From Octopus vulgaris (Eukaryota), in assembly GCA_951406725.2 (NCBI GenBank), contig OX597833.1, positions 46,810,001 to 46,874,000 on the forward strand: 64,000 bases of DNA, in the 5' to 3' direction. The notes under the pieces are model-generated. The model made no database searches, was not told the origin of the DNA, and saw only the letters and a list, made by a program, of their open reading frames with translations. This document shows, one piece after another, positions 1 to 64,000 of this stretch; position 1 is the first letter of the stretch; the number at the start of each line of letters is the position of its first letter. Made by a program: the position numbers and the translations under genes.

Positions 1-755
1 TTCTGCCAGCTCACCACCTTCAAATTTACTTTAACTTTCAGTATAGATATTTATAATAGCCATTGTCTTTAATATCTAGGATAAGAGAATTTTCTAGTGC
101 TGCTCATATTCATCAACAAGTTGACAGCCATCATGTATGTATGTATGTTTTCTTTGAGATTCATTTAAGTTATCCTTCATGGAGTTCAAGCCAGTGACAA
201 GGTTCTTTGAGTTAAGACAGTTCCTGGGATTTGTAAATATGTGGTTGAGCTAATCAATATCTATAAAACTGAAACGTGAAAAAGTTGCTTGATTTCTTGG
301 TTATTTGTCTCATTTTGGAATGGGAACGCTTTAAGGGACGGTAGATGGGGTCAGATTGGCACCCAAATTTACACGGGGGGGGAGGGTTAAAATGGGGTGG
401 CCAATGGTGTGAGGAGGGTTGCAAGTCACTCGGGGCTACCGTTTGATTGCCATGATGAGGAATATGGGAAAAGGAGAAAAGAAAGAGTGGAAGAAGAGAA
501 AGAAGAAAAAGAAGATAAAGACGAGGAAAAAATAAGAAAAAGGAAAAGAAGAGGGCAATAAAAAGAACCAGGCAAAGACGACGAACAAAAGAAGAAAAAA
601 GGGAAAAGGAGACAACACACACAAAACAACACCACCACCAAAACCCGAGCAAGGCACGGGTCAAAATAGCTAGTGTGTGCATAAATGTAGATGTATACAC
701 CTGTACTTATGTCTTCTGTAAACAGGTCTCTTTAGTACTTAGGTGTTTGTGCATA

Positions 756-1267
756 CAGTAAATCCTCAAGTATAATCCACATTTTTTCCCCAAAATTTAA
801 AGGTCAAAATCCCTAGTGCGTACTATATACGAGGTTAAAAATGAAAAATATTTTCTAAGCAATGTCCAAGTCTCTATATGCTGTCTGGCAATGTTTATTC
901 AGACGCATTTTGTGATGTCGGGCACGAAAATACCTTAAGCTAAGCCTGAAAGCAATGAAGTCATAAAAGAATCATCCATAACTTGCAGTAAGCAACATTT
1001 ATTAAATGTTATTACTGTTATTTCTTTATTTTCTGCAAACAAAATGCACAAAAAAGCTACACGTTTGCATTATATTATATATACAATAATAATAAAGGAC
1101 ATTACCGTATACATTTTTACAAACCAAGGACGTTATATAGACCGCCTTGACTCAAGTTAAAGAAGGGGTGTGTATTATACACAAGGTTTAGGTTTTTCAG
1201 AGGTACAGCCCCCTAAAAATCCCTTGCGTATTATACACAAGGGCAGACTACACTCAAGGATTTATGG
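756..1267. mobile_element. Non-autonomous Tc1/mariner-pogo-type MITE (~510 bp)
   Basis: TA|cagtaaatcctcaagtataatcc ... gactacactcaaggatttatgg|TA: imperfect ~25-bp TIRs (differences mostly CpG decay) with flanking TA. The left end recurs inverted at 62777-62898. Confidence 0.8.
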
Positions 1268-1806
1268 TATGTACATTCTTCATCACTTTTTACATACATG
1301 CCTTTGTAGATGCACACAACAAAGTGTGCACATTTATTCACTTAAAGAATCTCAGATGGAAAATCTTTGGATTGTCTGGCAAATTTTTACTGTTCTGCTA
1401 CTAGAATGGAATTGGAGAATGAGTTATTGGTGTCTTTTGTTCTTAGAAAATCCTAGCATTTCTAGGATTTTGTGCAAATGTGTAGTATGTATGCATGTAT
1501 GTGTGTGTGTTTGTGTACATAAGTATGTGCAGACAAACATATACACTGTAGTTCCTTTATTTAATGTTAGGTTTGTTCGTGCTAATAAGGGCTTGACAGT
1601 GACTTCTGAGGTAGGATTCTACAGTCAGATGCACCTCTTGTCACCATCTTACATTTTGCAAATAAGGAATGTCATATTCTAAAGGTCTTTGAAAGAGCAG
1701 AGTGACCAGTCATAATGTCAACTGAGAATGTAAACACCATATCATTGGCAGTAACAAGAAAAGGAGTGGGATATTAATACACACACACAAAGGCTTGCAT
1801 GGCAGA

Positions 1807-1902
1807 TTCCCACAATTTCCTTTTACCAAATCTACCAACAAGACATGGATCAGCCCAGGTCAATTGTACAAGACACTTATTCAAGGTGCCATGCAGTGGG
1901 AC
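1807..1902. repeat. Left arm of a 96-bp inverted duplication (partner 2972-3067), inside a diverged SINE-A copy
   Basis: Reverse complement matches 2972-3067 with 1 mismatch, including positions where both differ from other SINE-A copies. Confidence 0.9.
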
Positions 1903-2300
1903 TGAACCTCAAACCCACATGGTTGCAAAACACATTGCCGTGCTTCTAACTTTAGTTAATTTGTACAGTTGACTAATGGAGTTGGTATGTAGTTAATTAG
2001 GCAGAACAATCGAACAACATCTCTTTACCATAGATGAAAGCAATTTTTTTTCTAACAAAATATCACAAAACAAGTTCCACACTATTAGAAGGAGGAGCAG
2101 AAGGAGGTCAAGAATGAACCACAATAATCAGTTTTTTCAGTGTCACATTCACACGTACACACTAACATGATGGTCAAGTATGATCTTAACAGTGATGTCT
2201 AAAACAAACTAAAGAACTAACAATAAATATACAAGACATCCTCTCTCATCTGCCTTACAGAGGAATGAGGCCCAACAAACTGGTACTGTGTCAGTTACAT

Positions 2301-2442
2301 ATTTCTTTATTGCCCACAAGGGGCTAAACATAGAGGGGACAAACAAGGACAGACAAATGGATTAAGTCGATCACATTGACACCAGTGTGTAACTGGTACT
2401 TAACTTATTGACCCCGAAAGGATGAAAGGCAAAGTCAACCTT
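2301..2442 (-). mobile_element. SINE family B, 3' half
   Basis: Reverse complement of gactttgcctttcatcctttcggggtc...ttagccccttgtgggcaataaagaaat, shared with 4890-5120 and 41970-42187. Confidence 0.85.
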
Positions 2443-2444
2443 AT

Positions 2445-2766
2445 TGTTTGCAAGCCTAGTACTTATTCCATCAGTCCATTTTGCTGAACCACTAAGTTAC
2501 AGGGACATAAACACACCAACATCGATTGTCAAGCGATGCTGGTGGGGGGGACAAACAGACACACACACACACATGTATATATATATATATATATATATAT
2601 ACGACAGGCTTCTTTCAGTTTCTGTCTACCAAATCCACTTACAAGGCTTTGGTCGGCCCGAGGCTAGAGTAGAAGACACTTGCCCAAGGTGCCACACATT
2701 GGGACTGAACCCGGAACCATGTGATTGGTAAGCAAAGCTACTTACCACACAGCCACTCCTGCACCT
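2445..2766 (-). mobile_element. SINE family A (tRNA-derived head, internal TA/CA microsatellite), 3'-truncated
   Basis: Matches 8808-9214 in reverse. Head ggagtggctgtgtggt...ggttcagtccc has Pol III A/B-box-like motifs. Confidence 0.85.
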
Positions 2767-2797
2767 AAATGGAACTATATGGAGCTATGTGGAACTA

Positions 2798-2971
2798 TCA
2801 TCATCATCATCATTTAGCGTCCGCTTTCCATGCTAGCATGGGTTGGACGGGTCAACTGGGTTCTGTGAAGCTGGAAGGCTTCGTCAGGCCCAGTCAGATC
2901 TGGCAGTGTTTCTACGGTTGGATGCCCTTCCTAACGCCAACCACTCCGCGAGTGTAGTGGGTGTTTTTTAC
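2798..2971 (-). mobile_element. Family C retroposon (RTE-related, (GAT)n tail), 5'-truncated
   Basis: (cat)n tail, ccatgctagcatgggttggacg and ggatgcccttcctaacgccaacc, shared with about ten other copies in the window. Confidence 0.8.
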
Positions 2972-3067
2972 GTCCCACTGCATGGCACCTTGAATAAGTG
3001 TCTTGTACAATTGACCTGGGCTGATCCATGTCTTGTTGGTAGATTTGGTAAAAGGAAATTATGGGAA
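2972..3067. repeat. Right arm of the 96-bp inverted duplication of 1807-1902
   Basis: 95/96 identity to the reverse complement of 1807-1902. It abuts the truncated end of the family C element. Confidence 0.9.
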
Positions 3068-3578
3068 CTATATGGGAACTCACGACCAACATTCCCGGGG
3101 TTAAACAACAGCAAACACAGACAAAATGAAAGAGAAGGAAAGGAAGTAGGTAACAAATGCACATAAACCTGACACAAAGACTTATCACGGTAAAAACATA
3201 TCAGAACAATCATATTTAGACAATATTTAAATGAACAACAGAGTAATTTCATTAATTAGACAGTCTAGTAACTGTGATTTTACTCACTCTATATACCAAG
3301 TCTATATGAATCATTTTATTAATTTTTAATTTTGTTTTTGTTTTTTGTTTTTTTCTTTTCACATAAAGTACCTTTGGTTATAACCAGGAAATGGTCCGAT
3401 AAGACTGTTTATTCTAAATTTAATTTTCAAAAGCTCAAAAAAAAAAAAAAATTTTACTTAAAATTGATTGATTATTTATTTTGGTGATAAACTATATGAA
3501 TTATAAATTTGAAATGAAGACTATCGTATTTAACAAATAACAACAACAACAACAATGATGATGATGATGATGATGATG

Positions 3579-3623
<45 letters not shown>

Positions 3624-3887
3624 ACATAAATAAAATCATACCAGAACAATCATATTTTGGTGTAAGTGAGTAATTTGTTTTAATTACAGAGATTTTTTTG
3701 CTTATTGTTTTTGTTTTGTTCATTTAGTTGAAAGATTTGGGGGCGGGGGCGGGGGGGGGGGCAGAAGTTGATAAAGCTCTTTTGGTAATTATGGGGAAAG
3801 ATCAGGAAGTGGTCTGATAAGGTTATTTATTCCAAATCTAACTCACAAAAATTTCCTAGAATGATTATTTACTCCACTGATAAGCCT

Positions 3888-4056
3888 TCTTTCTCTCTCT
3901 CTCTCTCTCTCTGTATGTATATATATATATACACACACAAACACATATATATATAGACACACACACACACATACATACATACATGCATATATATATATAT
4001 GTGTGTGTATGTAAATATATATATACATATATACACACACATTCACCCATACATAC

Positions 4057-4108
<52 letters not shown>

Positions 4109-4260
4109 CACACACACATATATTTACACACACACACACACACATATAGACACATACACACAAATGCATATACAGATGCACATACATTCATACATGTATG
4201 TGTGTGTACTTTATCTTACAGTTGTAGTTGTTATTATTATTATTATTATTATTATTGTTA
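3888..4260. repeat. Compound microsatellite (CT)n/(TA)n/(CA)n/(TTA)n
   Basis: Direct inspection. Confidence 0.95.
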
Positions 4261-4889
4261 ATTTTATGTGCTCCACTAACCCACTTCTTCTCTCTCACTT
4301 TTACAGCAATTATTTATTTATCAAGTTAAATGCAGCTGTATGCTGTTAATAATAATATAATTTTTTTTTTTCCTATTTTATGGCTGTGTCAGAGGTGAAA
4401 AATCAGTGCCCATGACCTTTACAATCATTGCCAAGATTCTTGGAATGAAAAAGGAAGGAATGTCGAAGGACACAGGCAAGGAAGTGGGTGAGGAGAACAG
4501 TCTAAAGAATTTCATTGCACATACACATGTTTCTGGGGTTGACCTCACCAATTCGCACCTTGGGAAAATATTATTTCAGGGGTTTCATCACACCAAGCAG
4601 AGGCCAGAGTTGACCAGCTGATCAATATATTGAGAGAGAGAGAGAGAGAGAGAGTTTGGTAGGTGGAAATTGTGCAGAAGACTGGTCGATCTTATATCTT
4701 TTACTTGTGCTAGCCATTGGACTGTGGCCATGCTAGGGCACCACCTTGAAGGATTTAGTCAAACAGATCGATGCCAGTACTAGTTTTTTTAAAGTCTGTT
4801 ATTTATTCTATCAGACTCTTTTGCTGAGCTGCGAAATAATGGGGTCATAAACAAACCAACACTGGTTATCAAGCAGTGGAGAGGACAAA

Positions 4890-5120
4890 GGCGGCGAGCT
4901 GGCTGAAACGTAAGCATGCCTGGCGAGATGCATAGCCGTATTTCGTTTGCCGTTACGTTCTGAGTTCAAATTCCGCCGAGGTCGACTTTGCCTTTCATCC
5001 TTTCGGGATTGATAAATTAAGTACCAGTTACACACTGGGGTCGATATAATCGACTTAATCCATTTGTCTGTCCTTGTTTGTCCCCTCTGTGTTTAGCTCC
5101 TTGTGAGTAGTAAAGAATAG
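4890..5120 (+). mobile_element. SINE family B, full length
   Basis: tRNA-like head ggcggcgagctggc...gagttcaaattcc, central gactttgcctttcatcctttcggg domain, tail ttgtcccctctgtgtttagctccttgtgagtagtaaagaat. Confidence 0.9.
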
Positions 5121-5130
5121 GAGAAGACAA

Positions 5131-5177
<47 letters not shown>

Positions 5178-5873
5178 GGATTGTAACGCAGGAATAATTC
5201 AAATACTTTTACTTCTGACACAGGTTTTGAAGATTTCACTGATATTATTCCAAAGGAATAAATGATGTAAAACAATGTAATCTTTTCTTCAGGGAAGTGA
5301 AGAAATGAAACTCGTCAATAAGACATTTTAACAGAAAATGATGGATATGTATAGTGATTTACTGAACACTATTAATATTGTTTGAAAAAACATTATATAA
5401 CGTCAGAAGTAGCCTTATAGAAAGGGGAGGGATTTCTTTTTTAGTGAATGTTAAATATAAAAAGAAAATAAATGTTTAAATTGTATATAATAATAGAGAT
5501 TACTTATATGAACTAAAGGTGTGTTTTTGCCAATGTTTACATCGGTATTCACACTCTATATCTGTGTTTACTAGGGGATTTTTAGAAAAAATAATGAAAA
5601 ATAGTTCAGAATTGCAGAGAAGACAGATTTCCTTGCCTTTATCATAAGGTATCGAGATTGATACCTTATGACAAATTTTAGATCCCAAATTAATTTGCTG
5701 AGCCCTGTACTGCTACGTTTATTTCTATCGCTAAATGTTGAGTAATGGATAGAAACTCTTTTAGATAACTGTAACGACGTGCTTCCAATGAAAAATCGTA
5801 CTTTATTATGAGTACTGATTTTACATTGATATATAGAATTTTATTTGTTAATTGTTAACAGGGGAAAAATACA

Positions 5874-5909
<36 letters not shown>

Positions 5910-6651
5910 ATAGAGAACCAAGATACATGGCACATTACTGTACTCAAGAAGACCTGCCCACCACAACAGAGTTGAGATCCCCAAACCAAGATGCCACATA
6001 AAAACACTCGGTATACTCTGCAAAGTGGTTGGCATTAGGAAGGGCATCCAGCTGGAGAAACCAAACCAAAACAGACTAGGAAACTTGGTGAAGCCCCTGG
6101 CCTTGCCAGTTTCCCTCAGTTTCTGTTGACCAAATTCACTCACAAAGCATTGGGGCTAAAGTAGAAAATACTTGCCCAAGGTGCCACTCATTAGGACTGA
6201 ACCTGAAACCATTTGGTTGCAAATGAAGCTTTTTAACTACAAGGACGTATCTTTTGCAAAACTTTATATCGATAAACAATGTAAACACCAACCAGAAAAT
6301 AAAGAAGAAAAAAACTTATATATGACTTGTGTTAGTGAACATAAACACCTTATGCTATTTGTTCTGCCCGAGTGGCACAGATAATTCCTTGTCAATCTCG
6401 TCAGCACAAAATGCAGTGAACCAGTGATTGCTCTGTTGGAAACCTCTAAACAATGATGCTACAGTTCACAATATGTGATGCATGAAAATGTTGAAATAAA
6501 ATAAAACAAACAACAGCACAAAGTTGTTGTTGTTGTTGTTGTTATTGCTTAGCCCAAGGTTGGTCCAGACTAGACAGACGCATATATTAAAGCTACAACA
6601 ATTCTATTGCTTTTCCATTTCGGTTGGAGGCGGGGTGGTGACTTCTGTGTC

Positions 6652-6683
<32 letters not shown>

Positions 6684-7053
6684 TATATAAGTATATGAAA
6701 TAAAATAAAAAAACAGGACACAAAGGATGTCATGGTACACAAGTTTTGAGCTTTATAAAACAACTTATTCTTACATCAATGTATAATCGACATAACAGAT
6801 AGTTTAAAAGCCCTCTTCAGCCACATGCAATTGCTACACCAAAGACTTGTATCAAATTATGAAAGGTTTGAGAAAGAACATTTGGTATTATTTATAATGG
6901 TAGGTAAACTGAGTATCACTGGGAAAGTATGCTTGTAAATCTTTATAACCAAATAGGTGTACAGGGTATTATTGGACTCCAAAAATCCGTCCGTACTGTT
7001 TTCTCACTCAATATAGAGTGAAAAGTATATGTATATATATATATATATATACA

Positions 7054-7530
7054 TATCATCATCATCATCGTTTAACATCCGCTTTCCATGCTAGCATGGG
7101 TTGGACGATTTCACTGAGGTCTGGTGAACCAGATGGCTGCACCAAACTCCAATCTGATCTGGCAGAGTTTCTGCAGCTGGATGCCCTTCCTAACACCACA
7201 ACCACTCCGAGAGTGTAGTGGGTGCTATTACATGCCACTGGCACGAGGGCCAGTCAGGCAGTACTGGCAGCGGCCACGCTCAAATGGTGCTTTTTATGTG
7301 TCACCTGCACAGGAGCCAGGCCAGCAGCACTGGCAATGACCTCACTTGAATGGTTTTTTCATATGCCACCAGCACAAATGCCAGTAAGGCAACACAGGTA
7401 ATGATCACGCTCGAATGGTGCTTTTTACGTGCCCATCAGCACAGATGCCAGCTTGTTGCTCTGGCAATGATCACACTCGTATGGTACTCTTAGCATTCCA
7501 CTCGCACAAATGCCAGTCATCGAATTTGAT
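7054..7530 (-). mobile_element. Family C retroposon with internal tandem sub-repeats
   Basis: (cat)n tail plus family C body. Diverged units tgccaccagcac...cacgctcgaatggtgctttttacg are repeated several times. Confidence 0.8.
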
Positions 7531-7531
7531 T

Positions 7532-7576
<45 letters not shown>

Positions 7577-8299
7577 ATCATTGTTTAACATCCATCTTCC
7601 ATGCATGCATGGGTAGGACAGTTGACAGGAGCTGGCCAGGTAGAAAACTACCCTAGGTTACTGTGTCTGTTTTGACAGGGTTTTTATGGTTGGATACCCT
7701 TCTTAGCACCAAGCACTCTGCAAAGTGGAATCAATGCTTTTTGTGTGGCATTAGCACAGGCAAGGTTAGTTTTAGCATGATTTTTACAACTGGATGCCCT
7801 TCCAAATGCCAACCATTTTACAGTGTGGACTGGATGCTTTTTACATGGCACCAGCACTGGCAGAGTCACCAAGTAACTCACATGACAAGGAATTTTGAGA
7901 GGGGCAGGGACATTTGAAGAGGGGAACTTGTGTCAGAGGATGAGAGATTAGAGTGTGAGAGAGAGAGGCAGAAACAAGTGTCTTGCTATAATGGAGGGGA
8001 TACTAGAGGAAGTGATCCAGTATCGGATGATGAGAGGCTAGAGGGTAACATGGAAATAGAGAGGCAGAAATAGGTATCTTGCTATAGAGGAGGTACAAGG
8101 TTACACAATGAGAGAGAGATAGAGAGAGAGAGTAGAAAGACAGAGAAGAGAAAGAGAGGGAGAGAGAGGGAGAGAGAGTGAGAGGAAGAGAAAGAGAGTG
8201 GTACAAGAAAGCGGACAGAAACAGGTCCCTCTCCACGCCACCAATGTGTATGTGTATACACACACACATGCATGCACATATTCACATACAGAAAATGAC

Positions 8300-8760
8300 A
8301 TATAAATCTCTGATATGAATTGTGTTGTAGATGAACTCAGTAGATAGCAGACACCCAATCCATTCTGTAAAGTACTTGATGATTGATTGGAAAAGTATGC
8401 TACTATAAAAAAAGAAACAACTATGCCAAAGTACAAGTTGTATGCAACAACAAAGGTTGGCAGGTTTTACTATAGCTGTGTGTGCACCGGATGATGAAGA
8501 AATTTAAGAGGTGAGACAAACAGCGTAAAACATGTTTGACTCCTGCGTGCATGAAATAAAAGACAAAGGCACACATAAAAGGATGGATTGTGACAGCTTA
8601 GATGTAGCATACTATTTTCTGTAATCTATATTTCAGTGTAATGTAGTGAAGTGTACAGCAGACATAGAGAGCTTGGAGGGGTTCCAACAGTTATACATTT
8701 CCATATTAAGCCTTTCACTGCAAAACTAAACTTCATGGTTCTTCCGGTAATGATGTTAAA
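8300..8760 (+). pseudogene. Possible highly decayed MULE/SWIM-type transposase fragment
   Basis: With frameshifts and stops it reads ...FTIAVCAP/MMK...VRQTA*NMFDS...LGGVP, resembling from memory the AICTPLMKR...MFVDS...GGLPLG segment of MULE-like transposases. Not verified by search. Confidence 0.3.
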
Positions 8761-8807
8761 TGTCAACTGAAAATATAATTTAGCATTGCCTTAATAAACT
8801 TGATATA

Positions 8808-9214
8808 GGCGTAGGAGTGGCTGTGTGGTAAGTAGCTTGTTTACCAACCACATGGTTCCGGGTTCAGTCACACTTTGTGGCACCTTGGGCAAGTGTCTTC
8901 TGCTATAGCCCCGGGCCGACCAATGCCTTGTGAGAGGATTTGGTAGATGGAAACTGAAAGAAGCCTGTCGTATATATGTATATATATGTATGTGTGGGTG
9001 TGTTAGTGTGTCTGTGTTTGTCCCCCTAGCATTGCTTGACAACCGATGCTGGTGTGTTTATGTCCCCGTTACTTAGCGGTTCGGCAAAAGAGACCGACAG
9101 AATAAGTACTGGGCTTACAAAAGAATAAGTCCCGGGGTTGAGTTGCTCGATTAAAGGCGGTGCTCCAGCATGGCCGCAGTCAAATGACTGAAACTAATAA
9201 AAGAGTAAAGAGTA
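8808..9214 (+). mobile_element. SINE family A, full length
   Basis: ggcgtaggagtggctgtgtggtaag head, B-box ggttcagtc, ccttgggcaagtgtctt motif, internal microsatellite, 3' stem-loop cagtc-aaat-gactg and (aaagagt)n tail. Confidence 0.92.
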
Positions 9215-9229
9215 ATATATATATATATA

Positions 9230-9453
9230 TATATGTATATGTTTGTGCGTCTGCGTTTGTCGCCCCGACATCGCTTGACAACCGATGCTGGTGTGTTTAC
9301 GTCCCCGTAACTTAGAGGTTCAGCAAAAGAGACCGATAGAATAAGTACTAGGCTTACAAAGAATAAGTCCTGGGGTCGATTTGCTCGACTAAAGGCGGTG
9401 CTCCAGCATGGCCACAGTCACATGACTGAAACAAGTAAAAAGTAAAAGTAAAG
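9230..9453 (+). mobile_element. SINE family A 3' half, in tandem behind the previous copy
   Basis: Repeats 8990-9214 with several differences. Confidence 0.88.
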
Positions 9454-9885
9454 TATATGTCAACAGAAAATACTTCCAAATATGACATTCCTCGACAAAA
9501 AGATAGATTCATCTATAAAACTGCTTCTATAGATGAGGGGGAAAACGATATTTTAAGTGAATGTATCTGCTTTCCACAGTAAAAAGGTTAATTGTTTCGT
9601 TTTTCCCCTTTTACAAGAGTTTATAGTCCACAAGCTTTGCACAACATGGAGACAGATACATTGGCAGACTTAGTGCTGATGCTGATGATGATGGGGAGAG
9701 ATGCTAAAATAGCTTTGTCTTTTATCTCAGACAAAGCCACAGGAAAACATTCAGCAGTTTCAAATATAGCATATGATGATTGATGACTTCAATCCATCTT
9801 TAACTGCAAGTTATTTACACTGTTTCAGAAAAATAAAAAAAAAATGTCTGTTATTCGAGGACATTTAACTATGTCTGTATGTATG

Positions 9886-9925
<40 letters not shown>

Positions 9926-10005
9926 TATGATATCCAACCTCAGCTAGTATGGAAAACAGATGTTAAAAGATCATCATCATCATTGATTTATATTTATATG
10001 TGTGC

Positions 10006-10049
<44 letters not shown>

Positions 10050-10130
10050 CGAGACAAAACCACTATTTTAAAACCAAACAAGGAAAGACTTAATCAAAAC
10101 ATAAAATTTTAATATAAATTAAATAAACCG

Positions 10131-10173
10131 CCACTACAAATGTTTCATGTCTGCTCCGACAATCTTCAGGTGG
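10131..10173 (-). ncRNA. Minimal type I hammerhead ribozyme motif (mirror copy)
   Basis: Exact reverse complement of 10217-10259. Confidence 0.72.
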
Positions 10174-10216
10174 ATTTTCGATCTTCTAATTTGATACTGA
10201 TTAGAAGATCGAAAAT

Positions 10217-10259
10217 CCACCTGAAGATTGTCGGAGCAGACATGAAACATTTGTAGTGG
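10217..10259 (+). ncRNA. Minimal type I hammerhead ribozyme motif
   Basis: CCAC-CUGAAGA-u-UGUC(ggagca)GACA-u-GAAAC-auuu-GUA-GUGG: stem I CCAC/GUGG, canonical core, stem II, very short stem III, GUA cleavage triplet. Confidence 0.75.
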
Positions 10260-10433
10260 TGTTTATTTAATTTATATTAAAATTTTATGTATTGATTAAG
10301 TCTTTCCTTGTTTGGTTTTAAAATAGTGGTTTTGTCTCGAATTATATTATATAATATTTTACTATAAAATTGGATTTAACCCTAAATCTGATTTTTCCCT
10401 GTAATTTTGGATTCATTCCCTAATAATTATTAT

Positions 10434-10480
<47 letters not shown>

Positions 10481-10508
10481 AAAAAGGAGATGTAGAACAC
10501 GAGTTGTG

Positions 10509-10800
10509 ATATATAAAAAAAGGAAATGAAGAAAATGCTGACAAAATAATTTAAGTAAGGGAGAGTGTATTTAATTAGGTGAAAGTTCTTTTTACCGGTT
10601 GCGCATTTGTTATGCTTATCAAAAGATATTTTTTTAAGAGAGAAATATCTATCAGAAAGGAACTCTATCTCTCTTAAAAAAATATCTTTTGATAAGCATA
10701 ACAAATGCGCAACCGGTAAAAAGAACTTTCACCTAATTAAATACACTCTCCCTTACTTAAATTATTTTGTCAGCATTTTCTTCATTTCCTTTTTATATAT
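10509..10800. repeat. Second near-perfect palindrome (~133-bp arms, 24-nt loop)
   Basis: 10509-10643 is the reverse complement of 10668-10800. The ORF track shows the same peptide on both strands. Adjacent to (TA)n tracts. Confidence 0.93.
10686..10723 (+). ncRNA. Variant hammerhead-like motif (U3-A8 core, GCAA in place of GAAA); mirror copy at 10588-10625
   Basis: cuu-UUGAUAA-GCAU(aacaa)AUGC-GCAA-CCGGU-A-aaaag, with palindromic ACCGGU at stem III. Stem I is weak. Confidence 0.4.
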
Positions 10801-10828
10801 ATATATATATATATATACATACACACAT

Positions 10829-11184
10829 AAGGGAATCTTACATTGCTTAGAAACTCTATATTTGGAAGGACTCATATTAAACTCTGTTGGACTTTTGGAT
10901 TTTACTCAAAGGAAATTGAAATATTGCATATATACCATTATGCCTACAAAACGGATTTTACGAATTCAATACCCATACATATCTTACATCTATTTTCTTT
11001 CCTCCACCTCACTCTCTATTTTGTATCACATCGAAACTAACTATGACTTAATTTTTCCTCTCACACCGTCTCCGATGAAGGGATATTATTAATTAATATC
11101 CTAGAAACAGCTGTAAGGCTTTCTATCTATAAATGCTCTAATATCTATAAAGCCTTGGTTATTTATCTTATTGCGCAAAAAATT

Positions 11185-11190
<6 letters not shown>
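10829..11190 (+). mobile_element. Penelope-like element 3'/pseudo-LTR fragment between (TA)n tracts
   Basis: Unique AT-rich block bounded by (TA)n on both sides and containing a hammerhead motif. Confidence 0.55.
11068..11119 (+). ncRNA. Minimal hammerhead ribozyme motif, U4C core variant
   Basis: GUCU-CCGAUGA-ag-GGAUAUUA(uuaau)UAAUAUCC-ua-GAAAC-AGCU-GUA-AGGC, with palindromic ACAGCUGU at stem III. Confidence 0.62.
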
Positions 11191-11225
<35 letters not shown>

Positions 11226-11227
<2 letters not shown>

Positions 11228-11599
11228 CATACATTTGTCTACCGTTTAAATGTTTTGAACTTATAACCACCAATCTGCTTTGCTTTCCTTTTCTTTCTAC
11301 ATGCCACCTAAAAACATCGCCATTCCCGCCCGTTTCTCTAAAAGTTCAACCTTCGCATATTCCCTTTAATTCGATCTCCACCATTCACTATCATTTCTTC
11401 CCCTGGCTTACAGCGATGTCCATAAGCAAGCTAAGATTTCTCCCTTCTTTTTTCATACATACATACATTTGTCTACCGTTTAAATGTTTTGAACTTATAA
11501 CCACCAATCTGCTTTGCTTTCCTTTTCTTTCTACATGCCACCCTAAAAACATCGCCATTCCCGCCCGTTTCTCTAAAAGTTCAACCTTCGCATATTCCC
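11226..11599. repeat. Direct duplication of ~138 bp (11226-11363 and ~11457-11599)
   Basis: atacatacatttgtctaccg...ttcgcatattccc occurs twice, differing by about one indel. Confidence 0.9.
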
Positions 11600-11856
11600 G
11601 GTGCACCCGCCCTTGCCCACCCCCACCACCAATACCGGATATCTCTATATTTTTGTTCCATCTATACCGGATGTCGCTTCTTCCACCACCATTATAGGTG
11701 TCTACTCTTCGAACCCCCCTCTTCAACACGCTATTTCACCATGCATTACCCCTCTCTTGATATCCTACGTTCTACTTGCCTAGAACCTGTCATCATTTCT
11801 CTGAACCACCCCTCCCCACTGGTGCTCCCCTATATATTTCTGCACCCCCCCCCCAC

Positions 11857-12093
11857 ATAAAAAGCACCATCCAAACGTGGCCGATGCCAGACCCCTCTGG
11901 CACCTGTGCAGGTGGCATGTAAAAAACACCCACTACACTCGCGGAGTGGTTGGCGTTAGGAAGGGCATCCAGCTGTAGAAACACTGCCAGACTAGACTGG
12001 AGCCTGGGGCAGTCCCGAGCTCCCCAGACCCCGGTCGAAACCGTCCAACCCGTGCTAGCGCGGAAAACGGACGTTAAATGATGATGATGATGA

Positions 12094-12096
<3 letters not shown>
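11857..12096 (+). mobile_element. Family C retroposon
   Basis: gtggttggcgttaggaagggcatccagctgtagaaa body and ggacgttaaatgatgatgat tail. Confidence 0.85.
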
Positions 12097-12126
<30 letters not shown>

Positions 12127-12129
<3 letters not shown>

Positions 12130-12535
12130 TCTTTACTCTTTTACTTGTTTCAGTCATTTGACTGCGGCCAGGCTGGAGCACCACCTTTAGTCGAGCAAAT
12201 CGACCCCGGGACTTATTCTTTGTAATCCCAGTACTTATTCTATCGGTCTCTTTTGCCAAACTGCTAAGTGACGGGGACGTAAACACACCAGCATCGGTTG
12301 TCAAGCAACGCTAGGGGGACAAACACAGACACACAAACATACACACACACATATATATATATATACATATATACGACGGGCTTCTTTCAGTTTCCGTCTA
12401 CCAAATCCACTCACAAGGCTTTGGTCGGCCCGAGGCTATAGTAGAAGACACTTGCCCAAGATGCCATGCAGTGGGACTGAACCCAGAACCATGTGGTTGG
12501 TAAGCAAGCTACTTACCACACAGCCACTCCTGCGC
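12127..12535 (-). mobile_element. SINE family A, full length
   Basis: Reverse complement of 8808-9214. Confidence 0.92.
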
Positions 12536-12934
12536 TTATATATATATATATATATATCACAGATGTTCAAAGGACTGGACATTTTCTTTCTCTCTCTTCT
12601 ATCTTTTCTCTTTTCAAAGAAACTATATTTCCCAGCATTCACTATTTTCCTTTTGTTCTGGTCTAATGACACTCCATGTTTGTTTTTGTTCGGTTTCTTG
12701 TATGTCTCCACTTTTCTGTTTTTGTTCCCGACTTGGACCCTCCATAAATCCTAAATCTTATTTTAGAATTCATGGGAGTCTATGAAGACTCATTGTTGGT
12801 GAATGGTCGAAACGAGGAATGGATAGACAGCTGACAACTGATGAAGGGTCATTTTCTGTTTCTACTTGTCCTGTTTTCCATTTTATTCCTTTGTTGTTTG
12901 CGTATTTAACTTGCTTGTTTTTGTACAGTTTACA

Positions 12935-13111
12935 GAAAACAAAAGGAAGATAGGTGAAGGAACAACAAACAGGTGTATTAGTTTAATGCTTGTGAAGAAT
13001 GGAAAAGTCTTCGATGCTTCAAGTCTATGCTCTTCAACAGAGAGGATTGAGAGGGAAAAACTCAGAGAGAGAGAGTAAAATGTGTGGGTATTATTGGTTC
13101 ACATGATGAAA

Positions 13112-13145
<34 letters not shown>

Positions 13146-13161
13146 TATGTATGTATGTATG

Positions 13162-13211
<50 letters not shown>

Positions 13212-13380
13212 GCCACTACACATTTTTATTTTCTCTCCTTGTTTCTTTCTGTGTTCCTTTCTGTAGAAGAGCGAAGGCTCGAAACGTTAAAGACTTTTTC
13301 TCTTCCCGAGCGTTATACTAATACATCTGTTTGTTGTCTACACCACCTGTCTTCATCTTTCTTTTTTTTGTGAATTCTCC

Positions 13381-13385
<5 letters not shown>
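12935..13385. mobile_element. Diverged inverted pair of hammerhead-bearing Penelope-like fragments around a (TG)n(TA)n tract
   Basis: 12950-13060 (-) and 13225-13365 (+) are homologous in opposite orientation (acaacaaacaggtgtattag versus ctaatacatctgtttgttgt). Confidence 0.65.
13257..13292 (+). ncRNA. Minimal hammerhead ribozyme motif, A6U core variant
   Basis: CUUU-CUGUAGA-a-GAGC(gaag)GCUC-GAAAC-GUU-AAAG. Stem III is the loopless palindrome ACGU. Confidence 0.58.
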
Positions 13386-13432
<47 letters not shown>

Positions 13433-14403
13433 TCACATATTACATACACAGCAAGAGAATTATTAACATACACACAATACAAACACAAAAACACACATAC
13501 ACGCATATATATTCCCCTGGTTGTTTTCAGTTCAGTTCATATTTTTATAATCATCACGCTTCCAACTTCATAAGATGAAAGAGAATTTTACAATAAACAT
13601 TTTATCAATTTATAGTTTAGTAGATAAAAAAAAAAAAAATGACCCTATTTACATAAAGTATGAAATAGAAAGAAATATTTATTTAATGGATAAATTCTGT
13701 GGTATGTATTTAATAATTCAAATGTCTGTTTGTTTGTTTTTTTAACCAACATTTAATTTCTTTTTAATTTACCCATCAATTTGTATGAACAGACGGAGAG
13801 AGCTAGCATTACAACTAATATCTGGCACTGTCATTAATCAATATTTTATTTACCCCACACAAACAAATGTGATAAATAGTCAATTGCTTGACTTTTCTTA
13901 CTCAGAGGTGTCTGTCAATGAATGATTAGTCGCTCTCGCGTCTTCTTGAGAGAAGAAAATGGCAAGTTGTCATGTCATATACGTCTTTCTCATGTGGTAC
14001 AAGAGGAAATTAAAAATAGACCACGACCAAGATTCAATCCAAGACGTAGACAAATGCTATAGTGCTTGACATTCTTTGTACTGCCTTTGTTTATATTAAT
14101 AGGCACTGGTTCGGCTGTGTGGTTAAAGAGCTTGCTTCCCAACTGTATGGTTTCAGGTTCAATTCCCACAGTACAGCAATTGGGCAAGTGTTTTTCCGAC
14201 CAAGGGTCAACCAAACCCTTGTGCGTGCATTAAAACAACCCACAGTACATGAGTATCTTTTATCTTGTACTTGTTTCAGTCACTAGACTGCGGTCATGCT
14301 GGGGCACCACCTTGAATGGTTTAGCGAAGTTTCTTTTGCTGAACTGCTGAGTTATAAGGACATAAAGAAACCAACACTGATGGTTGAGCAGTGGTAGGGA
14401 GAT

Positions 14404-14438
<35 letters not shown>

Positions 14439-14603
14439 GAGCTTCCACACAATTTCCATCCACTAAATCCACTCAAAAGACATTGGTAAGCCCAGGGCTA
14501 TAATAGAATACACAAAGTGCCATACAGTGGGAGTGAACCTGAAACCACATTGTTGTAAAGTGAGCTTGTTAACCATGCAGCCATGGCTGTGCCCATCAGT
14601 ACA

Positions 14604-15018
14604 TCTATATATATAAAACTCTAGTTGTGTGAGTGTCTGTCCCCTTCGATTTAGATTCCTAACTCCTCCCACATTTTGCGGTGCAGTTTAACCAAATTCG
14701 GGTATCTTATAGTCGTGATTCATATCGAGCCCGTCTGGCTATTAGCGCACATCAACGATGAGTCTACGATTTTAAAAATAATTTAACATCATTTTTTATT
14801 CCATTTTAATGCATAATCTTTTGTGTGTCGATGGCGGCGGAGTTGGCGTCCACGCTCACAGCTGCACCTGTTTGCTTCTCCCCCTTCCCTCTCTCGTGAA
14901 GCTGTGGGGAAATGGCTAAGAAATCCCGAATTGGCATCTATAAGGGAAGTAACTCTCTAAAAATGCTTATATAGTTATTTCCCTTACAAACCCGAGCAAC
15001 GCCGGGCGATACTGCTAG
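14604..15018 (+). mobile_element. Non-autonomous Helitron (415 bp)
   Basis: A|TCtatatatataaaa 5' end, subterminal GC hairpin cccgagcaacgccggg (14991-15006), 3' CTAG|T. Inserted between A and T with no TSD. Confidence 0.9.
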
Positions 15019-15134
15019 TTCTTTTATAAAAAGGCTCAGTTTGAGCTCTGAATGTAAAGGGCTGAAACAAAGAAAGCAAGCCATTTCGTTTGATGTTCTA
15101 ATATTACCATATCAACAACAACAACGAGGAGGAT

Positions 15135-15310
15135 TTCATTTATTTGCCACAAGGGCAAAGGATGAAGGGAACAATACAGAGACAGACATAAAGTGTGGTG
15201 TTTTACATATAATAACGAAATGATAAAAAAATGAATAAAAATAAATAAAATAAAAAATAAAGTATATACAGTATACACTTGAAAAAAAGGGGACATATGC
15301 ATAGCATACA
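15135..15310 (-). mobile_element. 3' tail fragment of an L1/Tx1-like LINE
   Basis: Minus strand ends ttgttcccttcatcctttgcccttgtggcaaataaatgaa, similar to the tail of 53103-53535. Confidence 0.5.
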
Positions 15311-15399
15311 AAGGTGAAGAAGAAGAAGAAGAAGAAGAAGAAGAAGAAGAAGAAGAAGAAGAAGAAGAAGAAGGAGGAGGAGGAGGAGGAGGATAATAA

Positions 15400-16332
15400 T
15401 AATGGTTTCAAATTTTGGCACAGGGCCAGAAGCTTTTGAAGGAAAAGAGAAGTCAATTACATCAACCCCAGTACTCAACTGGTACTTATTTTATCAGTCC
15501 TGAAGGGATGAAGGGCAAAGTCAACCTTGGCAGAATTTGAATTCAGAACGTAAAGACAAACTGTTCCTAAGTATTTTGTCTGGCATGTTAATGATTCTGT
15601 CTGCTCACACTGCCTTAACAACAATAATAATAAGCCCTTTTTACTATAGGCACAAGACCTGTAATTTAGGGGAGGTGGCAAGTCAATTACATTGTCCCAA
15701 GTGCCCAACTGGTACTTATTTCATTGACCCCACCAAAAAAAGATGAAAGGCAAAGTTGACCTCGGTGGAATCTGACCTCAGAAAGTAAAGGGGTCTGGGA
15801 TGCTAATAACTTTGCTAGCTTGCTGCCTTAACAACAACAACAATAATAATAATAATAACAGTAATAATAATGGTAATAATAATAATAATCCTTTCTACTA
15901 CAGGCACAAGGCCTAAATTTTGTGGAGATGGGGATAGGCGATTACACCGACCCCAGTGCTCCACTGGTACTTATTTAATCAACCCTGAAAGGATAAAAGG
16001 CAAAGTCGACCTTAGCAGAATCTGAACTCAGAATGCAAAGACAGACAAAATACAGCTAAGCATTTTGCCTAGTGTACTAACAATTCTGCCAGCTTTCCAC
16101 CATAATAATAATAATAATAATAATCCTTTCTACTGTAGGCACAAGACCTGGAATTTTCAGGAAGGGAACTAGGTGATTATATCGACCCAGTGTTACACTG
16201 GTACTTAATTTACTGACCCTGAAAGGATGAAAGGCAAAGTTAATCTAAGCAGAATTTGACCTCAGAACGTAGCGACAGGCAAAATACTGCTAAACATTTC
16301 ATCCAGCATGCTAGTGACTTCGCCGGCTTGCC

Positions 16333-16375
<43 letters not shown>

Positions 16376-16612
16376 TGATGATAATAATAATAATAATAAT
16401 CTTTTCTACCCTAGGCACAAGGCACAAAATTTTGGGGGAGAGGGCCAGTCGATTAGATTGACCCCAGTACGCAAATGGTACTTAATTTAGCAACCCCAAA
16501 AGGATGAAAGGCAAAGTCGACCTCAGCGGAATTTGAACTCAGAATGTAGCGGCAGACAAAATACCGCAAAGCATTTCGCCCGGCATGCTAACGCTTCTGC
16601 CAGCTCACCGCC
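15400..16612 (-). mobile_element. Head-to-tail cluster of five SINE-B copies separated by (AAT)n
   Basis: Units at about 15400-15620, 15635-15830, 15890-16100, 16125-16335 and 16400-16612, each with gaaaggatgaaaggcaaagtc...gaatttgaactcagaa. The copies are mutually divergent. Confidence 0.88.
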
Positions 16613-16641
16613 TAATAATAATAATAATAATAATAACAATA

Positions 16642-16672
<31 letters not shown>

Positions 16673-17129
16673 TGATAATAGTAATAATAAGCTGCTGAAC
16701 AAAGAAATACACAACAGAAGACACCAGATAAAAAACTAACTTTAGTTTGTAAGAAAGAATGTTCCCTCATTAAAAGAAGAAAAGAAAAAAACAACAACAG
16801 AAACAACAAAGGCAATAAAATACATACAACATATTGGTACAGTATCCATCCTTCCACAGTCCACAATAGAAATACCAATTAACTGCAAAAAAAAAAAAAA
16901 AAAAAAAAAAAGTGAAAATATATATACACACATTATGAATATGTATTAAGCATCTCTACAAATGCATATACATGTTTCTGTGAGTATTTATGTATTTTAT
17001 ATATTCGTGTTAAAGTGTATAAGTATGTGGTACGGATTTTGCGTACATGTATCTTTAATGCTTGCGTAATTATGAACATGTGCGTTTATTTTCTTATGCC
17101 TGTGTGTGTATATTCTCTTCCCACCACTC

Positions 17130-17184
<55 letters not shown>

Positions 17185-17605
17185 TACATGTGCTTATCTC
17201 TCACCTGTTTAATCTTACTATACCTGACTGCAGCTAAATACTAGATTAAGAGCTCTAGCAGTTTACAGAGATGCTTATATGGTCTAACACTGTACAAGCA
17301 TATATATACATACATACATACACACACACACATATTTATATATATGATACACCTATAGGGAAAACCCGCTTATTATAATCACAGATAATGTTATCAACCT
17401 GTTATCAAAAATACTTTGCCCCAAAGTAATCACAATATGTTGCATGCACACATAAATAAATATCACCATTCATCATCACCTTTTAACATCTACTTTCCAT
17501 GCTAGCATGGGTTAGATGGTTTGACAGAAGCTAGCAAGCCAGAGAACTGGCAAGCCAGAGGACTGTACCAAGCTCTTATATCTGCTTTGCATGGTTTCTA
17601 TATCA

Positions 17606-17810
17606 AGGCAGCAAGCTGGCAGAATCGTTAGCACGCCGGGCGAAATGCTTAGCGGTATTTCATCTGACATTACGTTCTGAGTTCAAATTCTACTGAGGTT
17701 GACTTTGCCTTTCATCCTTTTGGGGTCGATAGAATTAGTACCAGTTATGCACTGGGGTCAATATAATCAACTTAATCCCTTTGCCTGTCCTTGTTTGACC
17801 CCTCTAGTTT
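17606..17810 (+). mobile_element. SINE family B
   Basis: Matches 4890-5100. Confidence 0.88.
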
Positions 17811-19438
17811 TAAAAGAAAAAGTTATGAGTGTTTGTTTCTCAAATTTGAGGGTGATAATATAGTTCTATACTTTTTTTATGAATATAGTTCTATAAGGAA
17901 CTTTTAATATCTCACTGGCATCATTGAGGTAAGGAAAAAAATTATCAACAACACCGCTATTTGACACATCATTAATTAGCATAATAGCATAGCCTGGAAA
18001 AAACATGGATTACATGGTAAAATGCAAGCAAGAGAAATAATATTCTTAAGATTATAAACCTGGCCAACCAAAGCCTCGTGAGTAAATTTGAAAGATGAAA
18101 ATTGAAAGAAGCTTCTCTGTGTGTGCACACATGTGTGTATCTGTGTGTATGTTATTGTCTCTGTCATACAAGTGGGTGTCCATTTCCAATCTTCTGTGAA
18201 AACATGTCTGGTCATTTGGAAATAAGTGAAAGGTGACGACAGGAAGAGCATTCTGCTATAGAAAACCTGGCTCAACAAATTCCATCTGACCCGTGTAAGC
18301 ATAAAATATTTGGCATTAAAATGATAAAGATTACGATGATGAAACAAGTATGGCCAGATTTTTTTTTTTTCTTATGTTGTGTGTGCCAAAAGACAAATGT
18401 CCATAATGAGCAGCAAGATACTGTGAGATATGTAAGTCTAACCCATGCTAGCATGGAATAGTAGGATAACAACAGCAATGATGAGGATGATGATAATGAT
18501 GATGACGATGGTGTACAAACGCATTCTTTTAACTTGATAAGTTATCTATATTCTTTTTCTCAGAACATGTCTCAGATTTCTAGATTATTTTTTCTTATCT
18601 TGGGTGTGTTTTCTGGCCCAGCTGAGAGAAAGAGAGTGAGTGAGAGAGATAGAAAGATAGACAGACAGACAGACAACAAGACGAATGCATAAACAAAAGC
18701 AAAGAATCCTACTTAATGCATATCGCTCCACAGCTTAAATATTTGTATTAACAACTTAACTTAGGATTACATTACTTCAAGTTTCACAGATGTAAATAAT
18801 GATTTTTTTTTAAATCCAAGAAAAAGGGGAAAAAATGAAAGGATAAATGGATGAATACAGAGAAGAGATAACAAAGAGAATGATGGAAAAAGGAGAGAAA
18901 ATAGACAGAGAAGCAGAGAGAGAAAGACATAGAGGGATTTATAAGAAATCGCAAATAATGAAATTTCCAGAGTTCCTAAAGAGCCTCTAAGAAAACTGAA
19001 TTCTATTGGTTTCCCTCACTGCTAAGAGTTCAACATTTTATAATTCTACATTAGAACGGACAGCACAATGAGCCCAGAGTGACTATGGCTAATCAACATA
19101 ACAGCTGAGTAACAGACACGTATGTATTGGCGATGGGGAGCACATGGCATAATGGTTAGGGCGTTGCACTCATGACCGTGAGATCATAGTTTCAGTTCCT
19201 GGACCAGGTGACGTTATTGTGTTCTTGAGCAATACACTCTGTCCCACGTTGCTCTGCAATCAGGTTGACACCTGACGCATGGTATACTGTTCACTTGTTC
19301 AGGTAATGTCGATTTGATGGGGGGGGTGAGCTAACATAACAAGCACATATTTTTTGATTACTATTAACGAATCTTTCTTACAGGTTGTTCAGCAAGAAAT
19401 TGCTAAACTGTCTTTCTCAGACTATGAGTAACTACTAT

Positions 19439-19472
<34 letters not shown>

Positions 19473-19699
19473 ATATAGCCACAGGTCAGTTCATTCAGAG
19501 CTGACCAATATCTTTTTTGGTGGGGTGAGAGAAAGGTGTTGATAGGGAAGAACCTAGCACAATATTATCTAATGAGCTTTCTTATTTGTTTTTTATTTCT
19601 AAATAGTACGGCATAATTCGAGGTAGATTTGACTGCAATTTCTAGCAGATCAAGGACCGTGTAAAAACTCCCTGATTTGCTCATCATATACAAAATCTA

Positions 19700-20170
19700 T
19701 GTAGGTGTATGATTATGTTTATGTGTGTATGGGTGTTTCTGAGTGTGTATGTATATGGATGTCTGTGTATGTATGTTAGGGTGCGTATGTATGTATGGGT
19801 ATGTATGTGTGTTTGTATGTGTGCATATTGTGTATGGGTGTGTCTGAGTGTATGTGTATATGGATGTATGTGTGTGTATGGGTGTGTGTATGTATGTATG
19901 TGTGTCTCTGTTTTTGTTTGTATGTATACAGGTGTGTGTATGTATGGGTGTCTATGTGTTTTTGTTTGTATGTGTGTACGTATGCATATATGTGTATGGG
20001 TGTTAGTGAGTGTATGTGTATATAGATGTGTGTATGTATGTTTGAGTGTATGATTGTGTGTATGTATGTAAAGGTGTGTATGTGTGTTTGTATGTGTGCA
20101 TGGGTGTGTATATGTATGTGTGCATGTGTATGGGTGTGTGTATGTATACATGTATGGGTATATGTACGCG
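19700..20170. repeat. Degenerate (TG)/(TATG) low-complexity tract
   Basis: Direct inspection. Confidence 0.9.
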
Positions 20171-20864
20171 TATGAGGGGGGGAAGGTTCGTGTTATATGT
20201 CTGTAACAGACTGACCAAACTTATAAACTTATAAAGACATTCTTTGTGTCCTCTTTCAGCAATTAAACAGCACAAAAAAAAACATAACAATAGACCTCTA
20301 TTTAACAGAATTAACTAACACAAAATTATTTTATTAGAACCCCCCCCCCCCAAAAAAAAAATCTGTAAATGTTGCTGGAATAATATACCAACATCCTTTT
20401 AACCGTTCGTTACACTCCACACCCTGACCAACATACACTATAATTCTGTCAAAAAAAAAATAGAGATGTGTCGTAATGGATAAAAAAAAGAAAAAAAATT
20501 ATTAAAGCAAATATAGCAAAAATAATTTCTTTTTTTCAAACTAGACAATTATTGTTGTTTACAAATGTTTATTTAATGCTTCTGGTGCAAAACAAGCTAA
20601 AGAATTCTGAACAACAACTCTAGCTGTCTACCATACAGAATCAGTCACATACGTGGTCTCACATACTCTTAACACTTAGCATAGAAAGCAGCATTAGGAC
20701 AACAAGCTGACAGAATCATTAGCACGTCGGTAAAATGCTTAGTGGCATTTCATCTGTCTTTACGCTCTGAGTTCAAATTCTGCCAAGGCCGACTTTGCCT
20801 TTTATCCTGGGGGGGGGGGGAGATCGATAAAATAAGTACCAGTTGAGCACTCTCTCTCTCTCTG

Positions 20865-21273
20865 TCACTCTTTACTCTTACTTGTTTCAGTCATTTGACT
20901 GCGGCCATGCTAGAGCACCGCCTTTAATCGAGCAACTCGACCCCCGGGACTTATTCTTTGTAAGCCCAGTACTTATTCTATTGGTCTCTTTTGCCGAACC
21001 GCTAAGTAACAGGGACATAAACACACCAGCATCGGTTGTCAAGCAATGCTAGGGGGATAAAACACAGACACACAAACACACACACATATATATATATATA
21101 CATATATATGACGGGCTTCTTTCAGTTTCCGTCTACCAAATCCACTCACAAGGCTTTGGTCGGCCCAAGGTTATAGTAGAAGACACTTGTCCAAGGTGCC
21201 ACGCAGTGGGACTGAACCCGGAACCATGTGGCTGGTAAACAAGCTACTTACAACACAGCCACTCCTGCGCCTA
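20865..21273 (-). mobile_element. SINE family A, full length
   Basis: Reverse complement of 8808-9214. Confidence 0.92.
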
Positions 21274-21498
21274 TGATCGGTGAAATTGACTTTCCCCCTC
21301 CCCCAAACTTGTGCCAAAATTCTAAACCAATATCAGAAGCAGGGTTATGGTGGTGAGCTGGTAGAATCATTAGCAAGTTGGACAAAGTATTTCGTAGCAT
21401 TTCTTCTGGCGCTTTACATTCTGGGTTAAAATTCTAAAAAAGTCAAGTTTGCCTTTTTATCTTTCTGGTGTCAATAAAACAAATCACAGTTGAACACT

Positions 21499-22004
21499 TG
21501 TAATGGGATCTCAAGGTTTACGATATCGGGAGAATATCGCCTTCTTCCATTATCTCTTTTTGTTCTTCGTGTTGATCAGGCTCCGGCAGGTGAAGAGAGA
21601 AGACTTCAAGTAAATAAATTCAATTTCCAACTGGTTTATTTACAGGTTTCACAGGATAGGTGAAGTGTACTGCTCTCAGTAACCATCTTTAGCTGTGTGC
21701 ATTGTGTAGTAGCTCCGTTAGTGCAGGCACATTGCCTCTGCAGGTATAGACAGGCCCTTACAGGCAGGCCCAGCCAATGGAATGCAATCAGCAAGCGCTG
21801 CTGCTAAGAGGTGGAAAGAGGGGCGGCAAAAGAGAGCAAGAATCTCAATCTGTTTTGCCCTTATATACAGTTTGCCATCGCGAGCCTCGTTGTGATCTCG
21901 CGCATGGCAAATGGATGCAGGTGAGGTCCTGCTCCAGTCTTGGAGATGGCAATGGCTACCACGAGATCTCATCCAATATGGCACTGACTGCTTGTGCCGC
22001 TACA
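21499..22004 (-). mobile_element. Solo LTR (506 bp), probably Ty3/Gypsy, inserted in a SINE-B copy
   Basis: TGTA...TACA termini and a 4-bp TSD CACT (21495-21498 and 22005-22008). On the minus strand a TATA box (tgtatataagggc, ~21858-21870) lies upstream of AATAAA (~21635-21640). Removing it rejoins a SINE-B sequence. Confidence 0.85.
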
Positions 22005-22874
22005 CACTGCTATCAATGTAACTGACTTGCACCCTGCCAACAGCTCCCACCTCCCTTAAAATTGTAGGTCTTGTGCCAAAATTTGGAACCAAATTGCAAG
22101 TAGGGTTGCTTTTTTATTTATTTTTATTCTTATCTTTCAGTCATCTGTTTCTGACACTGCCATGGGTTGGATGGTTTGACAGGAGATGACAAACCAGAGG
22201 ACTACACCAACTTCTACTGTCTGCTTTGCCATGGTTTCTACAGCAGAATGCCCCTTCTTAATGCCAACCACTTTATAAAGTGTACTGAATCCTGAGTGAT
22301 TATTTTAGCATTGTGCAGTGCAACAAGTATTAATTGTCTATTTTTGAGGGAAATTTTGTATAGTAGATATATATATTGTTTACTAATGCTTTTCTCTTTA
22401 GTTTTTATTTTGTGTTATGTGGTTGTAGTATACTGTAATTGCTCTGAGTTGTGTAAGTGCATAAATACTTCTAAGATATCAAAGATATTTGGTTACAAAA
22501 TACATAACAGCGTAAAATCAGAATTTGGCATCAGAAATGAGGGAGAAATAGAAACATGCCAACCTGAAATAACACAGAAACACAAAGATATACACAGATA
22601 TAAATATACAAATATATATGCATACAAACGGACAGGTATGTACACATATATGTATACCAAGAGATTTATAAATAAAAGACAAAACAAAAACATAAAGACT
22701 AGAAGTAAAAAAAAAAGGAAAACATAGGCCAAATAATTCCAAAACATTGTATAGATGGTGTATATATTATATAAATTACTATACAAACCTGTTCTTTCAA
22801 ACACACTATCAACATACATTCTCTCACACATATACAAATATATATGTATATATCTCTTACTAACAAGAACTAAC

Positions 22875-22929
<55 letters not shown>

Positions 22930-24995
22930 GCAATACAGACTTGTTTAACACCTACCTCTCCATGAAAGTAAGGATGGGGCATATTTCTGTTTTGTCTTTA
23001 AATTTATATAAATTTGTGGTTTTTGTTCATTACAGATCAATGTCCTTTCTTGACATAAACTACTTAACTATAAACAAAAGGTGTGGCACCTGATCTCAGC
23101 CAGGTAGCATCAGCAGGGTTAGATTAAAGTAAACCGATGCCTCAAGCACAGCAAAACAATGCCATCACTCTTGTCCCTGCCAAACCTTGTTACTTAATTA
23201 ACAAGGCATTTAATACTCAATGTGAAAAACTACCGTAATTTGATGACGTAAAAGATCTACGAATTCATTAGATGCGCCCTGCTTTCAGCAGTGTATTGTT
23301 TATCTCTAACTTGTTTCCGTTGTTAGACTGTGGCCATGCTAGAGCACTGCCTTGATGAATTTTAAGTCAAATGAATTGACCCCAGTACTTAAGGGCTTCA
23401 TTCAGTATCCATCTATCAAATCCATTCACAAGTCTTTGGTCAGCCTGAGGCTACAGTATAAGACACCTATCCAAGGTGTCACACAGTGGAACTGAACCCA
23501 GACACCAGCATCAGTTGCCAAGCGATGTTGGGGGGACAAACACAGACACACAAACATACATATATACATATATACGACGGGCTTCTTTCAGTTTCCGTCT
23601 ACCAAATCCACTCATAAGGCTTTGGTCAGCCCAGAGACTATAGTAGAAGACACTTGCCCAAGGTGCCACACAGTGGGACTGAACCCGGAACCAGATGGTT
23701 GGTAAGCAAGCTACTTACCACACAGCCACTCCTGTGCCGCCCTATATACATACATACCACACACGCATACACATTTGATAGGTTTCTTTCAGTTTCCTTC
23801 TACCAAATCCATTTCCAAAGATTTAGTTGGCTCAGGGCTATAGAAGACACTTGCCCAAGGTACCACATGGTAAGATTGAACCCCAAACATGTAGTTGGAT
23901 CACGAATGTCTTAACCACACAGCCATGCCCACACCTTAAAAAAAGAACCTTCCATGATGCACCTTTCTCTTGGTGCCCTACGCATGTGCTTATATTGCTT
24001 ATTATTATTTAATGGTTAATCTGGCCCCAAGCCTCAAATAATTAGAATAATTAGCTTCTTCAACCAGTGACATAATCACCACAGCTATAGTCATAGTAAT
24101 AGTAATCCATGGTCACGTGGTAAAAAATTCAACCCTCTAGTATTGTGCTAACAAGGGACCTCTCTTTACCTGGTCACATGACTTGCTAGAAATAGCAGCA
24201 TAAATTACAACATATATTTGATATTGTAGCCTTGGGCACACCAAGCTTGAATAAACACTAGGATAGTCATGACTGGAATGTCTTAATTGTAAGTCTGTTT
24301 GATCAGGGCTGACCTGGAGGCATGCAATAAAATAACCAACAACAAACTAATAAAAACCTCTATGTGGTTGCTCAATCTGCTAGAAATAGCAACCAAATCT
24401 CACTCTACATCTTAGCAACAAAAAAAACCCCACAAACAATAGATAGTACAATCCTAGATACACTATGATGAAATGAAAATCAAAATGGTGACTACAACAA
24501 TAACAACAGACACTCTAAACATTAAAGTCACATTTACTGTTACCGACATAAAAAAAAATATTATAATACATAACAACAAAAAAAAAACCTCTTCTTGACC
24601 TTTCTTAGCTGAATTCATCATCATCCGGTCAAGATTGCTCTGATTTTCATTGAATTATTCCATTGATATGTTTCAATTATGATATTTTCTAGCATATAGG
24701 ATATGCTTTTTGTATTTTTAAATCAAAAGATTACCCTGTACCTAATGCAGCCCTATCAGGAATAGAAGACAAAAGCTGTAGGCTAAGGAACCAGATGACC
24801 CTGAAAGGGTGAAAGGCAAAGTAAACCTCAACAAAATTTGAATAGAGAACATAAATCCACAAGAAATGCTGCTAAGCATTTTATCCAGAGTGGTGACTTC
24901 TTTGCCAATTTGCTGCTTTTCACAATAATAATAATAATAATAATGATAATAATAATAATGATAATAATAATAATAATAATGATAATAATAATAAT

Positions 24996-25171
24996 ATAAT
25001 TTTTGTATTTTTTTTTAGACATTCACTAGTACAACACTAAATACAAAACCAAATATATGGCACACTAGGCATAACAACAACACGAACTTCCAACCTGTTG
25101 TCTCTTGAGGTCTCTGGGTGAGACTTGGAGCCAACTTGTACAAATATAAAGCAAAAGTCAAACATAGAATG

Positions 25172-25222
<51 letters not shown>

Positions 25223-25435
25223 TTGATAATAATAATAATAATAATAATAATACTAATAATATAATTTTCGTATGTTTTTTTTTTAGACATTCACTAGTAC
25301 AACACTAAATACAAAACCAAATATATGGCACACTAGGCATAACAACAACACGAACTTCCAACCTGTTGTCTCTCGAGGTCTCTGAGTGAGACTTGGAGCC
25401 AACTTGTACAAATATAAAGCAAAAGTCAAACATAG
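24996..25435 (+). mobile_element. Two tandem 3'-UTR fragments of a Dong/R4 LINE within (AAT)n
   Basis: 24996-25167 and 25261-25435 are near-identical to each other and to 27400-27573. Confidence 0.85.
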
Positions 25436-26501
25436 AATAATAATAATAATAATAATAATCCTTTCTAATATAGACACAAAGCCTAACATTTTGGAGAGAA
25501 GGCTAATGGATTACATCAACCCCCAGTACACATCTGGTACTTATTTCACTAATCCCAGCTGGGCACAATAATGTCAGTGACCTCCCTGCTAGAAACAGTA
25601 ATTGTTACTAACAATAAAATATTGTAAACAAGCCCAAAGTGTTACAATTTGCTATCCTAAACATATGTAAAATTGCTTATGGTGAAATTATGTGGAGACC
25701 TCTTTCCCAAACCTGATATGTCCTACATTATTTAAAGACTGCGTTACCTTTAAGAAACATTTATCAATTATCCGAATGAAAATTCTATCAGAAAGATGAA
25801 AGGAATATTACACTTTCATCCACCAGTCAGCTATTTGCAATAAATGGATAACAAGAAAACCATAGCAGTGGTTTGTTTGCACCTTGGTGCCAAAAATATG
25901 AGCTTAACATCTAACATAGCAATTCCCTAGACCAAAGTACAAACAACAATAAAACTGATCTAAAAGAAGTTAAAATATGGCACTCATAAAATGTAGCTTA
26001 CACATGATAAATTTATGGCTTCTGACTTTGTTCCAGTAGACTGTCACGGAATTGTATTTGTATGCACAGAATCATACAGTTTTCATTACAAAGACCACTT
26101 TAAAATATCTTTCAATAAGTGTATGATGAAACATATTAAATTTGTCTTTTTCCACAAAATGGATTTGTAAAACAAGGACGCGTTTTATGTGAGAGCATGT
26201 CTTATACACTAGCAAATACAGTATCTTAAAAATAATGAAGAATTTAGAAGGTTAGTGAAATAACTGTCATTGTTGAGATGGTGTTTGAAGCATACCTTGA
26301 CCAAAAAAAAAAATAAGTTCTCACATATAATTTTGGTGGAAAGCTTTAATTCCAATAGGATCAGGCATTTTTGCATTATAAAATAAGAGTTGGCGTAAGG
26401 AAAGTTGGTTATCCAAAGTGTCAAAACCAAATCTATTTTACATCATAACATATAAATGAACAGGTTCTTAGAAGCTGTGCAGGTCACTTTGGCACAAGGC
26501 T

Positions 26502-26536
<35 letters not shown>

Positions 26537-26851
26537 GATTTAAGAAGTCAACAAATATAATTTAATAGAAACATAAAACTCTGATAGTGAATATATGAAA
26601 AATTTCGACTATGGGCAGGAAGGAGAGAGTGGGAGAGAGAATGGCCAGGGGAAAGACAGAAAAAAAGAGAGAACAATCAAAGGGAGGGGAGTGGGAGGTT
26701 AGAAAGAGAAAGGAAGAGGAAGGTGGGGAAAAGGAGCGAAAGAGAAAGCGAAAGAGAATGGAAATGAAAAAAAAGAGAGAAAAAGTGAGAGATAAAGAAA
26801 AATCAAAAGGAGGGGAAATGGAAGATTAAAAAGTAAAAGATGAAGATGGGA

Positions 26852-26884
<33 letters not shown>

Positions 26885-27229
26885 GAGAGAAAGACAAAGT
26901 GTATGTGTGGCTAGAGAAGCAAAACGTTGACAATGTACAGATAGATATTCTTCCAAAAATGGCAAATCGTTCCATTCCATTCTCATTTGGAATTATATAG
27001 GATAGTGCTTGCTGCCAGAATCCCCTGCTGATTGCAATAATACTGAAAGAACGAAGAACCACAAGAGGAAGGGAAAAAAAAAACATACAAAAATCCATCA
27101 CATGGAATAGTGACAGATGAAATATTTCCTTTTTCCTTTCAAATTACCTCATTCCATTTTTCTCACTTATATTATTATATGTTATAGATTATGTGGCTTT
27201 CTTCATAGTGAATAAACAGAGACTCCTAC

Positions 27230-27260
<31 letters not shown>

Positions 27261-27263
<3 letters not shown>

Positions 27264-27585
27264 GCGAAAGGGGCTGATTGCTACCTAACTCAGATACCAG
27301 GAAACCCAAAAATGGCAGAAATTCAAAAGATAGTGCTCATGGGAACTGCTCATATCCTACGCAAAATACTTTCTATGTAATCTCAAGTTTTAAAACAAAC
27401 ATAATTTTCGTGTTTTTTTTTAAGACATTCGCTAGTACAACACTTAATACAAAACCAAATATATGGCACACTAGGCATAACAACAACATGAACTCCCAAC
27501 CTGTTGTCTCTTGAGGTCTCTGGGTGAGACTTGGAGCCAACTTGTACAAATATAAAGCAAAAGTCAAACATAGAATAATAATAAT
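27261..27585 (+). mobile_element. Dong/R4-clade LINE 3' end (C-terminus of the restriction-like endonuclease plus 3' UTR)
   Basis: 27261-27380 translates IAKGADCYLTQIPGNPKMAEIQKIVLMGTAHILRKILSM*, with the typical QK..L.GTA.ILRK motif. Flanked by (AAT)n, the known Dong target. Confidence 0.85.
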
Positions 27586-28321
27586 GGTTTCAAATTTTGG
27601 CATACAGTCAGGAATTTTAAGGGAAGGGGATAAGTTGATTACATCAACCCCAGTGCTCAACTGGTACTTATTTTTATTAATCCTGAAAGGATGAGAGCCA
27701 AGTCACCTTGGGAGGATTTGATGCCAGAACATAAAGAGCCCAAAAAAAAAAATGCCACTAAGTATCTTGTCCCATTGGCACAAGGCCAGCAATTTCAGGA
27801 GAAGGGTAAAGTTCACCACTTCAAACCCAGTGCTAAATTGGTTCTTATTTTATCACCCCTGAAACGATGAAAGGCTTAACTGTTCGGCAAAAGAGACCGA
27901 TAGAATACGTACTAGGCTTACAAAGGTCGATTTGCTCGACTAAAGGTGGTGCTCCAGTATGGCCATAGTCAAATGACTGAAAAGAGTAAAAGAGTAAACT
28001 GATATTGTTGTTATTGTAGCTGTCACAGCAATCTTTGGATAGCCAACAGAACTATGTTGTTATATTTGTTAATTAGCCCTATATCAGTCCTAATCAAGCA
28101 GATTTTGATTATCTAATGTACTCTTCCACTATTTGTTGGTGTTTCCCTCCTTCTTTTTTTAAAGAATGTAAGGCGTGATTCGAGGTAGGTTCAACTGCTA
28201 TTTCTAGCAGATTGAGTGACTATGTAGAGCACATCTTCTTCAGATCACTTCATATCTATACAAAGGCTTTTGTGAATAAACATGGAGTGAGTGAAGGTGA
28301 AGGATTTTCTGTTGATCTCAA

Positions 28322-29108
28322 CTCTTTAGCATTTAAACTGGGTACTTTTTTTTTCACCCTTTTCAAGCCCAGCCAGGCTCATAGGCCTGGTTTCCCAGTT
28401 TCTGTGGTGTATGTGTTCCCCACAGCTGGACGTGATGCCAGTCCATCACAGCGTTACTCAAGAAACAGGAAGAGAAAAAGTCGGGGCGAAAGAGTACAAC
28501 AGGGGTCACCACCACCCCCTGCCGGAGCCTCATGGAGCTTTTAGATGTTTTTGCTCAATAAACACACACAATGCCCGATATGGGAATTGAAATCACGATC
28601 CTCCGACTGTGAGTCCACAGCCATAACCACTGGGCCATTGCGCCTCCACCAAATGCGCCCTTTTAAAGCCTAGCCAGGCTCATGAGCCTGGTTTCCCAGT
28701 TTCTATGGCGTATGTATTCCCCAGCTGGACGGGATGCCAGTCCATCACAGCATTACTCATTTTTGCCACCTGAGTGGACTGGAGCAATGTGAAATGAAGT
28801 GTTTTGCTCAAGAACACAACGCATCACCTGGTCCAGGAATCGAAACCACAATCTTACAATCATGATGCTGACACCCTAACCACTAAGCCACATGCCTCCA
28901 CAAACTGGGTACATGTGACTCAAATATTTTACCAGTTTTATATCCAAACTGGCCAGATCCAGCCTTTCTTACCTGCACTTCGAAGTCATTCTAAAACTAA
29001 ACGATCACATCATCAAAACCTCAAAGCAACATGTTAATACATGATAAATCCAAAACAATGTGAATGAATACGCATTACATTTGACAGAGAGATCTGAATG
29101 CTAAAAGG
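28322..29108. mobile_element. piggyBac-type MITE interrupted by a SINE-D dimer
   Basis: ctctttagcatt...aatgctaaaagg|TTAA. Body homologous to 34782-34969, 47993-48171 and 53634-53853. Confidence 0.75.
28346..28901 (-). mobile_element. Two tandem SINE-D-type copies inside one 11-bp TSD
   Basis: aaactgggtac at 28335-28345 and 28902-28912. Two tRNA-like heads (...aaccactgggccattgcgcctccac and ...aaccactaagccacatgcctccac). Confidence 0.82.
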
Positions 29109-29364
29109 TTAATGACAAGCTTTCAGTTGTACAACCAACTGAATTCCTATTCATGGAATTAACCTGTCAGCACTTGAGCTGGTTTCCCAGACACTTGTAC
29201 TCTTAACACAGTTTTCAGACTGAATCAACGTAACACAACGTGACAAGGTTGAAACTTGGAATTACAGGTACAATCCAGAGAGGAATAAAGTGACAGAGAG
29301 TAAAATCAATCCCTCTAGTATTAGGCTCCACCACAAGGTCCAGTTCATGATACTGGGTAATGAC

Positions 29365-29760
29365 TTGTGGTTTGTGTGCCTCGGTGATGCTGAGAGCTAT
29401 ACCAGCAGAACACCAGCTCTTAGTAGGGCATCCAATTCTGGACAGGTCAAAGGATAAGGGCCAGGATAATATGGACCACCTTTTCTCAGTGGTAAAAAAA
29501 ATGGGTTTGCATAGGGCCAACATCCCCACCTAGAAAAAGGCAAAGTTATAGAGGCATCAATGACAATTCAAAACTAACAAGATCTGAAAGAGGAAGGTTT
29601 TTCCTCGGGAAAATATAGGACATACTACAGCAAAATCCAAAAAGAAACCAACATCCTCTATAACACGTCAGGCCGTGACCTAGAACCCACAAGGGAGGTA
29701 GAAGACAGGACATCCAGAAAATAACTGGAGGTAGGATTCTAAGCCAGAGCTGAAAAAGCA
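29365..29760 (+). mobile_element. Decayed RTE-clade LINE 5' UTR fragment
   Basis: gtggtttgtgtgcctcggtgatgctgagagctat...ggacaggtcaaaggataagggccagga...gggtttgcatagggccaacatccccacc resembles the typical RTE 5' UTR layout (from memory). Confidence 0.5.
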
Positions 29761-30611
29761 AAGGTCCAACTGAAGAGAATCATGGAAGACAATTCAGAAT
29801 TGAGAATGGAGGAAAGTAACTGATGGCTTATACTCCATAGCATTGAACTCATAATCATGAGGTAATGAGTTTGATTTCCTGACCAGGCTGAGCCATGTGT
29901 GTTCTTGAGCAATACACTATATTTCACACTTCTCCAGTTCACTCAGCTATAGAAATGAGTTGGGATGTCAATGGTGTCACATTGTATTGGCCTTTGCCTT
30001 TCCTTTGGATAACATCGGTGGTATGGAGAGAGGAGGTCGGTATGCATGGGCGACTGCTGGTCTTCAATAAACAACCTTGCCTGGACTTGTATCTCAGAGG
30101 GGAACTTTCTTAGTGCAATCCCACGGTCATCCATGATCAAAGGGGTTTTTTTCCCATTTTACCCCATAGGGAATGAAGGGACTTAACCAACCACTAATAT
30201 TGGAATGGTATTTTACCAATTAATCTCAAATGGATGAAAAACAATGCTGACCTTGGCAAGAGAGTGCAAAGAACTGTAATGAATACTGCAAGAAAAAATA
30301 CCCAGGGACACACTCTGCAGGCAAGGTAAATAGTAACTTGTAATGTACAGCTCAGGCAAGAATGTGAGTGTTTGTTAAACAGATCAGAAAAAACAAAATC
30401 AGGAATAAAAAATAAAATATATTCTTTTTATTCTTTTACTCAGTTCACTCATTGGACTGAAGTTGTTCTGGGGCACTGCCTGAAAGGGTTTAGTCAATGA
30501 AATTGTCCCGAATACTAATCTTAACTCTAGTTATTCTATCAATCTCTTTTTGCCAAACTGCCAGGTTACAGGGATATAAACAACACAACAGTGATTGTCA
30601 AGTGGTTACAA

Positions 30612-30651
<40 letters not shown>

Positions 30652-30654
30652 CAC

Positions 30655-30961
30655 CGTGATTCCCGTGACCAACCAGGCTATCAGATGTTGCTACACATCG
30701 CTGGTCACAATGCGTTTCACATTGTTTTAGCTTTCAAATGACGCCACCCTGCTGGCTAAGCAAGCAGGCCAACAGAAGAAAGAGTGAGAGAAATTTGTGG
30801 CAAAAGAGTACACCAGGGATCGCCACCACCCCCTGCCGGAGCCTCATGGAGCTTTAGGTGTTTTTGCTCAATAAACACTCACAACGCCCGGTCTGCGAAT
30901 CGAAACCGCGATCCTACAACTGCGAGTCCGCTACCCTAACCACTGGGCCATTGCGCCTCCA

Positions 30962-30962
<1 letters not shown>
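30655..30962 (-). mobile_element. SINE family D
   Basis: Reverse complement of the 63704 head. Nearly identical to 52590-52880. Confidence 0.88.
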
Positions 30963-31005
<43 letters not shown>

Positions 31006-31545
31006 CATACACAATGGGCTTCCACACAGTTTCCATCTGCCAAATTCACAAAACCAGACACTGGTCGCTTGAGGACCAAATGAGTGTGACAAGCTGGATC
31101 TTGTCGTACACACATACAATCCATCCATGACATCACAGTTTCTGCTCATCAAGTTTCACTCAAGAAGGTTTGAACCCAAACTCATAACAAAAGACACTTG
31201 CTTAAGACAGCACAGAGTTAGATTGAACTCGGGATCTTGTGATTGCAAAGACAACTTCTAAACTATTCAGTCATGCTATATCCACACATACACACATATA
31301 CACTCATTATTACGTCACCATCATTTGCAATTCAAAAGAATACTCTTTTATTATTATTATTATTATTATTATGACCACTATTGTCATTCTTGTCTAAGTC
31401 GACTGTGTGTGAGTGTGTGTATATAAACTGTCTGTGTGTGTGTGGGGGGGGTCCTTCCATTATTCTCAGCAGACAATAAATACTGAACGTTTCTAGAGAT
31501 ATTTCTGAGGAAAAAGAATTTCTTATAGATTATTTTTGTCTGCTA

Positions 31546-31564
31546 TGTGTGTGTGTGTCTCTCT

Positions 31565-31657
<93 letters not shown>

Positions 31658-31827
31658 TAGATAACATGCATATACATATATATATACACATGTATACACA
31701 TACAAGTACATGCACACACACATATACATATATACATACATATATATACCTACATACATGCATACATACATATACACATACATACATATGTACATACATA
31801 TACATACATATATATACATACATATAC

Positions 31828-31866
<39 letters not shown>

Positions 31867-32079
31867 CACACACACATATATATACACACACATATATATA
31901 CACACACATATATACACACACACATATATACACACACACATATATACACACACACACACATATATATATACATACATATGTACACATATACATATATATA
32001 TATATACACACATATACTTATATATACATAAATACAAATATACATACACATGCATAAATTTATACACACACACACACAC
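31546..32079. repeat. Compound (CT)n/(TA)n/(TACA)n/(CA)n microsatellite
   Basis: Direct inspection. Confidence 0.95.
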
Positions 32080-32359
32080 CTGTCTATTTTTCCTTTAAAA
32101 AAATTGCATAAGCTAATGGCTTTTACTTTTCACTTTCATTCTTTCTGGTGGGTAGGGAGTTATTATCTATTCATTAAATACCCAGAAACTTAATTCCTGC
32201 CACCATTCAACCACCGATGGTCAAAAGGTTCTTGTACATTAATTTCATGAGCAGGCTGTTCCACTGATCAGACCAGGTAGTACTCTCATCATTCTAACTG
32301 ACAGAGTACCATATATACATATCACTATCAGACTATCTAACTGACAGAGTGCCATGCAT

Positions 32360-32660
32360 TGTTTGTTCCTTCTCGAGCCATGCCTGGCTCATAAGGGCTG
32401 GTTTCCCGGTTTCTTGGTTTATAGGTTCTCCACCTGGACGGGTGCCAGTCCATCGCAGGTGAGCTGCAAGATGCAGGAGGAAAGAGTGAGAGAAAGATGT
32501 GATGAAAGAGTCAGCAGAAGTTTCGCCATTACCTTCTGCCAGAGCCGGGTGGAGCTTAGGTGTTTCGCTCATAAACACACACATCGTCCGGTCTGAGAAT
32601 CGAACCCGCAATCCCTCGACTGTGAGTCCGCTGCTCTAACCACTAGGCCATGTGCCACCA
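32360..32660 (-). mobile_element. SINE family D (subfamily with gaaggaacaaacaa tail)
   Basis: Near-identical to 48512-48815 and 48837-49140. Flanked by agtgccatg direct repeats. Confidence 0.85.
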
Positions 32661-32679
32661 CATAGTGCCATGTATACAT

Positions 32680-33100
32680 ATCATCATTTAACGTCCACCT
32701 TCTAGGCTGACATGGGTTGAACGATTTGACAGGTGCTGGCTAGGTAGGAGACTACACTAGGCTACTGTGTCAGTTTTGGTATGGTTTTTACAGCTAGATG
32801 TCCTTCCTTACACCAACCACCCCATAGAAGGGACTCAGTGGTTTTTATGTGGCACCAGCACAGGGAAGGTCAGTTTTGGCATGGTTTTTACAGCTGGATG
32901 TCCTTCCTTACACCAACCACCCCATAGAATGGAATCAGTGTTTTTTATGTGGCACAAGCACAGGGAAGGTCAGTTTTGGCATGGTTTTTACAGCTGAATG
33001 TCCTTCCAAATGCCAGCTACTTCACAATGTAGACTGGATGCTCTTTACATGGCACCAGCACTAGCAGGGTCACCAAGTAACTTGCAAGACAAGGAATTTT
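32680..33100 (-). mobile_element. Family C retroposon with an internal ~100-bp tandem duplication
   Basis: gtcagttttgg(t/c)atggtttttacagct recurs at about 32769, 32868 and 32968. Confidence 0.8.
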
Positions 33101-33951
33101 GAAAGGGGATAGGGCATTGGAGGAAGTGATTTTGTGTCAGATGATGAAAGATTAGAATGTGACAAAGAGACAGAGAGGCAAAAAGAGGTGTCTTGCTATA
33201 GAGGAGGCACATGGGTTACCTGGTTAAGAAAGAGAGATGTGGGGGGGTGGAACAAGAAAGAGGACAGAAAAGAAGTGCTGCTGTAAAAGAGAGACTTGGT
33301 TAGCTAGCCAGAGGGAAGAGCAAGTGAAGGAGAGAGAGAGAGAGAGAGAGAGTGATCAAGAATGAGGGCAAGAAATTTACATTGACAGAGTAAGACAGAT
33401 ATATACACAATGAAAAAGGAAAAAACACAGATATGTTTGTGGGAGTCAAGAGAACAAACATCAGAAATGAAAGCAGTACTCTTTATATGTGACTGTCACG
33501 ACTCATATTCTCTTTGTCCGTCTTCTTTTCTTTCCGCTTTTCAGTTAAGAAAGAGACAAATGGCAAAATAACTCAGCCAGCTAAATGAATGATGGGTGCG
33601 GTACAGCAGGTATATACAAATTTTACAGTTTAGTCCTACACAAGGAGATGCCAATAGTAGCTATGATCAATATTAGATGTTTTCTCCAAACTTACTGTTG
33701 CTTCAATAGGAACTTTTACAATAGGAAATTTTTCAATAGCCAATAATAACAATGTTTCAAAATTTTGGCACAAGACCAGCAATTTCAGAGGAGGGGGTAA
33801 GGTGATAACATCAACCCCTGTGCTCAACTGTTACTTATTTTATCGACCCTGAAAGTCTACCTCAGCGAGATTTGAACTCAAAACATAAAGACAGACAAAA
33901 TACTGCTTAGCATATTGTCTGGCAAGCTAATGATTCTGCAAGTTTGCTACC

Positions 33952-33999
<48 letters not shown>

Positions 34000-34002
<3 letters not shown>

Positions 34003-34555
34003 GTGCTGATGCAGTACCAAGCAGTGGCTCTCATGGCTTCTGATCTTAACTGATTGGAAGTGTTATCATGTACATTGTTTTGTCTTGGTATAAAAGATGG
34101 GCTACAGCAAATATTCTGCTCAACACCACAGATTTGCTTGTCAGTTGTTTGACCGTAACCAGTTGACCATGTCTCTTGGTGGCTGACGATATGTGCATCT
34201 CTGATCACGAGCAGAAGTAGTGGGGGAGCATCATAGCCATGTGTTGAAAGGAATTCTTAGAGGTTTGGATAATTCACCTCTGGAAACATGGGTGTTTTGT
34301 TCAACATCCTTAAACAACCCTTATTCAGGGACCTTTGAGTGGGATGGGTTACTCGACCAGAAGAAAATTCTAACTGGGCCCCACCTGCAAGGTCATACAC
34401 CATTTATCTTGATATGAGATCACCATGTCATGCACATATGGTTGTGATGCATGTGCCTGGTGTACCCTTATCAGACAGGTAGTCATGATGGGTATACTGG
34501 GCTTCATATATTTTACCCCAGTGTCACTTTGATGGCATGCACTGCTCCCTCACTC
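34000..34555. mobile_element. ~555-bp insertion within (AAT)n, class unassigned
   Basis: Complex, relatively GC-balanced block sharply bounded by (AAT)n on both sides. No convincing ORF. Confidence 0.5.
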
Positions 34556-34589
<34 letters not shown>

Positions 34590-34781
34590 GTTTCAAATTT
34601 TGACACAAGGCCAGTAATTTTGGAGGGTGGGGGGAAGTTGAGTACATTAATCCCAGTACTCAACTGGTACTTATTCTATCAACCTCAAAAGGATGAAAGA
34701 AAAAGTTGTCCTTGGTGGTATTTGAAATTAGAACACGAAGAGTTATAACAAGTACTGCAGGCATTTTTTCTGATGCTTTAA

Positions 34782-34969
34782 TATTTTAGCATTTAAACTG
34801 GCCATATCTGGTCCAAATATCCAATTTGTACCAGTGAAATCCAGCCTTTCACACTTAACCTACAATGTCATTCTAAAAGTAAACAATCACAAAGCCACAA
34901 GACAATGCAGATTAATTCAAAACAACGTGAATAAACAATGCATTTGACAATCATCTGAATGCTAAAGGG
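34782..34969. mobile_element. piggyBac-type MITE
   Basis: TTAA|tattttagcatt...aatgctaaaggg|TTAA. Confidence 0.75.
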
Positions 34970-35349
34970 TTAAGGACTCTGCCATTCATGACACCTTTAT
35001 TGGTCAAGGGTCCAACCCATAAAATTACTGGACATTTGATAAAAAAAAAATGACAAAAATGTGTTGGTGTGTACACATGCAGTAGAGTAGGAGGCAGATT
35101 TAGGGTCTCCATAGGTCAATGCTGATTAAGCATTTGCCCACATACATGCAGACCTGGATAAGATGCTTTGAGGAAGACAAGCAGCTGTCTCATCATCATC
35201 ATCATCATCGTTTGACATCTGATGGTACAGCTCGTTCACTTGACCACAATAATTTTCAAGCCATTGGTGTTGGACTCCTGCATCTTGTTGGTCATCCAAC
35301 ATCCTGCTGCTGAGGTCTTCACCATATTCTGGCACAAGAGACCAAGTGG

Positions 35350-35531
35350 TTGCCCAAGGCATGTGGCTTGCCCAAGGCATGTGGCTTGCCCAAGGAATGT
35401 GGCTTGCCCAAGGCATGTGGCTTGCCCAAGGCATGTGGCTTGCCCAAGGCATGTGGCTTGCCCAAGGCATGTGGCTTGCCCAAGGCATGTGGCTTGCCCA
35501 AGGCATGTGGCTTGCCCAAGGCACATGGCTT
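35350..35531. repeat. 18-bp minisatellite (ttgcccaaggcatgtggc) x~10
   Basis: Almost perfectly homogeneous units that run directly into a SINE head. Confidence 0.95.
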
Positions 35532-35745
35532 AGTGGCTAGGGTGTTGGACTCATGATCATAAGATTATGATTTTGATTCCTGGGTCAGGTGACACAAGTT
35601 CTTGAGCAAGACACTTCATTTCATGTTCCTCCAGTCCACTCAACTGGCAAAAATGAGTAATCCTGCAATAGACCGGCATCCCATCCAGGTGGGAATCCCT
35701 GAAACCAAGAAACCAGCCCTTATGAGTTGGTATAACACGAGAAGG
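35519..35745 (+). mobile_element. SINE family D-related copy
   Basis: aggcacatggcttagtggctagggtgttggactcatgatc head and ttcttgagcaagacacttcatttca body. Confidence 0.8.
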
Positions 35746-36839
35746 TAACTTCTTTTTTTTTTCACAAGATGCCACCCCAGTCTATAGACAGAAGGGGTGA
35801 TTTCCTCTCTATTTTATGGCCTGCCACAGATGTGGGTGCCATACTATACAATACGATACTACCCTTTTTAAGTGCAGCTATTATATAACCTATTTTGACA
35901 TAGCCATCCGAGGAAAAAAACTGCCTGGAGCTACCTTCACAAGAAACTAAGTCAACGACTGGATTTGTCCTACAGGTGCTAACAGTTATTCGATAATAAC
36001 AGTAATTATTATATTTTACAAGTATATAGCAAATAGCTCTTTAATTATGGCCTTGTTATTCAAAGAGTATGGTTATATAATCTTTTTTTTTTCAATGCTA
36101 TTTCTATTTGAGTGGCTATACAGAAATTTGGAGAAAAGAGCTTGAGTATTTACTCCTCGGGAACATTGGCAAAATCAAAACCAGAACATAAGCCTTTAGT
36201 GTTCAGATCATTCTATCGAATGTAATGTTTATTTATTCACATTGGCTTGAATTAATCATGCATTATCTCATGTAGCTTTGAAATTTTGATGATGTGATTG
36301 TTTGTTTTTAGAATGTTGTTGTTGAGTAGGTGTGAGAGGCTGGAAACCCAAGGCCTCAAATTTTGGGGAAAGGGACTAAGTTGATTACAACGACCCCAGT
36401 GCATAACTGGTACTAATTCTATCTTCCCCAAAAGGATGAAAGGTTAAGTCGACCTCAACAGAATTTGAACTCAGAGCGTAATGGCAGATGAAGTACCACT
36501 AAGCATTTTGCCCAGCATGCTAACAATTCTCCCAGTTCGCCATAATAATAATAATATTAATAATGATAATAATAATAATCCTTTCTACTATAGGCACAAA
36601 GCCTGAAATTTAGGGAGAGAGGACCAGTCAATTACATGAACTCAAGTGCTCAACTGGTACTTATTTTATTGTCTCTGGGAGGAAGGGAATCAAAGTGAAC
36701 CTTGATAAGATTTGAAGACTAAACATAAAGGGTCAGATGAAATACCCCTAAGCTTTTTGTCAAACACACCAACAATTCTGCCAGCAACAACAACAACAAT
36801 GATAATAATGATGATGATAATAATAATGATAAACCATAA

Positions 36840-37112
36840 CGCCAGTGCTGCTGGACTGACTCCTGTACAGGTGGCATGTAAAAAACACTACTTCGAGCAT
36901 GGCCATTACCAGTACTGCCAGACTGTCCCTCGTGCCGGTGGCACGTAAAAGCACCCACTACACTCTCAAAGTGGTTGGCGTTAGGAAGGGCATCCAGCTG
37001 TAGAAACTCTGATCAAGATTGGAGCCTGGCGCAGCCATCTGGTTTGCCAGTCCTCAGTCAAATCGTCCAACCCATGCTAGCATGGAAAGTGGACGTTAAA
37101 TGATGATGATGA
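36840..37112 (+). mobile_element. Family C retroposon
   Basis: cgtgccggtggcacgtaaaagcaccc...ggacgttaaatgatgatgat. Confidence 0.85.
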
Positions 37113-38090
37113 ATATTTTCAAATAATTTAAATGCTGTATGAGATTATTATGTCATCTTCAGCTTCACTACAGATAAGATTTATCTTCATAGTTCTTCCA
37201 TCAACAACAGCTAAATTTATTTTCTCTACGCAGTAATAAATAAGAAGCTTCTACATGACCACTCAATCATTTTTAATGTAGCATCTAAAAGACAATGCTT
37301 CTCAACAGTCGCTCAACCTGCTAAAGATAGCAGCCAAATCTTTCTCAAATCACACCTTATTGTCTTTAGACTTTAGCAAAAAAATTAAAATTACGAAGTG
37401 AAGTTCATATTGGATGATATAAACTATGTTTGATGGTCACATTTGAAATGCCTTTCACCATAAATCAGGGGATAAAACGTCATGCATTATTTAATTCCTC
37501 TCTCTACACTGAGAGTTCAAATCCTGGTGAGGACAGTTTTTTTTTCGTTTTTTTTTTTTTGCTTTTTTTTTTTTTAGTGTGGTGACTAGGGGCCGATAAA
37601 TTTACCAGTCCAATATTGGGATCTATTCTTCCTCTTTCCTTTCTCTGTTTCTCTTTGTATTAGACTAGGCTGGGCTGGGCACTCCTTCGGTTATGACAAT
37701 CCGATCAACTGAACAACCTGCTTGTGAAACTAAAGGGCAAAGTGGCTGAGCACTCCACAGACACACATACTTTCAGCTGTTCTCAGGGAGATTCAGTGAC
37801 ACACAGAATGTGACAAGGCTGATCCGATGAATTACACAGGTACAGCTCATTTTTGCCAACTGAGAGGACTGGAGTAACATGAAATAAAGTGTCTTGCTCA
37901 AGGACACAATGCATGGCTTGGAATTGAACTCATGACCTTACAATCATGAGCCAAATATCCTAACCATTATGCCATACACCTTCCCTCCTTGTATTAACCC
38001 TAACAGTAATTCTAACCTTTAATCCAGATTTGTCACATTGATTAGTCTGAGTTCTGCATTATGGGTACATTAATCTGAGGAATACTCAGC

Positions 38091-38300
38091 CCTTTTACTC
38101 TTTTACTTGTTTCAGTCATTTGACTGTGGCCATGCTGGAGCACCATCTTTAGCTGAGCAAATCGACCCCGGGACTTATTCTTTGTAAGCCTAGTACTTAT
38201 TCTATCAGTTCTTTTGCCGAACCGCTAAGTTACGGAGACATAAACACACCCGCATTGGTTGTCAAGCGATGTTGGGGGGGGGGCAAACACAAACACAAAC

Positions 38301-38375
<75 letters not shown>

Positions 38376-38546
38376 CATATACACAACGGTCTTCTTTCAG
38401 TTTTTGTCTACCAAATCCACTCACAAGGCTTTGGTCGGCCCGAGGCTATAAAAGAAGACACTTGCCCAAGGTGCCACGCACTGGGACTGAACCCAGAACC
38501 ATGTGGTTGGTAAGCAAGCTACTTACCACACAGCCACTCTGCACCT
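38091..38546 (-). mobile_element. SINE family A, full length
   Basis: Reverse complement of 8808-9214. Confidence 0.92.
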
Positions 38547-38903
38547 ACAAATTTTTTTTTTAATCTCTTTTTTTTGTTGTCTTGAGCCTTAGACTTCATA
38601 AGGTCGAAGTTCAACCTAGTATCCATGACATGTAAGTGACTGAGCTAAAACTCCTTCCTGAACAGGACACTAGTAGATCACAAGATTAAATTCTCTCGTA
38701 TTACAGGAAGTTAATTACAGCTGAGTGGACTGGAGTAACATGAAATGTTTTACTCAATAACACAATGCACTGCCTGGTCCAGGAATTGAAACCCTGATCT
38801 TAAGATTGTGAGCGCAAAAACATTAACCACCAGATCATATGCCATCATAAACAATTCAAGGAAAAATAATTCAGATGGTCAAACAATGAAATGTGCATCA
38901 TTG

Positions 38904-39311
38904 AGGAGTGGCTGTGTGGTAAGTAGCTTGCTAACCAACCACATGGTTCCGGGTTCAGTCCTACTGCGTGGCATCTTGGGCAAGTGTCTTCTGATATAGC
39001 CCCGGGCCAACCAATGCCTTGTGAGTGGATTTGGTAGACGGAAACTGAAAGAAGCCTGTCGTATATATGTATATATATATGTATGTGTGTGTATGTGTTT
39101 GTGTGTCTGTGTTTGTCCCCCTAGCATTGCTTGACAACCGATGCTGGTGTGTTTACGCCCCCGTTACTTAGCGGTTCGGCAAAAGTGACCGGTAGAATAA
39201 GTACTGGGCTTACAAAGAATAAGTCCCGGGGTCGATTTGCTCGGCTAAAGGCGGTGCTCCAGCATGGCCACAGTCAAATGACTGAAACATGTAAAAGAGA
39301 GTAAAAGAGTA
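38904..39311 (+). mobile_element. SINE family A, full length
   Basis: High identity to 8808-9214. Confidence 0.92.
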
Positions 39312-39377
39312 ATTGAGATCACAGTTAATTATTTACTCAAACCAATGGGAGAGCCTCTATATAATCGCTTAACTCAC

Positions 39378-40530
39378 TAGAAATAGCAATCAAATCTCCC
39401 TCAAGTCACACATACATTATATCGTCTTTAAGCAAACAGAAAGATACATTGGATAACATGGTTAGTCAACATACTAAAAATAGCAACCAAATCTCCCTTA
39501 AATCACATATAGTCTTTTAAGTAAATGGAAAGATATATTGGATAACATGGTCAGTCAACATACTAGAAATAACAACCAAATCTCCCTCAAGTCACACATA
39601 CACTATATAGTATTTAAGCAAACAGAAAGATACATTGGATAACATGGTTAGTCAACATACTAAAAATAGCAACCAAATCTCCCTTAAATCACATAGTCTT
39701 AAGTAAATGGAAAGATATATTGGATAACATGGTCAGTCAACATACTAGAAATAACAACCAAATCTCCCTCAAGTCACACATACACTATATAGTATTTAAG
39801 CAAACAGAAAGATACATTGGATAACATGGTTAGTCAACATACTAAAAATAGCAACCAAATCTCCCTCAAGTCACACATACACTATATAGTATTTAAGCGA
39901 ACAGAAAGATACATTGGATAACATAGTTAGTCAACATACTAAAAATAGCAACCAAATCTCCCTTAAATCACATATAGTCTTTTAAGTAAATGGAAATATA
40001 TACTGGATAACATGGTCAGTCAACATACTAGAAATAACAATAAAATCTTCCTCAAATCACATCATAGTATGGCCTATAACCAAATGGAAAGACATTAGAG
40101 AATGTGATTAGTTAATATACAAGAAATAACAACCAAATCTCCCTTAAATCACACATAGCCTTTAAGCAAATGGAAAGACATGATGGATAATGTGGCTACT
40201 CAACATACTAGAAATAACAACCAAATTTCTCTCAAATCACACCATAATATGGAAAGACATTGGATAATATGATCAGTCAATGTATTAGAAATAACGAACA
40301 AATCTCCCTCAAATTACATATAATACAGTCTTTAAATGAATGGAAAGATATTGGACAATGTTGTCATCTCAATATACTAGAAATAACACCCAAATTTCCT
40401 CCAAACTATACCATAGTCTTTAAACAAATGGAAAGATATTAGACAATGTGGTCGCTCAGCATACAAGAAATAGCAAACAAATCTCCCTCAAATCAAACAT
40501 ATAATATAAACAGAAAGATGTTGAATAATG
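39378..40530. repeat. Tandem satellite of ~85-97-bp monomers (~13 copies) with alternating long/short variants
   Basis: cta(g/a)aaata(g/a)caaccaaatctccc...gaaagata(c/t)attggataacatggt(t/c)agtcaacata repeated. Homogeneous on the left, decaying to the right. Confidence 0.92.
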
Positions 40531-41454
40531 TAGTTCTGGATACATGGTTATGGCTTCAGTGACTTTCATTAAAAGTTTGCTCGATTATGGTTGACCTGGG
40601 GCTAAAACCCAACAATAGTAATTCTTTTTTTCCTCCTCTTTGAAAACTAATCTTGTCCTCAAATTATTGAACTTGAAATACAATCATTTAATTCAAATGC
40701 AGATCTTGTATGATATCTAATTAAATTTGTGGAACCGATGAAGAAGAAGAAGAAGAGAAAAAGTCAAGCAGAAGATGAAGTGAAAAAAGAGAAGCAATTA
40801 GATGACAGGAATAACACAAAAGTAAGAAACTTTTCCATTGGTGATAAACAAGAAAAATAATGAAAAGGGGGGAAAAAGGAGTATAAAAAAGAAAAAGAAA
40901 AAAAAATGAAGGATGTAAGAAAAACAAAAAAATGATGAATGAATGAAAGAAAGAAAGAAAAAGAAAACAAAAATAGAAAACTAGAAGGAGAGATAAGAAA
41001 GAAAAAGTTATGTAAAGAAAGGAAAGAAAATGGACAAATAAAGAAAGAAGAAAGACAAAACTGTAAAGATAGAAAATAAAAGAGAAAGAAAGAAAAACCA
41101 GCATGGTAATCTTGCTCCAAGAAGTCTGCAATATATCATATTACATGATTCATTAAGCTGTGAACCTTTTTAGCAGATTGTTAAAGCACCTCAAATTAAA
41201 TGTGATTTAAGTATTTATATTTATTTATTACCTGACAGTAACGCAGGCATCTCTAAAGACAAACTCAGCTTTGGACATGATTTTTTTCTTTCTTTTTTTT
41301 CTTTTTTTTTTACAAAAAAAATTGTGTACTTTAAAGAATATGTGTGCATGCATGTGTGTGGAGAAAGAGGGGGATGTCAGAATGGTTCAGAAGTTTGCTT
41401 TGCAACCACAAGTTCCTGGGTCTGATGCCAAGCAGTGGTCATTATCATCACTCA

Positions 41455-41682
41455 TCATCATCATCATCATCATCGTTTAACGTCCGCTTTCCATGCTAGC
41501 ATGGGTTGGACGATTTGACTGAGGGCTGGCGAGCCAGATGGCTGCACCAGGCTCCAATCTTGATCTGCCAAGAGTTTCTACAGCTGGATGCCCTTCCGAA
41601 CGCCAACCACTCCCAGAGTGTAGTGGGTGCTTTTACATGCCACCGGCACGAGGGCCAGTGAGGTGGTACTGGCAACGGCCAC
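41455..41682 (-). mobile_element. Family C retroposon
   Basis: (cat)n tail plus family C body. Confidence 0.85.
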
Positions 41683-41969
41683 AACATAAATCGTGTTGTT
41701 TTTTTTTACTATCATTATTTAATATTTGTTTTCTGTGCTAGCATGGGTTGGACAGTTTGACAGGAATTGGCCAGCTAGAGAGCTACCTTGGTTCCATTTT
41801 GTTTGTTTTGGCATGGTTTCCATGGCTGGATGTTCTTCCTAACGCCAACCACTTTACAGAGTGTACGGGATGCTTTTTATGTGGCACCAACACAGATACT
41901 TTTAATGTGGAACTGGCACCGGTGCTTTTACATGGCACCAGCACCTATGAGCCTGCAGTGGTATCTTGA

Positions 41970-42187
41970 GCAGAAACGTTAGCACGCCGGGCAAAATGCT
42001 TAGCGGTATTTTGTCTGCGTTACGTTCTGAGTTCAAATTCCGCCGAGGTCGACTTTGCCTTTCATCCTTTCGGGGTCGATAAATTAAGTACCAGTTATGC
42101 ACTGGGGTCGATGTAATCGACTTAATACCTATGTCTGTCCTTGTTTGTCCCCTCTGTGTTTAGCCCCTTGTGGATAATAAAGAAATA
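41970..42187 (+). mobile_element. SINE family B, near full length and young
   Basis: CpG-intact match to 4890-5120. Flanked by a ggtatcttgagca direct repeat, a likely TSD. Confidence 0.9.
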
Positions 42188-42624
42188 GGTATCTTGAGCA
42201 AATGTGACTTTTTTTTTCTTTTTAACCTCAACTCAACCTACACCTCGTGATAGAGATTGGATAGAAGAAAACTGTACACAAGCCTGTCAGATAGATTATA
42301 CCTGTAATTCAAAAACACAGCCTTATCACACGCTATGTCATGTTGATCCAGGCTGGCCATGTTTTTCACAGAAGACTTGAAATAATAACATTATTGATAT
42401 GACAACAATGCTGAAAAACAACCATGACATCAAAGCAAGGATACACAGACATCTACAAATATGACAGGGTACTTTCAGGGTCAGTCTACATTCACAAGGT
42501 ATTATCATCACTATCCATTCACAAGGCTGGTCAGCCAAAAGCTATTGTCAAAAACATTTGGCATTTGGTGACAGCATTCTATATTCTGATTTTCAGGCTT
42601 ATGACATTAACCAGTAATAAGAAC

Positions 42625-42780
42625 AATTCCGCCAAGGTTGACTTTGCCTTTCATCCTTTCGGGGTTGATAAATTAAGTACCAGTTACGCACTGGGTTCGA
42701 TGTAATTGACTTTATCCCTTTGTCTGTCCTTGTTTGTCCCCTCTATGTTTAGCGCCTTGTGGGCAATAAAGAAATAAGTA
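42625..42780 (+). mobile_element. SINE family B, 5'-truncated
   Basis: Flanked by an agtaataagaac direct repeat. Confidence 0.88.
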
Positions 42781-42839
42781 ATAAGAACTAAAGTAGAGAA
42801 AGAGAGAAAGGGCGAGGGGTAGGTGGGTGAGTAGGTAGA

Positions 42840-42844
42840 TACAC

Positions 42845-42887
<43 letters not shown>

Positions 42888-42958
42888 TGGATAGATGGAT
42901 TGATGGATGGACAGACAGTCAGATAGACAGACAGACAGACACAGACAGACAGACAGAA

Positions 42959-43042
<84 letters not shown>

Positions 43043-43125
43043 TGAAAGACAGACAGACAGAACGACAGACAGACAGACAGACAGAGACAAACAGACAGAC
43101 AGATGCAGAGACAGAGCAGAGACAG
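42840..43125. repeat. (GATA)n/(GA)n/(GACA)n microsatellite
   Basis: Direct inspection. Confidence 0.95.
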
Positions 43126-43575
43126 GGAAAAAGAAAGAATGGAAAAGCATTTAGGAAACTGCATTTTACAAAGCGAAATAGAAACAAATAACAGTGTTTA
43201 GTGAACAATGCTGGACCATTGAATTACATTCTAATACAATCACACAGATTTTCCTTTTAATTTCAGAGATTCGCTTCGAAAGACAATTCTTATGTGTATC
43301 AACAACAGGTGATTTATCCATATCAACAACAGGTGATTTATATATATTAACAACAGGTGATTTCTCTGTATAAATCATAGACTTTTACAAGGTGTACTTG
43401 TGTAATTTGACTGGCTTAAATCTCTTTTCATGTCCAACGGCTGCTACTAACACTTGCTAATGGATATTTCACATGATCAACTCGCTGTAAATCTTTTCTG
43501 ACAACACTATTAACCCTTTTCAAGTCAACATCCACGAACAGCTCTAAAGATAGATATTCGTGTCGATGCCGTATG

Positions 43576-43576
<1 letters not shown>

Positions 43577-43644
<68 letters not shown>

Positions 43645-43669
43645 TATTACAAACACCCATGTATGTAGC

Positions 43670-43743
<74 letters not shown>

Positions 43744-43782
43744 CATATATATATACACATACAAAAATATATATATATATAT

Positions 43783-43813
<31 letters not shown>

Positions 43814-43855
43814 ACACACATATATACATATATATATATATACACACATATATAC

Positions 43856-43886
<31 letters not shown>

Positions 43887-44144
43887 CACATATATATATA
43901 CACATATACATATACACATCCATATATACATATACATATACACATATACATATATACATATACATATGTATATACACACATATATATACATATACATATG
44001 TATATACACACATATATATACATATATATATACATATACACATATACATACATATACATATGTATATACAAACATATATATACATATATATATACATATA
44101 CACATATACATATATACATATATACATATACACATATACATATA

Positions 44145-44177
<33 letters not shown>

Positions 44178-44295
44178 ATACATATATATATATATACATA
44201 TATATATATACATATATACATATACATATATACATATACATATATACATATACATATATACATATATACATATACATATATATATATATACATGT
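43577..44295. repeat. ~700-bp (TA)n/(TACATA)n microsatellite
   Basis: Direct inspection. Confidence 0.95.
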
Positions 44296-44927
44296 ATGCA
44301 TGCACCTTTTTTTGTATGTGTGTGTATTTGTGTGCATGCGTGCATGTTTAAATATGTATATGTGTGCAAATGTGTAGATATTTTCTTAGGGATGCATCAA
44401 AATTTTCTTTTCTTTTGCAGGATTCAAGCTGGTTACTGACAAATGACAAGGTTCTTCTGGTTAAGTCAAGACAGCTCTCGGGTTTTATGGATATCTGAAC
44501 TGGTTGTGCATGTGTGTGAGTGCGTGTGTGTGTGTATGTGCATGCGTAAGCTTGCACTTGTTTATTAGATGTGCATGTCACTTTAGAACATAAGTAGGCA
44601 TGCTTCATTGCAAAATACATATGTCTCTATGTTTTTGTGTGTGTGTGTGTGTGTGTGTGTCTGTGTTCCAAATGCACATGCAAGTGCATGTGTGTTCAAA
44701 TCCAGGAACCACAAATGGAGAATCCTTAGAATGTTTCACAAATTTTTCACTGTACCACAGTATTTAGATTTCATGCATGTATGCATATGTGTATGTGTGT
44801 AGCAGGTTTATACCACATGGAAGGCAAAACGGTGATGTAATAGTACTGTAGAGGCATAAAAGATAATGGATAGTCCAGGAAAGATTGTAAAATAAAAGAG
44901 GCAAAGTTAGGTGATAGGTACACTTAA

Positions 44928-45148
44928 CCCTTTCCTTACCAACCCGGTTGAAACCAGCTCTGGCTCTGTAATACAAATGTCTTGTTTTCATAAGTTTTTA
45001 ATAAAAATCTTCCACCAAACCTTAGTCGCAATTTATGTTCCTAATACTAGCTTAATGATAAATAAGTTATTTTACTAAATTCTTTGTTATATTTAAAATA
45101 ATTGAAAGAAACACAGAGCATCTCAAAATAAATACGGCAACGAAAGGG
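44928..45148. mobile_element. piggyBac-type MITE, second family (221 bp)
   Basis: TTAA|ccctttccttacc...ggcaacgaaaggg|TTAA. Confidence 0.88.
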
Positions 45149-45502
45149 TTAAAGAGAGAATAATCAGAAAATAAGTGTGTCATATATGTTCTGCAATATG
45201 AGAATCTGAAGTGTGAGGTGATTCCAGATTACAAAACTGTATATAAAAAAGAACAAAGATGTTTCTAGGTTTTAGTGTGTACAGAATAAAAGCAACATAC
45301 TTGTTCTTGATGAAAAGAAAGAAGCATGGAATTGGTATGACAAGAGGTTGATGAGTAAGGAGAAAGCATGAGGGATTAGGCCTACCCCAAACAGATCCAA
45401 TTGAAGAACCATTGAGACTGACAACAGTTCAGTCAAATATATGATTGACTCTTGATACCAATTCACCTTCGACTGCCTCTGGTTCTACGATGCAAACTTC
45501 CT

Positions 45503-45698
45503 GGCCCTCGTGCCAGTGGCACGTAAAAGCACCCACTACACTCTCAGAGTGGTTGGCGTTAGGAAGGGCATCCAGCTGTAGAAATTCTGCCAGATCAGAT
45601 TGGAGCCTGGTACAGCCATCTGGTTTGCCAGTCCTCAGTCAAATCATCCAACCCATTATAGCATGGAAAGCAGACGTTAAACGATGATGATGATGATG
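45503..45698 (+). mobile_element. Family C retroposon
   Basis: Matches 36925-37112. Confidence 0.85.
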
Positions 45699-45739
45699 AA
45701 CTAATTTGAATAGATATTACCGTATTTGATGGTATAAAA

Positions 45740-46008
45740 GAGTGGTTCTCAACCACAGTCCATATGGCTCTTAGACTCCATATAGCACTCAGGGGTTCAT
45801 ATAAGGTTTTGTTGTTAAAATTCATTTGCAAAAAAATTGGTTATATATCCACAATACACAAAATATTTTTATTTTTTTTATACAATTCCTAATAATATTT
45901 AATTATAAAGATACAATAGGTTTTTTTAATCATCAAATGGCTAGAAGGTCAATCTGTGTAAAGTAAGAATCAAAAGGATCCATCGTAAAAAACAGTTGAG
46001 AACCACTG
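45740..46008. mobile_element. hAT/Charlie-type MITE
   Basis: gagtggttctcaacc...agttgagaaccactg TIRs, 8-bp TSD gtataaaa/gtatcaaa. A partial relative lies at ~62387-62480. Confidence 0.82.
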
Positions 46009-46438
46009 GTATCAAAGATAAGCAGGCAGCTTATTAGACGAACACCTATTTCTGTAGCACACATTCAGGAAAAAGGTTTTTAGTGCATTAAAGCATGTGA
46101 TATAAGCCCAACTTTGCATACAGGATCTGGGGTGATCTTTTGATACATATTTTTGGAAAGAATGTTCATCTTATATGCCATCAAATATGGTAGCCTAGGT
46201 GAGATCTAATCCAGGTTTTGCCAAGGTGTATGACAAAAAGACAATTGCAATAGACATACTTAGCTGAGAGAAAACCATTATATCAAGCATAAGAAAACAG
46301 GGTGATATTTTAGTGAATTAAGTGCTTTGTCTCATGGTTCCCTCTTTTACTCGGGTATAGAGTAGTTGCTGTTCTCGCTTACAACTAAATTAGCCCTGAA
46401 CAAACAGACCTTTTCTTCAAAGGTGTTCCAAACATAAA

Positions 46439-46480
<42 letters not shown>

Positions 46481-46485
<5 letters not shown>

Positions 46486-46693
46486 ATCCAAACATGAAAA
46501 CACAAAGAGAAAACAAGACAATGCAAGGACGTGGAACAAGTATAGTGTTATTGGACGCTCAGGAAAGGAAAGAACGAACGAAGGAGGATTTAACGTTTCA
46601 AGCAGAGCTTTTCGTCAGAAACATAGGAAAAGAAAAGATCCAAGGAAAGGAAGATGAGAGAAAAGAAAATTGCAAACAATACACATGCGGTCA
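46481..46693 (-). mobile_element. Hammerhead-bearing Penelope-like non-coding element (same family as 55265-55455)
   Basis: Reverse complement aligns with 55265-55452 from tgaccgc to tttggattaact. Ends at a (TA)n tract. Confidence 0.75.
46588..46622 (-). ncRNA. Minimal hammerhead ribozyme motif
   Basis: GUUU-CUGACGA-a-AAGC(ucu)GCUU-GAAAC-GUU-AAAU: canonical core, palindromic ACGU stem III. Confidence 0.65.
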
Positions 46694-47702
46694 TAGCATG
46701 GAAAGCAGACGTTAAACGATGATGATATATATATATATTCAGTTTTGTTTCTGGCCTTGTGTGTCTAAGACTACAATATCTAATGAGTCCTTTTTAAAAT
46801 GGTAAAATGGAAGTGGAGGGAAATTTGGTTGCTATTTCTAGTTGGTCAAGGACCTACATAGATGCTTCCTCATTGAATCACACAGAATAACTTATACAAT
46901 GTAGTACAGTTCTTAGAATGGTCTCAATCGAGCTTTTCATACAATGTTTTTGTCTACACAAAGTTTGGATAAAACTAGGAGCTATAAGTGTGTGATTAAG
47001 AAATTCAATTTGCAGTCATGTATTTTCAGGTTCAGTCCCACAGTGCCTCCTACTTTAGTTTTGGGCTGACCAATGTCATGAGCAAATTTCATAGACAGAA
47101 ATTGCATGGAAGCCAATAGCGTGTGTGTGTGTGTGTGTGGTCTCATTCTGCAATGCCTTGGACAAAGTGTCTTGAGAACCAACAAATAACTTTTGAGAGA
47201 ATTTGGTAGACAGAAACTGTAAAGAAGCCCATCATATGATTGATTGTGTGTGTGTGTGTGTTAGACCCTTAAACACATCCTACTCGGCAACTGATGTTGA
47301 TTTGTTTACATGACCTTACCCCATAACTTAGCAGTTTGACAAAATAGATCATAGAATAAACTCTAAACTTTAAAAAAAAAATGTCAATTTATCAACTAAA
47401 TTCATCAATGCAGTGCTCCAGCATGGCCCCAATCCAATGAGTGAAACAAATAAAAATAATAGAAAGTAATAGAAAACCTAACTTTAAATGAGTTTAGAAC
47501 ATCAAACCTAATGTATAACAGGTAGTTTTTTTTCTTCTGTCCAATACATAATATAAGCTTTATCTTTTCATCCTTTAATCTAATGGTCTTAATCACACAA
47601 AAATATTTCCCTCCCACTTAAATAACACTTGCTGTATCAGTAACAGTTTGTGATGGGGAGTGTACAGAAATGTTTCAGGAATTACATTCTTTCCTCTTCC
47701 TC

Positions 47703-47734
<32 letters not shown>

Positions 47735-47826
47735 CGTGTGCCTTTCTCTGACCAGCAGGTTAAACTAATTAATTAATATGTTGCTCGTGGGTACTTCTGT
47801 GTATCCTAAGACTTAACTCTATAAAA

Positions 47827-47992
47827 CACTAGCGTAGCTAATGTGTAAGCTGCCCAAGGGCAGCCCTTCCATTTGCCCCCTCCCCCTCCCACCAGACCCC
47901 ACAAAAAAACATACTGCCAAGTGCTCACCCTTTAAAAGTTCCACATGGAGCAGGCTGCCCCTACCCTCACCCCACCCTAAGCTACGCTAGTG
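47827..47992. mobile_element. 166-bp MITE with perfect 13-bp TIRs (hAT- or PIF-like)
   Basis: cactagcgtagct...agctacgctagtg. TSD not clearly preserved. Confidence 0.75.
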
Positions 47993-48171
47993 CTTTTAAC
48001 ATTTAAGCCAGCCACATCTGGCCAAAATATTCTATCTGTTTTATGTTCAAACTGGCCAAATCCAGGCTCTCACACTTACCCTACAAAGCAATGAGATAGT
48101 GTATATTTAATTTAAAACAACAGGAATAAACAAGCATTACATTTGACAGAGTAATCTGAACGCTGAAGGGG
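47993..48171. mobile_element. piggyBac-type MITE (left end disrupted)
   Basis: Homologous to 34782-34969. Ends ctgaacgctgaagggg|TTAA. Confidence 0.72.
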
Positions 48172-48511
48172 TTAACTGGGGAATGCAGTTCAAAACAGGA
48201 GCTCAATGACTTGAGGAAAATGTCTAAACCCTTTAGCATTAGATCTGGAAATCCAGGCAGTTACCTCAGGCTGTTACTTCAGGCAATAACTCCTGTGAAC
48301 ACCAGTTATCAGAATGTGTAAGATGAGAATTTCTCCAGTAGAAACTGGTAGTTTTACACAAAGTAAAAATTAAGTTTATCCTCAGTTGCAGAATATAAAT
48401 AACAAGAAAAGAATGGAAATGTTGAAGAAATGTCTTCAACAACAACAAAAAACACTGCTGCCACCACCACCATCATCATCAAACATTCATTTTCTATACT
48501 AGCATGGGTTG

Positions 48512-49140
48512 TTTGTTTGTTCCTTCTCGAGCCATGCCTGGTTCATTAGGGCTGGTTTCCCAGTTTCCTTCGCATATAGGTTTCCCACCTGGACATGACG
48601 CTGGTCCGTCATAGGTGAGCTGCAAGATGTAGGAGGAAAGAGTGAGAGAAAGTTGTGGCGAAAGAGTCAGCAGAAGTTCGCCATTACCTTCTGCCGGAGC
48701 CTCGTTGAGCTTAGGTGTTTCGCTCAAAAACACACACATTGCCCTGTCCGAGATTCGACCCACGATCCCACGACCGCGAGTCCACTGCTCTAACCACTAG
48801 GCCATGTGCCTCCACTAATCATGAGGGTTTTTTTTTTGTTTGTTCCTTCTCGAGCCATGCCTGGCTTTTAAGGGCCGGTTTCCCAGTTTCTTTGGCGTAT
48901 AGGTTCCCCACCTGAACAGGAAGCTGGCCTATCGCAGGTGAGCTGCAAGATGCAGGAGGAAAGAGTGAGAGAAAGTTGTGGCAAAAGAGTCAGCAGAAGT
49001 TTGCCATTACCTTCTGCCAGAGCCACATGGAGCTTAGGTGTTTGCGCTCATAAACACACACATCACCCGGTCTGAGATTCAAACCCGCGATCCCTCGACC
49101 GCAAGTCCGCTGCTCTAACCACTAGGCCATGTGCCTCCAC
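48512..49140 (-). mobile_element. Two tandem SINE-D copies within one 9-bp TSD, inserted in a family C element
   Basis: catgggttg at 48503-48511 and 49141-49149. Copies at 48512-48815 and 48837-49140. Confidence 0.85.
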
Positions 49141-49469
49141 CATGGGTTGGATGGCTTAGCAGGAACTGGTAAACCAGAGGACTGAACCAAGCTCCACTGT
49201 CGGTTTTGGCATGGTTTCTACGGCTGGATATTCTTCTTAAAGCCAGCCACAGGCATTTTATATGATTTGTCACTCATGTGATACTGAAACAATTATAAGC
49301 CATGGAGAAAATGTAATACCAACAGCTACATTGTTTAAGATGCACGCTAACCTCACTAATGCTAGTGGCACAAGAAAAGCACCTAGTAACACGTTATAAA
49401 GCGGTTGGCATCAGGAAGGGCATCCAGCCACAGAATGGTAATGGTGGAAGTAGGAACAGTCACTGTTGT

Positions 49470-49482
49470 GTTGGTGGTGTTG

Positions 49483-49523
<41 letters not shown>

Positions 49524-50612
49524 TGTTAATGTTGTTGTTACTGTAGTAGTGGTAGTCGTTTTGTGGTGGTGGTGGTGGTGGTAGTACTTGTAGCAGTTGT
49601 AGTAGAAAGAAAGAAAGGAAGGAAGGAAGGAAGGGAGGAAAGAAAGAAAGAAGGAAGGATGGAAAGAAAGAGAGGGAGGGAGGGAGAGAGGGAGGGAGGG
49701 AGGAAGGAAGGAAGGAAGGAAGGAAGGAAGGAAGGAAGGAAGAAAGAAAGAAATAAGGAAAGAAAGAAAGAAAGAAAGAAGGAAGGAAAGCAGGAAGGAA
49801 AGAAGGAAAGAAGGAAGGAAAGAAGGAAAGAAAGAAAGAAAGAAGCTTGACTGAGGAGAAGGCTCAGGTTGAGTGACAAGAGAGGAGAAATTAGAGAAAC
49901 AGCAACAACAACAACAATAGTTCGTTTATTAATGAAGGAGGAAGGTGAGAGAAGGTGGGAGGCGGGCGGGGGGGGGTAAATAAAGATATTAAGCAGATGT
50001 TGGGGGAGTGTTTAATTACTGCAGTGAGGTGACGGGGGCGGGAGGAGGAGGGGGAGGGGGGCATATACTGAAGGGATTAAAGGTTGAAATGCTGGCTACA
50101 GAGTGCAGCCCAGCAGCTTCATTTGCACAAGTGTATGTAACGAGAATATATTGAGGGTGGATGTGTGGGTAGATATGCAAATATACCAATGAATATGCAT
50201 ATGATTTAGAGAGGGGGATGGGGTGGGGAGGGAGCAGGGTAAGAAGGGGAGCAGGGGATGGAGGGTTGGAGAGGGGGGAAGAGGTGGGAAGAGGGGAGAG
50301 AGAGGGTGGAAGAGAGGGGAAGAGAGAGGGGAAGAGAGGGGAAGAGAGAGTGAAGAGGGGGAAGAGAGAGGGAAGAGGGGGAAGATAGAGGGAAGAGGGG
50401 GGGAGAGAGGAGAGAGGTTTGAAGAGAGGGGAAGAAAGAGAGGGGGAGAGAGGGGAAGAGAGAGGGGGAGAGGGGAAGAGAGAGGGGAAGAGAGAGAGAG
50501 GGGAAGAGAGAGAGAGGGCGAGAGAGGGGGAGAGAGAGGGCAAGAGAGAGAGAGAGAGAGAGAAAGCATGGATGTGTATTGTGTATGTATAAACGTGTGT
50601 GTGTATGTGTGT

Positions 50613-50656
<44 letters not shown>

Positions 50657-52350
50657 TTAAGAGCATGACAGCAGAGGCTTGTTAGTTATGCATTCCTACA
50701 CATAATGTTGGTATGTGTATAGATATACATGTGTATTAAGGTGAACAGGTGTGTGTGCGTGTGTATGTGAATGTGTGAGTGTGTGTGAGAGAGCATGTGA
50801 GTGTGTGTTTGTGTGTGTGTGTGTGTGTGAGAGAGAGAGGGCAGGTGTGTGTATATGTGAATGTGTGAACAGGTGTGTGTGTGCATGTGAGCAGGTGTGT
50901 GTATATGTGAAAGTGTGAACAGATGTGTATGTGTGTGTGTGTGTGTGTGCATGAGAAGGTGTGTGTGTATGTGAAAGTGTGAACAGGTGTGTGTGTGTGT
51001 TTGAGCAGGTGTGTGTATATGTGAAAGTGTGAGCAGATGTGTGTGTGTGTGCGTGAGGTGTGTACATATGTGAATGTGTGAACAGGTGTGTGTGTATATG
51101 TGAAAGTGTGAGCAGATGTATGTGTGTATGTGTGTGTGCGCGAGAAGGTGCGTGTATGTGAATATGTGAACAGGTGTGTGTGAGCAGGTGTGTATGTGTG
51201 TGTGTGTGTAGGTGTGCATGTGTGTGTGTGTGTGTTTGTGTGTGCATGCATGAATGTGAACAAGTGTGTCTCTATGTGAACAGGTATGTCAGTGTGAGTG
51301 GGTGTAAGAATGAACATGTGAGTGTGAGTATGTATTTATGAATGTGAGTGGGTGTGAGTATGAGAATGCTATGTGAGAGGGGGGGGTCATGTGTGAATGG
51401 AAGTGAGTGTGAGGTGTTAGTGAGAAAAATTACGTATAGGTGTGTACATGTGCGTGTGTGTCTGTGTGTCCCCAGCACGTACATGTATGTGAGCATGAGG
51501 GGGACAAATGTGTAAGTACATGTGTAAATGCATGTGTGTGTGTGTGTGTGTGTGTGTGTGAGTTAATGTGCATGTATATGAGAGAATTTAAGCGCATGAG
51601 TGTGTGCACATGTGGTTGTGTGTGGACACCCGTACACATGAGCACATGTAGGTATATATGTGGGCGGAGAGAGTGTGTGTGTGTGTGTGTGTGAAAATGT
51701 GTGTACATAAGTGAAAGCATGTGTGTGGATACAATTAAATTTGCGTGTGCATGTGTGTGTGTGTGGTATATGCTAATGACTAAATGTAGTATACTGTGTG
51801 TATGTGTGTATGTATTATGTGTGTGGGTGTGTGTGATATTCATGTGTGTGTATGCAAATGTGTGTACATAAGTGAAAGCATGTGTGTGGATACGATTAAA
51901 TTTTTGGGGGGGGCGCTATGCAAATGTGTGTACATAAGTGAAAGCATGTGTGTGGATACAATTAAATTTGCGTGTGCATGTGTGTGTGTGTGTGTGGTAT
52001 ATGCTAATGACTAAATGTAGTATACTGTGTGTGTGTGTGTGTGTGTGTGCATTATGTATGTGGGTGTGTGTATGTATTATGTGTGTGGGTGTGTGTATCT
52101 ATTATGTGTGTGGGTGTGTGTAATATTCATGTTTGTTAGTGACTGTGTATATACGATATCGATGAGAGTGAATATATGTGAGGTGTATATGATGTGAATG
52201 ACTATGTAGTCTACATGTGTATGCATGTTTGTTAATGAATATGTATCATACCTATGTATCTGTGTAAGCGAATGTGTGTGTGTGGCGCATATGATGTATG
52301 AGAGCGGTTATGCATAGTATGCGCATGGGGGACAGGTGGTATAGAGTGTG
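49470..52350. repeat. ~3-kb low-complexity block: (GTA)n, (GGAA)n, GA-rich polypurine, (TG)n-derived minisatellites
   Basis: Direct inspection. Internal duplications at about 51695-51800, 51856-51905 and 51921-52030. Confidence 0.9.
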
Positions 52351-52589
52351 TGAGTGTATATGTTTGCACACATATGTAATTTGAATTCCAGCCTGGTATT
52401 TATTTATGTTAGCAATGCATTTTATAACCATTAACTTTTGTCATCATTCGAGAAATATTTCTTGAATTCCAAATTACCTGGCAACCATATCTAAATGGAT
52501 GACCTGTTTCTCATCCAACACAGAATCAGTCATAGCTAGCTGCAAAGAAGACTGTTAAATATAAACATTATATATATATATATATATAT

Positions 52590-52880
52590 CATCGTGACTG
52601 ACCAGGCTATCAGATGTTGCTACACATCGCTGGTCACAATGCACTTCACATTGTTTTAGCCTTCAAATGACGCTAAGCGAGCAGGCCAACAGAAGAAAGA
52701 GTGAGAGAAAGTTGTGGCGAAAGAGTACAGCAGGGATCGCCACCACCCCCTGCCGGAGCCTCGTGGAGTTTTAGGTGTTTTCACTCAATAAACACTCACA
52801 ACGCCCAGTCTGGGAATCGAAACCGCGATCCTATGACCGCGAGTCTGCTGCCCTAACCACTGGGCCATTGCGCCTTCACA
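52590..52880 (-). mobile_element. SINE family D
   Basis: Near-identical to 30655-30962. Flanked by (TA)n. Confidence 0.88.
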
Positions 52881-53102
52881 CACATATATATATATATATA
52901 TATATAATATCAGTCTAACAATAATAATAATAATGGTTTCAAATTTTGCCAAAAGGGCAACAATTTGTGGGGAGGGGATGAGTCAATTACACTGACCCCA
53001 GTGTTCAACTGGTACTTATTTTATCGACCTTGAAAGGATGAAGGGAAAATCAACCTCAGAGGAATTTGAACTCCACCTTATAAATAATAATAATAATAAT
53101 AA

Positions 53103-53534
53103 TTCATTCTTTTTATTGGCCACAAGGGCTGACAAATATGATTGGAAAACATAAAGGGACAAAACAGGACGAAAGGTTACAAAAGATTTCGTCCGTTTGT
53201 GAAAAAAACGAGTAAAAAGCAGTTTAACAATCAAAATTTTTAACAACGAAAAGCTCCCAATAGAGGAGACGCTTCGAAAAAAGAAAAGGTTTCACGTGGA
53301 ATAAAAGCCACGGGAGCCTGGTCAAAAGGGGGGTAGAGAGCCCCTTTCTCCTTTTATAATACCTTTTTCAGTTACAGGCGAAATCTGAGAATTAGTCCAT
53401 TTATACTGGCCATTCTTGCACAATTCACCCACCTTTCAGAAAACTTGCTATCAGATAGCACTCTCCTCTCTAACCTCATCTTCCTTTTCAAGTGAAACTT
53501 GAAAAAGTTGATGAGGCCTTGACCAAAGAGGAAA

Positions 53535-53535
<1 letters not shown>
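53103..53535 (-). mobile_element. 3' end of an L1/Tx1-type LINE inserted in (AAT)n
   Basis: 53533-53372 translates without internal stops as FLFGQGLINFFKFHLKRKMRLERRVLSDSKFSERWVNCARMASINGLILRFRL*, resembling Tx1-clade ORF2 C-termini. The 3' UTR ends cagcccttgtggccaataaaaagaatgaa. Confidence 0.68.
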
Positions 53536-53577
<42 letters not shown>

Positions 53578-53578
<1 letters not shown>

Positions 53579-53945
53579 TGGTACAGGTAAAATATATCCC
53601 TGTAGTTATAGGTGTATTAGGAACTATCCTTAACCCTTTAGTATTCAGACCATTCTGTCAAATGTAATATTTATTTATTCATATTGTTCCCAATTAATCA
53701 AGCATTATTTTGTTATTTCAAGGCTTTGATGATGTCATTGTTTATTTTGAGAATGACATTGTAGGATAGATGAGAGAGGCCAGAACTGGTAAGTTTGAAC
53801 ATAAAACAGGTAGAAGTATTTGACCGGATATAGCTGGTTTAAATGCTAAATGGATAGGAAAAAAAGGGGCATAAAACCTAGTTTAGCGCAGCTCCAGAAA
53901 ACAGTGTTATTAGGAACAGCTAGGATACTTAGGAAGATATCCATA
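53578..53945 (+). mobile_element. Old Dong/R4 endonuclease fragment split by a piggyBac-type MITE (53634-53853)
   Basis: VQVKYIPVVIGVLGTI | MITE | GIKPSLAQLQKTVLLGTARILRKI: the characteristic PVVIG.LG...LQK..LLGTARILRK motif. Confidence 0.85.
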
Positions 53946-55026
53946 AGCCACTGACAAAGCCTGTACATAGTCACAACACACTAGAAATAGCAGCCTCATA
54001 TCTCCCTCAGATCACCCCCCCCCTATCTGATGTCTTGACCTTTTTTACCTTCATCACTATAATGGCCTCTGCTCCTTGGAGCTGGCTGGAGGATAGGGGT
54101 CCATATTACAACTACTCAGACATTTATAATCCATCTTCTCTTCTCACAACTCCTCTTGTATTCAACTATCCAGGTCCTACACTAACCACCATGAACATTA
54201 TGCCTGGTCCTTTCTTCTTAAAATATAAGCCTCTGGAACTTCTACCCCCTACACACACACACCTGTTCGTATCACTCTTGCAGGTGTTAATTTGCAATGT
54301 TTCAAGAAGAATGCTAATGGCATCAATCCCTCTCGTCTCAAAGAGCCTCAAAAAGTCATGAGGCATTGCTCCCTTACCCGCCAGATCAACTAAGAGAAAA
54401 ACAAAAAAAAATATTGGATAACGTGGTACTGTTGTAGGTTTAAACCAGTGCTCCACAATTGGCATGCCATGGCACACTAGTGTGCCACAAGATGATGCTA
54501 GGTGTGTTGCCTAGCAACCTGAATGCTCTTACTCTCTTTTTACTCTTTTACTTGTTTCTGTCATTTGACTGCGCCCATTTCGCTTTATTTCGCATTACTC
54601 CTGTCCACTCAGCCGGCAAAAATTAGTTGTGCCTGTATATTCAAAAGGCCAGCCTTGTCACATTCTGTGGCATGCTGAGTCTCCCAGAGAACTGTGTTAA
54701 GTGTATGTGTACCCGTGAAGTTTTCAACCACTTGCACATAATTTCATGAGCAGGCTGTTTAGTTTATCAAATTAACTGGAACTTTTATTGTTATAACCAA
54801 CAGCCATGTATACAATATAGATTGTTAACAGAATGGATGAAGTAGACAAGCAGCTACAATGGAATGACAGGACTGGATTTATCATAGCTTTGTGACACAT
54901 CTCTCCCTTTGAAATGCAAGGTTGATGTCATGGAGAACACCTGCCCAAGGTGCCTTGCAGTGGGACTGAACCTCAAACCATGTGACTAGAAAGCAAACTT
55001 CCTACCACACAACTACACGTCATATA

Positions 55027-55243
55027 CGAGAGGGTACTGGAAAGTTCCCGGTTGTGGGTAAAAGAAAATACAGGAGGATCAGTCACTTATGATTTCATTT
55101 AACATATTCCCCTCTCAGATTCACGCACTTATTGCTGTGGTCCTTCAGTTTTTCTAAGCCCTGTATAAGAACTTGAAATTTTGGGCCTCCAACTAAGCCG
55201 TTTGCAATACTTTTAAAGCCAAGAACTTTTCAGCACCTCCTTG
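55027..55243. mobile_element. Mariner-type MITE
   Basis: TA|cgagagggtactggaaagttc...gaacttttcagcacctccttg|TA. Confidence 0.8.
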
Positions 55244-55264
55244 TATATGTATGTATATGTATAT

Positions 55265-55455
55265 GTGACCGCGTGTGTACCGTTGGTGATTTTTTCCTCT
55301 GTCTTCCCTTCTCTGGATCTTTCCTTCTCCTATGTTTCCGACGAAGAGCTCCGCTCGAAACATTAAACCCTCCTTCTTTCCGGAGCGTCCAATAATACTA
55401 TATTTGTTCCATGTCCTCGCGTTGTTGTGCTTTTTTTGTGTGCTTTCATGTTTGG
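55265..55455 (+). mobile_element. Hammerhead-bearing Penelope-like non-coding element; 3' part re-duplicated at ~55541-55620
   Basis: Homologous to 46481-46693. tccaataatactatatttgttcc...tttggattaactttatatat is present twice. Confidence 0.75.
55334..55368 (+). ncRNA. Minimal hammerhead motif, probably inactivated
   Basis: GUUU-CCGACGA-a-GAGC(ucc)GCUC-GAAAC-AUU-AAAC. It has U4C and a G-to-A change at the stem III CpG relative to 46588-46622. Confidence 0.55.
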
Positions 55456-55493
55456 ATTAACTTTATATATATGTATGTATGTATGTAAGTATG

Positions 55494-55526
<33 letters not shown>

Positions 55527-56159
55527 TGAGGGAATATTATTCCAATAATACTATATTTGTTCCACATCCTCGCGTTGTTGTGTTTTTTTTGTGTGCTTTC
55601 ATGTTTGGATTAACTTTATATATATGTATGCATGTATGTATGTATATAATAATAATAAAAGGTGTTTTTTTCTCATTTGTGCGTGTGTGTGTATATGCAG
55701 GTGGCATGTAAAAGCACCCATTACACTCTCAGAGTGGTTGGCATTAGGAAGGGCAACCAGTCATAGAAAACCATGCTACATTAGATTGGTGTCTGGTGCA
55801 GCCTTCTGGCATGCCAGCCTGCTCAAACCATCCAACCCATGACAGCATGGAAAATGAACGTTTGATGATAATGATGATGATATATATATGATGTCTGTCT
55901 GCAATACTGTGTCAGACTGATTGCATATTTCTGATGTGAATATAAACTACAATAACAGAGTATGTGAGTATGAAATGGGAGACGAAGGCCAAGAGAAACA
56001 TAAGAGAGAGGGGGAGGAGAGCGGAAAAGAAAGAGGAGGAAAAGAGAGAAATGGAGGAAAAAACAGGTGAATGAGAGAGGAACAAAGAAAAGAAAGAAAT
56101 GGAACAAGGAGAGAAGGGAGGAGGAGAGTGCAAAGGAGGAAGACAGAGAGACAGAATGG

Positions 56160-56430
<271 letters not shown>

Positions 56431-56679
56431 AGAGGAAACAAGAGAGAGAATGATAGTCAGAAAGAGAAAGTGGAAAAGATACAGAAATAAAAACAAGCAC
56501 AAGAGGAGCAGAGAGATGGAGAATCAGAAAGAGAGCAGAGAAAGATATATAGAGAGGGAGAGGGACAGAGAGAGAGAGAAAGAGTGAGAGAGAGAAAAAG
56601 AGTGAGGTGTCACGAGAGGTGTAGGGTTGCTCACAAGCAAGAATCTCATTAGGTGGCAGCTAACGATATGACTTTTCAG

Positions 56680-56764
56680 ATATGATCTGTTTGGTCAAAG
56701 CATTAAAATACGGCTTGACGGCTTGACTACAGAACAAGCAGCATAAAATACCTTGTCTGTCCAG
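56680..56764 (+). other. Candidate 85-nt internal exon, apparently non-coding
   Basis: Branch-like ctaac, acceptor acttttcAG|, perfect donor CAG|GTAAGT, unique sequence. Stops in all three frames. Confidence 0.5.
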
Positions 56765-57234
56765 GTAAGTAATATCGTAATCTATAAGTAATTAGGATTC
56801 TATCAATCGATAAATAAATAGATACAGTTGCCAACAAGCTATGGCTGAGTTTAGTTAGGAAACTGAATGGTTAAGAAGTTTTGATTTGCAGCCACCTAGC
56901 TGTGGTTCTGGGTTCAATCCCACTGTGTGGAATCTAGAGTGTCTTCAGCCATAGCCTAAAGTCCTCAATGCCTTTTGAGTGAAATGTAATAAATGGAAAC
57001 TGTATGGAAGCCTATGATATGCATATGTGTATATGTCTAGTGGCAAAAGATATATGCAGGAGTGGCTATGTGATTAAGAAGCTTTCTTCACAACCACATG
57101 GTTTCAGGTTCAGTCCCACTGCATGGCACCATGGGCAAGTATCTTCGACTATAGCCCTGGGTCAACCAATCCCTTATGAGTGGATTTGGTAGATTGAAAT
57201 TGTGTAGAAGTCTAAACAACAACAATAATTGATT

Positions 57235-57637
57235 TACTCTTTTACTTGTTTCAGTCATTTGACTGTGGCCATGCTGGAGCACTGTCTTTAGTCAAGCAAA
57301 TCAACCCCAGGACTTATTCTTTGTAAGCCTAGTACTTATTCTATCGGTCTCTTTTTCCGAACCGCTAAGTTACGGGGACATAAACACACCGGCACTGGTT
57401 GTCAAGTGATGTTGGGGGGGACAAGCATATACACACACATACATATCTATAAATATATATATATACATATATACGACGGGATTCTTTCAGTTTCCATCTA
57501 CCAAATCCACTCACATGGCTTCGGTCAGCCTGAGGGTATAGAAGAAGACACTTTCCCAAGGTGCCACGCAGTGGGACTGAACTAGGAACCATGTGGTCTG
57601 TAAGCAAGCTACTTACCACACAGCCACTCCTGCACCT
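57235..57637 (-). mobile_element. SINE family A, full length
   Basis: Reverse complement of 8808-9214. Confidence 0.9.
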
Positions 57638-58683
57638 AAATGTTGATTTAGCACCAACACTTAAATCTTTAATGCCTTTAGTAAAGTCTGCCCCGGGTTA
57701 AATCCCCAGGAAAAGAGCAACATCCTCCTTTTCTTGTCCTCCCAGTCTCAATGGCCATAGAAAAGGTCACAGGTGCTGCCACCCCACCTCCTGCTGTAAG
57801 TATTTTTTTAAAAATGACATAATAAATAAATAAAATTAAAAAACAGCAGTAGGTTTAGTCTAATCACCCTCACTTAATTGCCAATGCAATAATTTCAAAA
57901 ATACTTGTTACAGACACACAACCTACCACATTTACATACACACCCTACTAAACACATCCTACCACACACACACCCTACTATGCACACATACCCACAAACA
58001 CTTCGACTACACGTACATGCATGCCCATGTAAACATATACACACAGAAATGTGCAGTCTTTGACCCAGGCATTACAATAATATGTCTAATCTCTATTACA
58101 GCAGGTGCTATTAATTCTTTCATTCGTTTATTTGGAAAAACAGTGGCAAGTAATTAACTCTGTTTGAAATGTGTTTTTTTTTTCTTTGGGAATGTAATTT
58201 AACCAAATATAGAAATAACAACAAAAGAAAAAATGCAAAGACATTTTGATGGGAAATTCTTTATACTTGCATTTTATTATTAAACTGTTTTACAGACTGC
58301 AGTAGAATTGCAGTGCAGTGATTGCAGAACCTATGGCATACATGTCAGCAGTGACATGCCACTGGGGTATTTTAGGTTGTCATGTAATGGACTCTGATAG
58401 ACAAGAGAAAAAAAAACTTCCAACAATATCATGTTACTAAAAGTTTATCCATAATCATTTACCTAGCTGAAGAAATTACATGTAGACAAGCAAGTGACAC
58501 TACAATAACAGGATTATTAAAGAACCAACATTTCAACATGCCAGCTTAAAAGGTTCACCATCACTGTTCTTTTGTATATAATACTAGCAAAGAAATGAAA
58601 CCAAGTTAATGAAATGGAAAATACAATGACGAATACAATGGCTTCAAATTTTGGCACAAGCCAGCAACTTTAGAAGGTTGTTG

Positions 58684-59133
58684 GGATCTTTTCCTTTTGA
58701 TAGCCAGATTTCAACACAATTCATACGTATACGGAAAGCGTGTGTTACGGAAAGTATGTGTGTAAAATTATAGAATTATTTTGATTGTTAATTGTTTAAA
58801 TCACTTTCCATTGCTTTCAGGCTTTTTTACACGCGTAACAATTAAATTAATTTAACAATTAAGAAAAAAAAATTAGGGTTAGGGTTAGTTACAGGATGTT
58901 GTCTCAGTTTTAGACGCAGCAAATGTTGTTTACCCAAATGGAGGTAATCGATTGGTTAAAATTGCCAAAATGCTTGGATTTTCAGACGAAATATCTTACA
59001 ACATATAGAATTTTCTCAATAAAGCCAAGAAAAAATGATGTCTTATAAACACATTCTACCAGTATACGAAGTTTAAAAGTGTTTAGTTAACTAGAAATTG
59101 TGTTGAAATCTGGCTATCAAAAGGAAAAGATCC
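58684..59133. mobile_element. 450-bp MITE with perfect 38-bp TIRs and 8-bp TSD (Merlin-like termini)
   Basis: ggttgttg|GGATCTTTTCCTTTTGATAGCCAGATTTCAACACAATT...AATTGTGTTGAAATCTGGCTATCAAAAGGAAAAGATCC|ggttgttg. Confidence 0.9.
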
Positions 59134-59156
59134 GGTTGTTGTTAGTCAATAACATC

Positions 59157-59583
59157 AACCTTGTTGCAAATTCTACTTCCTATAACTGATCAGGTTTGGC
59201 CATCTCTCAGCCATCAGCAAACACACCAATGATAACACAGAATGCTGCTACCTGAATGCTGACATATTGGCCAAATCTGAGGACTTTACCAGATCATGTC
59301 ACTGGTAGTAGCAACAGGTGATGTGTACAAAGGGCAGGGGCATGGTCAATGTGGGCTGATGACCTACACCTACTGGGAATTCCTCATTTACAGGGTTCAT
59401 TACAGGTCCAAATTCCAAAGATCAATGATCAGGTTCAAAAGTTTCCTGAGACACTTGGGTCAGGGGAAATGCACCCACTGATACCTCCTATGTAGCTTGC
59501 ATGTGGCTCTGGACATCTAAGGGCATCACAAACCTGTTACTGCTTCACCTTGTGCAGTTTTTTTCCACCTGTCCATCTAAGAA
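59157..59583 (-). pseudogene. Decayed 18S rRNA fragment (3' region, roughly V7-V9)
   Basis: The plus strand carries antisense 18S landmarks in order: aaccttgtt..a.tt.tacttcct, ggtagtagc.ac.gg.g.tgtgtacaaagggcaggg, tactgggaattcctc, ggacatctaagggcatcaca.acctgtta.tgct, tgtcc.tctaagaa. Many CG-to-TG/CA changes. Confidence 0.9.
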
Positions 59584-61524
59584 ATGCTGCATTTTCCAAT
59601 TGATTGACCTGGATGTGATGGTGTACCACTGCCATGTTTGCACAGGCCGAGTCAACTGGATTACTACTATTCCTCCACAACTGATGCTGCAACCATGCCG
59701 TGATCACCAGTGAGGGCAACTGGACATGGCTGCAACACTACACTCAAAAGAGAGCTGTGGTAATAGCAAGCCCAGGCTACACATGGAGCTACCATTCGAC
59801 TTATAATATAATCGACTTAATCTGTTTGTCTGCCCTTGTTTGTTCCCTCTGTGTGTAGCCCCTTGTGGGCAGTAAAGAAATAAGAAACAACCAGACAGAT
59901 TGCTCCACCAACTGAGAACAGCCAAGCACCACCACCCATCAAATCAAGAAAGAGCTAACTAAAATGGTACTTTATTTCATCAATGCTGAAAGAATGAAGG
60001 GAAAAGTCAACTTTGGCAGAATCTGAACTCACTGTAACAAGTCAGAAGAAAAGCCACAAAGCATTTTTCCCCCAACAGTGTAACAATTCTGCCAACTCAG
60101 CACCATTATTGAATAATATAATGGTAACAATACTTAGTGAGATTACTGAACCAAAATCACAAAGAAAACCCATAGAAAATTATCTGCAAGAGAATAGGAA
60201 TAGGCAGCATGGACCCGCTTTTGCTATTTTAGGTGCCTTTGTAGTCGTGGGCAGATACAGATGCCCTCTCGACCCTCTCATCCTTGAACCAATGGAATAT
60301 CAAGGATGTGACAGCTGTAGAAAGAAAGACCTGCACCAGTGCTCAGCGGGTGCTCATTTCAGCTGAGCAAACAGGAGTGATGTGAAATGAAGTGTCATGC
60401 TCAAGGGCACAACTTGATGCTAAGTCTGGAACTAGAACCCACAATCTTAAGATTATGAGATGAAGACCTTAACCACAAGGCCACATACCTTCACTAACGA
60501 ACCATAAATAACGATTGTTGATTACTTAGATAGGTTCAAAGCCAAAGATTTTGGAGGGAGTGTATAGCTGATTATAACTACCCAATAATATTTGCTTTTT
60601 ACCCTATGTGGAGGAAACAAAGTTGACTCTGGTGAGATTTGAACCAAGAACTCAGAATACTTTTGTTTTAAACAGGTAGTAGGTCAATCTTTGTCGGCAA
60701 GGAGTATACTTGCTTAAATCAAGCCCAGCATGCTACTGGTACTTCCATGTGGAAGGCAATTATACCTAAGAAAGAAATTGTTACTGTGCATATAACTATT
60801 ATTCCAACATTTGAATTTAATTATAAAATATTAATGATTATTAATATAATAAATATTAATTGTTAACATGATTATAATATGATGGTGATTGGTTCTTTTA
60901 TGTCTTCAGTTAAACAGAGACAGTATGTTCATCATGAAAATCATTATTTTTAACATCTACTTTTCTATGTTTGCATGGATCAGATGAGAGTACATTGGAG
61001 CAGAGTGTTTTAAAGCCAGAATCCCTTCCTGATGCTGATCCCTACATTGTTTCCACACAAGATAATAATCTCAGTCTATCAAACAACAAACAGCTTACAC
61101 AGGTTTATGATGAAAACCGGGATGGTGGCACATAAAAAGCACCTTTCAAGCATTGGGCTTCACAGAGGCAATAACAAACGACCAAGACTTTTGGCAAAAT
61201 ACTGTGCTTGAGAAGAAAACCCATCAAGCCAAATTGTAGTTGTGGCAAATACTGGTGTCATGCAACTGACACCCATACCAGTGATATGCAAAAGCACTGA
61301 TTACTCTTGGAATGGTTGGTGATAGGAAGAGCATCCAGCTGTAGAAACCATACCTAATCAGACAGGAGACTGGTGCAACCCCTCAGCTTACCAGCCCTGA
61401 TCAAACCGTCCAACCCATGCTAATATAGACAGTGGATGTTAAATGATGATTTTACAGACAAGCAAAAAATTTTGATTACAGTATAACTGTGAAAACAGCA
61501 GAAAGATTGAGGAAATATCCTTAG

Positions 61525-61610
61525 AAGATGGGGAAAAGTTGCCAGCTGACGGCTACGAGAATTGAACCTGTACCCCTCAGATACCAGCTGAGCTACTCCT
61601 GTAGCTGCCT
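61525..61610 (-). mobile_element. tRNA-derived remnant (internally deleted), distinct from SINE A-D
   Basis: Minus strand ggagTAGCTCAGCTGGtatctgaggggtacaGGTTCAATTCtc: A and B boxes without an anticodon arm. Confidence 0.5.
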
Positions 61611-62479
61611 TCTGGCAAAAAGTCAACAAGTTATTTAACTTAATGGGTGACTTGTTTTCAGTGGTGAAGACTTATGCTGGACCAGGCACATGTTTGGAAA
61701 ATGTTGATGGCGGAAAGATGGTGCAAAAGTCTGCCACAAATTCAATGGACAACATACCTCAGGTTTTTCTCTTAGAGTTCTCCATCTCCTGGGTTATCTT
61801 ACGTACACATGCATACATACATTTGCATGTGTGTGTGTGTCTTTTACACAGATTAAATAGAAAACAATGACCGAAAAGGAAGAAGTCCTGTGTCTAGGTA
61901 AACACATCTGGCTCATTACTAAGCTGTCTCAGGCAGAACAGAGAGAGAGTGTGTCTAAGTGTAAGAAAACACATCTGTTGTGTTGTAATTTTCAATACTG
62001 AGTGATTTGAACCAGCAAGTGTTAATGTATGTGATAAATACACCTGGTCGTTCTCAGTTGAATCTAGTTTATTGTCATTGACAATGAAGTGTGTGACTTT
62101 TTAAATGACAGGTAATTATTGCACATAATAATTAAGATACCTTTCTTGTCCTTCGCCTTTGTTCTCAACTTTTCAAACCATTATAGTGCTATGAGATGGA
62201 AAATTGTTACAAGGCTGAGAGGTTTGGTCCCACAATTAAAACACTCACTTCACTAAGCTGCTGTTTAGCCCTAGCTCAACTCTCATCTGGGACACTATGG
62301 CTGATCAGAGTTATTCCTGCTGTGAATATCTTGCATAGACTATCTTGCCTATCTTGCATTTTTTGTAAGAACCTGAGCATCTAATGCAATGGTCCTCAAT
62401 CAGGTTCCATATGACTCTTAGGGTCATATACAAGATTTTGCTGTTATAAAATAATGTGCAATAAATTGGTTACACTTCT

Positions 62480-62653
62480 AGGCATAGGAGTGGCTGTGTG
62501 GTAAGTAGCTTGCTTATGAACCACATGGTTCCAGGTTCAGTCCCACTGTGTGACACCTTGGGCAAGTGTCTTCTACTATAGCCTCGGGCCAACCAAAGCC
62601 TTGTGAGTGGATTTGGTGGACGGAAACTGAAAGAAGCCCGTCATATATATGTG

Positions 62654-62702
<49 letters not shown>

Positions 62703-62774
62703 GTGTGTGTATATGTTTGTGTATCTGTGTTTGTCCCCCCAACATCGCTTGACAACCGATGCTGGTGTGTTTAC
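62480..62774 (+). mobile_element. SINE family A, 3'-truncated
   Basis: Matches 8808-9060 and is then cut at a MITE fragment. Confidence 0.9.
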
Positions 62775-62776
62775 AA

Positions 62777-62898
62777 ATAGAGACTCGGACATTGCTTAGA
62801 AAATATTTTTCACTTTTAACCTCGTATATAATACGCACTAGGGATTTTGACCTTTAAATTTTGGGGAAAAAATGCGGATTATACGCGAGGATTTATGG
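62777..62898. mobile_element. Terminal fragment of the 756-1267 MITE family (inverted)
   Basis: Reverse complement of about 756-877. Ends ggatttatgg|TA. Confidence 0.85.
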
Positions 62899-63703
62899 TA
62901 CACAGCATTTGAAACTGGAACGATGTGATTGAAAAAATGAACCTGTTAACCACATCGCTGAGCTAGGATTACGATCATGATGGTGATGATGACAACAGTG
63001 ATAAAACATTCCTCCACATCTTGGGGTAGTGAGGAATGTTGGGGGTGGAAGTGAATGGGACCTTTCTAGTATCTCATAACCTAGATATATTTCTTTTCAC
63101 AATTAAAGGAATAGAAGAAAAACAAAAGAAGGAGGAAGGGGGTGCCTGGGCATTAATCAAGCCGCATTGAGGAGATTAATATAATAAACACTAAACTGAT
63201 AGAGACTACTACAAACAGGTTTCCATGTTGTTTAGTTTGGTAGATTTAAATATACACCACAGCTGAGAGAAAAAAAAAATTACTTTCTATAGCAATTCTA
63301 TAGCAATCAATTTAATTTTCTTTTTTTTTTTTTGCTTTTTTGTTTTTTGCCATTTTTATTAGTGTCTAAAAATTAGTTGAAATCCAAGCATTTTTTCCCT
63401 CACACCTACATAAACGTACTGAAAAAGAAGAAATCAAAATAAAAGTAATTAATAATAATAATAAAACAAAACAGGATGACACTGATAAATTCTATGTACA
63501 GATTACATGTTTCTTAGTACAGGACGTAAAGGGAAATATAAAACCTTCAAGATGAATGAGTTCACTATAAAAGTACGCATGGTTCTTATGTGGTTATATA
63601 AGAAAGAATCCAGGTGCTTTAGTCATTCATCTCAGTCTCCACGGACAAACAATGAATGGCTTCTGTCTTCTATTCTATTCTTACTGATGTTAGTCAGTCC
63701 AAT

Positions 63704-64000
63704 GTGGAAGCGCAATGGCCCAGTGGTTAGGGCAGCGGACTCGCGGTCATAGGATCGCGGTTTCGAATCCCAGACCGGGTGTTGTGAGTGTTTATTGAGA
63801 AAACACCTTAAAGCTCCACGAGGCTCCGGCAGGGATGGTGGTGATCCCTGCCGTACTCTTTCACCACAACTTTCTCTCACTCTTACTTCCTGTTTCTGTT
63901 GTACCTGTATTTCAAGGGGCCGGCCTTGTCACTCTCTGTGTAACACTGAATATCCCCGAGAACTACGTTAAGGGTGCACGTGTCTGTGGAGTGCTCAGCC
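63704..64000 (+). mobile_element. SINE family D (tRNA-derived head), runs off the window end
   Basis: gtggaagcgcaaTGGCCCAGTGGttagggcagcggactcgcgg...GGTTTCGAATCC A/B boxes, CpG-rich. Confidence 0.9.

Follow-up and report, generated by a model that had tools for sequence, protein, structure and literature searches.

Minimal hammerhead motifs beside (TA)n tracts in an Octopus vulgaris contig are probably truncated ends of Penelope-like elements

A 64,000-nt stretch of Octopus vulgaris contig OX597833.1 (the window) holds nine short blocks in which a hammerhead ribozyme motif, intact or decayed, is found, most of them touching a (TA)n tract. An earlier note on this DNA read them as several families of non-autonomous, retrozyme-like elements. 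Are they such elements, or the ends of something already known?

Results

The hammerhead motifs are real. With thresholds that were fixed after the first scan's output was known, and with one match being a mirror copy, a strict descriptor scan of the window returned three matches against a shuffle mean of 0.017 (0/60 shuffles reach two), a scan allowing at most one core mismatch returned five against 0.4 (0/60 reach four), and the loosest setting returned seven against 2.7, a count reached by one of 60 shuffles. The earlier note had staked its proposal on such an excess over shuffled controls, and the excess is clear. A loose-setting scan gave 14 matches, nine of which fall beyond the blocks and look coincidental. 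The sites listed in that note are all present at their stated positions, but the six motifs it called recognisable differ in state: two have an intact core, two carry one core change and two are damaged.

The intact cores are in blocks A and F. Block A (10046–10345) is an inverted pair with its 3' ends outward and hammerhead C3 at 10169 (minus) and 10221 (plus). Its plus-strand motif (10217–10259) has a predicted cut after 10255, a U-U mismatch at the base of stem II and stem III ACA-UU-UGU, and stems I–III form in a dimer fold prediction. Block F (46482–46693, minus; motif at 46588, C3 at 46618) has stem III ACGU, and its 5' end adjoins a truncated SINE-like repeat. Single core changes are found in block C (10820–11186, plus; hammerhead 11068–11119, C3 at 11072), with C at position 4 and stem III ACAGCUGU, and in block E (13212–13383, plus; hammerhead 13257–13292), with A6U and stem III ACGU. 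The damaged motifs, recovered by neither the strict nor the one-mismatch scan, belong to block B (10478–10793; motif at 10686, U3 at 10689, plus), an inverted pair in which both arms share a U3-A8 swap, A13C and a stem I with 2 bp in register, and to block G (55266–55463, plus; motif at 55334, C3 at 55339), which has C at position 4 and a C-A mismatch in stem III.

What is left at the decayed sites is either a half-core or a broken motif. Block H (6690–7030, minus) has a first half-core at 6820–6814; block D (12558–12926, plus) has a motif at 12780–12814 with G5 missing and stem III broken, and a lone first half-core at 12838–12844; block Dm (12927–13095, minus; C3 at 13040) carries a decayed relative of the motif of block E. 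A bulged base precedes stem II in C, E, G and Dm. In four related copies 36 of 40 cells are paired, against 15–53% when the alignment is slid; 39 of 500 shuffles reach the same count, so covariation itself is not significant. Rfam returned no hammerhead: the one match of one search was rRNA, and the other had none among the 150 matches listed of 175. These are nonetheless minimal type I hammerheads with palindromic stem III, placed in a terminal repeat, the PLE (Penelope-like element) kind that the earlier note had recognised. Most motifs are decayed, cleavage would likely be poor and dimer-dependent, and the copies are likely dead.

The nine blocks form six to seven sequence groups. Among 36 block pairs only E–Dm, F–G, E–G and, marginally, E–F rise above shuffles, and block H is related to none of the remaining blocks. 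At least four unrelated contexts and several families, as first claimed, therefore hold, whereas a window-wide spread was overstated, since seven of the nine blocks lie within 6690–13383. F and G are identical at 164 of 217 columns (~76%) and have start and end motifs in common; E and Dm start at nearly the same position. An alignment profile of E, Dm, F and G found one further copy, a partial, hammerhead-free tandem repeat of G's 3' portion (55541–55658, plus; 93% over 122 nt).

The most regular feature is the distance from the core to the end. In seven of the nine blocks a TA tract starts 105–137 nt downstream of C3, in keeping with the fixed 3' end ~110–145 nt past the hammerhead, joined to AT-rich or (TA)n DNA, that is expected of endonuclease-bearing PLEs: 115 nt in C, 123 in E, 125 in G, 137 in F and, in H, 131 nt from the half-core to a tract ending at 6689. 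The contact is polar, on the 3' side of the core. All four independent elements found by the scans fall in this range, where chance would place 3.2% of positions, or 12.6% of positions within 400 nt of TA, for a 95–140-nt band that was chosen after seeing the data. TA contact occurs in 7/40 control repeat copies and 19.6% of random 200-nt blocks. The claim of TA contact does not extend to D, whose 3' end lacks TA, or to Dm, whose end, ~113 nt from C3, adjoins block D.

The arms of block A are identical at 157 of 160 ungapped columns and are parted by a 9-nt spacer near 10191–10199; those of block B agree at 151 of 155. The window has three long palindromic self-matches, each of them a hammerhead block. 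An inverted, 5'-truncated copy joined at the 5' end is thus found in A and B, and strand-switch joints are found in the family of block C. Block B also has an extension of 31–38 nt on its left arm only (about 10478–10515), which gives a 30–40-nt tail at one end in one of the two near-perfect inverted pairs.

High copy number was demonstrated for one family, that of block C, with 3,853–4,737 contigs per DNA run, 48–52 of which run over the ends of the block C stretch. At core position 4, most family records read C. Loose ends gather at 11164, and some contigs continue upstream past 10820; F and G, in contrast, have a common 5' end. Six of the nine joints listed switch strand. None is a head-to-tail joint of the unit, although contigs can miss these.

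No reverse transcriptase (RT) or GIY-YIG match was found in 513 of the 664 window frames of at least 45 aa. A 90-codon frame upstream of C, examined as a possible endonuclease C-terminus, was rejected, as it has no relatives and shows no codon-position bias in 15 family variants; a frame from F has no homologue. With these results no block can be tied to an autonomous PLE. Short-motif searches gave no match in viral and prokaryote collections and none to plasmids, and two metagenome matches were set aside as chance: one is a 25-nt stretch identical to block E that lies within a long ORF on an unrelated contig with 52% GC, the other falls in a 68%-GC contig. The suggestion that sense copies in introns could cleave pre-mRNA gained no support, since the 513 of 664 frames hold no gene domain and Cervera and de la Peña 2014 (PMC4209133) report no detectable in vitro cleavage by single minimal hammerheads.

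Discussion

The blocks are probably 5'-truncated ends, or pseudo-LTR pieces, of several endonuclease-bearing Penelope-like families, and are likely to be ordinary PLE ends, not an element of a new kind. Truncation at the 5' end, an adjacent inverted copy and a one-sided 30–40-bp tail are published PLE hallmarks (PMC8557442), and the core-to-TA distance agrees with the internal RT start of a lizard element. In Anolis carolinensis, the ORF of Poseidon begins at stem II and reverse transcription starts 111–118 nt into it (Frangieh et al. 2024, PMC11167929), which we calculate as about 118–126 nt from C3; the DNA nicked is AT-rich, both strands are extended and the RNA template is uncleaved. The window elements share with it an insertion 3' end ~120 nt past the core, an AT-rich target and the optional 30–40-nt tail, and would also share extension of both strands and an uncleaved template. 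No ORF start like that of Poseidon is recognised in the window, and the likeness drawn here is one of anatomy.

By analogy with this biochemistry, a PLE protein encoded elsewhere would nick AT-rich (TA)n DNA and start reverse transcription internally, ~110–140 nt past the hammerhead, on uncleaved RNA. An early stop would retain the last 150–400 nt alone. Inverted pairs could arise by priming on both strands or by fold-back, and the tail from a second RT start site. The lack of an RT or GIY-YIG match in the frames scanned would be expected of truncated ends.

Comparison with hammerheads of metazoan pseudo-LTRs points the same way. PMC4209133 regards single minimal hammerheads as probable truncated PLEs and reports opposite-strand pairs 100–700 bp apart, the U3-A8 swap and the bulged base before stem II. 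The window has opposite-strand pairs, the swap and the bulge in common with it, along with type I topology, a 4-bp stem I, a palindromic or loopless stem III, mostly single motifs and many families per genome. It differs in that an ORF-linked copy was not found here, and the C4 variant of family C was not seen among the hammerheads consulted there. Dimer cleavage of PLE hammerheads is attributed to Lunse et al. in PMC6765202. Dispersed minimal hammerheads left by truncated PLEs are already known by the thousand from animal genomes, and the main value of the finding thus lies in repeat annotation; for these particular families no describing paper was found in the open-licence literature.

Some facts speak against truncated PLE ends. 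The frames scanned gave no RT or GIY-YIG match, TA is missing from the 3' ends of D and Dm, and F and G keep the same two ends at ~76% identity, which random truncation does not predict. The earlier note had set truncated ends of annotated autonomous PLEs against its own proposal; the anatomy comes close to such copies but does not fully amount to them, as none of the blocks could be linked to an autonomous PLE and F coincides with G at either end. Some families (F/G, E/Dm) could instead be fixed-length non-autonomous elements of ~170–210 nt, solo pseudo-LTRs or SINE-like PLE derivatives, self-transcribed and copied in trans by PLE protein. The shared ends of F and G, the nearly coincident starts of E and Dm and the lack of an ORF remnant in the frames scanned would fit, as would a summed contig depth in family C that is ~3–6 times higher at 10976–11157 than at 10833–10962 in three DNA runs. 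However, contig depth is no guide to the relative abundance of parts within a stretch, and this step is partly an alignment break, because loose ends before 10957 consist of upstream sequence that belongs to the family itself. Each family has only two copies here, the sequence preceding the core differs widely in length among A, B, C, D and H, from about 25 to 250 nt, and an autonomous transcript copied back to its start could also fix a 5' end. We consider fixed-length elements unlikely.

On balance we prefer truncated PLE ends, and what is useful here is that unrelated families keep a constant hammerhead-to-end distance. This regularity would carry a finding made in vitro on a single lizard element further, and it gives an inexpensive way to examine genome-wide how copies of PLEs begin and end. 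As a tentative extension, in which we have low confidence, the hammerhead may act as a ruler in at least five unrelated families: the PLE protein would start reverse transcription ~120 nt downstream, a start at the 5' copy of the site would yield fixed-length solo pseudo-LTRs, some of them now independent TA-targeting SINE-like families, and the perfect palindromes would be twin-primed products of a dimeric PLE complex.

Amplification as non-LTR retrozymes, through hammerhead-cut circular RNAs, is improbable. There is a loose fit in size range and in the type I hammerheads, the blocks and retrozymes alike being short, non-coding and of probable PLE origin, and bioRxiv 10.64898/2026.07.22.740005 includes dispersed monomers in the retrozymes that it traces to PLE pseudo-LTRs. 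Yet retrozymes are defined by hammerhead-bearing tandem units and circular RNAs (PMC7229834; bioRxiv 10.64898/2026.07.22.740005), and coral retrozymes carry canonical type I motifs that PMC7229834 keeps apart from the minimal PLE variants seen here. The window has no hammerhead-bearing tandem unit, its sole duplication lacks the motif, and the nine listed family C joints show none. These are not retrozymes as so defined, and "retrozyme-like" finds no support in what looks like truncated PLE copies.

A chance origin of the motifs in DNA rich in AT and in repeats, with TA contact reflecting microsatellite density, is very hard to credit: the stray loose-setting matches, the 25-nt metagenome identity and decayed sites that cannot be validated singly allow for it, but the motif excess, TA distance and TA contact exceed their controls, as does pairing when set against slid alignments. 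A chance origin is refuted for A, C, E and F, though not for D and H.

Neptune and Naiad PLEs (PMC8557442) share with the window a bias towards microsatellites, truncation, inverted copies and tails, and the supplement of that paper places octopus Naiads at (TA)n. Naiads, which have an N-terminal GIY-YIG, lack canonical hammerheads, whereas A, C, E and F carry full cores. Ten of eleven short window motifs are absent from that supplement, and the eleventh (9 nt) occurs at two unrelated-looking places. By eye, the split half-cores of block D resemble the end of Naiad_Obim.

Hammerhead motifs exceed chance expectation

Seven of the nine hammerhead blocks lie within 6690-13383, six of these inside 3.4 kb: H (6690..7030, minus strand), A (10046..10345), B (10478..10793), C (10820..11186, plus), D (12558..12926, plus), Dm (12927..13095, minus) and E (13212..13383, plus). 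With F (46482..46693, minus) and G (55266..55463, plus), the distribution is a local pile-up and two distant copies rather than the window-wide guild proposed in an earlier note. When the 36 block pairs were compared against shuffles, only E-Dm, F-G and E-G aligned better, and E-F marginally; the nine blocks therefore form six to seven groups, in agreement with the at least four unrelated contexts that had been claimed.

The window was scanned with a type I descriptor written from the hammerhead consensus. With thresholds set only after a first look at the data, the strict setting (unaltered core, stems I and II each at least 4 bp long, loop III no longer than 2 nt) returned three sites, 10221 (plus), its mirror 10169 (minus) and 46618 (minus), against a mean of 0.017 over 60 local dinucleotide shuffles, none of which reached two. 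Allowing one core mismatch added 11072 and 13261 (both plus), giving five sites against a shuffle mean of 0.4, with 0/60 reaching four. The excess fades at the loosest setting (7 versus 2.7; 1/60 shuffles). The hammerhead motifs are real, and their frequency stands above that in the dinucleotide-shuffled controls. Among six motifs previously called recognisable, those at 10217, 11068, 13257 and 46588 are recovered, but 10686 and 55334 are missed by both scans because each has at least two defects.

Aligning E, Dm, F and G leaves 36 of 40 stem cells paired, compared with 15-53% when partners are slid. In two of the pairs both partners differ, a covariation signal that falls short of significance (39/500 shuffles). 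Dimer folds predicted for A and C take a three-stem form with an inter-strand stem III; that of B does too, but out of core register, and those of E, F and G gave no three-stem form. An Rfam search of the window had no hammerhead among the matches listed. Separately, 25 nt identical to the stem II-III region of block E's hammerhead, at positions 127-151 of a 52%-GC metagenome contig and inside a long ORF, were taken as chance.

Blocks meet TA tracts with one polarity

TA contact of the hammerhead blocks is polar. From core position 3 (C3/U3), the next TA tract lies downstream by 123 nt in the left arm of A, 105 nt in the right arm of B, 115 nt in C, 123 nt in E, 137 nt in F, 125 nt in G and 131 nt in H. 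The right arm of A has the same end base as the left, inside a short interrupted TA run. As background, a next TA tract 95-140 nt downstream, a band picked after the fact, occurs at 3.2% of window positions and at 12.6% of those within 400 nt of one. Four control repeat families contact TA in 7/40 copies, and random blocks are similar (19.6%). That each block touches (TA)n applies to seven blocks but not to D and Dm, whose 3' ends abut each other.

A direct duplication of 141 nt (11225-11364 and 11459-11599, 99% identity) begins immediately after a TA tract; it has no hammerhead and no further copy in the window.

The blocks as probable ends of Penelope-like elements

Both A and B consist of two inverted copies whose 3' ends point outward, their arms identical in 157/160 and 151/155 columns, respectively, and the left arm of B has 31-38 additional bases ahead of TA. 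Each of the three long palindromic self-matches in the window corresponds to a hammerhead block. Behind G, its 3' part is partially repeated (55541..55658) without the motif.

We consider it probable that several Penelope-like families targeting TA left the blocks behind as truncated ends, and the blocks are best read as adding members to this known kind. PMC4209133 places minimal hammerheads in the terminal repeats of Penelope-like elements (PLEs), regards most genomic motifs as single and probably truncated PLEs, describes opposite-strand motif pairs 100-700 bp apart and a U3-A8 variant, and reports that a single motif did not cleave and that dimers cleaved at a low level; PMC6765202 summarises dimer cleavage. 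As PLE features, PMC8557442 lists truncation at the 5' end, copies in inverted orientation, a tail of 30-40 bp on one side only and a bias to microsatellites, which for octopus Naiads means (TA)n. In PMC11167929, initiation is internal, 111-118 nt into an ORF whose start is at stem II; AT-rich DNA is nicked, both strands are extended and the RNA used is uncleaved. That initiation distance matches the core-to-end distance of the window blocks, and the whole hammerhead plus upstream sequence in every window copy fits an uncleaved template. Penelope is abundant in coleoid genomes according to PMC8967140, in passages that leave ribozymes unmentioned.

In block D (12780-12844), a second half-core is followed by a new first half-core about 25 nt on; by eye, this order looks like that at the 3' end of Naiad_Obim (PMC8557442 supplement).

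Non-autonomous derivatives of Penelope-like families are a possible though rather unlikely origin. F and G have both ends in common at ~76% identity, so that a non-autonomous family of fixed length stays a candidate, but an autonomous transcript copied back to its own start would yield the same shared ends. Retrozymes, as suggested earlier, are improbable: PMC7229834 and bioRxiv 10.64898/2026.07.22.740005 define them by tandem units, and the window contains no tandem of hammerhead-bearing units. Chance motif matches are the least credible source, at three strict sites versus 0.017.

Family C is present at high copy

Block C belongs to a high-copy family, as the earlier note had anticipated. 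It is present in 20/24 runs listed, at 30-51% of sampled words (10 studies, four organism labels), and in three DNA or likely-DNA runs 4,737, 3,853 and 3,969 distinct contigs match it at 82% likeness, contig numbers not being copy number. Summed depth is 1e5-1e6, versus 15-100 for single listed contigs. Family records mostly have C at core position 4 (window 11073), a variant also in block G, with T in 2-12%; the single wobble position of stem I has a Watson-Crick partner in at least 93%. Loose ends concentrate at 11164, and in each DNA run 48-52 contigs extend beyond the block C stretch. A strand switch occurs at six of nine joints listed, four of them near 11052. Relative to the upstream part, the last 190 nt show a summed depth ~3-6x higher; this step carries little weight, since alignments are broken by an indel at 10957.

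Coding content and other repeats

GC content is 31-47% across the window, and microsatellites and interspersed repeats are dense. Of 664 stop-to-stop frames of at least 45 aa, the 513 remaining after exclusion of 151 low-complexity ones gave no Pfam family at curated threshold. No PLE protein linked to any of the nine blocks was found within the window, and an open frame upstream of block C has neither relatives nor codon bias. In translation, a SINE-like repeat neighbouring the blocks matches a hypothetical protein of Argonauta hians at 78% identity (E 3.5e-9), which makes an octopod source likely. At 59136-59985 (minus) lies a decayed, interrupted eukaryotic SSU rRNA fragment (54.4 bits), probably the remnant of an old rDNA pseudogene into which ~200 nt were inserted. 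Another repeat family has 15 copies or more (15866-16673, 24924-25459 and others), some of which lie in tandem and are joined to (AAT)n, not TA, and a tandem array with a period of ~88-97 nt occupies 39376-40508.

What the first reader, a model, noticed from the sequence alone, without database searches (positions are those of the whole stretch)
10042..10347. 306-bp palindrome encoding an intact minimal hammerhead ribozyme on each strand
Seen: ~149-bp arms with only 2-3 differences and a 9-nt loop. The right arm reads CCAC-CUGAAGA-stem II-GAAAC-auuu-GUA-GUGG, and the left arm gives the same motif on the minus strand. Established: Penelope-like elements carry minimal type I hammerheads in their pseudo-LTRs and often leave inverted pLTR pairs. 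Inference: this is a young, non-coding, self-cleaving retroelement unit. A transcript through the whole palindrome would sequester the ribozyme in ~150 bp of dsRNA, whereas one starting in the loop would leave it free to fold. This could act as a built-in switch and as an ADAR or endo-siRNA substrate.
Basis: partly seen in the sequence, partly recalled or inferred. Interest (0 to 1): 0.85.

Follow-up and report, generated by a model that had tools for sequence, protein, structure and literature searches.

The report
Palindromic copies of spliced Penelope RNA
This hairpin-shaped DNA is one of hundreds of back-to-back copies of the intron-free front end of a Penelope-like jumping gene, hammerhead motif included, which matters because these elements are known for keeping their introns, and here both arms were likely copied from one spliced RNA.

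Summary
The palindrome and both hammerhead motifs are real, but the element is longer (10042-10439) and asymmetric: only the right arm carries an ~88-nt tail. It is a dispersed (TA)n insertion of the 5' leader of a Hydra-clade Penelope-like element (PLE). Parent copies hold a 1.26-1.30 kb GT-AG intron just before the hammerhead; both arms here have it precisely removed. Genome-wide the exact spliced junction occurs 302 times, the intron-retaining one 93 times. In a sister subfamily, spliced copies follow a donor site shifted by mutation, so this is splicing, not deletion. Of 60 head-to-head pairs, 57 have one tailed and one tail-less arm; 0 of 83 pairs mix a spliced and an unspliced arm (about 33 expected). 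Best reading: the PLE enzyme copied one uncleaved, spliced sense RNA from two internal start sites into both ends of a cut microsatellite. That contradicts the antisense-template idea for head-to-head PLE junctions in this family and suggests why ORF-bearing copies keep the intron.

The parts
10042..10190 (-). Tail-less arm: copy of the spliced PLE leader (8 nt of exon 1 joined to exon 2), ending at the first inferred RT start site and merging into (TA)n
10131..10173 (-). Minimal type I hammerhead motif, left arm; predicted cut between 10135 and 10134
10188..10207 (+).
10207..10208 (+). Splice junction AG|AT; parent copies carry a 1260-1297 nt GTATGT...TTTTAG intron here (mirror junction between 10182 and 10183 on the minus strand)
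10217..10259 (+). Minimal type I hammerhead motif, right arm; predicted cut after 10255
10208..10351 (+). Exon 2 of the leader up to the first inferred RT start site
10352..10439 (+). Tail, present on this arm only; in autonomous copies it runs on for about 50 nt into the ORF start
10008..10045 (.). (TA)n target, left flank
   Evidence: 64 of 73 family loci have (TA)n on both sides, 9 on one side
10440..10476 (.). (TA)n target, right flank, shared with a second, unrelated palindromic insertion

Best explanation
The palindrome is two head-to-head copies of the intron-free 5' leader (exon 1, hammerhead-bearing exon 2, optional tail) of a Hydra-clade Penelope-like retrotransposon, sitting in a (TA)n tract, and both arms were likely reverse-transcribed from one spliced, uncleaved sense RNA. 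Shown: the intron in parent copies, its precise absence in the short copies, one tailed and one tail-less arm, no mixing of splice forms within a pair, short overlaps at the centre. Inferred: transcription starts at an initiator-like site in the pseudo-LTR; the RT/GIY-YIG protein cuts both strands of (TA)n; each end primes cDNA at one of two internal start sites (either side of the tail); both cDNAs run towards the RNA 5' end and join by microhomology, often through the self-complementary TCAAAATTTGA in exon 1. Because the start sites lie upstream of the ORF, priming on the spliced mRNA's own leader yields only ORF-less mini-palindromes; ORF-bearing copies would come from read-through RNA that keeps the intron. 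The hammerhead is a passenger in this copy.
For: Intron: six parent copies have GTATGT...TTTTAG of 1260-1297 nt at the point where short copies read AG|AT. Counts: 302 spliced against 93 intron-retaining exact junctions; sister subfamily 460 non-intron against 316 intron-end matches, 96 of the first 100 listed carrying the exon-1 end, read by eye. Parents with donors GACTT|GT, GAATT|GT and a mutated, 4-nt-shifted GACTTGAAA|GT each have matching spliced copies (79, 4 and 13 of those 100). Four hammerhead haplotypes occur in both forms. 57 of 60 pairs are tail/no-tail among 73 loci (binomial 3e-15). 0 of 83 pairs mix splice forms, 7.0 + 25.8 expected. Arms of one locus share a haplotype in 29 of 32 cases, 8.1 expected. 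41 of 57 centres overlap by 3 nt or more, 15 by exactly 11. 24 of 25 copies with upstream promoter-side flank keep the intron; 20 of 20 leaders found upstream of an ORF end in the intron acceptor (30 loci examined). Frangieh 2024 (PMC11167929) showed in vitro, for another PLE, cutting and extension of both strands, two internal start sites bounding the tail, and no need for hammerhead cleavage.
Against: No biochemistry on this family. The start site of transcription is inferred from where arms stop; one spliced copy (L164) begins about 15 nt further upstream, and a contig of run X15 (RNA by guess) carries a spliced junction of a related subfamily with 165 further upstream letters, of which I saw 30, so read-through RNA may also be spliced. 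Shared haplotypes and splice forms within a pair would also follow from fold-back copying of a single cDNA or from later gene conversion between arms. Three of the 73 loci are local duplicates of others. Junction counts are exact matches only. 13 of 73 loci have a single arm. None of the five ORF-bearing copies of the window's own subfamily that I translated was whole.
Confidence: 0.62

Rival explanations
1. Same spliced sense template, but one cDNA only: it starts at the tail, reaches the RNA 5' end, folds back on itself (self-priming) and copies itself up to the first AT-rich site; asymmetric centres come from later deletions.
For: Explains tail/no-tail pairing, shared haplotypes and the absence of mixed splice forms just as well; 17 of 57 pairs turn at the self-complementary 11-mer; the tailed arm is longer at its 5' end in 20 pairs against 13. 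Self-priming was proposed by Arkhipova 2013 (PMC3846280).
Against: In 13 of 57 pairs (7 by more than 40 nt) the tail-less arm holds 5' sequence that the tailed arm lacks, which fold-back from the tailed arm cannot give without later deletion; large truncations fall 7 against 7 on the two arms. In vitro a PLE extends both target strands from RNA.
Confidence: 0.27
2. A non-autonomous, SINE- or retrozyme-like family: one old splicing event created an intronless master that then spread by itself.
For: Short copies are numerous and 97-100% alike; non-autonomous hammerhead elements derived from PLEs are known (bioRxiv 10.64898/2026.07.22.740005).
Against: Spliced copies track their intron-bearing parents across haplotypes and across three different donor sites, so splicing happened repeatedly; no spliced copy with a long upstream flank among 25; units are head-to-head, not tandem.
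Confidence: 0.05
3. One reading: a selected regulatory switch in which dsRNA formation controls ribozyme folding.
For: A read-through RNA would form about 148 pairs; the core and stems are invariant in the 12 haplotypes seen three times or more; two A>G differences appear only in run X9, RNA by guess.
Against: The centre is variable and 13 of 73 loci have one arm; no initiator in this copy; conservation is inherited from the parent pLTR; the A>G sites come from another individual with no matched DNA; the AUUU loop here weakens the predicted dimer stem (-2.9 against -6.4 kcal/mol for AAUU).
Confidence: 0.04
4. Fold-back artefact of long-read sequencing or assembly.
For: Long palindromes are a known artefact class (my own knowledge); no raw long read was laid.
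Against: Arms differ and only one has a tail, by a rule repeated across chromosomes; contigs of DNA runs X4 and X5, from two studies, show head-to-head joints with other centres.
Confidence: 0.02

Closest known systems
Hydra-clade Penelope-like elements (Craig et al. 2021, PMC8557442), e.g. Hydra-1_Obim, Hydra-1_Crog
   Same: C-terminal GIY-YIG, DKT, RxKWK, CxCX5C, CxxC and CxH motifs, (TA)n target, hammerhead in the pLTR, inverted 5'-truncated copy, tail at one end; U and U flanking stem II as in the listed Crog and Ajap hammerheads.
   Different: A different family from Hydra-1_Obim (other hammerhead; my motif was not found in the supplement); unit 4.9-6.0 kb rather than under 3 kb; tail about 85 nt rather than 30-40; carries a long 5' intron, and most exact leader junctions are spliced.
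Penelope of Drosophila virilis (Schostak 2008, PMC2377424; Cervera 2014, PMC4209133)
   Same: Short exon 1 after an initiator, intron in the 5' leader ending just before the hammerhead, most transcripts spliced.
   Different: Described as proliferating with the intron kept; here intron-less genomic copies outnumber intron-retaining ones. The splice point lies 9 nt before stem I, so splicing does not change the hammerhead stems as it does in D. virilis.
PAc, Poseidon of Anolis (Frangieh 2024, PMC11167929)
   Same: Two internal RT start sites bounding the tail, AT-rich target, uncleaved RNA as template.
   Different: In vitro no start-site difference between strands was seen; the genomic data here add that the two sites are paired one per end and that both arms share one splice form.
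Non-LTR retrozymes (bioRxiv 10.64898/2026.07.22.740005)
   Same: Short, non-coding, type I hammerhead, PLE pLTR origin.
   Different: Retrozymes are defined as tandem direct repeats; these are head-to-head pairs with a splice junction and no sign of a self-propagating master.

Membership tests
EN+ Penelope-like element (parent) | Single ORF with RT and C-terminal GIY-YIG | tested here: met
   L104 ORF 851 aa with DIPMG, YRDD, VYIG motifs; Pfam scan itself found nothing significant; homologs at 29-39% identity, many with PF26215
EN+ Penelope-like element (parent) | Partial tandems forming pLTRs, inverted 5'-truncated copy, tail at one end | tested here: met
   L061, L097, L101, L103, L186; 57 of 60 pairs
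EN+ Penelope-like element (parent) | Intron retained in genomic copies | tested here: inconclusive
   Met for ORF-linked leaders, 20 of 20; not met for the short copies including this one
Hydra clade | DKT, RWK, CxCX5C linker, CxxC and CxH around E and N, no CX2-5CxxC or CCHH | tested here: met
   against section 11 of PMC8557442; RWK appears as RIKWK; absence of CCHH read by eye
Hydra clade | (TA)n insertion and hammerhead motif | tested here: met
Hydra clade | Generally shorter than 3 kb | tested here: not met
   about 4.9 kb and 6.0 kb; described as a tendency, ORF length is typical
Hydra clade | Placement in RT phylogeny | not tested
   Reference proteins were compared by eye only
Minimal type I hammerhead | CUGAnGA, GAAA, NUH, stems I and II, short near-palindromic stem III | tested here: met
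   position 10.1/11.1 is U.U rather than the usual G-C
Minimal type I hammerhead | Compensatory base changes in stems | tested here: inconclusive
   Stems invariant, changes confined to loops, N7, H17 and stem-II flanks in the 12 common haplotypes; the pattern used preselects the core; more distant families gave no motif
Minimal type I hammerhead | Self-cleavage | not testable with these tools
   Rfam gave no hit; monomer fold is not the predicted minimum
Non-LTR retrozyme | Tandem direct repeats of hammerhead units | tested here: not met
   60 of 73 head-to-head, 13 single
MITE / foldback DNA transposon | Symmetric fixed termini, no RNA intermediate | tested here: not met
   Asymmetric ends, variable centre, splice junction

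The most novel reading that the evidence does not exclude
Penelope-like elements do copy spliced sense mRNA, more often than unspliced RNA in this family: a dimeric RT reads one RNA twice from two start sites into the two ends of a cut (TA)n tract. Since those sites precede the ORF, spliced templates give only dead-end mini-palindromes, which would dissolve the long-standing puzzle of intron retention without an antisense template, and would seed the genome with many hundreds of ready-made dsRNA hairpins.
Probability: 0.5. Interest if true: 0.78.

Novelty: new variant of a known kind. Interest (0 to 1): 0.62.

Why it matters
Intron retention is treated as a hallmark of PLEs, and Arkhipova 2013 (PMC3846280) left open whether an antisense or an unspliced sense RNA is the template, proposing antisense self-priming to explain both retained introns and head-to-head junctions. 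Here head-to-head junctions join two precisely spliced arms hundreds of times, which an antisense template cannot give. The family offers a genome-scale record of the reaction (paired start sites, one splice form per event, microhomology joins, uncleaved ribozyme) and has intact ORFs for an in vitro test. The single locus is an ordinary by-product; the value lies in what the family shows.

Tried and rejected
Rfam: no hammerhead at gathering score or E up to 10. Energy folding gave no support beyond shuffles for single arms (z 0.3-1.1). Pfam and PDB sequence scans of the ORF gave nothing meaningful. Sixteen loci of more distant Hydra-like ORFs gave no leader hammerhead, so no covariation test across families (the script stopped on an index error after covering them). 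No ORF of a host gene was recognised among 43 long frames of the window (by eye), so read-through transcription is unknown. The idea that the sister subfamily never makes spliced copies was an artefact of my pattern and was overturned. Earlier-findings look-ups were empty. Lunse et al. on dimeric PLE hammerheads was not held.

Full report
Observation. The palindrome is there: arms 10042-10190 and 10200-10347, two mismatches and one gap, 9 unpaired nt. Each arm holds CCAC-CUGAAGA-U-UGUC-GGAGCA-GACA-U-GAAAC-AUUU-GUA-GUGG, pointing outwards; predicted cuts after 10255 and between 10135 and 10134. Rfam does not recognise it, and the hammerhead fold is not the predicted minimum for either arm; stem III has a mean pair probability of 0.08 and 0.01.

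Family. A search of the own genome (2.8 Gb, 227 contigs) gave 1127 candidates, 40 scored, top hits 97-100% identical. The host is probably an octopus; this is my inference from genome size and from named homologs in Argonauta and Octopus, not a tested fact. I took all 73 distinct loci among the first 100 listed exact junction matches (contigs 1 to 5): 60 are head-to-head pairs, 13 single arms; 57 pairs have one arm with the tail and one without, 1 has two tails, 1 none, 1 is ambiguous (binomial 3e-15 for 57 of 59). Three loci are local duplicates of others, which does not alter the picture. 64 of 73 have (TA)n on both sides, 9 on one. The centre varies: 41 of 57 junctions overlap by 3 nt or more, 15 by the self-complementary 11-mer in exon 1, 8 have extra letters between the arms. 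Contigs of two DNA runs from separate studies show the same kind of joint with other centres, so the architecture is not an assembly artefact, although no read spanning this very locus was seen.

Parent. A pattern for the longest 5' ends gave 18 matches, 6 of which read on into GTATGT instead of ATCG. These long copies carry a GT-AG intron of 1260-1297 nt between a 33-nt exon 1 and the hammerhead exon. Upstream lies a 3' UTR and an RT/GIY-YIG ORF; downstream the tail runs into the next ORF, whose ATG is 282 nt after the acceptor. The 851-aa ORF of L104 has RIKWK, DKT, CxCX5C, CxxC..E and CxH and lacks CX2-5CxxC, the diagnostic set of the Hydra clade (PMC8557442, section 11). 12 of 132 protein matches have stop-free frames of 821 aa or more at 96% identity or more (read by eye). 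It is not Hydra-1_Obim, whose hammerhead differs. No tree was built.

Splicing. Exact spliced junctions number 302, intron-retaining ones 93. The sister subfamily has 316 intron-end matches (first 100 listed all intron ends) and 460 others, 96 of the first 100 being exon 1 joined to exon 2 (both read by eye). Its parents have other exon-1 ends and donors, one of them mutated so that the next GT lies 4 nt further on; 13 of the 100 spliced junctions use exactly that shifted donor and 4 match a third parent variant. One locus has both arms joined 10 nt upstream of the usual acceptor (L189). Four hammerhead haplotypes occur in both spliced and unspliced form. Deletion cannot track donor mutations in this way, and a single intronless founder cannot explain it; splicing of sense RNA happened repeatedly.

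One template per event. Pairing listed junctions on opposite strands within 12 kb gave 27 spliced/spliced, 4 unspliced/unspliced and 0 mixed for the window's subfamily (100 and 34 of 93 rows, limited to the range both lists cover), and 24, 28 and 0 for the sister (90 of 100 rows after dropping 4 unclear and 6 out-of-range, and 100 rows); 7.0 and 25.8 mixed pairs would be expected from independent arms. Arms of one locus share the hammerhead haplotype in 29 of 32 parsed cases (33 loci; permutation mean 8.1, maximum 19) and differ by 0.8 against 3.2 positions between loci. Whether the second arm comes from a second priming on the RNA or from fold-back of the first cDNA is not settled. Against simple fold-back, the tail-less arm is the longer one at its 5' end in 13 of 57 pairs, and truncations over 40 nt fall 7 and 7 on the two arms; later deletions at the centre could mimic this. 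Frangieh 2024 (PMC11167929; parts 1-2 of 4 read) found, for a Poseidon protein, cutting and extension of both strands, two internal start sites that bound the tail, a predicted dimer and no need for ribozyme cleavage, which fits twin priming.

Why long copies keep the intron. No arm in the 73 loci was seen to pass the initiator-like AATTCACTTC (the reference starts there; the 12 spliced matches lack the parent's upstream sequence). Of 25 copies with the upstream flank, 24 keep the intron and the one spliced copy begins only about 15 nt earlier. All 20 leaders found upstream of an ORF among 30 loci end in the acceptor. I infer that spliced mRNA primed on its own leader yields only these mini-copies, and ORF-bearing copies come from read-through RNA. 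Against this, one contig of run X15 (RNA by guess) has a spliced junction with 165 upstream letters.

The ribozyme. In the 12 haplotypes seen three times or more, core and stems are invariant and change falls in loops, N7, H17 and the two positions flanking stem II (the pattern preselects the core, and rows include overlapping loci). That suggests constraint in the parent lineage but shows no covariation. Cervera 2014 (PMC4209133, passages) report no cleavage for a single minimal PLE hammerhead and low cleavage for dimers. The AUUU loop here gives a weaker predicted dimer stem than the AAUU of other subfamilies. Copies span the cut site. The switch idea has no support; dsRNA from read-through is plausible, and two A>G differences in run X9 lack matched DNA.

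Literature. Inverted pLTRs, a tail on one end, (TA)n targeting, Hydra elements in octopus and leader introns are all known (PMC8557442: passages, section 11, supplement rows; PMC2377424 passages; PMC3681739 passages; PMC6765202 passages; PMC12910113 passages; bioRxiv 10.64898/2026.07.22.740005 part 1 of 5). Arkhipova 2013 (PMC3846280 passages) propose an antisense template for intron retention and head-to-head junctions and call the question open. I found no report of abundant spliced genomic PLE copies in searches; these cover open-licence papers only, Schostak 2008 says 'the majority' of PLEs contain introns, and Arkhipova 2003 and 2006, Lunse 2016 and Repbase were not seen, so prior notice cannot be excluded. 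The labels initiator and X-box are recalled, from no call.

Verdict. A real, ordinary-looking PLE by-product whose family carries an unusual and testable record of how PLEs copy RNA: new variant of a known kind, interest 0.62.

Noticed in passing
window 10477-10802: A second, unrelated palindrome in the same (TA)n tract: 135-bp arms, 24-nt centre, about 35-nt tail on the left arm only; 745 genome candidates with the same tail/no-tail habit. Parent not found; L177 has arms of about 430 bp. It holds a possible variant hammerhead (UUGAUAA, GCAU/AUGC stem, GCAA, ACCGGU-A), seen by eye and untested.
   Followed up: partly
L201:2190-2235: A third short insertion in (TA)n with a clean minimal hammerhead (GUUU CUGACGA A GAGC UCC GCUC GAA ACGU A AAAC); related sequence flanks L003. 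Suggests several families of such mini-copies.
   Followed up: no
L061 (ORF middle), L104: Long asparagine/lysine-rich stretch between RT and endonuclease, as reported for rotifer Penelope ORFs.
   Followed up: no
L033, L038, L042, L043 upstream of exon 1: X-box-like CCATGGTAAC about 45 nt before the inferred start (label recalled), a possible germline promoter element.
   Followed up: no
L189: Palindrome whose two arms both join exon 1 to a point 10 nt upstream of the usual acceptor, possibly an alternative splice form.
   Followed up: partly
window 59515-59985 (-): Degenerate, interrupted fragment of eukaryotic small-subunit rRNA.
   Followed up: no
P0003-P0039: Many homologs of about 700 aa at 29-39% identity come from metagenome assemblies, some on short contigs seen many times; their hosts are unknown.
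   Followed up: no
window 35314-35565: Tandem array of an 18-nt unit taken from a common SINE-like repeat.
   Followed up: no
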